The notes under the pieces: model-generated | Databases searched by the model: none | What the model saw: the letters and a program-made list of their open reading frames with translations, nothing else | What the model was told of the DNA's origin: nothing | NCBI GenBank assembly: GCA_965649765.1 | Contig: OZ287758.1 | Location: 19,716,001 to 19,780,000 of the forward strand | Source of the DNA: Bispira polyomma | Taxonomy: Eukaryota | Length of the DNA: 64,000 bases | Reading direction: 5' to 3' | Made by a program: the position numbers and the translations under genes | Shown here: positions 1 to 64,000 of the stretch, in pieces | How positions within the stretch are numbered: position 1 is the first letter of the stretch | Layout: every line of letters begins with the position of its first letter

Positions 1-197
1 GTGGTGTTGTACTCTGAATTCTCCTTCTCTAACCATGTCGCATCGGTGTGTAGATCATGTTTTGTTGGCCTCCGTGATTTCAGGCGGATTCGACGCTATC
101 TTTCCAAATCCACTGCAATCACTGTTGCCAATGCTTTGGTCAGCAGCAGGCTTGATTACTGCAACTCTCTGTTCCGTTCCTTATCTCGTAGTGATCT
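1..197 (+). mobile_element. L2/CR1-group LINE reverse transcriptase fragment, same family as the element at 59230-62387
   Basis: Encodes ..LVSSRLDYCNSL.. and matches 61605-61801 with about 8 mismatches in 197 nt by eye. Similarity stops abruptly after GTGATCT at 197. Confidence 0.92.
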
Positions 198-320
198 AAA
201 CCTAAAATTCACAGTAGATGTCAGACAAGATGGACGTTATTAAATTTTAATTCCCACCCACCCACTACTTGTTTAGTAGTTGTTCACTATAGTTAGTGTT
301 ATTGGTGTTACATTGTATGC

Positions 321-577
321 AGGGGGCGCGGTGGCCTAGTGGTTATCAAGTATTGCGCTTCACAATCACTGGTCTTTCACCTCTGGGCGGCGTGAGTTCG
401 AATCCCGTCAATGCCTATGTGGGAAAGGTGGTAGTTCCTTACTGTGGGCCGCTGGTTTCTCTGCAGAACCTTGACCGACTGTATGCAGTGTTTCCTCCAG
501 CGTTTCCAACTACCCATCCCAATATAACCTACTAAAAGGTACTAGAGTGGACGTTAAATATCCAAATTCAAATTCAA
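321..577 (+). mobile_element. Full-length tRNA-derived SINE (family 1)
   Basis: A box TGGCCTAGTGG, B box GTTCGAATCC and (CAAATT)n tail. Flanked by a 14-bp TSD GTTACATTGTATGC (307-320 / 578-591). Other copies at 611, 4688, 28921 and 40526. Confidence 0.93.
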
Positions 578-610
578 GTTACATTGTATGCTTGGCATAC
601 TTCATTGTGG

Positions 611-745
611 CGGGGCCTCGTGGTTAGCAAGCATTGCGCTTCACAATCACTGGTCTCTCACCTCTGGGCCTCGTGAGTTCGAATCCCGTCGATGCCTATG
701 TGGAAAAGGTTGTAGTTCCTTACAAATTAAAAAAAAAGCAAAAAA
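611..745 (+). mobile_element. Family 1 SINE, 5' half only, with A-rich tail
   Basis: Matches the SINE head up to GTAGTTCCTTAC, then an A-rich run. 12-bp TSD ACTTCATTGTGG (599-610 / 746-757). Confidence 0.88.
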
Positions 746-2821
746 ACTTCATTGTGGGGTTATATTGTATTCTAAACATTCATTTATGGATGTCTAATTT
801 TGTCAATATTAACCATATTAACCATATTGAAGGCATGAATAAACTAACAATTATTACCAAACTCCTGGTGTTTGTCTTAAAGTGTTACTACATCTTAACT
901 TCTTTATTTGGTCATCAAGCAATTATGTACACTGAGTCAGCACTGCTTGTTTATTTTGCTTTTAAATGAATTGCAATAATCACCACAATCACTAGCATCT
1001 TCACCATTAAGTGATTTCATTTAAATTTGATTATTTGTCTATATTGTAACATGATTTATGACTGTGACAGGCACTGTAACACCCTTTTTTAAAGTCATGA
1101 AGACCTCTTGGATAAACAGTAAGTGTGACAATGGCACCTAACATATCCTCGACCATCACAGATACTTTGCGATCCTTGATTACTAGAAATCAAACTGCTT
1201 TTATTCACATTTAACTTGGGCTTTGAAAACTACTCCGGTAATAACTAACTTGATCATAGACAAAACATATTTAAATTTTTTATCTACCATCAATAACAAG
1301 GCTTATTGTACAACAAAGGATTCCTTAAGAAGCTGGATTCTAATATTTCTTGATAAAATCAAGACATTTCTAAATAAATACTTTAGGTCAAGCTAGTAGC
1401 TATTTGGGAAATGTTATATTTTATAAAGAATCATCAGCAATTCTGAGTATAAATATTTACTTTGACTGAAATTAATCTTATTCTGCTTAAATATACAAAC
1501 ATTTATGAGAACTGTACACACATAGTCCAACTAATATCTAACATATTTTCTCTCTGTGAAGAAGAAATATATTTCTGTACATAAGGTTGCACATTTTAGG
1601 AAATGAGCTATTGTTTTTGACATAATTGCCACTTATATAAAATATGCAGTTAGGTTGCTTATTTCATGAAATTTTCTTACCCATTTCATGAAATAAGCAA
1701 TTTTACATTTGGGATGTAACATACACATGATATTTGGATATCTGACTAAGGAGGAGGGAAACTCTAAATTAAAACTAAATGTTTTGATTGAATTTACAAA
1801 ATTTTACATATTATATATATATCATCCAATTTATTACACCAATATGTTACAAATTGTCTTCAAAATATATATTTTTTTAGACCTGAAAATGACTTTTGAA
1901 ATAGATTTGCTCTTATAAATGACATTTTCTCATATATTACATGTCATGTGGTATATTTTATGTAGTAAATGACTTCAATTGAATCACCCATTTTGTACAT
2001 ATACAAATCTTAAATGAATTGATAGCAGGCAAGCAGTCTTTATTCATACAACAGTATGTGATAATTACAAATAATGGCTAACTTCAAATTCAATCGGTGA
2101 TTATTTTGAACCTTCTTAATCTGGCCCAATGGATTTCTCAGACTGAGAAGCCACATCTCAACTTTCCTGTAATTGTATTTAAAGTTAAGAAGCCACAAGT
2201 ATCACATATAATTGGATGACCAGCATCCAATATAGGAAATTGTGAGTCTTCCATGAGATTTACCTTACACTATTTTACAGTTTTAGGTACATCAAAAGAA
2301 GGGTTTGTAAAGGGTTATTTTCATCTACCTTCAAAGCTAGTGTGACCTGTGCAGAAATGTAATTGAGTCTTTGATGATATTTGGATGCTAAAAAAAGCCA
2401 CAGTCCGCTGGTTACAGTATCAAAGTTTTACAAACTAGTACCCTGTAACCTTTTGTCTTTATTTAATAAAATAGTAATTTAAAATTATATTTAATTTTCA
2501 GTTTTATAATTATTCAATTTTAAAGTAAAACAAATAAAAGTGTTCAATTTGTATATAATATGTGCAAACCAATATATTGACCAAACTTGTGCAAATAGAC
2601 AATAATGTAAATACAAAATACATGTGATGTAGCATGCTTTAAAGTGACCTAACTAAATCCAGATACTTTAATAACTTCAAACACAAACCACCAAATAATA
2701 CTACATGTATATTATATGCATGAGAAAGACTGATGAATTCACCAAACACTGATATTGATCTTTTAAATGTCAATAAAACCCTTGAATGAAATTTTCACAT
2801 TACACATGTTTACTGAAATGA

Positions 2822-2823
<2 letters not shown>

Positions 2824-2873
<50 letters not shown>
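2824..2873. repeat. (AT)n microsatellite
   Basis: About 25 perfect AT units. Confidence 0.98.
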
Positions 2874-2875
<2 letters not shown>

Positions 2876-4359
2876 GAATTAAATGACCACTGTAATCATT
2901 GTTTTTCTGTGTGACAAATTATGCCTGATGCATTGATGATATTTAAAATGTATTTTTAAAAACAAATATTCATGAATGCGAATGCATTTGTAGTGTATTC
3001 ATATACGATTTTTGTAAATTAATTTGAATACGAATACTTTCAAAAATGTATTGAAATACACACAAATACAAAATATAATGAATACCCCTCGAGTACAACA
3101 ATAATAGATGACATTTCTTTTGTTTTGTAGACTTATTTAAGTGTGTTTTTTAGAGTAAACAACATGTGACAATATTCCAGAATGTGTTTTTGTAAGGCAT
3201 ATATGTGTTCATCATGCACTGCATAAGGACTAAATTAAACATTAAAATTTGTGCAGTTTAAAAAAGGAATAAAAAATAAATATTAACTAACAATTTAATT
3301 TGTTACAAATTAAAGGTAATATGTGTCAGTTACAATCTTATACCTGTTATACTTTTCAGACTAAAATAAAATAAGTTGGTCTTTTTTAACTTGTATTATT
3401 ATCATTAGCTCTAAAACGGTCACAATTAGTACAATTAGTACAATCAAACACGTTTCTTCAATGTTATATAGCCGATATTGTATTAAAATTATGTAAGTAA
3501 ACAATCTGTCTGAAAAAAAACAGACCTAGTTTACAAAATTGACGAGACAACCTGTTTTTACTTTATTATATTATCGTATCTCTAAAACTATCAAATATAT
3601 TAAAATGAAAAGTATTACATGCATTCAACGTTAAATCAGTGGTATTGTCATAAAATTGCAGCTTAAAGAAAACAATATGCATTAAAAGCGAGCCTCATCC
3701 CCAAACTGACGAATATACCTTTTAAACTTCCATTGTATTAACAGGCAAAACCAATTTCTGGAGCAACGCTTTACATCTTGGAACACTAGCCCCAAAAGTC
3801 TCCTGAAGGTTAATTTCAACACTATAAGTGTACACAAACGAGCACTTCTATTTTGTGTAATTCTGAGGTACTTTTAGATACCGAGGTACCATATCTTGTG
3901 CAAAAATGTTTCAGAAATCTACAGAATCAGCTCAGGAGGTCATCTGAACTTCAGCATAATATATACCCAGATACTCATACACTCATGAACCCTTTCTATA
4001 GAAATCTATTTATCCCACTGTGTATATATAGGTTTCCTCCTTCAACGCCACCTAAACGCATGGCTTCTGGGGATACAAAGTGCTGTAATTGACCTTCAAA
4101 TGACCTTTGAGGCTGATACTATAGATTTCTTAAACGTTTTTCCACAATTAAGTACCTGAGAATAGCTAAAAAATTGAAGTTGTTAAATGAAGAACAGTCA
4201 ATAAATCAGGTTACCAAACCGGGCTACTCATCTTAGAAAACAATGCACACTAAAATTTATTTGCATCAACTTTAAATTTATATGGGCATGATTGACTATA
4301 GCTAAGTAAATCAAGGTTAAGGGCTAAATTATATCAAAGTGATATTGTTGTGTTATATT

Positions 4360-5190
4360 GTGGATTTTTAATGCACCTTATTGCTGTGAGGAATCTTCTA
4401 AAGTGCAACAACAGAATCGGTTAACCAATAGAGAAGTAAAAAAACATAACAAGATCGTAAGGAAGGATGTGGGTCAGCACAAGGAGGGAACTATCAGGGT
4501 AGGCCGTTTAAAGAGGTGGATTTTAAGCTTTTTCCTAAAACCACAAAGTGTTTCAAGTGATTTAAGCATAACAGAGAGACTGTTCCATAACATATGGGCA
4601 GTAAGAGAAAGCTCTAAATCTAGCCCTCTGGTAGGTTTTACAGAAGAAACAGAAGGTCGCTATTCCCTTTTAAGGTTACTGAAGGCAATTTGAATTTGAA
4701 TTGGAATATTTAACGTCCACTCTAGTACCTGTTTAGGTTATATTGGGACTGGTAGTTGGAAACACTGGAAGAAACATTGCATACAGTTGATCAAGGTTCT
4801 GCACTGAAACCAGCGGCCCACAGTGAGGAACTACCACTTATCAGTTATCACTTGGCAGTATCCAGAGACAAGTGATTTATGACTTTTTTGGTATCACGGA
4901 TTTGATATTAACAAGAATACCAAATATTATTGATGTGTATATAAAATTAAAAAGTGGAGTCAATTGTGACACCAAGGTTCTTAACATTATCAGAGGGCTG
5001 TGTATCATTGCCCAGTAAAGTAATGGGGAATGATGATCTGAAGTACTCACTGTGTTTCTTACTGCCAATAAGAATAAATTCCTTTATGTCAGGATTTAAT
5101 TTTAATTTTGAGTAGTTTATCTAAGTCCGTACTGACAAGAAACAGTCAGTAAGTAGACTCAGAGTTTTGGGGTTGAGAGAGAGATAGAAA
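4360..5190 (-). mobile_element. Decayed L2-group LINE 3' part, interrupted by a SINE
   Basis: Minus strand reads SKLKLNPDIKEFILIG near 5065-5112. The 3'-end motif GCACTTTAGAAGA..TAAGGTGCATTAAAAAT near 4365-4407 is shared with the 18.9 kb and 33.2 kb fragments. Confidence 0.75.
4688..4838 (-). mobile_element. 5'-truncated family 1 SINE
   Basis: Reverse complement of the 3' half of 321-577, including the (CAAATT)n tail. Confidence 0.9.
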
Positions 5191-5194
5191 AAAT

Positions 5195-6338
5195 CACTAC
5201 ACACCCCCACGAATGGGTTAGTCCATTTTGACCATTTTATTCCTTGCATTAATACAGGTATGTGACCTAGCTTCTGATTGGCTCAGCCTCCCTGCTGTGG
5301 GGCTCACTCTTTAAAACCCCTCACTCTAAATGTAACAAAGAAGCAAAATTGATTTATATGAACTTGAATTTTGGTTCCCTCTGTATTTCAGTAGTTCCAC
5401 CCTTATTATGATAATTACAGATGTTATATGAATTCTAATATAGTGTTCTAGTTTCAGATCACTGGATGTGTGATAAATATCTCTGTCAGTAGTGTAACTA
5501 GTTTGGCTGGTATTGGACAGCTTTGTCAGGGCCAATACCTTGGTGTCCTCTGTATTCACATTGTAGTGGTACACAGCCACTTGGAATTACTTCGAATACC
5601 TTGCATGGGATACGGAAAATGCTAGTGCAATTTTTATATATAATATCTAGATCCTGTTTCTATTACTTTGCTTGGGATCCTGACGATGTTAGTGCGATGT
5701 TAGTGTTACATATAATATCTGGATCCTCAGTTGTTAAAAGTGTCAGCTGTTATACTGATGGTTGTGGCTTCCCTTGACCCAAGTGCAAGATGTGAGGTTC
5801 GCTTTATTGAGAGCTAGTGTATCAGCTCTATATAGTACTCAGGCTATTGGGGCCGGGTCAGGTGCGTTCAGCTTGACGGGAACACTTTGCTTAAAATCAA
5901 TATTCAATACCAGTGTAGTCTGTTATTGTATTGCAATTCTAGTGCTAATGTTGGCGTAGTCCTCTACCATGAGCTATTATGTATTAGATTGTGAGGTGCC
6001 GTATTGCTCGGCTACGTATGGCATATTATATTGAGCAAGTACGTAAAAATGCTTTAAGCATATATAAAAACTGATGGCTGACAATAAGGCTGCCAAAGAA
6101 TAAAGATAAGGGTGTGGATTTCGCACACTACGGACATGGCGGGTGAAAGGCTCGAACCCAGGACTGTGTGGGGCCAAGTCTTCCCTAATAAACTAACCCC
6201 TGAGTGTGGGCTACCAGGGAGGCTTAGGAGTTCTGTGAGAGGGACCTGCCCCTGTTGGATGATTATGTGCCATAAGCTCCGAGTTCTAACCTTAGTCCAC
6301 CTGGCGTATCCACTCGGTATTGAGTGGGTGGTTTGACA
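5195..6338 (+). mobile_element. Possible partial solo LTR
   Basis: Relatively GC-rich non-coding block with GATTGG and TTTAAAA promoter-like motifs and AATAAA at about 6099 and 6188. Ends ..GGTTTGACA. No 5' TG or TSD identified. Confidence 0.3.
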
Positions 6339-9136
6339 CATTCACATTTGCTGTCACAGTTCACCATGCAGATAGTTTATTACTTTGCTAGATATCATTT
6401 CTGTCTATATGACATTTTAAATGGGCCAGTTAGTACAGGTACTTAAATTATATTAAATACTCTTTGTAGGTATACCGAGACGCTACATTGTGTTACACAG
6501 TATGTAGGTGATTGCACATTAATTGGAATATATTTCGATCTCAATTGGTCTTTTCTACAGCGACGCCAGCTTTAAAATGTTTTTGCCTTTTTACATGTAT
6601 ATTCTGAACTTGACATTTAGTTGTATCACATAATGCATGCTTTAGTTGTTAACAATATGCCTATTTAGTAATAAAGCTCATAAGGTTACTGTTGAACTGC
6701 AGTGCATCATTACCCCAAAGTTCACATTTTATAACACGAGAATGTTTGATTTAGTACAGGACCAACAAATCATGAACAGCATACGAGAACATCTAAAGAA
6801 GGGCATGGAGTACAGTCTGTGGAAAGTGGCAATATTTCAGCTTAACAGCTTTATTAAATGTAAAGTTACGGGGGAATGAATCAGTGGCTCTTTGAAATAG
6901 TACATCACAAACGAATGAGGCCGACCCCACACAATGTTATATATAACCTGAGGTATTAGGACGCTATATTGTTCTTTCTATTAGTTCCGTTCAGGGCTTG
7001 GTCGTCATCATTGGGTATAAGTGATCTATTTTGTAACTACACGTAAGTCCTAACACTTTATACTGGTACTTATACCTTGGTAGTTTAAGGTTGAAGAGTA
7101 GTGTGTTTGAAAACTTGATTTTATGATCAAGGACCATTAATAAATTAAAGGCAAGGACGCCTCAGTGATTTAACAGGAGAGGCTCAATTAGGAAGTTTAG
7201 GTAACCAGATTTAACAGAAGAGGCTTAATGAAGGTGTTTATTGTGAGTGTGTACCGGTAACCAGGGCAGAAATCACTGCACTTCAGAATTTTGTTCTATA
7301 CAGTGGAAACACAGAATTATTCTGTAGCAGTGGAAAATGTTGTAAAAACACCCAGTGGGTGTCACATAGTGGACTGGTACCCTTACATATAGATTACAGC
7401 ATCTGTTATTAAATGTTTTTACTTGGATAGCCGTAGTAAATTTCACTTTTCTGTTTCGCAGATTTATGCTTCATTTATTTTGAATAAATTATACACTGTG
7501 AATTCCAGACCATTTACGTCAGAATCCTAGCTAGACATTTTGTTTGATGTCGTAGGTGTGATTACAAGATCAAACTCCCGTAAACTAGCAAGCCAGGCTG
7601 ACATTTTGAGAATGGTATCAACAATAAGTGGCTGGCGACACAAGACTAGTTAACCTTCTTACACATGACATCAATTGATTTGATTACAAATTAGGATAGA
7701 CGTGCCCCTTTTATATTTAGATCTGTAGTGCAAAACAGAAGTAACTTCTGGTTTTAGCTAGAAATACGTGGCTTTATTGTCATTATTGTATTGAGACTGG
7801 ATTTAAACCCATCACATTGCAAGGGTGGTCACACAGGGTCACAATAATAGACAAGCTCTTCACCTGAAAATTCAAAGTTTTAAAATGACACCAATTATTG
7901 TGTGTAGTCATCAATGCGATGTGATATGAAAGGTCAGTTTAAGCTCTGAGTGAGTTGCAAGTGGTTCTTTACTGTATATGTGTAAAAGCATATGTGTAAA
8001 AAACGTAGCTTAAAAAACCATAACTAAATCTACAATCATTTAAATTAATCGCTTGAGGAAAAGGCTACTTTTTCCTAGTCCATTAGTATCTTTAAAAAAC
8101 GAATTGTGATGTATTTCACCTAACATATATAACGAACCACACGGCTGATGTATGCTGTGTTGTGTTCTAGATGTGTCAGGAGTAACTAGTTTAAAAGTTT
8201 GTGTGGAATACTTTTTCAGATTTCAAGTAAGTCTTTTGTCTTCTTTTTTTTCACAAAGTGTCTCACATTTCAAAGTGTCTGTAGTATGGTAAAATTTTAC
8301 AATTATTCTCTGTTTTATTTAATTACAACCTAGCTTTACAGGGTGAAATCCATATCGGCCAGTCATTCAACAGCAGCCAAAGCTTACCATTGCAAGGACC
8401 ATTTGAAACCATATTCCCTATAAAATATATTATTACATCGTAATACAGCTCAGTAGGAAGTCCAGCGATTTACTGATTGAGAGCCACCTTCAGTAGCCAG
8501 GAATGCAGACTTAACCTTTAATTATGGTTATATTCCTCTATATAACCTAATATATAACCTAATATGAGTGTTTGTCAGACAGATTAATGTCATCTTGTTT
8601 TACCTCTTTCTGTCTCTATGCCGACTAGCTGCATGTCTGCTGTACTGTAGATCAGAACCAACAGGACTCACTGAGGTCAGATATATTCAAGGATGTCCAG
8701 CACACCTACTCTACTCTGTGTCCTACTAATCTCTATCCCTCTCATTCATGGTAATTACAAGTGCTTTTTTTACTTTGCTTTCCATTGTGTGACGCACGTT
8801 GATGTTGGCATGTCAACTCCTCAGTCTGGAGTGTACAGCAATAGAGCCACACACTAAATGGGAAGAATGGTACAATTTAAATTTAAGATCTAAATTATGC
8901 ATTGTCATATATATGCTGTCATATATTTTGTACAATGTCTAAGAGTCTTTGGCCTTAGGTAAGATAAAGTTTCCGAAGTCAAATATATACTATGATATCA
9001 AATGATTTGATATAAAAGCATATTGGTTGTCTTGTTTGGCCAAAGCAGGCTTGTATGAGATATGCATAAGATGTTCATATTTGTACTGCAGTGCAATATA
9101 CAACAGACCTAAATATCATTCTCCAATTTTTAACAG

Positions 9137-9369
9137 CTTGCATGGTTCTACACAAAGGCGATGCGTTAATTCGTGTGAAAGGTTCCAAGAATAATCGTGC
9201 CGGAAAGGTTTTAGGAAGGAAGGGGTTGACATTGGCCACAAATGATAAGGCTGACGACAAGCTGGTGGTGATTTTCAAGCCGCCTGTTACTGTAGGGAAT
9301 GTCACCTTGTCACACAAGTTCACATGTCTCATCACTCTCTACGTCAATGATGATCAACAAGCTGGTAGC
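9137..9369 (+). CDS. Core exon of novel paralogue A (putative secreted discoidin/galactose-binding-like beta-sandwich protein)
   Basis: TTTTTAACAG acceptor and AGC|GTAAGT donor; 233 nt, phase 1 to 0. Encodes CMVLHKGDALIRVKG..KVL..LATN..D.L...F.PPVTVGNVT..F...TLY.., which aligns with exon 40817-41049. Confidence 0.85.
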
Positions 9370-9374
9370 GTAAG

Positions 9375-11302
9375 TAGTCAGTCATAAGAACTGTTATATT
9401 GCCAAGCTTTGTCAGTCATAAGAACTTTTATAATGCCAAGGTTAGTCAGTCATAAGAACTGTTATAATGCTAAGGTTAGTCAGTCATAAGAACGGTTATA
9501 ATACCAAGGTTAGTCAGTCATAAGAACTGTTATAATGCCAAGGTTAGTCAGTCATAAGAACTGTTATAATGCCAAGGTTAGTCAGTCATATGGAACGGTT
9601 ATAATGCCAAGGTTAGTCAATCATAGGGAACTTTTATAATGCCAAGGTAAGTCAGTCATAGGAACTGTTATAATGCCAAGGTAAGTCAGTCATATGGAAC
9701 TGTTATAATGCCAAGATTAATCAGTGATATGGAACTTTCATAATGCCAAACTTAGTCAGTCATGGGGATCAATTGTAAGGCCAAGTTTATTCAGTCATGG
9801 GGAACTATTATGAGACCAATGTTAGTCAGTTATAAAGAATTGTTATAAGGCCAAAGTTAGTCAGTAAAAGAGAAATATTATAATGCCAACGTTAGTCAGT
9901 CATAGCGAACTGTTATAATGCCAAGGTTAGTCAGTCATAAGAACTGTTATAATGCCAAGGTTTGCCAGTCATAAGAACTGTTATAAAGCCAAGGTTAGTC
10001 AGTCATATGGAACGGTTATAATGCCAAGGTTAGTCAGTCATAGGGAACTGTTATAATGCCAAGGTAAGTCAGTCATAGGGAACTGTTATAATGCCAAGGT
10101 TAATCAGTGATATGGAACTTTCATAATGCCAAACTTAGTCAGTCATGGAGATCAATTGTAAGGCCAAGTTTAATCAGTCATGGGGAACTATTATTAGACC
10201 AATGTTAGTCAGTCATAAAGAATTGTTATAATGCCAAAGTTAGTCAGTCAAAGAGAAATGTTATAATGCCAAGGTTAGTCAGTCATAGCGAACTGTTATA
10301 ATGCCAATGTTAGTTAGTCATAGTGAACTGGTATAATGCCAAGTTTAGTCAGTCATAGCAAACTGTTATAAGGCCAAGAAAGGTCAGTCATAGGGAAATG
10401 TTGTAAGACCAAGGTTAGTCAGTCATAGCGAACTGTTATAAGGCCAAGGTTAGTCAGTCATGGGAAACTATTATAAAACCAAGGTTAGTCAGTTATAAGG
10501 AACTATTGTAAGGCCAAAGTTAGTCAGTCTTGAAAAACTATTGTAAGGCCAAGGTTATTCAGTCATGGGAAACTTTTGTAAGGCTAAGGTTAGTCATTTA
10601 TGGGGAGCTATTGTAAGGTCAAGGTTAGTCAGTCATGGGGAACTATTGTAAGGTCAAGTTTAGTCAGTCATGGGGAATTATTTTAAGGCCAAGGTTAGTC
10701 TGTTATGGGGAAATGTTATAATGCCAAGGTTGGTCAGTCATGTTGAAATATTATAATACCAAGGTTAACCAGTTACGGGAACTGTTATAAGACCAAGGTT
10801 AATCAGTTATAGGGTACTGTTGTAAGGCCAAGGTTATTTAGTCATGTGGAACTATTGTAAGGACAAGGTAAGTCAGTCATAGGGAAATGTTATAATGCCA
10901 AAGTTGGTTAGTCATGGGGAACTATTGTAAGGACAAGGTTAGTCAGTCATAGGGAAATGTTATAATGCTAATGTTATTCAGTTATAGAATAATTTTGTAA
11001 GGCGAAGGTTAGTCAGTCAAAAGGAAATGTTGTAAGGCCAAGGTTAGTCAGTCATGGGGAACTATTGTAAGGCAAAGGTTAGTCAGTCATGGGGAACTAT
11101 TGTAAGGCCAAGGTTAGTCAATCATAGGGAAATGTTATAATGCCAAGGCTATTCAGTTATAGGATACTGTTGCAAGACGAAGGTTAGTCAGTCATAAGAA
11201 ACTATTGTAAGAGCAAGGTTAGTCAGTCATGGGGAACTATTGTAAGGTAAAGGTTATTTAGTCATAGGGAAATGTTATAATGCCAACGTTAGTCATTCAT
11301 AG
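9375..11302 (+). repeat. 34-35-bp minisatellite, about 55 copies, intronic
   Basis: Unit about AAGGTTAGTCAGTCATA(G)GGAACTGTTATAATGCC. Starts directly after the exon donor at 9370. Confidence 0.97.
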
Positions 11303-11619
11303 GTGTTTTTTTAAAGCAGCTTTATTTACCCTTTTTGCACAAAATAATACACAATAAAAATCATAGGAGGGTGAGGGTGTAAAACCCCCAGCCACGGCTT
11401 AACAAAAACATTTCGTATGCAGTATGAAGAAATAAAAAAGTTTTAGACATTTTAATTACGTTTTTGTTATTAAAGAACACAATCTACAATAGTGACAAAC
11501 AGAATTTCAGAAGATACAAGTACTACAAGAGTACATCACTTCGTATTTAGACATTATTGCATAAAATGATAAAAATATCAATGTCTTATATCACAACCGG
11601 GTGTGTAAAATTCAGAAGT

Positions 11620-12025
11620 TTTACCTAAGTAACCCCTTTAAATATAGTTTTACCTAAGTGTAGTAGAACCCCTTTATATGTAGTTTTACCTTAGTATAGT
11701 AGAAACCCTTTAAGTATAGTTCTACCTAAGTGTAGTAGACCCCCTTTAAGTATAGTTCTACCTAAGTGTAGTAGACCCCCTTTAAGTATAGTTCTACCTA
11801 AGTGTAGTAGACCCCCTTTAAGTATAGTTCTACCTAAGTGTAGTAGACCCCCTTTAAGTATAGTTCTACCTAAGTGTAGTAGACCCCCTTTAAGTATAGT
11901 TCTACCTAAGTGTAGTAGACCCCCTTTAAGTATAGTTCTACCTAAGTGTAGTAGACCCCCTTTAAGTATAGTTTTACCTAAGTGTAGTAGAACCCCTTTA
12001 AGTATAGTGGAACCATTTTAAGTAT
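11620..12025 (+). repeat. 36-bp minisatellite, about 11 copies
   Basis: Unit TTTAAGTATAGTTCTACCTAAGTGTAGTAGACCCCC; the central copies are identical. Confidence 0.97.
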
Positions 12026-12479
12026 AGCTGAGTTTGGTAAGAATTACGAATAAGTAAAAGTAGTATGCTAAACTTTAATAGGCATTTTCCTATGAAAAAT
12101 AAACATCAAGAAAAACCACATCATTATTATATGATTCGTTAGAACTTTGTTTAGTCCCCTTAAATTTTTAACTTAACTGCATTTTACTGTAGATCGCAAT
12201 TTAATTTTAAAAAAATCTTTAATTTAGGTTAATAATATACAGTAGAAAATTTAATTTCAATACATCATGCTCTCATTTTTTGTAACTCCATGTTCGTCAA
12301 GATGAACTAAAGACGGCCGTTTTCATTAAAATACAGAACATTCACACAAACATAAAATATACACTCACAAATGCAAATAAACATACACACACAAAAAAAG
12401 AAAAACAGTCATTTGTGATACTTTATGACATATTTTTCAAAGAAATGTTAAAATCGAACCATGGGCTTGCTGTGCTTAT

Positions 12480-13727
12480 ATGTACAGTAGTAGTTACTAA
12501 GGAGACATGCTTCTGTCTTAACATGTCCAGTAGTAATTACTAGGAAGACATGCTTCTGTGTTAACATGTGCAGTAGTAGTTACTAGGAAGAAATGCTTTT
12601 GTGCTAACATGTCCAGTAGTAGTTACTAGGAAGACATGCTTCTGTCTTAACATGTCCCTTAGTAGTTACTAGGAAGACATGCTTTTGTGCTAACATGTCC
12701 ATTAGTAGTTACTAGGAAGACATGCTTCTGTGTTTACATGTCCGTTAGTAGTTACTAGGAAGACATGCTTCTGTATTAACATGTCCATTAGTAGTTACTA
12801 GGAAGACATGCTTCTGTGCTAACATGCCCAGTAGTAGTTACTAGGAAGACATGCTTCTGTATTTACATGTCCATTAGTAGTTACTAGGAAGACATGCTTC
12901 TGTGCTAACATGTCCATTAGTAGTTACTAGGAAGACATGCTTCTGTATTTACATGTCCATTAGTAGTTACTAGGAAGACATGCTTCTGTGCTAACATGTC
13001 CATTAGTAGTTACTAGGAAGACATGCTTCTGTGTTTACATGTCCATTAGTAGTTACTAGGAAGACATGCTTCTGTCTTAACATGCCCAGTAGTAGTTACT
13101 AGGAAGACATGCTTATGTATTTACATGTCCAGTAGTAGTTACTAAGGAGACATGCTTCTGTGCTTACATGTCCAGTAGTAGTTACTAAGGAGACATGCTT
13201 CTGTGCTAACATGTTCAGTAGTAGTTACTAGGAAGACATGTTTCTGTGTTTAAATGTCCAGTAGTAGTTACTAGAAAGACACACTTATGTGCTAACATGC
13301 TTCAGTAGTAGTTACTAAAAGGACGTGCTTCTGTGTTTACATGTCCAGTAGTAGTTACTAGGAAGACATGCTTCTGTGTTTACATGTCCATTAGTAGTTA
13401 CTAGGAAGACATGCTTCTGTGCTAACATGCCCAGTAGTAGTTACTAGGAAGACATGCTTCTGTATTTACATGTCCATTAGTAGTTACTAGGAAGACATGC
13501 TTCTGTGCTAACATGTCCATTAGTAGTTACTAGGAAGACATGCTTCTGTGTTTACATGTCCATTAGTAGTTACTAGGAAGACATGCTTCTGTCTTAACAT
13601 GCCCAGTAGTAGTTACTAGGAAGACATGCTTATGTATTTACATGTCCAGTAGTAGTTACTAAGGAGACATGCTTCTGTGCTTACATGTCCAGTAGTAGTT
13701 ACTAGGAATACATGCTTCTGTGCTAAC
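12480..13727 (+). repeat. 43-bp minisatellite, left block (about 29 copies)
   Basis: Unit AGTAGTTACTAGGAAGACATGCTTCTGTGCTAACATGTCCATT. Resumes at 20012 after a LINE insertion. Confidence 0.97.
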
Positions 13728-16700
13728 TTTTTTTTAACAAGTTTTATTATCACATTAAGACATTACAATACAATTACATTGCAGACATACACAAAATACG
13801 ATATCACAATGTTACTTAAAACAAAAAACGACAAAAACACATTTATCATATTAGTACAGGAGCAACCATTTCAATTATTTTAGATACATGTGATCTCATC
13901 TATTGAAGCTATATTATAAGTAGTTGCAAAATTAAAAAAAAGCAAAATATTACTTTATAATTAACTGATGCCTACAAGTTTACCAAAGGAATCTTTAAAA
14001 ACTTGAGATTTTCCATTTTTACTGTTGAGGAGCGACATTGTCTGAAGTTTTTGCCCAAGTATAATTATAAATTCTTTAAATAAAAGTGGTTTATCACAAG
14101 ACTTTTTGTTATTTATGTACCATTTCCCTAGTAAAATCAGATAATTTAATCTAAGTAGATATTAATCGTTATAAAAAGGTATACCAAGTAATATTTTACA
14201 TACTGTTAAACAAAACTTTGTATCAAGATTATTAGCCATCCAGGTCTCAAGGTTTTTCCAGAAATTAAAAGAAGAAACACAATAAAATAAGTGGTGTTCT
14301 AAGGTATCTACGAGGTTCTTATCACAGTATAGGCAGATTGAAGATTCAGATATATTCCATTTAAAAAGTTTATCCCTGCATTTCAATGTTCTGTGCAACA
14401 CTTTATATTGAGCAGATAAGGTTCCCCCTGTTTAACTTTTATGTTAGAGCAAATATGTCATCCCAGTTTATAACTTTAAGAAATGGGAATAGGTCTATCT
14501 ATGTGGTTAACGAAGTGGATTCTTTGTATTTTTTATCTACAAATTCCCAATAGATATCTTGGTTCTTTATACATTTGAGGGGTTTTGCCATCTCTGCAAT
14601 ATTTATATAGATATCATCTTGAAGTATGATATCTTTTGAATTACTTGTTTGAATTCTTTCTAGCCAAGATTTTGGAATTGCCTTTTTGGATGACATAGTA
14701 CTCTAAAGTGTTATTTTCAACTGAAATTTTGATCGTAGTGACTCAAAGGGCAGCACATCCCATCTGGAATCTAAAATATCTTTGAGTTTAATTTTGGTTG
14801 ACCAATCTTTAATTTTGCAAATTGAACTGTTGATGTATGAATTATCTTTTTGAATGAATTGATTATAAAGTAAAAATTCATTCAATATATCATTGGTATT
14901 GCTTGGTGTCCTAGACTTGATTGAAAACCACCCATTTTGTACTTACTGATTGAATGTTGTTTTTGCAACCTGATAACTTTTCTTTAGTAGTTTAGAATTG
15001 AGCTTTTCATGGCCTATGTTTAATAATTCCCAGGACAAATTGTTCCATTTTCTTACAGTTTCGTCAGTTAACCTCTTTATCCAGATTATTTTTTGAACAT
15101 CATGAATGCAGTAGATATCTGACATCTTTAAATCACCATTCTTGAGATTGCTTACTATGGTTGATCTTTTAACTCGTGGGGGTTTCTATCCCAAAAGAAA
15201 TTAAAAATCATTTTTTCAATCTTGTCAAGAACACTGATGGGTGTGTATAAGTTACAGAATAAGTGGATGAATTGATGAATAACCAAAGTCTTGAGTATAG
15301 TTATCTTTCCTCTCCACGAGAGAGACTTTGATCTCCAGATAAAGAATATTTCCTCTACTTCTGCTAATCTTTCTGAAAAATTTAATCTGATGCTAGTCTC
15401 TGAGTTCTTTGAAAACCAGATTCCTAGAGTTTTAAATGGACCTTTTCTGATCCCAATCTTTTTTAGTTCTTTTGAAAAATTTAGGGATGACAAATTGAAA
15501 TTTCCAAGTGGTATAATCTCTGTTTTATCTAAATTTAGCTTTAGGCCAGAATACAATCCATATTTAATAAATAAGTTAATTGCTCTTTCTTATGACTTAA
15601 CATCTTCTAAAAATAAAGTTGTGTCATCAGCTAGTTGTATTATTTTATATTCTTCTTTATTAATTTTAATTCCTTTAATATTGCAGTTACCCTTTATTGC
15701 CAAAGAAACTATTTCAGCTACCAAAATAAAGAGTAATGCAGAAATGGGACAACCTTGCCTTATACCTGTACTTAGTTCAAAATAGTTTGATAGGTACCCA
15801 TTATTAGACATACATGAGAATATATTTTGATATAAAAATTTGATCCATTTAACAAAATTTTTACCAAAGTTGAATACCTTCAAAACTTCAAAAAGAAAAG
15901 GCCATTCGATGGTGTCAAATGCTTTTTCAAAGTCTATCAGTTAGTCCTATTTTAGAAAAAAAAAAATTTCGTGGCCAACTCTCCCATATTAGGTTTATTG
16001 GTCTTATTTTGTAGATTTTTATGTCAGGAAAAATATTAGACCAGGTAACTCTGTGTCAAAGTGTCCGAAATATAAAAAAAAGTAAAAATCAAGATGGCCG
16101 CCATGTCAACAGATGAAATCCAATTTTTATCATATATCAACTTCTAGACCAGCTAGAAACTTACTTTTTGTCTATACCTATGTTTTTGGGGTCAAGGAAT
16201 CCAATAAAGTACATATTTATAATATTTACCCAGCATTTATAGAATAAATCCACAATGGACAACATTTAAGTAGAAAAAAGTACACTGATTTTCCTCTGTC
16301 ATGTTTAAAGGCATGTTATGTTCAGTGCCGTTCGAGTTTGTGGTGTGCAATCATTATATTCTGTCAAAAGGATTAATAGATTCAAGGTATTATCAATCCA
16401 TGGGCATTTGTTAACACATTGTTGCAGATGAAGATGTACCAATACTTCAGTAAAGGTATTTATTATACAACTTCTAAAATAAGTCATTTTAGCTGAAATT
16501 TGCATCCATAATATACCGTCAGTAGATTTATGCTTAATATATAAAATATGTGCATCTATTATGCCAGTTGGTTAAATTGAAAGTAAGAATTTTAGTTATT
16601 AAGCACATCTCACAAACTAATAGTACCACAAATCTGACCACTGTAGATATATTCATCAGTGTATTGGCATAATACCATCCAACATCCTTATGGGATAATT

Positions 16701-16859
16701 TCTTCCATTTGACCTATATTCTTAGTATTATAACAAATTTCTGTCATGTCATGTCATAATTAACTTGTACAGATTAACATATACTGGCATTCTTTTACAT
16801 ATTGCACAACACTCTTGAATAATAATTTACTCTGGGGATTAAATAGTTCCCATATTCAT

Positions 16860-17943
16860 TTACACAATATTAATTTCATCGTTTGTGGCAAAGTCATCAG
16901 TATTACAGCAATCATCATTACACATACAGACTACCATACAAGGGTATCCCTTTTGTCGACAACGACATTTCTTTGTACTACAAGGAGTGGCAGACTTGCA
17001 AGAACACTTCAATATGTGTAGCACTTTCTTTGGCGCAGGTGGTTGGGGCATCCACAAAATGGATATGTCACTTCCATTTATAATCCATCCATAGCCATGT
17101 GGGGAAGGAATTTCCATTTGACTTTCCAAACATCTCTCCCGGATTGTAGCTTGATAGTTTGCTTTTCTGATGTGTAGAATGGCACTATCATGGCATGGAG
17201 GCAGCTTTGTGATTTCAATAGTTTGCCTATTCCATTTCTCACTAAGCACATCATTGGTGTTGGTACAATGTGCTGAATTATACAAGTAACATATAGCCTT
17301 CTCTGCCTGTTTTAATGTTTCAGCATCTGGGTCAAAGTTCTCACCTAGGGATTTCATGGCCTGGCAAAATTCATAGTTTTCCATTGCAAGTGTCACTACT
17401 GTTGTTTTCCCACGTCCAGCAAATCTACTTGTGGAGTCATACCAATTAGACCTTTACACACTCTCTATCCTAGACTGTCAGTAATACTTGTCACATTGAT
17501 ATATGACCATGTTTTATTTTTTTGTACTCTAAACAACAATAGTAATTTTTCCGTAATACACAAGAAAACAGTCAACACAAGGACATCTGTCTCTGGTGAT
17601 CTGAGCAGGATTGGTGCATCACTTTCTCAGCTAGCATGTTTGGCATGAAGGAGAAGGCGTGTATTGGCTTCTTCATGATTGGAATACAGATCAACTTGAT
17701 GTGTGCGATCCCCATTCCTTTTAACATCAACTTGAATACCTGCAGTGTTAGATGGTCATATGGGGCATTTGGTTTCAGTGACTGAAGTACAGCCATGACA
17801 TCTACTATGTGTGTTATGTTAGCCAATAATGGAAGTGGCGCATCTGCAGCCTCATCCCTGAGTATGTGAAGGAGATCAGATTTGTCTGCCAGAGATCTGG
17901 GTACACTGATGAGTTCATATGACATCAGTTCGTCATGGCTCAC
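16860..17943 (-). pseudogene. Academ-type transposase remnants (XPG/FEN1-like nuclease C-terminus plus Cys-rich CXC-like tail)
   Basis: KLPPC...LHIRKANYQA.....PSPHGYGW followed by CSCK..CSTKKCRC....C..VC.C, plus upstream fragments YEL..VPRSL and VDVMAVLQ. Broken into several frames. Confidence 0.75.
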
Positions 17944-18721
17944 CTGACCTCTCCGTCCACCGTCATACAGATGTGCAAATACAGCAGTCGCTTTGTCTTA
18001 GCTCATTCTATGAATTGAAATAGCTTAACTTAACAATAAAATATTTAAAAATACTCACCTCTGATGAGTCACTATTGATGAAGACTGAACTGAAGATTTT
18101 GTATTCATAATCATTATGGTGTGTATATAACCTGCCCAGTTATGAAGACGCAAGTGATGTATTGCCCATTAACAAATGACTTTCAAATCATTTGAGCAAA
18201 GTCAGGCATACAGTGCGGATGTGCAGAGAATTAAGAATTAAGTCATGCCTCATTAACTATATATATTGCATTTTTATACATGTTTGACTGCTTTAAAAGT
18301 CTTGTGTATAACCTAAAAAGTACAAAAATTATTCTATTTTCATTTAAAATAAAAAACAATTTTTTTATAGTTGTATCCGAAAGATGAAAAACTGAACTTG
18401 ACATACTTTTGAACATGACAGGAAAATCAGTGTATTTTTTTCCACTCAAATAAGCTACATTGTGGATTTATTCTATAAACGTTGGATAAATATTATTAAT
18501 ATGTACTTTATTAGATTCCTTGACCCCAAAAACATAGGTATAGACACAAAAAGTAAGTTTCTAGCTGGTCTAGAAGTTGAGATATGATCAAAATTTGATT
18601 TCATCTGTTGACGTGGCGGCCATCTTGAATTTTACTTTTTTTTTCATATTTTGGACACTTTCTCACAGGGTTACCTGGTCTAATATTTTTCCTGACATTA
18701 AAATCTACAAAATAAGACCAA

Positions 18722-18940
18722 TGTGAAGCGTGAAAGGGAGTTGCGCCCCTTGCCGCCGGATGCTACGGGGTGGGTTAATACTCAATCTGGTTGCTTGCTG
18801 ATCAACCAGCTGTTAACCCCCCTACCCTTACGACCTTGCTATGCCCATGGACTTTACGATTGGATCACTGATTCTGCTGTTGCACTTTAGAAGATGCCTG
18901 GCACCAATAAAGCGCGTTAAAAATGCATTATTATTATTAT
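18722..18940 (+). mobile_element. Short retroposed L2-type 3' end inserted inside the right Academ TIR
   Basis: Splits AATAAGACCAA|TAAACCTAAT, which is contiguous in the left TIR. Ends GCACTTTAGAAGATGCCTGGCA..(ATT)n, a motif also present at about 33246. Confidence 0.75.
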
Positions 18941-20011
18941 TAAACCTAATATCGGAGATTTGGCCACAAAATTTTTTTTTAAGCCTCTCCTGAGAAATAG
19001 CCAAAGGACTAAGTGTCAAAATACCTTTCTTTTTGTTTAAATCAGTATATGATATCAAACCTTCTATTGTCCTTATATTTTCGCCAAGATATCTGCCTTT
19101 AATGTATCCAACTTGGTCAGAGCTTATTAAATTTGGAATGATACTTTGCAGTTTTATAGATAGGGCCTTAGCTAAAATTTTATAGTCAGTTGCTAACAGA
19201 GTCACAGGATTTCAAAAATCTCATATCTTTTTGTGGTTTTGGTATTAAATTTAGTAAAGCTCTACGTTGTCCGTCTGGTAACTGACCTGTATCAAAACTA
19301 TACAAGTAACTATTATGAAGTGGCAATTTCAATTCTTCCCAGAAGATCTTATAAAAATTTGTGGTAAAGCCATCAAGTCCAGGTGACTTATCATTGGCTA
19401 TAGATTCCAGTGCTTTGGATATTTCCGTTAATGTTACCTTTTCTTCACAAATTTTTTTATCAGATTCATTTAGTTTTGGAATATTCTTATTTTTTAGGAA
19501 ATCATCAGAACTATTGAGAGAGGGTTTAATTGTACTTGCGTATAGCTTAAAGAAAAAGTTGACCTGTTCTTCAATCATTTCATTTGGATCATCTATTTCC
19601 CTTCCATCTGGTTTAATAATCTTCTTTATATATTTGGTATTAAAGTTCCTTCGTTCAAGGTTTAAAAAATAGTTTGAATTTTTTTCTCCATATTCTATCC
19701 ACTTAGCCCTTGACCTAATAACTATTCCATTGGTTTTGACTTGTTGGATGTTCTCTAGCTCACTTTTTACATCTTGATACTTGAGATAGTTTTCTTCATT
19801 TTCATCAATTTTATTTTCAAGTTTTAGAGGCAGGTTTTCTAGTTCTGGTTCTTTTTTCCTTTGTGCCTTAGTTTTCTGAATAGCATATTGAATTGTTTCG
19901 GTACGCAACTGACATTTATTATATTCCAAAAAGATATTTTTATTTTCAAATCTGACATTTTTGTTTACTGAAGACATTGTCTTTTTTATTAAGTCAACAT
20001 AATCAGGGTCA

Positions 20012-20710
20012 GTGCTAATATGCCCAGTAGTAGTTACTAGGAAGACATGCTTCTGTACTAACATGTTCAGTAGTAGTTACTAGGAAGACATGCTTCTGTG
20101 CTAACATGTTCAGTTGTAGTTATTAGGAAGACATGCTTCTGTGCTAACATGTTCAGTTGTAGTTATTAAGAAGACATGCTTCTGTACTAACATGTCCAGT
20201 AGTAGTTACTAGGAAGATATGCTTTTGTATTTACATGTTCAGTAGTAGTTACTAGGGAGACATGCTTCTGTGTTTACATATTCAGTAGTAGTTACTAGGG
20301 AGACACGCTTCTGTGCTAACATGTCCAGTAGTAGTTACTAGGACGACACGCTTCTGTGTTTACATATTCAGTAGTAGTTACTAGGAAGACATGTTTCTGT
20401 GTTTACATATTCAGTAGTAGTTACTAGGACGACACGCTTCTGTGTTTACATATTCAGTAGTAGTTACTAGGAAGACATGTTTCTGTGTTTACATATTCAG
20501 TAGTAGTTACTAGGAAGACACGCTTCTGTACTAACATGTCCAGTAGTAGTTACTAGGAGACACGCTTATGTGCTAACATGCTCAGCAGTAGTTACTAGGA
20601 AGATATGCTTCTGTGTGTACATATTCAGTAGTAGTTACTAGGGAAAAAGCTTATTTGCTAACGTGTTCTGAATCAGAAGTAGTGAATAGGAAGACATGCC
20701 TCTGTGCTAA
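20012..20710 (+). repeat. 43-bp minisatellite, right block (about 16 copies)
   Basis: Same unit as 12480-13727, continuing across the LINE. Confidence 0.96.
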
Positions 20711-21261
20711 TAACTGTGTTGTTGTTTTTTGCAGACGGTTCATAAGAAGTTCAAATCAGTTGGTGTGGTGGGTTTGTCATTTTCGTTATATATAAACGTT
20801 TACTTGTCTAAAAATTGTTACAATTAAATTGCTATTTCTCAAAGCTGTAGACGTACATATTCTCACCAGGAATTAATTAACCATGATGGTTAATGATCTG
20901 AATTGATCAAAATCTCTTTCACCTGGTATAAAGTCAAACTAATTTCAGTTAATTTTTAGAAACTATTAAATTATTGAAATACTTCTAAAATTAAAATTGT
21001 TCACTGTATTTTAAATATTTAACATAATATTTTTTTTTAGAAATATACACGCTTTTGTAGTTAAAAAAGGCTGGACAAAATGCTTTCCTGCCATTATTGT
21101 TTAGTAGGTAGTTTTGTCAATATTATGTTATTACCAATATATATCTGTACTGTTTGCTTTGATTGTGCTTAATTCGAGCTCTAAGAATAGTGATTTCGAT
21201 AAAATGGTGAACATCTTTTATTGAAGCATTATTATGTATAACTAGATCCTCTATTTTACAG

Positions 21262-21402
21262 ATAAAAGCCAGCGAATGTGATAAAGTAAAAACAAGCCGT
21301 ATTGACCTTAATGAGCACAACGTGAACAAACTGGTATTTGTTCCAGACTACTCCTACAGTTCAGAAGTGGGCATATCAAAGCTTCGGATTGAGTTGTGTT
21401 AG
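21262..21402 (+). CDS. Terminal coding exon of novel paralogue A
   Basis: CTATTTTACAG acceptor, phase 0, 141 nt: IKASECDKVKTSRIDLNEHNVNKLVFVPDYSYSSEVGISKLRIELC*. Aligns without gaps to 41574-41714. AATAAA at 21639-21644. Confidence 0.83.
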   Translation: MKASECDKVKTSRIDLNEHNVNKLVFVPDYSYSSEVGISKLRIELC

Positions 21403-22949
21403 AACAGCAAAGACACACCCGTTATATAGGATATGGGGGGATTCTTATGAATTACACACATAAAAGTTAATTCTATGTTTTTCATTTTAACACATATTAT
21501 AACCCCAATCATATATCTCACATAATGGACATCAGAAAACACTATATATAATTTGTGAAAACAGATATTATTGGTGTTGAAGTTATCTTATTGTATTAAA
21601 GTTTAACCTTTGTCGTACTGTATATACAACTAGATGGGAATAAAACAATTGGCACAAAAAATGGATTTTCACTTTATTAGTGTTTAGTTAAACTCACATT
21701 CTGAAGGCTTATAAGAAGCACGGTCAACAAAGATTATTAAGATCAACCATTCCAAAGTGATCCAAAGGGATGTGTCCTATGTTTATTAAGACACCAAGGC
21801 TCTTACTAAAACATGTTTGGAGCTTCTCAGTATCCAGTGACAGCATTGTAAGTACAACAACCTATGTGCTCTATTCCCATAGATTCATGGCACAGAGACA
21901 ATATATGTGGCCGTTTTCCTTTCATTGGTATAAATCTGAAGGAGGTGTTGTCACTGTGGTTGAGTCCGCCGTTGACAATGGAGACAATGATAGAATACCA
22001 ACAACAACATGGCAAACTACCTTTGTTAGACAAATTCTTACAATAACATATTAACACTCGTGGCAATTTGACAATAAAATACATGAAGTAGGTAAAAATA
22101 TTTACCATTATTATACTCATGATATCATATATCACATGAAAACAGAATATATAATCTTCAAAGGTGTAGTTCTAATATATACATATATAATCTTTAAATT
22201 TAAAATACTTTTGTTATTCTGGAAATTTAAAATATAGATTCAACATAATGCACTAACAAAAACTTTTCCAGAAAAAGAGCTTAGATATTAAAAAATCAAT
22301 TTTGCCACCGATTTCATCTCTTATCAAATATGTCAATTGTTTGATTCATTTTGGACAAAAGCTTCTGTTTGTTAAAGCGTTTCTTTAGTTCTTTTTAAAG
22401 GTGAAATATATTAAAATTGAAATTCCTCTTTGAGCACCAATAAATAAGTATAAAAAGGATAAGTATAAAATCAGTGGCCAAAACTTTTAATCAAATTGAT
22501 TGTACCTTGTTTCATTTATTACAAATTCATTGTTATTCCACAGTTCTACAGCTTCAGAACATTGTGCAAAAAGATGTATGATGGTTTCAGTATGACGGTT
22601 TTAAAAAAGACAGTTATTATCATCAGAAATTTTTATTCCGAATAAATATTCTTTAGTATCTAAAGATGGAGATGTGTTCTGTGTGTGGTACAATACACGA
22701 AGCAGTAGCACTAGAATAGGACGATGGTAGATGGAGAGAAGTGTGTGTGATACAATTCATCAAGCAGTATCACTAGAAGAAGACAATAGGAGATGGAGAG
22801 ATTCAGGACACAGTAGTAATTTTCTGGGAAAACTTCTGATATTGAATTTTAAATCTACAAATAATGCTTAATAAAACAAGGATTGTCTTACCAGAACTGC
22901 TCTGCCTTATGACTTCTTCCAAAAAGTTCACTATCTCCTTCAATACTCG

Positions 22950-23660
22950 ACTATAGTTAGAAGGCTATTAATGTTTACTATATTCAGGTCATATTGTATC
23001 ATGGGGTGTTTCATGAAGACAAACAAGAGGTCGAACACAATAGACTTTTGATTGCTTTTGTTCTGACACACTATTGTAGATTTCGCGTTCCCAATGTATA
23101 CTCTATATGTTACATCTACTTCAGCTATAGATGTCTGGCTCTTGGGTGTGAAGGCTGCCAGAAGTCTCACACAAGTCTGCCCATGTAACTCCTGCAAACC
23201 ATGGTGATCTACAACGCCGCACCACCAATGTCTAAACAAACCTGTAGTCTGCCTTTCAATGCATATTAATGAGACATTTATGCCATCAAAAATGTAATAT
23301 AAAGACATGACTATTCATTTGTTTTTACTGAAAGCATTTTACACTTTATATTCCACTGTCTATTTCAATCATGTCCAGTAACACCTGAAATCACACAGGC
23401 ATTTTCATTGACGTGGCTTATTACTTGGTACAAACTGTCATTATAGCAGCAAAACCGACATTTTATTGTTTTGGGCTGATAAAGACAGTGCTCAATATTG
23501 GAGATCTCCCAGTGCTGGTCCATACTAAATATTACGAACACAGGCAGCTGCAGAAGGGGTTTTTGCCTTATCTGTAGCATGTTGGCCACAGTACCGTTAT
23601 CACACTTGACAAAGATATTTTTGTTTTTCCAATAGTGGTGAAAAACTATATCCACCCAAA
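22950..23660 (-). mobile_element. DIRS/Ngaro-type retrotransposon remnant (RNase H and start of tyrosine recombinase)
   Basis: WKNKNIFVKCDN and VVDHHGLQELHGQTCVRLLAAFTPKSQ are homologous to the ORFs at 25358-25924 and 24806-25327. Confidence 0.7.
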
Positions 23661-24341
23661 ATTCTGAAGTGAACCATAGTAAAAATGATGTACGTTTATG
23701 GTATACTTAGGTGATATTAAAATAGTAAAACTATCTGAGTAGTATCGGGCTCGTATTGTACTGATTTTCTTCTTTCGTCATATATTTTTTCTAATATACA
23801 CTTATCAATCACAGGCCCTGCCACCCAAGAAGGAATGATTTCAAAAGATAACACCATTGAGATCTACTAGTTTATTATACACAGACATTCATGACTAGTA
23901 CTACAATTTATTTACATATCTACTGGTTATACATACTTGAGTTAATTACACACATATACGTTAGTACATTAATATAGTTTCTGAACACCTTGGACTTATT
24001 TTAGGTTAAGGTTGCTGAGGTCACCAACTAAGGTGACCTTAACTTTACACTTTTGAGTGATATTGAAGTTAAGGTTTGGTTACGTACCAACTAAGATGAC
24101 CTTAACTTAAACACTTTAAGATTACCATATTTAAGACACTTTGTGTTTGAGGGAACCTTAATTTTCCCTTTGTTTACATTTACTGATATACTGATGTAGT
24201 TATTTAATATGAGGTTAAATTTAGATACGTATAATTCTAAATATATTCATTTTTACGACCATTAATGAATAACAATAGTATTACATAACAATAAATTTTC
24301 CTCAAACCCAACAGTAGGGTAGTAAGCATAATAAGGGGCCA

Positions 24342-25327
24342 CTATAACAATATAGCTTGAAATAAGAGAGCAACTTGCTCTCCTAGCTTTTGATCTTGGT
24401 GTATATAGGTCCACACACAGTCCGACGTCCAGGTGCCCTGCTGTTTAATCTGTTGTATTAGTATGTTTGCATTGTAAGCAAACGTGGCACCAGAACATCG
24501 GAAGGTGTGGAATGAAAAGAAATGTGGGTCTAATCCCATTTGAACATTGATTTTGGAAAGGGTTTTTCTGAAACAAGAGTCCATCATAACTTGACAGCCT
24601 GTGGCAGTTCTATATTAAAACAGTGGCTCATGCTTTTGAGGGTTATAGAGCTTGATGACCTCTTGTAGGGCTTTGTATGGACAGAGATTTGATTTATGCA
24701 ATTTTGGTAGACCGATAATGCTGACTTTGTTTCTGTCTTGCATCGTCTTGGTCCACTTTATGAGTATTTTGACCAAGTTTTTGGTGAAAAAGATATCACC
24801 ACCTGCTAAGCACCTGGTATTATTAAAGGTGTTAAAGGAGTTAGGTCTGAGATTCTAAAGAACCCGAAAAATGCTGTCAAGAATACAGCTTTAGAGACTT
24901 TGCCCTGACGTAATCGCTCACATAATGCTACCAGTGTTTGCAATATTTGCACATCCATTATATTTTTACGTGTCACTGACACTGGTCTGTTGATTCTAAC
25001 CGCTTTGACAAAATATTTCACTTTAGGGTGCTCTAGGCATTTGCGTGGTAGGTCATACATTATACACTTTGCCTCTATAGCTGACAGATGATTATTTGTC
25101 ATATACACTGATACTCCACTTACTACTAGACACTCCATGAACACCAAAACTACTTTGGTATTAATATTTGACAATTCAACTTGAGCATGTAGACAAAGTG
25201 ACCCAAAGTTCTTAAACAGCATATTATAACATTGCTGGGTCTTTGGTATTTTAGCCTTTTGCAGCCTAGTCCCAGCTTGCCCATACAGCTTTGCAACCAC
25301 ACTGTGATCTACAACAAAGTATAGCAT
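24342..25327 (-). pseudogene. Tyrosine recombinase of the YR retrotransposon (frameshifted)
   Basis: AFFGFFRISDL (catalytic R), HTFRCSGAT (HxxR) and GTWTSDCVWTY (catalytic Y). Confidence 0.88.
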
Positions 25328-25357
25328 CGTTAAATATCAGTTTAGTTGTTATTACTA

Positions 25358-26618
25358 TTACAAGTCCTGGTCTAGTTCTGACATGTCTACTGATACATTG
25401 AGCCACACTGGCCGTTCAACATACATCAATAATTCTCTATTGTTCTCTATAGTATTCTGGTACCTGGACAACAGGTCGGCTGTTCTATTTAACTTGCCTA
25501 TGACATGCACATACTGTAAATCTACATCTGCCAATGCTGCCAAGTACCACACATTTCTCGCACAAGCCCCTAGAAATGGGTCTCTGGCTCTACCAGATTG
25601 TAAAACTTTTACCACCGCATCATTGTCACACTTAATAAGTACTTTCTTTCCAGTCCACTGTTTATAGGATATTCTCAAAGCAAGCAAAATATTGATCATC
25701 TCTAGGTGCACATTGTCTAGATTTTTGTATCCCCTACATATTGTTAGGTGGTATACCATGTCTTTCCATCTGCCCCCTAGGCCTACCAAGCATGCATCAA
25801 GTTCTAGGACAAAATCAGCGTTTCTGTTGTCATAAATAGATATGCCATTGTACAATGGCAGAAATTTAGCGAACCATCTCAAAGTCTCTAAAGAAATCCG
25901 AAGGCAAGTCAATTTTTCCCCCATGCTGACTTCGCCTCAGAAGCTCCAACATTCTATTTTGGAAGAAACAAGCTGGTTTGACACTTTTGTGGACGTACAG
26001 CAGCAGCCCCAGAAGGGACAACAACTGTCGTATGGTACAAGTTGTTTTGTTTTGCCAATCCTTAACCACTGCATTGATCTTATTTAGTTTTTCCTCAGGA
26101 ATTGAGATGGTTCCATTTTCAGTATTTATTAGTACCCCCAAGCATACAGCTTGCGTACTAGGTGGTATGAGTTTCTTGTCACTTATGGTCAAACCTAATT
26201 TCTCCAGCAGATTGTATAGACATACATATGAGTCCTTAGCAACCGTGAACGTGCCGTAACCAATGAAATCTTGTATATATGCGTCCCCACGTCCTAGGTT
26301 TCTGAGTTCATCTGTTATATTGTCAACTGTTGGAAAAGTCAATGAGAAAGCTGTACCCAGGTAATTACTTTTATCCGCGCCTGCATTCACTCAATTGCCT
26401 TCTGGCCAACTCAAATCAATGATAACACGCCTATTGGCCGAACCGGGTTTATCTCGCATCATCAAGGGGGAACAATGACCTCCTTTTATGGGATGTTCAT
26501 CAAAAGGACCTATTATGGCTCCAAATTTGGTTTCCTCACTTAAGTATGTCTCTATGTCCCCTGGGTGTTCCATAGCCGACTTATGGTTTTGCCCTTCCCA
26601 AACGAAGTCATTTTCCAA
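25358..26618 (-). pseudogene. DIRS-type reverse transcriptase / RNase H (disrupted, RT core partly deleted)
   Basis: RRVIIDLSWP, YIQD at the YxDD position, CLGVLINT, LDACLVGLGG, HLEMINI and KCDN.AVV. Confidence 0.88.
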
Positions 26619-28920
26619 AAACCGTATTCAATTAAATCAATTAGCTGCTGATCCCAATAATTTTTTAACACCAACTTCCAATGATCTACATTCAATTGAG
26701 ACTTAACGGGTATTCTTGCTTGTTGGAAGTTGTATTTGCCACGTTTTCACTTCATAATGGGCTTTTATGGGATATGTTATTGCTGGGCCCTGATAAAACC
26801 CCTGTGTATTGGTTAATGGGTCTGACAGGGGGACAAAGTCATACATACAGTCTGTTTGTTCTAACCATAGTTTATATGCTAACACATTGTCCAATGTTTG
26901 TGTCACATCTCTATGTTTGTATAACAATGAGTGTATGGACTTGTCATCACCATTGTTGTTTATGTCAAGCACTTGTTTTTGTTCACCTCCAGTCTTTTGT
27001 ACCACATCACCTTCCATTGTGTTACTGCCAACTCTTATTTCATTTGGCTTCAGTACAACCCCTTTGTCTCTATCTCTACTTTGTTTACTTTTTACCTGAC
27101 ATCTAATTTGTCCCCCACTAACTTGGCCTGCCACACTGCGAGTTACAATGTGAGTGCTAGAGTCAACCACGTGTTTACACAAGTTAATTGTTTCTGCACC
27201 CTGACCACTTTTGTGACACAGGTTTTGTTTACTCCCGCCTCCAGTGATAGATTTGTTTTCATTTTTAGGCCCAATTAAACCCCAGGCCCCATTCTTTGTT
27301 TGTTTTGACTTATTAGCCTCCCCTCCTTTGTTTGTTTTGACTTATTAGCCTCCCCCTTCTATGAAAATATTTCACCCAATTTTGTTTTTTACTCGCTAAC
27401 AAAGCTTCCGCATTTTTTCTTTCTACTTGGGAGTTATAGAGAGTTCTAGTTTTATATGGCTCCCGTACCTGAGCCATATTTGCTTGTTTAAAACTGTCAC
27501 TGCCGACAGGGTTTTTGTACTGTTTTTCTACACCACCTCGTGTAGAATACATACTGGCCACCTTGTTATTACACATATATACATTTTTATCATGCACTAC
27601 CTGCAGCAAAACGGTTTTGGCCCTGCCTGGAAATTCCCTTGTTTTTATTCTATGTACATTGCTGCCCCCTTTATTTAAGAAAGGTGAGCAGCCTGCTGCT
27701 AGTTTTTTGAATGAAATGATTTTTTGCCAAACATACTATCTTTCTCCCGGTGACCACTCACCCCTCCCTATTTCCAAGCAGGTCGAACATATATGTTTGT
27801 GGAGCTCGCCCCGCTGCTAGTTTGGGGACAATTTTCTCATCAGAGGATAACTCAGACGAGTCTTCTACTGTGGACACCATACGTTTTGTACTTTTAGTCT
27901 TATACTTTGCTTTACTTAACTTGTTTTTGTCCTTCTGTGATGATTCTCCCATGTGTAGCAGTAATCCAGTATTGTAGTAATCACACACAAATTGTCTTAT
28001 TAAAATAAACTAAAATATATATAAGTTAAAAGTTTCTTCATACAAAAAGTCATAAAAAACAGAATTTTTGCACATTAAAATCACAACTGACTCCTTCAAT
28101 AAGTCAGTTTGAACTGATTTGTTTACCCTTTTTTTTTCACTCAGGGCCAGTCTTGTCCAATTAGGTTAGTTGCATACTTTATTACCTCAGTGATAGGGAA
28201 GGGGGGTAGGAATGCAACCCATACCATAATACACTAGTTAGCCTGGTACCCTAAACAATTAGAGTTGGGTTGGAGGCCTGACCCCTGTGATGCCTTGACA
28301 CCACAGACGAGTCTACAACCAAACTTTAACCAAACATAAAGCATGGACCAACAAGTGAATTGATGACTGACCCAGTAATTGCTTTCATCACTATTGTGAT
28401 TGATTGATAACCAAGGAAGTTGACATTAAATTTATGGGCCCAGTGGACACAAAAGAAACACAATACACAACATAATTATAACAGTTTGGGAAATTTATTA
28501 TAAGCCCTTTTTAATAATTTCTATGTAGCACTATATGGGTGAATTTTCCGTATTAGTATGTCTTTAAAATTTTACAATATGTCCCTTCATCTCGTGTTCA
28601 GTTCCTTTCAATGACTAAAACATAGATACTTCATCCTGGTACCAAAATATGAAAGTCCATGTCCTCAGATCATTTTTTAACACTTAAAAGTCCATAGGCA
28701 CAAGTGTCATATATAACATAAAGTCCTCATGTAGTGCTGATGCAAAGGCGTCATCCTGATTACAACAAATAGGTGTGATAATTCCATCCTGATGTATCAT
28801 AACAGGAGTAGCAATTCCTTCCTGAGCATTGCAAAAGTGAAATTCCCCTGATTATCAAGTCCAGAAGTAATGATTGCATTCTGCCATAGTAACTCAGGAG
28901 TGATAATTCATTCCTGATGT

Positions 28921-29169
28921 GGGTCGCGGTGGCCTAGTGGTTAGCAAGCATTGCGCTTCACCAATCACTGGTCTCTCACCTCTGGGCGGCGTGAGTTTGA
29001 ATCCCGTCGATGCCTATGTGGGAAAGGTGGTAGTTCCTTACTGTGGGCCGCTGGTTTCTCTGCAGAACCTTGACCGACTGTATGCAGTGTTTCCTCCAGC
29101 GTTTCCAACTACCAGTCCCAATATAACCTACTAAAAGGTACTAGAGTGGACGTTAAATATTCAAATTCA
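28921..29169 (+). mobile_element. Full-length family 1 SINE
   Basis: Near-identical to 321-577. 16-bp TSD AATTCATTCCTGATGT (28905-28920 / 29170-29185). Confidence 0.93.
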
Positions 29170-30113
29170 AATTCATTCCTGATGTAGCAATACAGGAGTG
29201 AAATTCCTAGACGCCTCTGCTGTCCCAACTCCAGAATTGAAATCATTTACAACCTCAGAATACAAAAACAAGTATTAGTTAACAATTACACATAAAATTT
29301 GGGTGTGGTGGGTGGGAAAAAGATGCTTGCTGTCTGCAAGTTTGATAATGACTACCCCTGCATTATTTGATAACCCCCCCCCCCCTTGTAGTAGTTACTT
29401 TAAACCCTACTAAGGGGACCAAGTATGTGAACATGTGCAGGTAAACCCAGCTAAAGTCACCTCTGGACAACTCCCAGAGTGCTGCATGTAGCCCATGTTA
29501 GTGGGCCAGACAAATAAAAAGGCCAAGTGTATTAAACTTTGGTTTCTACTGAACCGTGGTGCAAGCAACTACCTAACAAAAATTAATTATTAGGCTTATA
29601 TAGGTAAAAACATGACACAAAACAGTCAGAAAAAGCATTTATAAAGCACTAAAAATCGAGTTTAAGATACCATTACGTTGTTTAATGTTCAAATTTTTAT
29701 TAACACACTATTTATCAAGTTTTTATCTGAAATATTCGATAAACATGACCTTAAAACTTTCAAAATTCCTGTAACTACTACAGTTTTTATATACACATTC
29801 ACGGGTGCTGGGTGATACGGTTCAGTGTATTACCCAGCCCATATTAACCAACAAATTCCTTTACTGCCAAGTGGATAATAAACCATATTATCTACCTATT
29901 CCTGCCAAACAAGCATACAGGTCTACTACAAAATCAACTGGTCAAAGATCATACATGGAGACCCTATTATATATTGGATGGGATAAATTTGTAAAAGTTA
30001 ATGTTGAGAATTATTCTATTGCTTTACATTTAAATTTCTTAAATGGTCTGGCATGCGATTTACACTTGCCCTTACTGACTTGACACATTTATTATCAAAA
30101 TTTGAAACATCAT

Positions 30114-30460
30114 CTATCAGCCTGAACACTAACCATTACCAAAAAGATGGACAAATGCTACCTATATTTTTTTAAAGCAAAATATGTACTGATTTGGAAA
30201 ATGCATGATAGCATTGTATGTGTGACAGCTTTTTGTGAAAAAATCACGAAATTGTACGTTCCCCAATGCAGTTATTTCGCCATTTTATGGACACCTTTTT
30301 TTTAAGGGTTTCACACATAAGCTCAATTTAATGGGTTATAACTATTTGTGTTTTGAAAATCATGCATACCATTGGAAAGCTTATGGAATTATCTTTCAGG
30401 TGATGTGTAATACATGTACTTATACATAATCTCATTATACTTAACAATATACATCTCAAC
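30114..30460 (+). repeat. Dispersed repeat (DNA-transposon-like), inverted copy at 34490-34862
   Basis: GATGGACAAATGCTACC..TGATTTGGAAAATGCATGATAG..GCATACCATTGGAAAGCT appears reverse-complemented at 34.5-34.9 kb. Confidence 0.8.
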
Positions 30461-30659
30461 TTGAGAAACCTAGGGGAAAAAACAAGTACTTATAATTTAT
30501 AACAATTTTTCTCGATAATACATAAAACATAATTCACAAACTAGCTCAGATAATGATAATCATCAAATACAGAATCATTAATCATTAAAATACAAACCGT
30601 ATCATCAATCTAAAGTTGTTCATAAATCATGTTACATTCATAATTGTAATGTATGGTGA

Positions 30660-31900
30660 ATTTTTAATGTGCCTTATTGATGTGAAGCATCTTTAAAGCG
30701 CAACAACAGAGTCGGTAAACCAATACAGAAGTCCAAAAACATAGCCAAGGTGGTAACTTGTAAAGAAAGATGTAGGGGTGTACGGGGGGGGGGACTATGG
30801 GTGGTGGGCGAGTGTGAAGAGATAGACAAGGTATAAGGGCTGTTGATGAATAAGTTTAAATAACAGCTTTAAAAGTTGTTACATGGACTTTAAAGAAAAT
30901 TTGATAGTAAATAGGAAGCCAATGTAATTTTTTGAGGTACGATACACAGATGAAAGAGGATTCAACAAAGACAGTTTTGAATGGACTGCAACTTGTATAT
31001 GTGAGACTTTTTGCCTCAAGCGAAAGGGAATTGCAGTAGTCTAGACGGCTGCTAACACTGGAGTTAGCCACAGTAATGACAGTACTCAGTGACAAAAATT
31101 TTTTTTTTATTCTTTGCATGTCACAAATTTGATAGTAACAGGACCAATGGTGACACCAAGTTTCTTGACGTCAGCGGTGAGATCAATATCATCGTCCAAA
31201 AATGTAATGGGAATAATGATCTTACATACTCACTTTGTTTTTTATTACAAATAAACAGAAATTCAGTTTTGTCAGGATTTAATTTCAATTTGGAGTAATT
31301 CATTAAAGCCTGTACTAAGAAGTGGCAGTCAGCAAGTAGACCAAGAATTTTGTGGGAATTATGAGGGTTGAGTGAAAGATAAACTTGAGTATCATCAGCT
31401 TATATATGGTATTGAACATTGTAACAATCAATGACTGTGCTGAGGGGGTGTGCATAAGGTATAAGCAGTAGACGCCCTATGGCCGACCCCTGGGATACTC
31501 TGAATGGTAGGTTAAAAGAGGGCGAGAAGTGATCATCCAATTTGATTTTTTGGTTTCTGAGAGCGAGAGAGGATCTAATCAAATCAAGAACAGTGTCATT
31601 TATTCAAAACCATTGTTTTAGGGTGTCAAAGAGTAGACCATGGTCAATGGTATTTTTGTCAAGCCCTATTTTCTTTTAGTAGAGGGCAACATAAGCAGTG
31701 TTAAAAGACGAGGGAAAAATACCATCACAAAGTTAATAATGTTTGTAATGTTTGATATGAGAATGTCCAGACATTCAGAGAGAATCCTGGTGGGGATAGG
31801 ATTCAGTTCACAGATTTTGATGGAAGAGAATTTTATGAATTTGAGAATTTCATTCTTACAAACTGTGTGAAATTTGAGTAGATTTGAAACTTTGTAACCC
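30660..31900 (-). mobile_element. Decayed L2-group LINE RT and 3' end
   Basis: VSQGSAIG, ADDTQ, KLKLNPDKTEFL and SRLDYCNSL on the minus strand. Confidence 0.85.
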
Positions 31901-32459
31901 TGGGGGGTGATGGCTCAACCGTGATATGGTTGACAAACCATCCTGGATTTTTGTTATTTTGTCCATTATTAATCTATTTTATTTACAGTCATTAAATATA
32001 TGTTGACACACAAATACAAAAAGCTGGGAATTATAAGTCACTACTATGACATTACATATGACATTACAAATATGCTAAACACATTGTGATGTCACAATGT
32101 TAAAACACAGCTACATGTTACTGGCGTTAAACAAATGACATATAATTTCAGCAGGCTGTACTGCTGGAGGGCAGTGGGGGAAAGGATTGAGTCTTCCCTT
32201 GTTGCCCTTTGGCAATTTCGAAGAAATTTGGAGGGTTATAAGTCCTGGAGTATGCACGGCTCGGATCCTATGAGGTGGATTTTTTAATCTTTGGCCGGAC
32301 TGTAACCCATAGTTAGGCAATGTAAAAAAAATATGACCGCTGTAAAAAGCGACGATTATCTGTACTAACCAAGGACATTTCTGAGGCTAAATGCTGCAAT
32401 GTCTATATCTGTAAATGTTTGTGTAGGTTTTTAGTCTGATATCACCTCTATTGACTTTA

Positions 32460-32732
32460 CAGTTTACATCCCCAGCCTGGGTTCTTCTACTTTTCCACCA
32501 ATTGTTCTGTCTCAGCTCCCTCAGGAGACATACTAGCTGTGTTGCCACATGTGGTGCACAAAGACTAAACCCCCAATAGCGGCCAGGTACCCATTAAACA
32601 CCTGGGTAAAGAGGGACAACTTTGTGTTAAGCACTTTGTTCAAGGATACAATCTCCAGGCCTGCAGCCAGGATTGAACGCGGGATCACTCAGACCCAAAG
32701 GCCGACACTCTAACCACTAGGCGACACTGACT
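32460..32732 (-). mobile_element. tRNA-derived SINE (family 2, CORE-like body)
   Basis: Minus strand: GTCGCCTAGTGGTTAGAG A box and GTTCAATCC B box, then CCTTGAACAAAGTGCTTAAC..ACCCAGGTGTTTAATGGGTACC. Confidence 0.75.
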
Positions 32733-32739
32733 GCAAGTA

Positions 32740-33272
32740 AATAAGAAAACACTTATCCGATCAAACTGCCAAAGTCATAGCCGATACACTTGCCAGCAGT
32801 CGATTGAACTACTACAATTCTCTACTTCTGGGACTCAAGAAGTACCAGTTGTAAAGGTTATAGTCGATCTAAAATCTCCTGTGCATAGTGTCATCTTCAA
32901 GACTAATGTCACCACATACAATGCAGTCAATCTATTCACCCCCCATATCTTGCCTCATTGCTGTCTTTCAGCAGGCTTACTAGGGAAAACAAAATCTCAT
33001 CTCAGACACTAGAACCAATAAACCAGTTGAATCCTACGTCTTCTCTGTTACAACACCAATGTTGTGGAACAATTTACCAGCCAATATAAGATCCCAGAAT
33101 ACCCTCTAGTTTCAGAAGCGACCTTAAGATCTATCTCTTCAACCTTGCCTACCCTCCATAGAAATCTATCTTGTCCAAGTCACCTCCCCGATCACAAATT
33201 CACATTGGAAACGGTCTACGATTTAGCCAACCTGTCAATGATATGGCACTTTAGAAGATGCCTGGCATTAAT
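32740..33272 (+). mobile_element. Decayed L2-group LINE 3' fragment
   Basis: SSRLNYYNSLL, LWNNLP, and the 3' motif GCACTTTAGAAGATGCCTGGCA. Confidence 0.75.
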
Positions 33273-33761
33273 TAGGTGAGTATTTTTTCATTTTAGGCCT
33301 GAGTCTAACCCATAGTAAGGCAATGAAAATGCATATTTCAAATTTCGAAAAAACTCACTATGGCCGCAGTGGGAGGCCACAGAAAGGCAAACATTGGCTG
33401 TATTTAGAGCTTATTCTCAGGGAGGCATACGTGGCTTGCATCCTATAAGATAAATTTCTTTCACTTTTGGCATCACTATCTCACAATTATCCAATAAAAA
33501 TACCTTTTTCAAACTTTGAAATAATCCAAGTTGGCCACTGTAATGCAATATAGCTACGTTGGAGACAAAGATAGGCCCAAATTTACTATTTCTTTATTTT
33601 AAATTACATATTCATCTCATATGTACCTGTACATACACAACACGTCTTTCTCATTGTGATTGTGTATGGATTACCTCCCACCCTAGAATCTTCTCTTTCC
33701 AAAGTATTAATTGTATTAAAAATATACAACACCACTCCCAACTCCGGGTGGCAACCCCTGG

Positions 33762-34305
33762 CATCATCATCATAATAATAATAGAAGCATTTATATAGCG
33801 CAAAATTGATAAAAATCCTCTAATGCTCTGAATTCTAAAAAGGGATTGTCCATTATCAAAGTTGTTACCAAGTGAGTCTGAACAAGTAAGTCTTGAGCTG
33901 GCTTCTAAAACCTGACAGTGTCTGCTGGGATCTGACATTTTGTGGCAACCTGTTCCATACTGCCAGTGCCGCGACAGCAAAGCTGCGCCTTCCAATTTTT
34001 TGTTCAGGGCGAAGTGAAACAGATAGGCTTGAAAAGGATGCGCTGTTCAATTGGAAGCCAGTCGAGTTTTTGAAGGTAGGGGGTGACATGACTGAATCTG
34101 TCAAGCCTGTAAACAATGCGACAGGGAGCAGTTTGGACTCTCTGGAGTTTGGCAATATTAGCCTTACTGACCCCATATAGTAAAGATTTGCAGTATTCCA
34201 AGTGACTACTGACCATAGCATTTGCAGAACTGCAGTAACAGCCCTAAAGAATCTACGAATTCGTTGCAAGTCACGTAGATGATAGTTCCAGGCACGGCAA
34301 ACCAT
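33762..34305 (-). mobile_element. L2-group LINE 3' fragment
   Basis: YHLRDLQRIRRF, HVTPYLQKLDWLP, RRSFAVAA..VWNRLP..FRSQLKTYLF, with an (ATT/ATG)n tail. Confidence 0.88.
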
Positions 34306-34489
34306 GTTTTTTATTGTATATTTTCTGCATCATAGCCTAAAGATAACTAATGTACAATACATATAAATAAAGTTTATACTGAAAAATTATATTAAAAACC
34401 TAATAATTGTATTTTAATGAGCTGTTTAAACAATTTAAGCTATAAAAAGAGGTTATAGTTTTCTGCATAGAAATGCAGAATTTTATTGG

Positions 34490-34862
34490 GTTCCTTAAGT
34501 TGAATATGTATAATGTTAAGTATTAAGAATGAGATTATGTGTATAAAGTATCACACATAAACTGAAAGATAATTCCATGAGCTTTCCAATGGTATGCATG
34601 ATTTTCAAAACACAACTAGTTATAACCCATTAAATTGATCTTATGTGTAAAACCCTAGATAAAAAGTTGTCCATTAAATGACGAAATACCTGCACCTGCA
34701 GTAGATTTTCAATTTCGTGTTTTTTTTCACATAAAGCTGCCACACATACAATACTATCATGCATTTTCCAAATCAGTACATATCTGGCTTTAAAAAAATG
34801 CAGGTAGCATTTGTCCATCTGTTTGGTAATGATCACCAAATTTTCAGAGTTGGGCTGATAGA
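34490..34862 (-). repeat. Inverted copy of the 30114-30460 repeat
   Basis: Clear reverse-complement match over more than 300 bp. Confidence 0.8.
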
Positions 34863-35089
34863 CTAACAGTGGAAACTGAGTATTGGGTAAATCATGGGGC
34901 TTTTTGAGCAAGTAATGGAATGCCAAAAAATATCGTCAATATAATTTTTGATGTCATAATAATGGGAAAGTATGTCCCACATAATCCTGTCGCTTACTTG
35001 GTTCAATATATGGTTGCCATGGTGACTCTCAAATCTAATATAATCAGTTTGAATGTAAAATGCTCTGCATTTGAGAATATCAAATTGAA

Positions 35090-35815
35090 ATCTGCCATAA
35101 CTCCTGAATTTCACAAAGATTTACAATGGTTCAGGCTATTTCTGGAAAAATTCAATCGGGTCTCTTTCTTCTATCACAAACCCACCACAGCTTTGGTGGA
35201 CATGGATGCCTACTTAACGGGCATGGGGGAATATATAACCAAGTGTACACCCTGGCTATACGAACTGAACTACAAACGCAAAATATTGCTTCTCTGGAAT
35301 GCTAAATATTTTGTGGCACTTCAGCTAGGGTGGGGGGGGGGGGGGGGGGGGGCGTGTGGCAAGTCCAAAGAATACTAACTAAATGCGATAACCAGGTAGT
35401 GGTTAGTGTTTTCACTACTGGTAGAACCAGAGACAGTGTACCAGCGTTATACACCCACAACATGTTTATGCTAACAAGTCAACACAATTGACCTTAAGGT
35501 TATACACATATTGGGTGAAAATAACAGGGTGGCTGACCTGTTATCATGTTGGTCAGATAACCATCAAAATCATGTAACATTACATAAGCTGGTGGTGCCA
35601 TGTAAACCATGATTACTTGCATGTAAATGACCAGATATAAAGTTACATGTCCTCCTGTAGTGTAATGTATTTGAGATGTTAATTTAGTCCAGCGTCTACT
35701 GTTCACCAATGCCTCAAAAAAGCTGCCTCTGGCATTTTCTAGCTCACTTGCTAGGGCCTATAATGCCATGTACAGGGTATACATGGCGTTTACTGCCTTC
35801 ATGGATCAACCCAGG
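35090..35815 (+). mobile_element. DIRS/Ngaro-type remnant (RNase H and start of YR)
   Basis: EFHKDLQWFRLFLEKFN, MDAYLTGMG, KCDNQVVVSV..TGRTRD and AYNAMYRV. Confidence 0.78.
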
Positions 35816-35983
35816 TTAAGCCGTCATTCTGGCTAAGTGATCTAAGATAATACAAAAAACAAACATGTGAACTGCATACAATTCCTTAGCGACCAGTTTG
35901 CCATCTGTGTCCTGTCTGGGCCTTGCATAATGCATTAGCTATAATACCTACAACTAACAACTTTTGCTTCAATACAAACTAAA

Positions 35984-36400
35984 TCAGACATGGTTTCTGC
36001 TAACTGATACCAAAGTCCGAGTGCATTTCAAAAAAGAAATTAGACATGGTACACTTAGGACTTGTCTTCCATGCCTCCAATACAGTCGTTTTGCCATGGC
36101 ACTACCCCCCTCAGGGCATCTCTTTGTTCCTCGGCTACTCAGCCTTGATTTTCCAGCAGTGTGTCCTGTGTGTGGGGGGTCTACTGGGTTTAAGTGCTCT
36201 CCTCCCTGGTTGATATTTGCACTTCTAAGCATGTTGTGGAGGACTACACAGGCTAGGGTTATGGTAGCTACCACATGTTGTTCCTTCTGCATCTTTAACC
36301 GTAAAAGTCTAAACCTCGTCACTAATATTCCAAAGACATTCTTCACTACCCTTCTGCCCTGGGATATCCTCAGTGCACGGGCCACCTTAGATAAGGGCAA
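35984..36400 (-). mobile_element. PIF/Harbinger (DDE_Tnp_4, HARBI1-like) transposase C-terminal fragment
   Basis: SQGRRVVKNVFGILVTRFRLL...ITLACVVLHNML matches the characteristic R..VE.aFGiL..RFR..aC.vLHN motif. Confidence 0.8.
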
Positions 36401-36519
36401 AAGTGATATATAAAACACAAAAGTGATATATAAAACACAGCCGTATAGCACTTTGACCTTTTTTTACATCATCTAACATCCAATGTTAATACGTAACAAG
36501 ATACAACATTTACTACTAA

Positions 36520-37490
36520 TGTACATGACCTTAGTTTAAATACTGACTTTTAATTTTAAAGTGAATTTCAGAAGAGCTTAACCAAGCTTTATGGTAAGGA
36601 ACCTTATTGTAACCTTTGAAATGTTAAGGTAAAGTTCTATTTTCTACTACTACTGATGGTATATACTATGTATTATAAAATATAGTGTAAACATATAGTA
36701 TTTACAATACCCAAACGGCAGTGTCGCTCCTGAGCGTCTGAATGAATGAAACGTGAATGACTGTGGGGTAACAGATAAAAATACGATTATTTCCCTTAAA
36801 ACATGTCTAACCTTATATGCTGTTAGTGGCACTAATTTACCTTGAACTTTGTACATAAATACTGGCGAATCCGTTTTGTTTTTATTAATTCTGAACATAG
36901 TTTCAAGAGCTGCTACAGGACATAACAGAGAACGTCCTAGCTCCGGTAACTGTACTACATGGAACTGATTGTACTTTTGTAAAGTTTTTGCCCACTGAAG
37001 TACAACATGTATTCCCCATACAAAATCCTCCCACGTCAAGGATTGAAATTACTAGCACTGGTTGAAACCGGGTTTAAGAGCCGAAAGAAACCGAAAAAGG
37101 CAGTTAAAATTAATGCCTTATAGACATATGCATGTGGGAATGCAGAAACATGATGAAAGATAGATGTGAGAATAGGGATGGTGATTATCCCTTTTAATCT
37201 AGTAGGGGGTGGAAAGTGAAAGAGACTTGAAAAATAACTTTTTTGGAGAGTGAGCAAAAACACTTACAGAATAATCCCATAGATAAAAGTAATATTAAAT
37301 TGCTAAGAGGTAACTTTGAATGCAGGGTGATTTTAGCCCATGCTGAGCCATGCATTCACAAAATTGGAGGATGACATGCAGGGATGTCAGTTCATATGTG
37401 AGCTCTGCCCCTTTATACAGGGTTTTGGAGGCAAATCGTGAGGTTGCGTACTGTCCCAATTGCAAAATTGAAAAATCTATCTTGCCAATC
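36520..37490 (-). mobile_element. DIRS/Ngaro-type tyrosine recombinase remnant
   Basis: AFFGFFRL, WAKTLQ, LCPVAAL and FTFHSFRRSGAT. Confidence 0.85.
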
Positions 37491-39909
37491 AGTACCAAGG
37501 TAGCGAGCTATTGGGATCGAGGTAGCGACCTATCGTGGATGACAACGACCTATCTTTATGATTGTAAGTGGTTGTAATGACCTATCTGTGTGAATCGGGC
37601 GGATATATTTGATTAGTATGAGTCAAATTCCTGATCTGACCTAATCTATGGGTCCTTGCTCACGACCTATCGCTACAATCGTTAACCAATACGATTAAAT
37701 TTTCCTTTCCGATTTATTCGCTTATGTAAAGAATCGTGAGGCCATGCAAAATTGTTTTACACCAGAATATAAATATTTTTCTATTTTTCAAATTAAGTTC
37801 TTGAAACCTGCTATCTACCGGTTTTTACAGTTCTTGTGAAGATCTCAGAATTACTTGGAATTACTGATTCATTAGGTGAGGATTCATTCTCCATACAAGT
37901 ACCTTTTTGTGACTAGATTTTTCTTATACAAAATCTGTTATCATTCATCTTTACAGATGGCACTTGTAAAATGGAAAACAAGATGGTTGTCACAATTGAA
38001 ACAAGATTTTCAGCTATAAACAATTAATTCCTTAACCGAATTGGTGGATTCAGTAAACAACATGTAGTGGGATAAGTTGTCAGCTTTTTTTTTTGAGGGG
38101 GGGGGCTCCTGTCTCATCTCAGAATAGTTTCTATGTCTCGTACAGTCTTTTATACATGTAAGTAGTGAGCTTACTTTGTGCCCGTCTGGGGCATTAGTTT
38201 CTTCTGACCTGACTTGTTACAGTTCCCTGTGTTCCTCACTGAAGTGGTCAATGCTTGTGTGGGTTGACTTATGTGTACAGAGGCGCCTTGAGGGTGGAGA
38301 CTCAATTAATGAGATAGCCAACATAAAAGGCCACTTTGGTCCTCCTTATGACACTAATAACACATGCACTTGAAAAAACACTGGGAAAGGGTAAACAGTT
38401 ACAAACAAAGATATTGGTTCAAATTAAACCAATCGTTTAAGCTGTGTAAACATAATAGGAAAACACTTTATGCAAAGAAAGATGTTCAATACATGTAGAG
38501 CTGATCAAATTATTGTATTCAGAATGAATTATAAAAAGTGCATGTGTTATACTGGTAATTTTGAGTGGCATTTTATAAAGTAATATATTTAAGTACTTGC
38601 GCAGTTTTAGTGAGGGGTTGTTAAGTTCACAGTGTCCTTCAGACCCCTTCACAAAGTTCACGTTATGATTAGTTTTATTGAGAGAACCAAACCAGACAAT
38701 CGTTGATATTTTGACAACAGACTGAAATTGATAGTTTTAATGTCATGACACGGAAATTAACTTTCTCAAACAAAGGCGGGTATATTTTAATTGCGAATCA
38801 AGCTATTCATTAAGTGTCATATTCGTGTTTTACACATAAAAAAACAATTAAAATTTCTAAAGTAAACATCAAATGGAGACACATGCTGAAATGTCGCTTG
38901 CTAAAAATTCATCAAAGATAATGTAAGTTGATTTAAATTGCAGAACTAAATTGTGTTTGAAACTTCGACCAATGCTTATTAACAAACTGTTTACAATCAA
39001 ATACAAAAAAGGCAGCATGTCATTTAAATATGTACATGCAACTTTTGATCGTAGCATATTAAACCAATGGTTAAGTCATTTACTTGAAGATAATGTGCCA
39101 ACTATGGCCTTCTTAGTAACTTTACAAGTGGAGTTAGATGTATATGCCCAGTTCGTGTGGAGACAAACCGTCCCAAATGAAGAGGTGACATTTTGTAGGT
39201 GAGTGGTACTAGAGTTCGTCCTGGTCTGGCATTGTCTTAGGTGTTGATGTAGGGAGGGTTAGGGCACTGTGTGGGCGGAATGTAGAACCTCTATCAAACA
39301 ACTACAACCTCCTCAAACATTAACACACGTTTTACAAGGTTTACAATAGTGTCATTTGATGTTACTTTCTGTGCGTCAGTCACCTGTCATTAATTTATGA
39401 GAGTTTGAAATAATTTTTTGTTGATAATTGTAAAGAGATACTTTGTAAAAACTTCATTCTAAAAAAACTGATTGTCAGTTGCAGTTTATCATGTATATAT
39501 AGTGGAGAGAAATTACAAGGTTATGAATGTATTGTAGAACTTCAAAAGTAAAGAGAAGTAAGTCTTTTAACTATCTTCTTATCCAAATTTATGTTTCATT
39601 GAATGCTAAAGTGAGGTGTATGATATTATTATTATACATTTTAAAGTGCTTTATTAATGCTAGGCATCGTCTAAAGCGTAACAGCAAAATTAGTGTTGCA
39701 ATCGTTAAGTATATTTTGGGAATTTTGAAGTAAAATACACCAGTTGTGTTTTTCTCCGTAGTTAAACTTGGATAATGGTAGACAAGTACTGGGGAACTCA
39801 GGTCTCCCATCACCCATGTTCTAGTATATAGAAAGGTACACCCAGTCAACATTAGAGGGTACACACCAGTTTCTGACCTTTCGAGCTGGTTGGGTGTTCT
39901 GTTGAGTGT

Positions 39910-40095
39910 CGCTGATAGAGTAGAGTGTACCTATGGACTGTGGAGTGTACACTTCAGTATTAGAGCTCTTTGTTCACACTGTATGCTTGTCTCTGAGTGT
40001 TACTGATAGAGTGTACCTATTGACTGTAGAGTGTACACTTCAGTATTATAGCTCTTTGTTCACTCTGTATGTTTGTTCTTGCAGTGCTGAATTAC
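39910..40095 (+). repeat. Two-copy tandem duplication of about 88 bp ending at a splice acceptor
   Basis: AGAGTGTACCTAT.GACTGT.GAGTGTACACTTCAGTATTA.AGCTCTTTGTTCAC.CTGTATG occurs twice. Confidence 0.85.
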
Positions 40096-40144
40096 TCCAT
40101 TCTCTTCCTGATCTGGGCAGTTGCCTCTGTCTCTCTCGTTGAAG
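40085..40144 (+). CDS. Signal-peptide exon of novel paralogue B
   Basis: TTGTTCTTGCAG acceptor and GAAG|GTATTT donor; 60 nt, phase 1 to 1. Encodes hydrophobic xLNYSILFLIWAVASVSLVE-G, in frame with 40817. The start codon/upstream exon is unresolved. Confidence 0.65.
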
Positions 40145-40525
40145 GTATTTTTCTGTTTAAATAGCTTCAGGCGCATTTATAAACAGTAACAAATTCTAGT
40201 ATTGTTTAGGTGACAATAAATTGTACTAAATATTATGACATGTCAACTGGATATGTGAGTTTTTACTTGTCCAATAACCACCACCTTTGTCCTTATTCCA
40301 CCACACACTGCATACACTCTTAACTTGAACTTTAGCTTTTTAATGCAAGTATAACATGGTACTGCAACTTTATAACAGAGATTTAAAAATTATTTAATAT
40401 ATAGTTGGTATTTGTGGCCAAAATAGGATTTTTAAGTGCAGCAGGCGGATTGTTTAGCTCTATTTATCATACTGGGTTGTCTAATTACAGGCCAAAGTGG
40501 TGTGCAAATAGAGAGTAATAAGTGG

Positions 40526-40718
40526 GGTTTTTTTTTGTTTTTTTTTTAAATTTGGATATTTAACGTTTACTCTAGTACCTGTTTAGGTTATATTAAGACG
40601 GGTAGTTGGAAATGCTGGATGAAACACTGCATACAGTTGATCAAGATTCTGCACTGAAACCAGCGGCCCACAGTAAGAAACTACCCACCTTTCCCACATA
40701 GGCATTGACGGGATGCGA
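40526..40718 (-). mobile_element. 5'-truncated family 1 SINE with poly(A) tail, intronic
   Basis: Reverse complement of the SINE from the B box onward. 14-bp TSD AGAGTAATAAGTGG (40512-40525 / 40719-40732). Confidence 0.92.
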
Positions 40719-40816
40719 AGAGTAATAAGTGGTACATCATGTACAGGGTTCAAAGAATATGTACAGTATTTGGTGGTTGCTGATGTTTGATGTCATCTTA
40801 CATGTCACCCTTTTAG

Positions 40817-41049
40817 GCTGTATGAATATGACCAAGTATGAGGCCAATATCACACTGACCGGTACAAGGACTAGAACAGTGCCCAAAGTATTAACAAGGA
40901 GGAACTGGATCGTACTAGCACAAAACAGTTTAGGAGAGGACACCCTACATATCCACTTCTATAATCCTGTGACATTGGGCCGTGTGACCTTTATGGAATG
41001 GTTTGCTGTTGGATATACACTGTATGCAGACAATGAAGAGGTTGCACAT
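40817..41049 (+). CDS. Core exon of novel paralogue B
   Basis: CCCTTTTAG acceptor and CAT|GTGAGT donor; 233 nt, phase 1 to 0. CMNMTKYEANITLTG..KVL..LAQN..D.L...F.NPVTLGRVT..F...TLY.. is homologous to 9137-9369. Confidence 0.87.
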
Positions 41050-41573
41050 GTGAGTCACAGGTTGTATAGTCTGCTAGAGTTCAGAAGTTGTCAGATGTTT
41101 CCAACAACATGGTCTGTATAGTGTGTGTTTAGAAGTTGACAAAGGTTTAAAACCATATGGTCCTCTTTGTGTGTTGTTGTTTAGAAGTTGCCAAAGTTTA
41201 AAATAACATTGTCAGGTAGATAATATTATAATTCGCCATGTTTATAGATATACAAATATGTATGTCCGAGTCAATATCAAACATCTGAATCAATCCAGCT
41301 ATACCCTAAGTTATATCAAATATTTACTGCTACACTTGCTAAACTAGTTTTATCAAGATTAGATGTATGCCCAGTATCAATTTGTATTGCAATACTGTTA
41401 TAGTATAGAATGGATACATGATGAAGCATTTAAAACCTGAGAGCTGTACCTTGACACTGTAGTGACTTTTGTTACACCATACTGCTACTGGGACACCAAG
41501 ATGTAGTGATCTTTTTATTGCACATCACTAGTTTGACCAGAATATTTAACTTCCTATGTCTATATATCTGCAG

Positions 41574-41714
41574 GATGAATTTACGGACCTCTTCAACCAA
41601 CAACTTGTCACTTTAAACATCGTTAAATATAACGTGAAAAATATACAGCTTCGAATCAAATATGGCCATTCCAGGGAAGTGGGAGTGAAGAGACTCCGAG
41701 TGGAAATCTGTTAA
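41574..41714 (+). CDS. Terminal coding exon of novel paralogue B
   Basis: CTGCAG acceptor, phase 0, 141 nt: DEFTDLFNQQLVTLNIVKYNVKNIQLRIKYGHSREVGVKRLRVEIC*. AATAAA at 41879-41884. Confidence 0.85.
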   Translation, partial: DEFTDLFNQQLVTLNIVKYNVKNIQLRIKYGHSREVGVKRLRVEIC

Positions 41715-42046
41715 CAAGGCTGACAGTAAGAAGTCACAACATATGCTGCTGGTATAGTGCTAGTATACTCAGTGCTAATGTAAACATGTGACAGACAATA
41801 CACACAATAGATCAAGACTAAAATATGTCAACTGGTAATTGCCGTTTGGCATTTAGGCCATATATATGAAAATGGAACAATAAATAGATTATAGTATAAG
41901 TTTAATATTAATTATAACATACTTATATTCTTTGATAAGTTGTAGTCACCAAAAAATATAATAATTTAATAATACTGATGATATGTTAAGCATACTGCTT
42001 TAAAATGTTACACTGTAGTCCTATAACAGCGGCAAAAGTTCGTTAA

Positions 42047-42571
42047 TAGCCCAGTCACACCTACACGTGCTGGAGGTACGTTTGTGTGACGTTTCCAATT
42101 GTTTAGAAACCTAGTACAAACATAGTAGAAGGTAATTGTGAAAGTGAGGATCCCTGGTGCGTTCGTTCCAGGACGTTGGTTAATGGATGATCTCGTTCCG
42201 GAAACGTCTCCCTTTGGTCGGCTGCAACAATTATTTCAAACTGTTTGAAATAATCGTGCCAGAGCCCTCCGTTTCTCAAGAACGTCTCCACTCATCTGTA
42301 ACAGTCGAAACACGTTTCACTAAGTAACAGAATGCACCAGTAGGTAGCAGTATACTAGCTTCGCATAGTAGTAGGTAGTGATATTCTACAAGTAAAGTGA
42401 TCGATTTTTGCCCCCGCTTAGTGTGTACAAGTACCAACATCATCACAAAAACGTCACAATCGACTCTCCCTTCATGGAAACGACTTCACTTTGCACGAAA
42501 CAACCACATTTTCAGTTTATATGGCTTTGCTAGGTTGGGTGACGCTAGCAAGTGTTGGTGTGACTGGGCTA
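42047..42571. mobile_element. MITE, probably PIF/Harbinger-type
   Basis: Perfect 15-bp TIR TAGCCCAGTCACACC / GGTGTGACTGGGCTA, flanked by a TAA duplication. Confidence 0.85.
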
Positions 42572-43039
42572 TAAAGGGATAGTTATTCGTGGAGTACATT
42601 TACTGAAAATCTAGTTTTTTTTTATTTTTGACAATGTAAGTTCACTTTAGTGCCATGTAGCAAACCCAAAGCAAAGCGTACAGAACACGATAGAAAAAAT
42701 ATGTTTCTTTATAAACAGAATCTTGGATTTGTCTGGTGGAAGAAAATTTAAGAGAGCAAAATGTAACTTGCCTATGTGAATTTTATTTTGCCAGGCAAAT
42801 CATATTGCAAAATTATATTTACACCATGCTGGAACTACACATACAGATGTAACTTGATTTTTACATGCGAGTTTACATGTTCAAAGTTTGGTATGAGCTT
42901 ATATGTAAACCAGTACACAGACAATATGTGGAAAATTAGTATTATATGCTTTATCTTGCACAAACTTTATATGTATAATATAAATGACATTAAAATAAAA
43001 TAAAACAAGAACAAATTTGTTATTTCTTTCTTTACGAAA

Positions 43040-43748
43040 TGAGTGGCTGTAATTGTAGTGGCCTTGTAAGTGACTGACTGTAATGGTAATGGACTTGTAA
43101 GTGACTTGCTGTAATTGTAATGGCCTTGTAAGTGATTTGCTGTAATTGTAGTGGCCTTGTAAGTGACTGACTGTAATTTTAGTGGCCTTGTAAGTGACTG
43201 ACTGAAATTGTAATGGCCTTGTAAGTGACTTGCTGTAGTTGTAGTGGCCTTGTAAGTGACTGACTGTAATTGTAGTGGCCTTGTAAGTGACTGACTGTAA
43301 TTGTAATGACCTTGTAAGTGACTTGCTGTAATTGTAGTGGCCTTGTAAGTGACTGACTGTAATTGTAATGGCCTTGTAAGTGACTTGCTGTAATTGTAGT
43401 GGCCTTGTAAGTGACTGGCTGTAATTGTAGCGGCCTTGTAAGTGACTGACTGTAATTGTAATGGCCTTGTAAGTGACTTGCTGTAATTGTAGTGGCCTTG
43501 TAAGTGACTGACTGTAATTGTAATGACCTTGTAATTGTAGTGGCCTTGTAAGTGATTGGCTGTAATTGTAGTGGCCTTGTAAGTGACTGGCTGTAATTGT
43601 AATGGCCTTGTAAGTGACTTGCTGTAATTGTAGTGGCCTTTTATGTGACTGACTGTAATTGTAATGGCCTTGTAAGTGACTTGCTGTGATTGTAGTGGCC
43701 TTGTAAGTGACTGGCTGTAATTGTAGTGTCCTTGTAAGTGACTGGCTA
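43040..43748 (+). repeat. 31-bp minisatellite, about 23 copies
   Basis: Unit GTAAGTGACT(GA/TG)CTGTAATTGTA(G/A)TGGCCTT. Confidence 0.97.
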
Positions 43749-44149
43749 GTACATATTTATCTCTACACCACTTCTTGCAACTGGTGTATTATTGGCAAGC
43801 TCAGTGTTAAACTTGAATATGGAATAATCTGTGTGAACTACACCTCAACATTATTATTTATATATTGGGTTTAAGTTCCGTTTATTTTATTTTTCGTGTT
43901 AAAGACATTAACAAGTGTACCTCAGCTGACAGTAGTGAAGAATTTATTCCAACTTGGAGCATAGAGAGGTAACTAGTAACCTTAAAGAAGTTGTTTCATA
44001 AACATTTTATTTGCTAATAATGCGAGAAATAAAACTTAAGGGGAAATATGTGTACATCATATGTACAAATCGTATATATCAATATGTCTGTTCATAAGGT
44101 CCCTTTTCATTACAGAAATTCATAATGTACTCTATCATTTCAGTTTAGA

Positions 44150-45840
44150 CGTAAACTCTAAATGAAACTTTTAATTTATTAAACACAACTTTATCTTTTA
44201 AGTTTAGGCTTAAACTCTAAGTTTAACTCTAAATTTAGTAAACGTAAACTTATGTAGGAACTGTAAGTTTAGGTGACCTTATGCCTTGTATATACATCTT
44301 AGTAGTTCTGCCTTACCTATATCTTGACTTGGTGACTTGAACTGGTGGGGTGATGCCTTAGCAGCACCACCATCAGTTCTGGTACCAGTCTAATGTGTTT
44401 AAATTTAGACCACCAGGGGTCATGGGTGCAAGTATTTTGCATTGGCGCCTATATCAGCGCCATTATTGGAAATATTTTTGTTAAAAGGAAAGAATGTTTT
44501 ACAAGTTTGGTATTTTTTTTTATGTTTTATCTACCGTTCTTAAGCTATAAAAATTAAAACCTGTATTCCTCATCATGCCTAAAGCAAAGAAGTATGACTG
44601 TAAGAAGTGCGCAGGCTCACACAAACAACCTGTAGGAAAAAATTATGTTCAGGACAAAGATCAGCGCACATGGTGCCTACTAGAGTAGTGAAAGACAACG
44701 TCGCCGATGAAGTGACCCCTCACTGACCATGCTTTGTCCGTGGACCCTTCAGTGTCCAGCCAGATTCTACTACAATTACAGGCTCTATATCATTCGATAG
44801 ACAGCATGGAGCAATGAGTTTGGGTCACGGAGGCGGCGCTGTGTGCACCCAGGGTCTTCAAAGGCAAATATAGACAATACTTCAGCACCTAATCCTAGCA
44901 GTAATAGTGAGGTGAGGCCATTGTCCCTATGTTGAATTATCTGCGTTCGCTTGAGACACTTCAACTCCATGTCGAACAACAATTGCTACAATTCTAGCAA
45001 TTGAATGCACTTACCAGTGCAGGTAAGCTTAGAACTCAAAGGGGACGGGGCAGACATTCCAATTAAAAAGAGTGTAGTTTGGCCCAGAACTTTGTTCTGA
45101 CTGGCAATAAAAACGTTAGATCCACTTATGATGATCCATCATTAGTGTAAGTCACAGCCGGCTTTGTTCGGTGTATACAAGAACAGAAGTCCATCAAAAT
45201 TCGCAAGACCAGGCTTGGTTACCTGGTTAACCTCATGGATGATGCTCACGACTTCTCGTGGGTCGCTGCGAAGGCATCCTACACAATTCTACTCACCACC
45301 ATGGAGTTGGATCATTTAAAGTGGACAAATCTGGACAAGGTGGACAGAATCCGTCGAGCTCACGCACAGTATCCCATCCTCCAGTCCTTGAACATGCGCC
45401 GTACTTCGGGAGCTTTTAAAGGCAGTGCAGACAAATCTCAAGCTGAAAACCTTGGCATTACTTGCCCATACTTTCAGGAAGGGACCTGCAAATTTACTAG
45501 TTGCCATAATTGGCCTGCTATTCAACCACTTTCGTGAGACCTGTGAGGGTTCCCACCAAACGAAATTGTGTGTAAAAAATCGGCCTCAAAAAACTAGGTA
45601 TTCACTGCAGTAATGACTGGAGTGTTTTGTCAAAGGCTTTTGACATATGCGAAGTTTGCTTTTATTTTAGGGCTACGGTTAAGTGCTGTTCTCATTTCTG
45701 TTTTAAATTTACTCATTCCTATTTATTTCCAAAAGTTACAACCTCAGTCTGAAAATACGCATATACCAAAGCATCTCCTTATTATATTTTACAGAAATGG
45801 CACCCTGAATGAACTATGACTGTTGTGCCTGTAAAATAAG
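44150..45840 (+). mobile_element. DIRS/Ngaro-type element, 5' part (gag-like ORF1, decayed)
   Basis: N-terminal CKKCAGSHKQPVG, then MDDAHDFSW.AAKA...ME...L.W....DRIRRAHAQ and a C-terminal CPYFQ.G.C finger. Homologous to the gag at 47871-48852. Confidence 0.78.
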
Positions 45841-45899
45841 TCACAAACAACCAATTAATGTTCTACTATTCTAGGTACACTAAGTATGGAAATGTAAAT

Positions 45900-48800
45900 A
45901 TGTATATGATATAAATTACCAAACCAATTGTAGCTATATGTTGTGTTGATTTATGTTGTAGGTGAGTATGGAAAGCCCTGGCCACTGAACCTGCTGCTTC
46001 AGGAGTCTTAACCAGGTACCTCCAAATGGCGTCAGACCTCCAACCACCGTGAACCTTAATACAGTCGACGTCGTGGTCAAAGGCCCAAGAAGCCCTTGAC
46101 CTTCTGAGAGCATGAAATCCATACTCTGATGTGGGTAACCATATTTTCCTTATAATGTTGGATAGGACCTTTCATATCTGTGACTATGGTAGTAAGGTGG
46201 TTGTTTTTAAATTGGAACAGGGGGGCCTTGTCTGAAATAGAGGTGGGTGAGGTGATTCTTCTAAGAGCCTGGACAGGACATAAAGGGGAGCCTGCGTGTG
46301 GTGGAAGCTGCACTACTTGGACCTGCCCTGTCACCTACATATTTTTGGGACATTTTGTGAGGACTTGAGCCCCTGGGGTCCCCAAATGACATCCCTGGGG
46401 GTTTGAAATCTGGATGGCTACAACTAGTAAGCTTTAGTTGGGACCAGTGTAGCTAGCCTAAAGAACCCGAAGAATCCTAACAGTATGATGTCCCTATAAA
46501 CCTCAGCCCTAGGGAAGTCTGTAATCGGTGAGATGAGTTCTGTCAATTTATTAATAGAAAGTACCCCTTTTATGTTGTATCTGAGGGGGGGCATTATGTG
46601 CTACAGATTAAAGCATGAGTGTTATCTTTTTATGCGTGAACAGCTGTGTAGGGAAGCCGTACATCTGGAATCAGTGCTTAAGGACCGTGGTGTACCGGTT
46701 GAGGGTCTGTTCTCCAAACGTATGCTGAGCTGAATACTCTAGAAACAATAGTACCGACTGTAAGTTGTGAGGGGAGTTGATTTCCAAGTGTAACAGAAAG
46801 GCTGTTATGAGGCTTGAATTTGGACTGATAAGCTGTAGAAGTTCTTGGCCTGAAGCCTGTTTCAACCATGTGTTTGACATCTCTAAGCAGGTCCCTTGCC
46901 ACTGGGTTACCTACAATAATTAAATTGAATAATTAGGAGACAACCATTTGGGATCAATGTAAAATCATTGACAACTCTTCAGATACTTCCCATAGTCGAG
47001 TGATAGGGGAAGCCATATTCTAGATATTGGCACACTATGTTAAAGTCATAATCTTGTAAAAAGTTGTGCCACGCTTTCATATTGAGCTGTGAAGGAACAG
47101 GGACTCTAGCCCCTTTATAGTTTGGGATCTGTTGAGCCTTTGTGAGGGCATGAGCTTTTGTGACCCACTTAACCATGTCAGTTTCACTTAATTGTTTATT
47201 ATGAGAGGGGGAGGGGGCAGTAAAGGTGGGTAATTGTTTTCTTAAGTTGCCTTTCTTAAGTGAAGTATTGATTGTGCAGTCCCTTGTAATTACCAGCTGG
47301 TTGTGAAGGTAATTGTTTTCCTTTGTTTGGTTAAAGTCTACACAATGGGGCCTTACTCTGAACTGGCCTTGTTGTAAGGTTTTGCCTATGCAACAGGACT
47401 ACCATGTGTCTCTCTCTCTGAATAGCTATCTCCTAACTTGCTATGAATTGTGATGAAGCTGTCGTCGTAACTCAAGCCTCTTTAAGTAGCCATGGTGTCT
47501 GTGTTTGTACTAGCAAAGGCGGTGCTTTGCCCTAAGTAAACCTTGTTGTTTTCTATATTGCCACTTGTTATGCTATGCTCCACCTCTGTAATACTATTGA
47601 GACTAATGTTGCCACATGCAGCCTGACTTATATCATTTACACTTGTTTCACTATTGTGACTAATACTGTTTAACTGACCTGTGTCACCACTGTGACCAAA
47701 ACTGAAAGAATGTACACCAGCAATGTTTGTAGCATCAGACTTAGTTGGGGGATCTATGACACTGTTGTTTACACATTGTAAGCCCTTATGGCTGTTATTG
47801 TTCACATTTTGTACTGACATGATCCAATTGCTAATTGTGGCCATTTGATTGTCTAGTTCTCTACCCCTTTTTACAAGTGTGCCCCCACCAAGTCCACTAG
47901 CATCATCACATGCACACCGTTGACACTTGCAATACCCCAGGTGTATATTTTCCCAGAATGTGCTACTTTCACCCAAGTGACGTTTCCCCTTTCTATCTCT
48001 GCAAGGATAGTGGCGTGGGCACATTTGCCCGTCGGCCAAAAAAGGGCTATTGCATCTTGCATCAGATTGTACTGATAAGCTAACATGTTTTGCCTGATCC
48101 CTTCGTCAGTCTCTTGAGAGATACAACGGGAGAACCCCTAGGTTCACTGGAATATAGAGAGCTCCTCAAAAGTGGGCATCTCCATGGCTTCAGTGAACAT
48201 ATAATGTTTGTGGGGCCATGACACAGCTACCTTAACCCTTCAGTACCCCAGTCTATAACGTCCCGACTTTACAAGCTTATTTGTACTTGTACCTGGAAAT
48301 TCCTCCTGTGATGTGTTCTCATATATTTAAAGGCGTCCGTCTACCTCGTCTTGAACGGCCAAATCTGACCTGAGAAAGTCTAAAGCAGGCAGTCTGCGAG
48401 ACTTCTGTGGCCTTTCAATATCACTCTTATCTGACCTCCAATGTTTAGGGGTACTGGAAGTTGAGGGGAGAGGTGCTTTGGATAGACATCCGTTCCTCTA
48501 AGTCGTCAAATCTGCCCATAATGGTATCCAGTTTGGATGCTACATCCGAGTTGCTTACCTGCTTCTTAGTCTTCCCCTTGGTACTTCTAGGATGACTGTC
48601 CCGAGGTGGAGATTTGCCCCAAAGTGGATATTGATCTGCTGCTTGGCTAGGCCCTGGTTCTTGTCTGCTAGATGATGGAGACAGTGCAGTGGAGCGAGCG
48701 ACTGGTTGAGAGTATGCTGATGACCACAATGACTGTCCAGCAATCTTCTTCCGGGAACAAAAATCCCCCAAAGGCGGTCTGTGCATAGATCTACACATAG

Positions 48801-49430
48801 AGCATCTTTCCTTACTTCTCTCACTTTGAGTGTTATACAATTTAGGTCCCATATCTGAGTATTCAGCTACTGTTAAAACTTTTTGAAAAAAAACTTATTA
48901 ATATCCTGTATTTAAAAAGGTTATAAGTAAAATGGTATATCCTAGGATGTGAAATATAAACACCAATGTAAAGAGTTGAGTTTATGATTCACACCTGCCA
49001 AGCATTTATTTTAGAATTAATGTAAATAGATGATTATGGCCAAGCCTGGGACTTTTGGCGGGTAATACCACTAATGATTGGTGTTTACAGGGAGAGAGAC
49101 TGACACTTGACGCTAGCCCCAATGAGCAGTGTTTACAGGGAGAGAGACTGACACTTGACACTAGCCCCAATGAGGGGTGTTTACAGGGAGAGAGACTGAC
49201 ACTTGACGCTAGCCCCAATGAGTGGTGTTTACAGGGAGAGAGGCTGACACTTGACGCTAGCCCCAATGAGCGGTGTTTACAGGGAGAGAGCCTGACATTT
49301 GACACTAGCCCCAATGAGCGGTGTTTACAGGGAGAGAGATTGACACCTGAGGCTAGCCTCAAGGCACGTGCTCAACTTGGACTTGAGTTGTCCACAAGGG
49401 TGAGCAGTAAACTCGGCTATAAATAGAGAT
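45900..49430 (-). mobile_element. DIRS/Ngaro-type element with gag and YR but RT/RNase H deleted
   Basis: gag CSMCRSMHRPPLG and LMQDA...W...AHATILAEIERG.VTW. The RT start PNYKGARVPV.SQLN..AW...LEYGFP jumps directly to the YR (GFRPRT, GFFRLA, LCPVQAL). Confidence 0.85.
49070..49358. repeat. 48-bp tandem repeat, about 6 copies
   Basis: Unit GTGTTTACAGGGAGAGAGACTGACACTTGACGCTAGCCCCAATGAGCG. Confidence 0.95.
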
Positions 49431-51900
49431 TAGTATATGGGTACTCCCTTCATTCTAACCCTTCCCACGGGGACATCACTCGAAATGTGGTCAAATTAGG
49501 CAAAGAAGCACTGTTGTATAAGACATTAGTCATGCTTTAAGGCATGTAAAGATTGATCCGGCCGACTATGACTTGCTAGGTTTACAACTTAATAATTACT
49601 ACATTGATACGTATCTTTCGTTTGGTTATCGCCACAGAAGTGCCATCTTTTAAAGGGCCACTGATGCTATGTGGTTTATTATGACGTCACAAGGTCATAA
49701 ATTATATCTATGACATCATTGGTTACAGCCTTTCCTCTACAATTTCTGGTTCATTTGATAAATTAAAAGAAGTGTTTCAAAAATTAGGCTTTGCTATCAA
49801 TCAGAAAAAGGTAGTACCTCCTAGTACCAAAGTAGTATGCTTAGGTGTTTCAGTGAACCCTGAGGATTTCACAGTGTCTACCAGAAGTACTAAACTCGCT
49901 GAAATAAAGCAAATAAGTCAAAGCTGGGTTAATAAGAAATGCTGCACCAAACGACAGCTGCAATCATTGCTCGGCTGATTATTATATACCTCGAAATGCA
50001 TCAGAACTTCCTGAGCATACCTGAACAGGATGTTAGACACCCTTAGGAGTTCACAAACGCTCAGTAGATTAAGCTCGACATTATATTTCACCAGGATTTA
50101 AACTGGTTCAATTCCTTTTCTCACAAGCATTAATGGCATGGCCTTTTTTAAGTGCAGACCAGTAACGGATTAAGTACACTTAAACGCATGTTTACAGGGC
50201 CTAGGTGCATGCTGCAACAACCAAATTTATGCCAAAGAAATCCCGCTCGGATATAGAAACTATACAATTGCTCATCTTGAGATGATAAATATTTTAGTGG
50301 CGATTTGAGTCTGGAAAAATCAATGGTCAAGACGAAAATTACTCATACATTGTTATAACCAGGCTGTTGTCTGAATATTTAATTCAGCAAAAACCTATGA
50401 CCTCACTCTTGCAGCAATGACTAGAAATATATTAATGGAAGCTGCCAAAGCATATATTGAGTTAAGAACGGTTCACATCCCAGACAAACGAAAGGTTACA
50501 GCAGATTTACTCAGCAGGTGGGCTATTACGCCCAACAATAACACAAAGTTAATTGATTTAATGCAAATCCCACTTGGTTACAGGTCAATGATGACCTTCT
50601 AGAAATAAATTGGTCAATCTGGGTCTAACATTTTTCAGGCTGTCAAAGCTAGCAGACAGAGCAGCCAGTAGAGCTCACCAGGCTTTCCGTCCCTCTACAT
50701 AAAAAGCATATACAGCCATGTTTAGAGTATTCTTAGCATACTATTGCTTTACCAATATTTGCATTCATAACATCACATCAACATCAATTCTAGCTTTCCT
50801 TGAGGATTTTGTAGTTAACATAACACTTCACACACCTCGGTTGCAAGTTACCTTGCTGCAATAAAGGCTAATATGTCACTGTATGGTCTGCAGGTTCTTT
50901 CCTTTTCGGATTAAAGAATCAAATATTTTCAAAAAGCCCTTATCTTACAAAAACCCTTCAGAGCCAAAATAAATGGCATCATAGACATTGAATTACTACC
51001 AAACATAGTCCTAGTCCTACTCCATGTATATAGGGCAAATATATAAAGCAACCTACCTTCTTGCCTTTTTCTCGTTTCTGCGAATCTACAACCTAGTCCC
51101 ACATTCTTAAGCTACATACTCACCTTTGCACGAGCTAGCTAGGGCTGGCATCATTTTCGCCCCTATGGGTACTCACATAGTCATAAAATGGACAAAAACC
51201 TTGCAGTCAAGAAATACTATTAAAGTCATTAAGATTCCCTCATTGCAAAATAAGACTATTTGAGCTGTTGCAGCTCTCGAAACTTTGCTAGCAATTACAC
51301 TAGGTAACAAAAATACCCCACTTTTTCAAATTAAATGATACTCCCATTGGGTAACATTAACAAATAGCAAAATCTGAAGAAATCTTAAAGACATTTTAAG
51401 CAGATTAAACAATATTACCTTTCATACTTTTCATCAATCTGGGGCGACATTGACCTTTAACGCCCATGTTCCCCTCCAAGACATTCAGAGACAAGGCATC
51501 TGGTATTTTGAATGTGTGTAGATATATATCACCTAAGACCATTCAGCCTCTGACCAGGTAGCTCTAGCTCTCAAATCCATTTTTAACCCTTCTGCTACTT
51601 CCAAGTTGGGCCTTGATGGTTATTGTCTCTTTTATTATATTTTTATCTACTTAAGGCCCCCTTATAGTGTAAAACATTTCGTAACCTTAACTAGATTAGA
51701 TGTAAGGCTAAGGTCACTCTCAGTCATGTAATTCGTTAAGGTTACCTTAATTTATGGCAAACTTAAATTTAAAGTTATGTTAACCTTAAACTTTATGTTA
51801 CGTTAACCTTAAAGTTGATGTAAAGTCCCACTTAATGTGAACTTAGACTAAGTTCCCTAAATCTCATTAAAGTGGCCTTATTTACATTTAAATAAAGTTT
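49430..51900 (+). mobile_element. DIRS/Ngaro-type element, 3' part (RT, RNase H, YR; many stops)
   Basis: KIDPADYDLLG, KKVVPPSTKVVCLG, LQSLLG, AHLEMINI, ADLLSRW, AFRPST, FFSFLRI, WTKTLQ and TFHTFHQSGAT. Confidence 0.88.
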
Positions 51901-52533
51901 TAACCAGTTACATATATATGTGTAGTGCTAAATTAAAAATATTATCCCAACAGCTCGTCTTATTTAAGGTCAATACATCAAACTCAAGGTCAGGGTACTG
52001 TCGCTCACATCTACAATGTTGTAAAACAAAACTAGACATGTTTCTTATCCATCTTCTTATCAAAAATTACTTTATAGATACATCCATATATCAAAATAAT
52101 TACATCCGAAAGATTTTAAATATCTAAAAATACAAGTACTTGTAAGGTCAACCCTAGTTGTCCAAGGCTGATGTTGTACATGGTTGACATTCACATGAAA
52201 AATTGATCTTTTGCTAATTTTAGCCAGAGTAATTGTTTTATTGTAAACAAAGTTTTTTTAAGTAGGACACTTCACACATTACAATACCTTATACATTTTT
52301 TTATGTTTCGTAGCTGTAGGGCAGAATAAATATTGACAAGGAACCATTTTATTGTTTCATTATACCAGATAATTTATTGAATTCATCAAATAGGAACAGG
52401 AAAAATGTAAGCCTTATAATACAAAGACTTAAAGAAATGAGTAACACTCAGAGCACAGGCAACACTTGGCCACACAGAAGGGACACATCGTGAAAGGATA
52501 TCAGTAAATTTGGGATAGCTGTTAACTGCTCCA

Positions 52534-52539
52534 TATAAA
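52534..52539 (+). promoter_or_regulatory. Candidate TATA box of C1q-domain gene 1
   Basis: TATAAA about 65 bp upstream of the ATG at 52602. Confidence 0.4.
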
Positions 52540-52601
52540 CTAACTTACTTAAAACAATTAAAGGTGATAAGGTCTTTTATTAAAAGAGTGACTAAGACCA
52601 G

Positions 52602-52928
52602 ATGATAAAGATGAGAGTTGTTTGTGTCTTGCTTCACTTGGCTGTACTGGTATGCGATGTTGAGTGCGTTGTCTATCGGAATGGTTCCACCACACTGTGT
52701 AACAACACAGATATAGCCACAGTGCTGACAGCAGTGGAGGGTCTGAGGGCAATAGTGTACAACCAAGTACACAGTGTGACAGACAATCCCCAACACATGG
52801 ACACTGACCTCACATCTAACCTCACCCACATTCTGACTGTTGTAGATACAGTAAAGGTGACCATAAATAGTGAGGTCCAGACACTGAAGGAACAGCTATC
52901 ATCTCTGCAGGCTACTCTACAGAGTCAG
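52602..52928 (+). CDS. C1q-domain gene 1, exon 1 (signal peptide and start of coiled coil)
   Basis: MRVVCVLLHLAVLVCDVEC signal-like N-terminus, heptad-like VQTLKEQLSSLQATLQSQ and CAG|GTATAA donor. Confidence 0.85.
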
Positions 52929-53397
52929 GTATAACCGACACAATGTGATAGTCTTAAAGAGTGGCTTCCTTCCAATTAGTCAAGTTTTAACGATTCTTTT
53001 ATAATGTATACAACGCCCAAAGGGACATTAACATATGTAAAACAACCTATATTTATTGTTCACAAAAGAATGGAATGGTTGAATAAATCATTACTTCTTT
53101 TAAAGGATGTTTTGGGTTCGTTTTGTTTGTTTGTGCGCCAGATTACATAAAAATCACTGATTTAGATTGATAGAAGGAAGAAGCAAAAGAATCCATTAGG
53201 GTTTGGAGTTGATCTAAGTAGAAGGATGGATCCTTGTGACCCAAAGATAAAGAGAGAGGGAGAAATTGTTCTTTGAACAAGTTGATCAAGTTAATACCTC
53301 TTTTGTAACTTTTTACAGCAAGTTGGACAAGTCAGAGGGTAATAAGTAACCCGCTACAGATCGTACTTTGTTGTTACAAATCTGCTTTACATTTCAG

Positions 53398-53491
53398 ATT
53401 GATCCAATGACATCTAGACTACAAACCTTAGAGCAGACACTGGTAGATGTAAGCTCTAAAGTTCAACACCTTGAAGCTTCAGGTGTCACAA
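53398..53491 (+). CDS. C1q-domain gene 1, exon 2 (coiled coil)
   Basis: ATTTCAG acceptor, phase 0: IDPMTSRLQTLEQTLVDVSSKVQHLEASG. Phase-1 donor at 53492 (or 53483). Confidence 0.78.
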
Positions 53492-53838
53492 GTACGAATT
53501 TCTTTTGAAGCGCACATTAATATGACTTCATGGGTATCATATTAGTTTTTTTGAACTAGAGAAACTTATTACAGTTCAATTATTTTTGTATGTAAACATA
53601 TCTAGGTATCTGTTCATTATTTCACACATGTCATCAACCATGTGCAATACATAAATGTTAAAACATGCAAATGAAAAGCAGATTGGTATCCATATAACAT
53701 ATTATAATTGCGTATGATTCACTCAAAAGTATTGCGATTAATTACTTGCCATAGCAAATTGTACTTGAACCATAATTAACCCCGAACCTACTTTGCAGGT
53801 GTATGTATTGCAGGAAGTCTCATACTTTTATTTACTAG

Positions 53839-54290
53839 GCCAGCCCACACCAGCACCAGCTGTGATAGGCTTTACAGCTTACCTGACAGGGGCCACCTAC
53901 AGACCAGATCCAGGCTCTGTTATACCTTTTGATGGTGTAGAATTCAACCATGGCAACCACTACAGCACAGCCACCAGTAAGTTCACCTGTCCAGTCTATG
54001 GCATGTACTTCTTCACATTCATGCTCTATTCAAATGAAATGAAGGCAACCAATTTTGTGGTCAGCACAACAGAAGCCTCTGTTATGAGGGATGGCTTTAG
54101 GCTGGTCCAAACCTGTTGTGAAAATAAGATCAGTGGAATCATCCGTCAAATGTGTGGGAACAGCGTGGTGACAGAGTGTGATACCGGTCAGAAAGTGTGG
54201 ATAGAGACCAACTGGTCCTACAACAAGATCTATGGGGAGGCAGATTGGAGGGAGACTGTCTTCAGTGGGTTCCTGGTACAGACTCTATAG
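53839..54290 (+). CDS. C1q-domain gene 1, exon 3 (globular C1q domain)
   Basis: GFTAYL..VIPFD.V.FN.GNHY....KFTCPVYGMYFF..GQKVWI..VFSGFLV*, with a TTTACTAG phase-1 acceptor. Confidence 0.93.
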
Positions 54291-55045
54291 ACAGATATTT
54301 ACTTCTATGGCTGGTTGTAAAGGAGACACAGACATTCCTTGTACAGACTCAAAAAACAGATATTTACTTCTATGGCTGGTTGTAAAGGAAACACAGACAT
54401 TCCTTGTACAGACTCAAAAGATAGATATTTACTTCTGTGACTGGTTGTAAGGGACACACAGACATTCCTGATACAGACTCTATAGGCAGATATTTACTTC
54501 TATGACTGGTTGTAAAGGAGACACAGACATTTCTTGTACAGACTCAAAAGACAGATATTTACTTCTGTGACTGGTTGCAAGGGACACACAGACATTCCTG
54601 ATACAGACTCTATAGACAGATATTTACTTCTATGACTGGCTGTAAAGGAGACACAGACATTTCTTGTACAGACTCAAAAGACAGATATTTACTTCTGTGA
54701 CTGGTTGTAAGGGACACACAGACATTCCTGATACAGACTCTATAGACAGATATTTACTTCTATGACTGGTTGTAAAGGAGACACAGACATTTCTTGTACA
54801 GACTCAAAAGACAGATATCTACTTCTATGACTGGTTGTAAAGGAGACACAGACATTCCTGGTACAGACTCTATAGACAGATATTTACTTTTATGACTGGT
54901 TGTAAAGGAGACACAGACATTCCTTGTACAGACTCTATAGACAGATATTTACTTCTATGACTGGTTGTAAAGGATACAAACAATAATGATACGACGTCTG
55001 TAGACAGATTTACTTCTTTGATTGGTGGTAAAGGATACAAACATT
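54265..55045 (+). repeat. 65-bp minisatellite, about 12 copies, overlapping the C1q stop codon
   Basis: Unit ACAGATATTTACTTCTATGACTGGTTGTAAAGGAGACACAGACATTCCTGGTACAGACTCTATAG. Confidence 0.96.
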
Positions 55046-55363
55046 TTTTACTGTTGTGAGTTAATTGATAATAGAAAGGGTTCTAACATTTCGGATTGCA
55101 TTTAAGCTTTCTTTAAGCTTGACAGATACAAATATTGATAAACATAACAAAATATGTATTGCAATATGTTAATAGTGTATGTTGTAATAGGAATTACAGT
55201 CTCCTACGTTTAATAAATTTTGCCCTGTATAATTTTGTTACGCGACAGCATGCAAACCATGTGAATATGGCTGGAACAAACTGGTGAAAAATCATAAAAT
55301 AAAAAATTAGAGTTGGAAAATTGGTTCCCGTGAGTAGTAGAGATAGCACTGGATTGTACAGCT

Positions 55364-56654
55364 TATACTGGCCAGTAGAGCAGTACCTTAGGTGCAGTCA
55401 GCAATCGGTTGTGAAAGTGATATCTGGTGTAGACACAACCATAGAAATAAGATAGAGGTGACCCCAAATGTTTAGTGCTCAGTGCTAAGACAAATACACA
55501 ATTGGGTGCCAAACAAGGGTAGTTTCAGTTAGTGGGACAACAGAAGATGTGTAGCTGATTCCATCCGAGATATAAAGATAGATCCAGGTCCCAACTGTGA
55601 TACAGACAGTGCAATACAGCAGGTTATTTCTCTCAGCCAGGCACTTTAAAGAGTTACAGAATATTAACTTGTAGTTAACACAGGTAGATGCCTTGGAATT
55701 ATGTAGTACTTCCTCAGTTTTATTGGATCCTGTTGCTTAAGATGAGCTTTTACTAAGGTTAGATTCACATGCAGCAGATATTAATGCTTCGGTGTGACAT
55801 TAAAACACAACAGCTGTCAATTAGAAGGGAGAGACAAGTATGTGCAACTAAAGAACAACAAAGGACCACTTAAGTCTGATCATTAATTGGGAGTGTGTGT
55901 GGGGGGAACAATGTACTTATTATGTTTATTATTATAATAATCAAGTTTGTAATCATTCCAAAACGTTTTGAAGTAGACCTTGTATGGTCAGTGCCGAAGG
56001 AGTCAATTTTTCAAAAATCAACAATTAAGGCTAATGTGTGTAGAGATGCACTTCTCAAGTAACACTCCTTACAAGCTGGTATTTTGCAGTAAATATCAAA
56101 CTGGTACTTCTACTTTTAAAATCTGATCACAAAGCAGATTTGTCCACTTAGAAGCACAAACAAGTATAACCTTGAGGGCTATCTTACAGTTTGCCCAGAC
56201 TTTAAAAGGTTGGTTCAATGAAGATCACTAATGTGGTATAAGAGAACATATAATAAAACTAGTCATTTGAGAATTTATTTCTGTACGAAGTTGAATGGAA
56301 AAGTTTTTTTATAAAATAAAACATTATTTGAAATACTCATTTGGGATTTTATTTTAAAAGACCACATCTTCTAAAACAATGAAATCATTTTTACCAATGT
56401 TGTATTTGTCTATTTTTTGTTCATAGGACTGACTCAGTGTACTACTATACTGGTCAGTAGAGCAATACCTTAGGTGCAGTCAGCAATCGGTTGTGAAAGT
56501 GAAATTTAGTGTAGACACAACCATAGAAATAAGATGGAGGTGACCCCAAATGTTTAGTGCTCAGTGCTAAGACAAATACTTACACAATTGGGTGCCAGAC
56601 AAGGGTAGTTCCAGTTAGTGGGACAACAGAAGATGTGTAGCTGATTCCATCCGA
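55364..56654 (+). repeat. Direct repeat pair of about 205 bp (55364-55568 and 56446-56654)
   Basis: TATACTGG.CAGTAGAGCA.TACCTTAGG...GCTGATTCCATCCGA occurs twice. Confidence 0.92.
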
Positions 56655-57014
56655 CTGACTGACTCAGTGTGCTACTAAAGTACGCACCACATCCAAAAGT
56701 TTGACGAATAATCAGCCTATATAAGTTACTAGCTAATCGAATTATGCAAAATACATTGTTTAGCTACTTTTTCTCTATGCAACGACATGACAAAGTTTCT
56801 GATAGCGTTTGATGTTTAGCTAAGTAGATACCTTTTGTCCTGTTATACAATGGTTTCAGAGGTGTACATATATAGCTTAGCGAATATAGATTTAGATTAG
56901 ATTTATAGATTATTGCATACTTAATGTGTATTTTAATGAATAATAAGTCTGAAACTCACAAATTATTTGGAATTGTTCGTAGCTTGCAGGAAGTAAGATG
57001 TCAAGTTATTTTTG

Positions 57015-57430
57015 AATGTGCTACAACCTAATGTATCAATTACTGGGCTGAGGGTCTTCGCCCGGGCCAATACCTAACCCAATAGTTTAAGTGTGCTACA
57101 ATCTAATGTATCAATTATAGGAGTGAGGGACTTCACCCGGCCAATACCTAACCCAATAGTTTAAGTGTGCTACAATCTAATGTATCAATTATAAGACTGA
57201 GGGTCTTCACCAATACCTAACCCAATAGTTGAGGTGTGCTACAACCTAATGTATTAATTATAGGAGTGAGGGTCTTCACCTGGTCGATACCTAACCCAAA
57301 AGTTGAGGTGTGCTACAACCTAATATATCAATTATAAGATTTACGGACTTCACCTGGTCAATACCTAACCGAATTGTTTAGATATGCCACAACATAATGT
57401 ATCAATTATAAGACTATGGATCTTCACATA
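57015..57430 (+). repeat. About 74-bp minisatellite, 5-6 copies
   Basis: GTGTGCTACAA.CTAATGTATCAATTATA..CTTCACC..AATACCTAACCCAATAGTT. Confidence 0.92.
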
Positions 57431-57847
57431 CCTCATCCGATGCAGTCCAATCCGATCTGTGACGTTTTTTTGTGGGATCAGATGGGGGGGGGGAGGATAT
57501 TTTAAATATAGTGGATTACAAAGATCAAGAGGTAATATAGTCTATCAACCTATTGTAATCCATTTCCATAATATATCCAATCAAGAATATTCAGGCCCAG
57601 GACACCAAAGTAGAAATTTGTATAATATCCAATTAAGAATATGCTGGCCCATGACATCCAATTGGTAATTTTAACCCAAACTCAATCAAAAGGACCCCTA
57701 CATATAGCCAGTAAAATTTGAATTTTAAAACACAAATGCACTTTCAGATTTTAGGATGTCTGCCCCCAAACTTAATTAGTTTGGGAGTCGGTTAGCAAGA
57801 CCCTTTAAGCCACCGGCCTGCGGCAAGTACGCGATAAACTTTTCCAG

Positions 57848-57918
57848 GAATGGCCAGGAATCCAACCTACATTGTCAGACGCAGATAGATTTAATCACTA
57901 GGCCACCACAGCCGCTCT
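57848..57918 (-). mobile_element. Degenerate tRNA-derived SINE head
   Basis: Minus strand GTGGCCTAGTGATT (A box) and GGTTGGATTCC (B box). Confidence 0.45.
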
Positions 57919-58367
57919 TTATGCAATAGCTCACTGATCCAAAGCATCCACAACATAAAGGCAGCAGATGAAGGAGTGGTGAACATGTTATTTGACAGAT
58001 ATGTGTGTATTATTTACTTGTTAATAGAAACGATTTGTTGGACGCAATCAGTAAAAATGTTTTATAACCCTCTCTTTGATCTGTTGCAGAAATCTTCCAA
58101 AAAGATCCAGCTTAAATTACATATCACATGAAGGTTTAGCTAAATGTGCAATTTACCACAAAAAAACACTGAAGCAATAGACTAAAAAATACGAGCGAGC
58201 TATAACAATATTTATTCTAGATAAACACAGATGTGAGATCTCACAGTAATTACATACTGATAAGGGTTACAAATGCAAACTCGTGTGTCAATATTTCATC
58301 TATCAATATAATGTGTTATGAAAACAGTCGTTCTTATTGAAACCGTTTACTTGAAAGCAGTCAGAGA

Positions 58368-58409
58368 ATGAAATCTATCCTGGGGCTGCTCTTGTGTTTA
58401 CTGCATGGT
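58368..58409 (+). CDS. C1q-domain gene 2, exon 1 (signal peptide)
   Basis: MKSILGLLLCLLHG. A donor at 58408 (phase 1) joins 62620 directly to give MKSILGLLLCLLHGYAQS; a donor at 58410 (GTAAGG, phase 0) would need a mini-exon near 58775. Confidence 0.6.
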
Positions 58410-58904
58410 GTAAGGAGTTTCCCTTTAAAAACAAGTTTGTTGTCTATTCCACATCATTGATGCTTTATTGTAGTCTATCAGGCTAACAAGAATGTCAGAA
58501 TTATTTATATACATCTGTATTTGTTCCGAATTTTTGTTTAAATATTAAGAAAATTTTTTTATTTATTTTTTGTATGTTTTAATTTAATTACAAGTGTGAT
58601 TTTGCTTTTACATTTAAAATGTAAAAATGTCTTACATGGTAAAATTTTCGAGTAAAGTATATTATTTCAAATCCACTAATGCAAAATATTGTAAATTTAT
58701 CAATAAAAAATCTGACGCATGTTTGCCATTGATTCTAATAATTTGAATGAAAAAGTAACAAAATTTATTTACAGCATGCAACCAAGCAACTGACAGGTGG
58801 TGATGGGGCTGGTGAGGTTGGATGGGCCCTGGCCAAGTTTCAGATTCAGCTGTTTACACTGAATGAAAAAATAGCCAGATAAGACGAAGAAATAGAGACA
58901 CTTA

Positions 58905-59229
58905 GACATAGGCTGGCATCAAGTAAGGATACAGGGTGTATTTAATATAGAATAGAATTACAGGCTAAAACCAGTTAAATACTTAAAGACATTCAGAGAG
59001 GGGCTGGCATCAAGTAAAGATACAGGATGTACTTAATATAGAATAGAAGTACATGCTAAAACCAACCAAACACTTAAAGACACTCAGACAGGGGCTGATA
59101 TCAAGTTAGGATACAGGAATACAGGATGTACTTAATATAGAATAGAATTACAGGCTAAAACCAGTCAAACACTTAAAGACACTCAGACAGGGGCTGACAT
59201 AAAGTAAGGATACAGGATGTACTGTATAT
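58905..59229 (+). repeat. About 91-bp tandem repeat, interrupted by a LINE and resuming at 62388
   Basis: GGCTGGCATCAAGTAAGGATACAGG..TAATATAGAATAGAATTACAGGCTAAAACCAG units on both sides of the LINE. Confidence 0.9.
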
Positions 59230-62200
59230 GCAATGTATACTGCAATGCAATACCACCTGGAAGAAAATAATTTGTCCTGCCATCCGGTCCCACATTTCTG
59301 GTCTCTTCATACACACAGTTACTCCCGGTCTAAATTTTGCCCAATCAATTACCCACAAAAGGCTAGTTCATTCAAACTTATTACAATCCTACTGGCAGGT
59401 GATATCGCTAGCAACCCTCGCCCAATCCAGTTCGGATTTGGAAATGCCCGCTCATTGCGGAATAAAGGCCCGGTCATAGCCGATTTAATCGACTCATCCT
59501 CCATAGATATTTTCGGCATCACAGAAACACACATTAGGAGTTCTGATACTCCATCATTCCTCTCTGAACTTACCCCAGCTGACTTTCAGCTATTCCATAC
59601 CCCTCGTGTAGGTAAACAGGGTGGGGGGATGGGATTTTTTATTAACAAAAACTATGAATGTCGATTAGTTGCTACGCCAAGTTTTACATCTTTCGAACTC
59701 ATCCTTGTCTCTGGTCACTGGAAAAACCACTGTTTAAATTTTGCAACAGTTTATCGGCCTCCTGGCTCAAATCTCACTACTTTTTTCAAAGAATTCATGT
59801 CTTTTGTTGGGTTTACTTGCTCGTTACCCTCTCCTACTGTATTCTGTGGGGATTTTAATATTCACATAGACACCGCATCTGGAAATAGTAATCGGTTTTT
59901 CACAGTTCTGGAATCTTGCAATCTCATCCAACACATAAACTTCCCTACCCATATTCATGGGCATACACTAGACTGCTTGCTAACTCCGACTGATTTCAAT
60001 AGTATCAGAAACATAAAAAAACATTGGTTGCATCAGTGATCATTTTTCAATATCCTGTGAAATTGATGCTCCCTCCCCACCATCTTTTGATGTCACACAA
60101 ATCACTTTTCGGCAATTTCAAAAAATCAATATGTCTGACCTTAGACGAGAGTTGGCAGATACGGCCTTCGTCAAGTCTCCTGCTAATAATGCCACTGACC
60201 TATACACACAGTACTGTGCTGACCTGCTGTCTCTTGTAGAACGCCATGCGCCATGTAAATCAAAGACATTCAAGAAGCCGGCACCTGAGTGGATCACCAG
60301 TAATTATCGTGAAATGAAGATGTTGCGCAGACAAGCCGAACGAACATTGCGCCGAAACAAAACTACTACAAATAGATCTAGGCTACGCCAATGGATCACC
60401 CGGTGCAACAACACTATAAATGACTCAAAACGTGCCTACTATGCCAACATGATATCACAAAGCAAGGGTAACCCGAAGAAACTTTGGCAAAAACTAAATA
60501 GCACCCTCCACCGTAAAAAACAGACTATACTACCCGAAAATTGCAATAGCAAATCACTGGCAAACATTTTTAGTACTTTTTTTCACTGATAAAATTACCA
60601 GAATCCGTGACGGTTTTACATTAGCCGCCACAAATGCCCCTTTACCAACAGCTCCACCAACCTTCAACTGTTTCTCCGCAGTAACTGTTGATGAAGTCAG
60701 GAAAATTATACTGGCATCACCCGTAAAATCTTGCTTGCTAGATCCGTGGCCCACATTCCTTGTCAAAGAATGTATTGACATTTTATTGCCCTCAATCACA
60801 AAACTTATCAACCTCTCGTTGGTAAATGGCGTCTTTCCAGATGATTTTAAAAAGGCCATTGTCACTCCTTTAATAAAAAAACCTTCTCTTCCAAAGGCTG
60901 ACTTGAAAAATTACCGTCCTGTGTCAGGCCTTTGCTATATCTCTAAGTTGGTAGAACGTGCGGTTGCCTTACAGATCAAACAACATGTTGACGTCAGCAA
61001 TCTGTCCAATAAGTATCAGTCAGCGTACAAAAGTGGTCATTCTACTGAGACTGCACTTCTCTGCATCAAAAATGATGTTCATACATCTTTATCCAAAGGT
61101 ATGCCTACTGCCTTAGTACTGCTGGATCTGTCAGCAGCCTTTGATACTTTTGATCACAAAGTTCTTCTTGAGTGCCTATCGTCTTGGTTCGGTATCAGCG
61201 GTATGGCGCTTAAGTGGTTCACAGCATATTTGTCTGATAGATTCCAATCAGTCAAAATTGGCAATATCTTATCCGACCCAACATGGTTAAAATTTGGTGT
61301 TCCCACTCCACTCAGCAAGATTATTGCTGCATACAAAAACATAAACTTTCACTTCTATGCTGATGATACCCAACTGTACATCCACCTTACACCTGACTCT
61401 GCCGAGGCAGCTTTCACTTCCTTACAGAACTGCCTTGTTGATGTACAACACTGGATGGCAGCAAATAAACTCAAGCTGAACCCTGAGAAGACTGAGTTTA
61501 TTTTGTTTGGCTCCAAGTCGCAACGGGAAAAATTGTCCAGCTGTTTTCCACTTGACATTCTTGGCAGCAGGTTTTTTCCAGCTGACAAAGTACGAAACCT
61601 GGGTGTGGTGTTCGACTCTGAATTCTCCTTTTCTAACCATGTCACATCTGTGTGTAGATCATATTTTTTTGGCCTCCGTGATTTCAGGCGGATTCGACGC
61701 TATCTTTCCAAATCCACTGCAATCACTGTTGCCAATGCTTTGGTCAGCAGCAGGCTTGATTACTGCAACTCTCTGTTCCATTCCTTATCTCGTAGTGATC
61801 TCAGACGCCTTCAGAATATCCAACACTCATTGGCACATATTGTGACCAAAACTTCTTTTCCCACATTACTCCTGTACTCAAGTCACTGCACTGGCTCCCA
61901 ATAAATATCGTGTTGCTTTCAAAACAGCAACAATAATATATAAATTTCTAAATTCTGGATTACCCACTTATTTTAGCCCCCATCTATCCAAATATACATG
62001 CTCAGTCAGGACAAGGCGCAGTAACCCTGATAAATTATACCTTAACATTCCCACTTTTCGACCCCTCGAGCATCCACAAATCCAAAGTTCAGTTCAATCA
62101 CTGCCTAGCTCATGATGGCCCCCTCATTTGGAACAGCCTACCTGATCATGTTCGCCTGGCTCAAACTTTCTCCTCTTTCAGGAGTAAGCTGAAGGCCTAT

Positions 62201-62387
62201 CTTTTTGAACAGGCTTTTCCACCTTAGCCGTCGGAACCATTTACGGTAGTCTCCCTGGTTACGACTTCCATCCGCCCACTATTTTTGATTTTCGATTAAC
62301 GTTTTGGGTTTGTTGCGCCTTAGAATTTGTTGTATAAAGATTAAGCGCTATAAAAGTACGACTAGATTAGATTAGATTATTAGATTA
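59230..62387 (+). mobile_element. L2/CR1-group LINE with near-complete ORF2 (APE endonuclease and RT), frameshifted, intronic
   Basis: NARSL, ITETH, VYRPP, GDFN, HTLD, NYRPVS, LLDLSAAFDT and FYADDTQ. The QGS motif is deleted (GVP-TPL). (TAGAT)n tail and possible TSD GTATAT (59224-59229 / 62388-62393). Confidence 0.95.
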
Positions 62388-62619
62388 GTATATAGAATAG
62401 AATTACAGGCTAAAACCAGTCAAACACTCAGAGACAGCTTGGAAATAGTACAGACTAAAGCAGTCAAATATTAAGGGACAACTGGGAAATAGCACAAATT
62501 AAAACCAGTCAAATACTTAAATTTATTTAATATTCTGAGACCTATATGATCCTGTATTTGGATGGTTTCAAAGTATCATATGTATGTACTTGTGTATATG
62601 TATAGTGTTTGTATTTCAG

Positions 62620-62769
62620 GATATGCTCAGTCTAATGCTGTGGGTTTCACAGCCACAATGGAGTCTAGTCAGTCCACAGATAACACAGTGCTTCTCTTTA
62701 CAAGGATGGTTGTCAACTATAACAACAACTACAACCCGGTAAATGGAGTGTTCACGTGTCCAGTCACAG
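62620..62769 (+). CDS. C1q-domain gene 2, exon with the first half of the C1q domain
   Basis: TATTTCAG acceptor, YAQSNAVGFTA..VLLF..MVVNYNNNYNPVNGVFTCPVT, and CAG|GTTAGT donor. Confidence 0.88.
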
Positions 62770-63004
62770 GTTAGTGTGTTAGAGGGTTTTACACCTTGAC
62801 ATATTTACATATAAAAGAAAGAGTCTGTGAATAAAAACAAAACTAAGGAAGAAAGAGAGCTTATCATCATAGGACAACAAGATGTTTCTGTATATTAACT
62901 TAAAATTCATGTGTTATGCTACTGATATTGGCCATAGGCCATGTCCAATTATGTCTCAAAAAAGTTAAAAAAAAAAATCCGAATTAATAAGTATTGGATT
63001 AATT

Positions 63005-63330
63005 TTTGACCGAATTCACACAATTCCATTGGCTACCTATCAAGTACCACATCATCTTTAAGGCCAATGTCACTACATTCAAAGCTGTCAACTTTTGCCA
63101 GCTCTGTATCTTGCCTCATTGCTGTCTTTTTAGCAAACTTACCAGTAGAAACAGAATGTTAGTCTCTGTTACCATAATTAGGAATCGGTCAGGGTCCTAT
63201 GTCTTTCCTGTTTCAGCACCAACCTTACAATTTCCAGCACCAACATGGAACAATTTACTAGCCAATATAAGATCACAGAAAACCTCTCTGGTTTAGAAGC
63301 AACCTTAACACCCATCTCTTCCCCTCTCTT
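63005..63330 (+). mobile_element. Decayed L2-group LINE 3' fragment
   Basis: HWLPIKYHIIFK and APTWNNL; resembles 32940-33140. Confidence 0.7.
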
Positions 63331-63371
63331 CCCCTCTATAGACATCATTTTCTTTAGTAGACTCTGTACTG

Positions 63372-63626
63372 CTGTAGTCCTGCTCACTGTGTTTTAGGCA
63401 TGTACTACACCTCTGTGACTGTATCTAAGGAGTGTTGTTCTACAGACCATGGCACTGTGGTCCTATTCACTGTGTTTTAGGCATGTACTACATCTTTGTG
63501 TATCTAAGGAGTGTTGCTCTACAGACCATGGCACTGTAGTCCTGTTCACTGTGTTTTAGGCATGTACTACACCTCTGTGGCTGTATCTAAGGAGTGTTGC
63601 TCTACAGACCATGGTACTGTGGTCCT
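63372..63626 (+). repeat. Triplicated ~83-bp unit spanning a splice acceptor and exon start
   Basis: TCACTGTGTTTTAG|GCATGTACTAC.. occurs three times, with exon starts at 63398, 63481 and 63560. Confidence 0.93.
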
Positions 63627-63819
63627 GGTAGTCGATGGTGTGTGGCAGTATGGGCTATATGTACGGGACCCTGACCATACAGAGACAGTGTCAGCAGGGG
63701 GAGTGGTCCAGTGTAACAAAGAAAGTCAGATCTGGGTACAAGGGACTGGACCTGGAGGGGTGTATCCAGGAGTGACTGGCATGGACTCAGTGTTTTCTGT
63801 CTTCTTTGTCACTGCCTGA
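63560..63819 (+). CDS. C1q-domain gene 2, terminal exon (second half of C1q domain)
   Basis: Phase 1: GMYYTSV..VVQCNKESQIWV..SVFSVFFVTA*, completing FTCPVT-GMYY. AATAAA at 63870-63875. Confidence 0.88.
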
Positions 63820-64000
63820 TAACGTATATATCTACTTTGTCTGATAAATCTTGTAGAGTGTGACATTGTAATAAAATCACAAGAACTGGGCACACAGGTA
63901 TCTTTGAATGAAAACTTAGTGCATGGGATTCAATGCGGACACATTTTAGTAATTTGGGCAATACATGTTCAGCAGAGTTCATTTAGCCTAGTCTTCCTTT

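Follow-up and report, generated by a model that had tools for sequence, protein, structure and literature searches.

A lineage-restricted annelid family of stand-alone secreted proteins, probably derived from a discoidin domain

Introduction

Discoidin (F5/8 type C) domains belong to the galactose-binding-like superfamily, among whose animal members a terminal cysteine pair and secretion are typical of discoidins. Retinoschisin (RS1), which binds the beta subunit of the Na/K-ATPase, is secreted as a stand-alone protein made up of a signal peptide and one cysteine-bounded domain, while the discoidin domains of DDR proteins bind collagen. In related folds, the galactose site of CBM32 modules is formed by His, Arg and Phe, and F-type lectins (fucolectins) use the fucose motif His...RxDxxxxR/K. 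A GlcNAc lectin, SVL, is known from the tube worm Serpula vermicularis. Exon 4 of the retinoschisin gene starts at c.185, with Cys63 at c.187, exon 5 ends at c.522, and Cys219 is residue 45 of exon 6 (PMC7549600). A Trp-Arg-Trp triad is conserved in F5/8 type C domains (PMC2789033). The echinoderm adhesives Nectin and Sfp1 are secreted, and their discoidin domains serve galactose/GlcNAc binding or cohesion (PMC7037938). Galactose is not always the physiological ligand of discoidins, and for one stand-alone discoidin the real partner is a protein (PMC6497308).

Here we describe two genes, A and B, in a window of 64,000 nucleotides from Bispira polyomma (contig OZ287758.1, positions 19,716,001 to 19,780,000 of the forward strand). 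They are best explained as two old paralogues within a family of small annelid secreted proteins, which arose when a signal-peptide exon turned a discoidin domain into a protein of its own and which act by binding; for this explanation as a whole we estimate a probability of about 0.62. The family is real and lineage-restricted, its descent from discoidins is probable and its binding function is a prediction.

Exon structure of genes A and B

The features of the two genes are as follows.

8693..8750, + strand: gene A signal-peptide exon, coding part; ATG at 8693, 19 codons plus 1 nt, phase-1 GT donor at 8751
9137..9369, + strand: gene A core exon; 233 nt, phase 1 to 0, begins 2 nt ahead of the N-terminal Cys; orthologous exons in L043, L044, L045 and L046
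9370..21261, + strand: gene A intron 2; 11,892 nt, with minisatellites and decayed retroelement pieces
21262..21402, + strand: gene A terminal exon; 141 nt, phase 0, 46 codons plus stop, last residue Cys
38811..38897, no strand given: conserved non-coding element upstream of gene B; single-copy, 84% over 87 nt against the second species
40085..40144, + strand: gene B signal-peptide exon; phase 1 to 1, hydrophobic, in frame, conserved in the second species
40817..41049, + strand: gene B core exon; 233 nt, phase 1 to 0; orthologue L042:9990-10216
41574..41714, + strand: gene B terminal exon; 141 nt, phase 0, 46 codons plus stop, last residue Cys; orthologue L042:10442-10582

The initial annotation had described core exons of 233 nt and terminal exons of 141 nt with identical phases and AG/GT ends, as well as an in-frame, hydrophobic, signal-like exon in gene B. 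All of these lie where it had placed them, and the gene B signal exon (40085-40144) is also kept in the second species. A signal exon for gene A (8693-8750) is found in addition; in the A orthologue of the second species a comparable hydrophobic exon, ending alike, lies 771 nt upstream of the core exon. Positions 8286-8342, considered for the same role, contain an in-frame stop and are better read as the end of an intron. Intron 2 of gene A is inflated by minisatellites (9375-11303, 11633-12008, 12465-13727 and 20012-20710) and enlarged also by the retroelement pieces. Candidate AATAAA/ATTAAA sequences lie about 190-240 nt 3' of the gene A terminal exon, and an AATAAA is present at 41879, 3' of that of gene B.

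The in-frame ATG at 40069 is doubtful as the start of gene B; because it is not conserved in the second species and the adjoining acceptor is, an upstream intron probably interrupts the start codon between A and TG. The conserved element at 38811..38897 is a candidate promoter or 5' exon of this gene. The possibility that A and B form two domains of a single protein was rejected, since both carry a signal exon and a stop of their own.

A family of at least twelve genes

What had been taken for a pair of paralogues belongs to a larger family, with at least 12 genes in the B. polyomma genome: 2 in the window and 10 in two clusters on another contig (C5). None of the 12 loci has a stop in its matched exons, and terminal exons that were held out reach 17-41 bits, where shuffled sequences give at most 6-12. 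Signal exons are present in A, B, their orthologues and the C5 genes; the first cysteine occurs in all N-terminal exons seen and the last in 12/12. There are three further, weak candidate loci (C10:31901567, C10:12960476 and C2:63956558); the sequences read comprise the family except for two C5 members and these candidates on C10 and C2. No further paralogue was found within 100 kb on either side of the window.

All searches and folding were run exon by exon. In this form neither Pfam nor NCBIfam gave a significant match, the best Pfam hint being PF22633 (E 0.11) for one family member. A PDB sequence search with four profiles returned noise only, an ESM Atlas search by features gave no usable match and a JGI metagenome scan for the family gave none. 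A word-index homologue search had no match with B alone or with the first profile; with a larger profile its matches were exon fragments of the second species only. Long bacterial matches (P0001, P0003, P0006, P0007, P0009 and P0010) were rejected: the proteins carry PKD, Ig-like, cadherin-like and LRR repeats, and most of the matches add up from weak stretches. The earlier statement that the genes cannot be assigned to a named family thus holds for these exon-by-exon searches, in which no family library or named protein covers them. They are an example of a secreted gene family wholly missed by sequence libraries, although invertebrate genomes commonly contain lineage-restricted families of diverged secreted domains and the data show no surprising mechanism.

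Divergence, orthologues and selection

The cores of A and B are 33-34% identical by exon-by-exon global alignment, which gives 41 identical residues where about 38 had been counted by hand. The core exons share 27/77 identities (z 13.9, the best of 2000 shuffles being far lower) and the terminal exons 14/46 (z 8.4). A second animal has orthologues of both genes, in A-then-B order, on one strand and with the same intron phases. Gene B is 61% identical to its orthologue, and A and B each remain a separate single orthologous line across the species. With dS near saturation, dN/dS is about 0.16 for gene B against this orthologue, 0.10 between two A copies of the second species and 0.27-0.54 for more distant A pairs; it is higher among the C5 paralogues (0.24-0.80). 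The claim that these are intact paralogous genes under selection is borne out by the open frames, the kept splice sites, the orthologues and dN/dS values well below 1.

Could the exons be unexpressed relics or chance look-alikes? A search of archived sequencing runs for the region found three runs, all of genomic DNA and none of RNA, and the reads over 37000-42500 are DNA contigs without splice joints. An exon upstream of the gene B signal exon that supplies the start codon was not identified, and decayed copies of B are present in the second species. These points favour relics, which we nevertheless regard as very improbable: open frames and splice sites have been kept over saturated synonymous divergence with dN/dS well below 1, gene order is conserved, and the similarity of A and B reaches z values of 14 and 8. 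The splicing of three coding exons in both genes is read from conserved splice sites and stays a prediction of the gene models.

Evidence for a probable discoidin ancestry

Both introns flanking the core exon match those of the retinoschisin discoidin domain (c.184/185 and c.522/523) in phase and position. In RS1 and in the family alike, a phase-1 intron lies 2 nt before the first cysteine and a phase-0 intron 45-46 residues before the last. Many animal secreted proteins have a phase-1 intron behind their signal exon, which leaves the phase-0 match as the only specific one. Also in keeping, judged by position only, 12 canonical PF00754 matches in this genome form pieces of their own that begin at model position 85-87 (of 127).

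The fragment fold leans the same way. A fragment model of the gene B core exon (77 residues; pLDDT 65, pTM 0.52) bears a weak resemblance to the first two-thirds of galactose-binding-like jelly rolls (CBM32, F5/8C, DOC, DDR2), with a best Z of 4.9 that falls within the range the tool labels a common arrangement. Of the best 50 rows of an all-against-model alignment, at least 20 are by title CBM32, F5/8C, DOC, fucolectin, XRCC1-N or DDR DS domains, and about 40 when further recognised chains are counted. The 77 residues align to the N-terminal part of the matched domains (2v72, 3-94 of 137; DDR2, 32-140), beyond which about 45 residues remain, against 46 in the last exon. The best Atlas row (TM 0.65) is a 108-aa cluster with 12% PF00754. 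Foldseek with the core fragment model (pLDDT 65) found no match, and an earlier, poorer model gave a mixed match list. The jelly roll is partly shown, for the first 77 residues, and as a model.

The sequence signatures of discoidins that were tested are absent. No exon of A, B, their orthologues or the C5 members, tested one by one, matched PF00754 above cut-off, and 0 of the 112 PF00754 matches in the genome lie at a family locus. The family domain has 121-133 residues and is about 35 shorter than the 157 of RS1 (Cys63-Cys219), from which it differs also in the extra N-terminal segment and cysteine that RS1 uses for octamers. The Trp-Arg-Trp triad of RS1 is missing: gene A is without Trp, members have 0-2, and no Trp column is conserved. 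The motif LR.E.C had been put forward as a discoidin signature; its Glu is absent from the A orthologue and from all C5 members, and in A and B it stands 2 residues before the Cys rather than 4 as in retinoschisin (Glu215/Cys219). Two extra cysteines noted in gene A (FTC and SEC) are present in the sequence, but a second disulfide between them is not upheld, the FTC cysteine being missing from all A-type core exons of other samples and the SEC cysteine from both A-type terminal exons found. A closing disulfide from first to last Cys is predicted because these two cysteines are invariant.

The failure of every discoidin sequence signature tested, the low Z-scores and the DOC, IFT25 and CBM32 rows standing level with discoidin rows would suit secreted proteins with another beta-sandwich, from another galactose-binding-like branch or of an unrelated fold, their introns agreeing by chance. 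Such an origin appears improbable, given that one superfamily dominates the best 50 rows in a consistent register, that a terminal cysteine pair with secretion is typical of discoidins, and that both flanking introns match retinoschisin. Fragment fold and introns together make discoidin ancestry probable. The proposal of a stand-alone, secreted jelly roll of the galactose-binding-like class gains support from the orthologues, the fragment fold and the retinoschisin introns, and the ancestry would be legible from intron positions and fold once sequence similarity is lost.

Comparison with structural neighbours

The best structural neighbours of the core fragment are CBM32 and bacterial F5/8C galactose-binding modules (PDB 2v72 and 4a42; for 2v72, Z 4.3, rmsd 3.4, 76 aligned). 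Their total size is similar (126-137 residues) at 5-20% identity, but they are modules of bacterial enzymes whereas the family is stand-alone, and their His/Arg/Phe site has no conserved counterpart in it. F-type lectins resemble the family as small secreted animal jelly-roll proteins encoded in tandem gene families (3cqo, Z 3.5); their His...RxDxxxxR/K motif is not conserved in the family alignments, nor is a second disulfide. Across the family neither Trp nor His forms a conserved column, and an Arg like those used by CBM32 and F-type lectins is not shared by all members. DOC/APC10, IFT25 and XRCC1-N are of the same superfamily (Z 3.1-4.0), have short loops and bind protein partners, but are intracellular, without signal peptide or terminal disulfide. 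Nectin and Sfp1 differ in being large and multi-domain, with canonical discoidin domains.

Predicted maturation and binding

Splicing of the three coding exons would give a precursor of about 143 residues, whose signal peptide may be cleaved just before the first Cys. The remaining 123-residue chain is predicted to fold as a galactose-binding-domain-like jelly roll closed by the first-to-last disulfide. About 35 residues of the canonical N-terminal loop ("spike") region would have been lost, so the binding face should be constructed in another way, with the invariant Tyr and Glu in the loop of the last hairpin as its probable centre. With neither an enzyme nor a membrane anchor nor a second domain, the protein would act by binding only. 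The likeliest ligands would be glycans or polyanionic glycoconjugates in mucus, epidermis or tube matrix or on microbes; granted the rest of the explanation, we put a glycan ligand at somewhat short of even odds. More tentatively, and on balance unlikely, these would be annelid minimal "spike-less" discoidins with the ligand site rebuilt on a Tyr-x4-Glu loop, forming a new class of secreted lectins or of fan-worm tube/mucus adhesion proteins in which two members are deeply conserved and the tandem clusters turn over rapidly. If they do bind glycans or tube matrix, they would represent a new type of small disulfide-closed binding scaffold and could number among the mucus lectins or tube components of fan worms, which are poorly characterised.

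The same genes and fold could instead serve a protein or lipid partner, as secreted adaptors, matrix components (tube, cuticle or mucus cohesion) or receptor ligands. The lack of conserved lectin-type His/Arg/Trp residues agrees with this, the persistence of A and B as separate single orthologous lines fits a fixed partner, and there is the precedent of a stand-alone discoidin with a protein partner (PMC6497308). Against it, no candidate partner was identified, and the tandem expansion, the degenerate copies in the second species and the dN/dS of 0.24-0.80 in C5 better fit variable external ligands; we consider it a minority reading. Under the preferred explanation of discoidin-derived binding proteins, each paralogue would present a different surface; net charge varies widely between family members.

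Exon Structure of Genes A and B

The exons of the two paralogous genes for small, predicted secreted proteins, A and B, are arranged in the window as follows:

8693-8750, +: signal exon of A with ATG start, 386 nt upstream of the core exon (from a scan for hydrophobic phase-1 exons)
9137-9369, +: core exon of A, 233 nt, phase 1 to phase 0, canonical AG/GT ends
21262-21402, +: terminal exon of A, 141 nt, ending Cys-stop, canonical splice end
40085-40144, +: hydrophobic signal exon of B, in frame
40817-41049, +: core exon of B, 233 nt, phase 1 to phase 0, canonical AG/GT ends
41574-41714, +: terminal exon of B, 141 nt, ending Cys-stop, canonical splice end

The coordinates, sizes and AG/GT ends that the initial annotation had given for both genes, and its in-frame hydrophobic exon of B, are all confirmed. 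Exon-by-exon alignment of A with B gives 27/77 identical residues for the cores (z 13.9, 2000 shuffles) and 14/46 for the terminal exons (z 8.4 against shuffles). The exons of each gene are predicted to be spliced, with signal cleavage predicted directly before the first Cys in both; a search for RNA runs covering the region gave none, and the three sequencing runs found are DNA. Intron 2 of A spans 11,892 nt, most of it minisatellites and decayed retroelements. A minisatellite begins 6 nt past the A core exon (9375) and another past that of B (41079), a very high-copy short repeat lies in the first intron of B (40570-40720), and a tandem duplicate of ~100 nt (39920-40085) ends at the acceptor of the B signal exon. 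Upstream of the A signal exon, 8171-8232, with a strong GTAAGT donor at 8227, is a possible untranslated first exon.

A Larger Family in the Genome

A and B had been described as a pair, but iterated profile searches of the Bispira polyomma genome (1.035 Gb, 75 contigs) place them in a family of at least 12 loci: two in the window, five at 27.95-28.04 Mb and five at 39.67-39.83 Mb of another contig, C5. Erythrocruorin linker genes are present in this genome and a haemocyanin beta-sandwich match was not found, as fits an annelid. Profiles of A and B gave weak matches in the two C5 clusters, whose loci were then read as complete genes with a signal exon, a phase-1 intron before a Cys, a split core and a terminal exon in phase 0 that closes with a Cys or shortly past it. 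The additional phase-0 intron splitting the C5 cores differs in position by cluster (~11 codons apart between loci L026-L029 and L032-L038) and is absent from A and B, a pattern of independent intron gains or losses. Matched exons are stop-free at all 12 loci. When one group is held out, its terminal exons reach 17-41 bits, and shuffles reach at most 6-12; held-out core pieces score weaker in two of the three groups. Val21, Tyr30, Glu35 and Cys46 are invariant across the 12 aligned terminal exons. No additional members were found within 100 kb of the window. Weak core-profile matches at C10:31901567 (E 1.4e-4), C10:12960476 (E 0.004) and C2:63956558 (E 0.125), on two further contigs, are absent from the PF00754 matches and are possibly more distant members or intermediates.

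Orthologues and Constraint

Scanning the core profile against 1.8 billion cluster representatives yielded four unnamed short proteins, each of them a fragment called from an exon on an animal contig of an ENA assembly. In a second species, a 2.6-Mb contig of ERZ22147071 carries an A-type gene followed, at a distance of 20.6 kb and on the same strand, by a B-type gene; both have signal, core and terminal exons in the phases seen in A and B. Marine assemblies, one of them from a panel/rock biofilm, supply two more exons of A type. In a terminal-exon tree A groups with A and B with B, at support values of 92/90 and 93/94, which fall short of the starred level. The B orthologues share 61% identity (dN 0.26, dS 1.6, ratio ~0.16), the A orthologues 43% (ratio ~0.45), and two A copies inside ERZ22147071 give 0.10, ratios that are rough because dS is close to saturation. 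The selection on intact frames proposed earlier is borne out by the conserved frames and the B ratio, read with dS near saturation. Besides conserved and constrained reading frames, A and B have signal exons and a Cys at either end of the domain, and it is very unlikely that their exons are relics. Decay is seen elsewhere: the second species has two degenerate B copies (L048 and L049) with a frameshift-like core stretch, terminal-exon stops and broken signal exons. C5 paralogue pairs give dN/dS of 0.24-0.80. Overall, the family looks like two conserved members alongside clusters that undergo birth and death.

An intron probably interrupts the start ATG of B, since the second species lacks an ATG equivalent to 40069 and retains the acceptor before TG. 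Upstream of B in both species lies a single-copy non-coding element of 87 nt (38811-38897; L042:3337-3423 at the orthologous locus) with 84% identity. A strong GTAAGT donor lies nearby at 38923; the element has no simple way to provide the A for such an interrupted ATG.

Probable Relationship to Discoidin Domains

All searches and fold models were run exon by exon. Pfam, NCBIfam, PDB-sequence and Atlas-feature searches with every exon gave no match, in agreement with the earlier statement that no named family applies; the sole hint is PF22633 (E 0.11) for one member. A genome search with PF00754, the F5/8 type C (F5/8C, discoidin) domain, gave no match at any family locus. The W-R-W triad conserved in F5/8C domains (PMC2789033) was not found in the family, and A has no Trp at all. 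The LR.E.C ending, earlier taken as a discoidin motif, does not hold as one: it is unconserved in the family and out of register with Glu215/Cys219 of retinoschisin. Likewise, the second disulfide suggested for A is at most species-specific, as its two extra Cys are unconserved. The sugar-site motifs of F-type lectins and CBM32 have no conserved counterpart in the family alignments. The family should not be classed as a PF00754 member, F-type lectin or CBM32.

The proposed jelly-roll fold is partly supported by modeling. The 77-residue core exon alone gives a model with pLDDT 65 and pTM 0.52; Foldseek found no match for it, and full alignment to 48,161 chains gives a best Z of just 4.9 (rmsd 3.5, 73 aligned), scores that alone would mean little. 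One superfamily nevertheless dominates the matches listed (CBM32, F5/8C, DOC/APC10, IFT25, XRCC1-N, fucolectin and the DDR1/DDR2 DS domains). The fragment aligns to the N-terminal part of these domains (2v72 3-94 of 137; 1xpw 3-90 of 143; DDR2 32-140), and the ~45 residues that remain agree in size with the terminal exon. By shape, the top Atlas match (TM 0.65) is a cluster of 108 residues with 12% PF00754. The match list was mixed for a previous model (pLDDT 50), built on a shallower alignment.

Gene structure offers evidence of discoidin ancestry independent of fold. Retinoschisin is a secreted discoidin that stands alone; its exon 4 starts at c.185 with the Cys63 codon at c.187, and its exon 5 ends at c.522 (PMC7549600), which makes Cys219 the 45th residue of exon 6. 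In A and B, too, a phase-1 intron lies two bases ahead of the first Cys, and a phase-0 intron precedes the last Cys by 46 residues. The first match is weak evidence, as phase-1 introns following signal exons are common; the last is more specific. Twelve canonical PF00754 matches in the Bispira polyomma genome begin as separate pieces at model position 85-87 of 127, which suggests that canonical discoidin genes there share this last intron. A beta-sandwich of non-discoidin origin, a rival that the low fold scores favour and the intron match speaks against, ranks third, behind the two ligand readings below. A and B differ from retinoschisin in being ~35 residues shorter before the last exon (77 vs 112). 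The last exon being of canonical length, the loss is placed in the N-terminal part, where it would fall on the ligand-binding spikes, the binding loops of discoidins (PMC6497308). Most likely, the family derives from a stand-alone discoidin and works in the manner of one.

No description of the family was found in the libraries and literature searched. It is a new, lineage-restricted form of a known domain kind, and such secreted families are common in invertebrate genomes; the interest lies in the trimmed domain and in an ancestry read from introns.

Putative Function

The signal exon would direct secretion, the first and last Cys would form a closing disulfide, and the protein would act through binding alone. 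In the galactose-binding-like superfamily the loop face is the ligand side, and the invariant Tyr and Glu of the last hairpin loop probably lie there, an aromatic and carboxylate pair that would suit a sugar site. Charge varies widely among members (K+R/D+E from 6/15 to 21/10), which would fit differing ligands. Putative binding of glycans or glycoconjugates in mucus, epidermis or tube is ranked first. Protein or lipid partners instead of glycans rank second. The mechanism holds nothing surprising as yet.

Other Features

A secreted C1q-domain gene (52614-54290, +; PF00386, E 8e-22) has a signal-like start and coiled-coil exon(s), and a 65-nt minisatellite starts at its stop codon. A second C1q-like last exon (63372-63820, +) has an 83-nt triple repeat in front. 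Decayed DIRS-like elements (tyrosine-recombinase pieces) and LINE fragments occupy 24345-26627, 34908-37048 and 45869-47398. Elsewhere in the genome, contig C9 has large clusters of PF00754 matches at ~61-67 Mb and 31-36 Mb. These include N-terminal pieces by the dozen and show that canonical genes of F5/8C or F type have expanded greatly in this worm.
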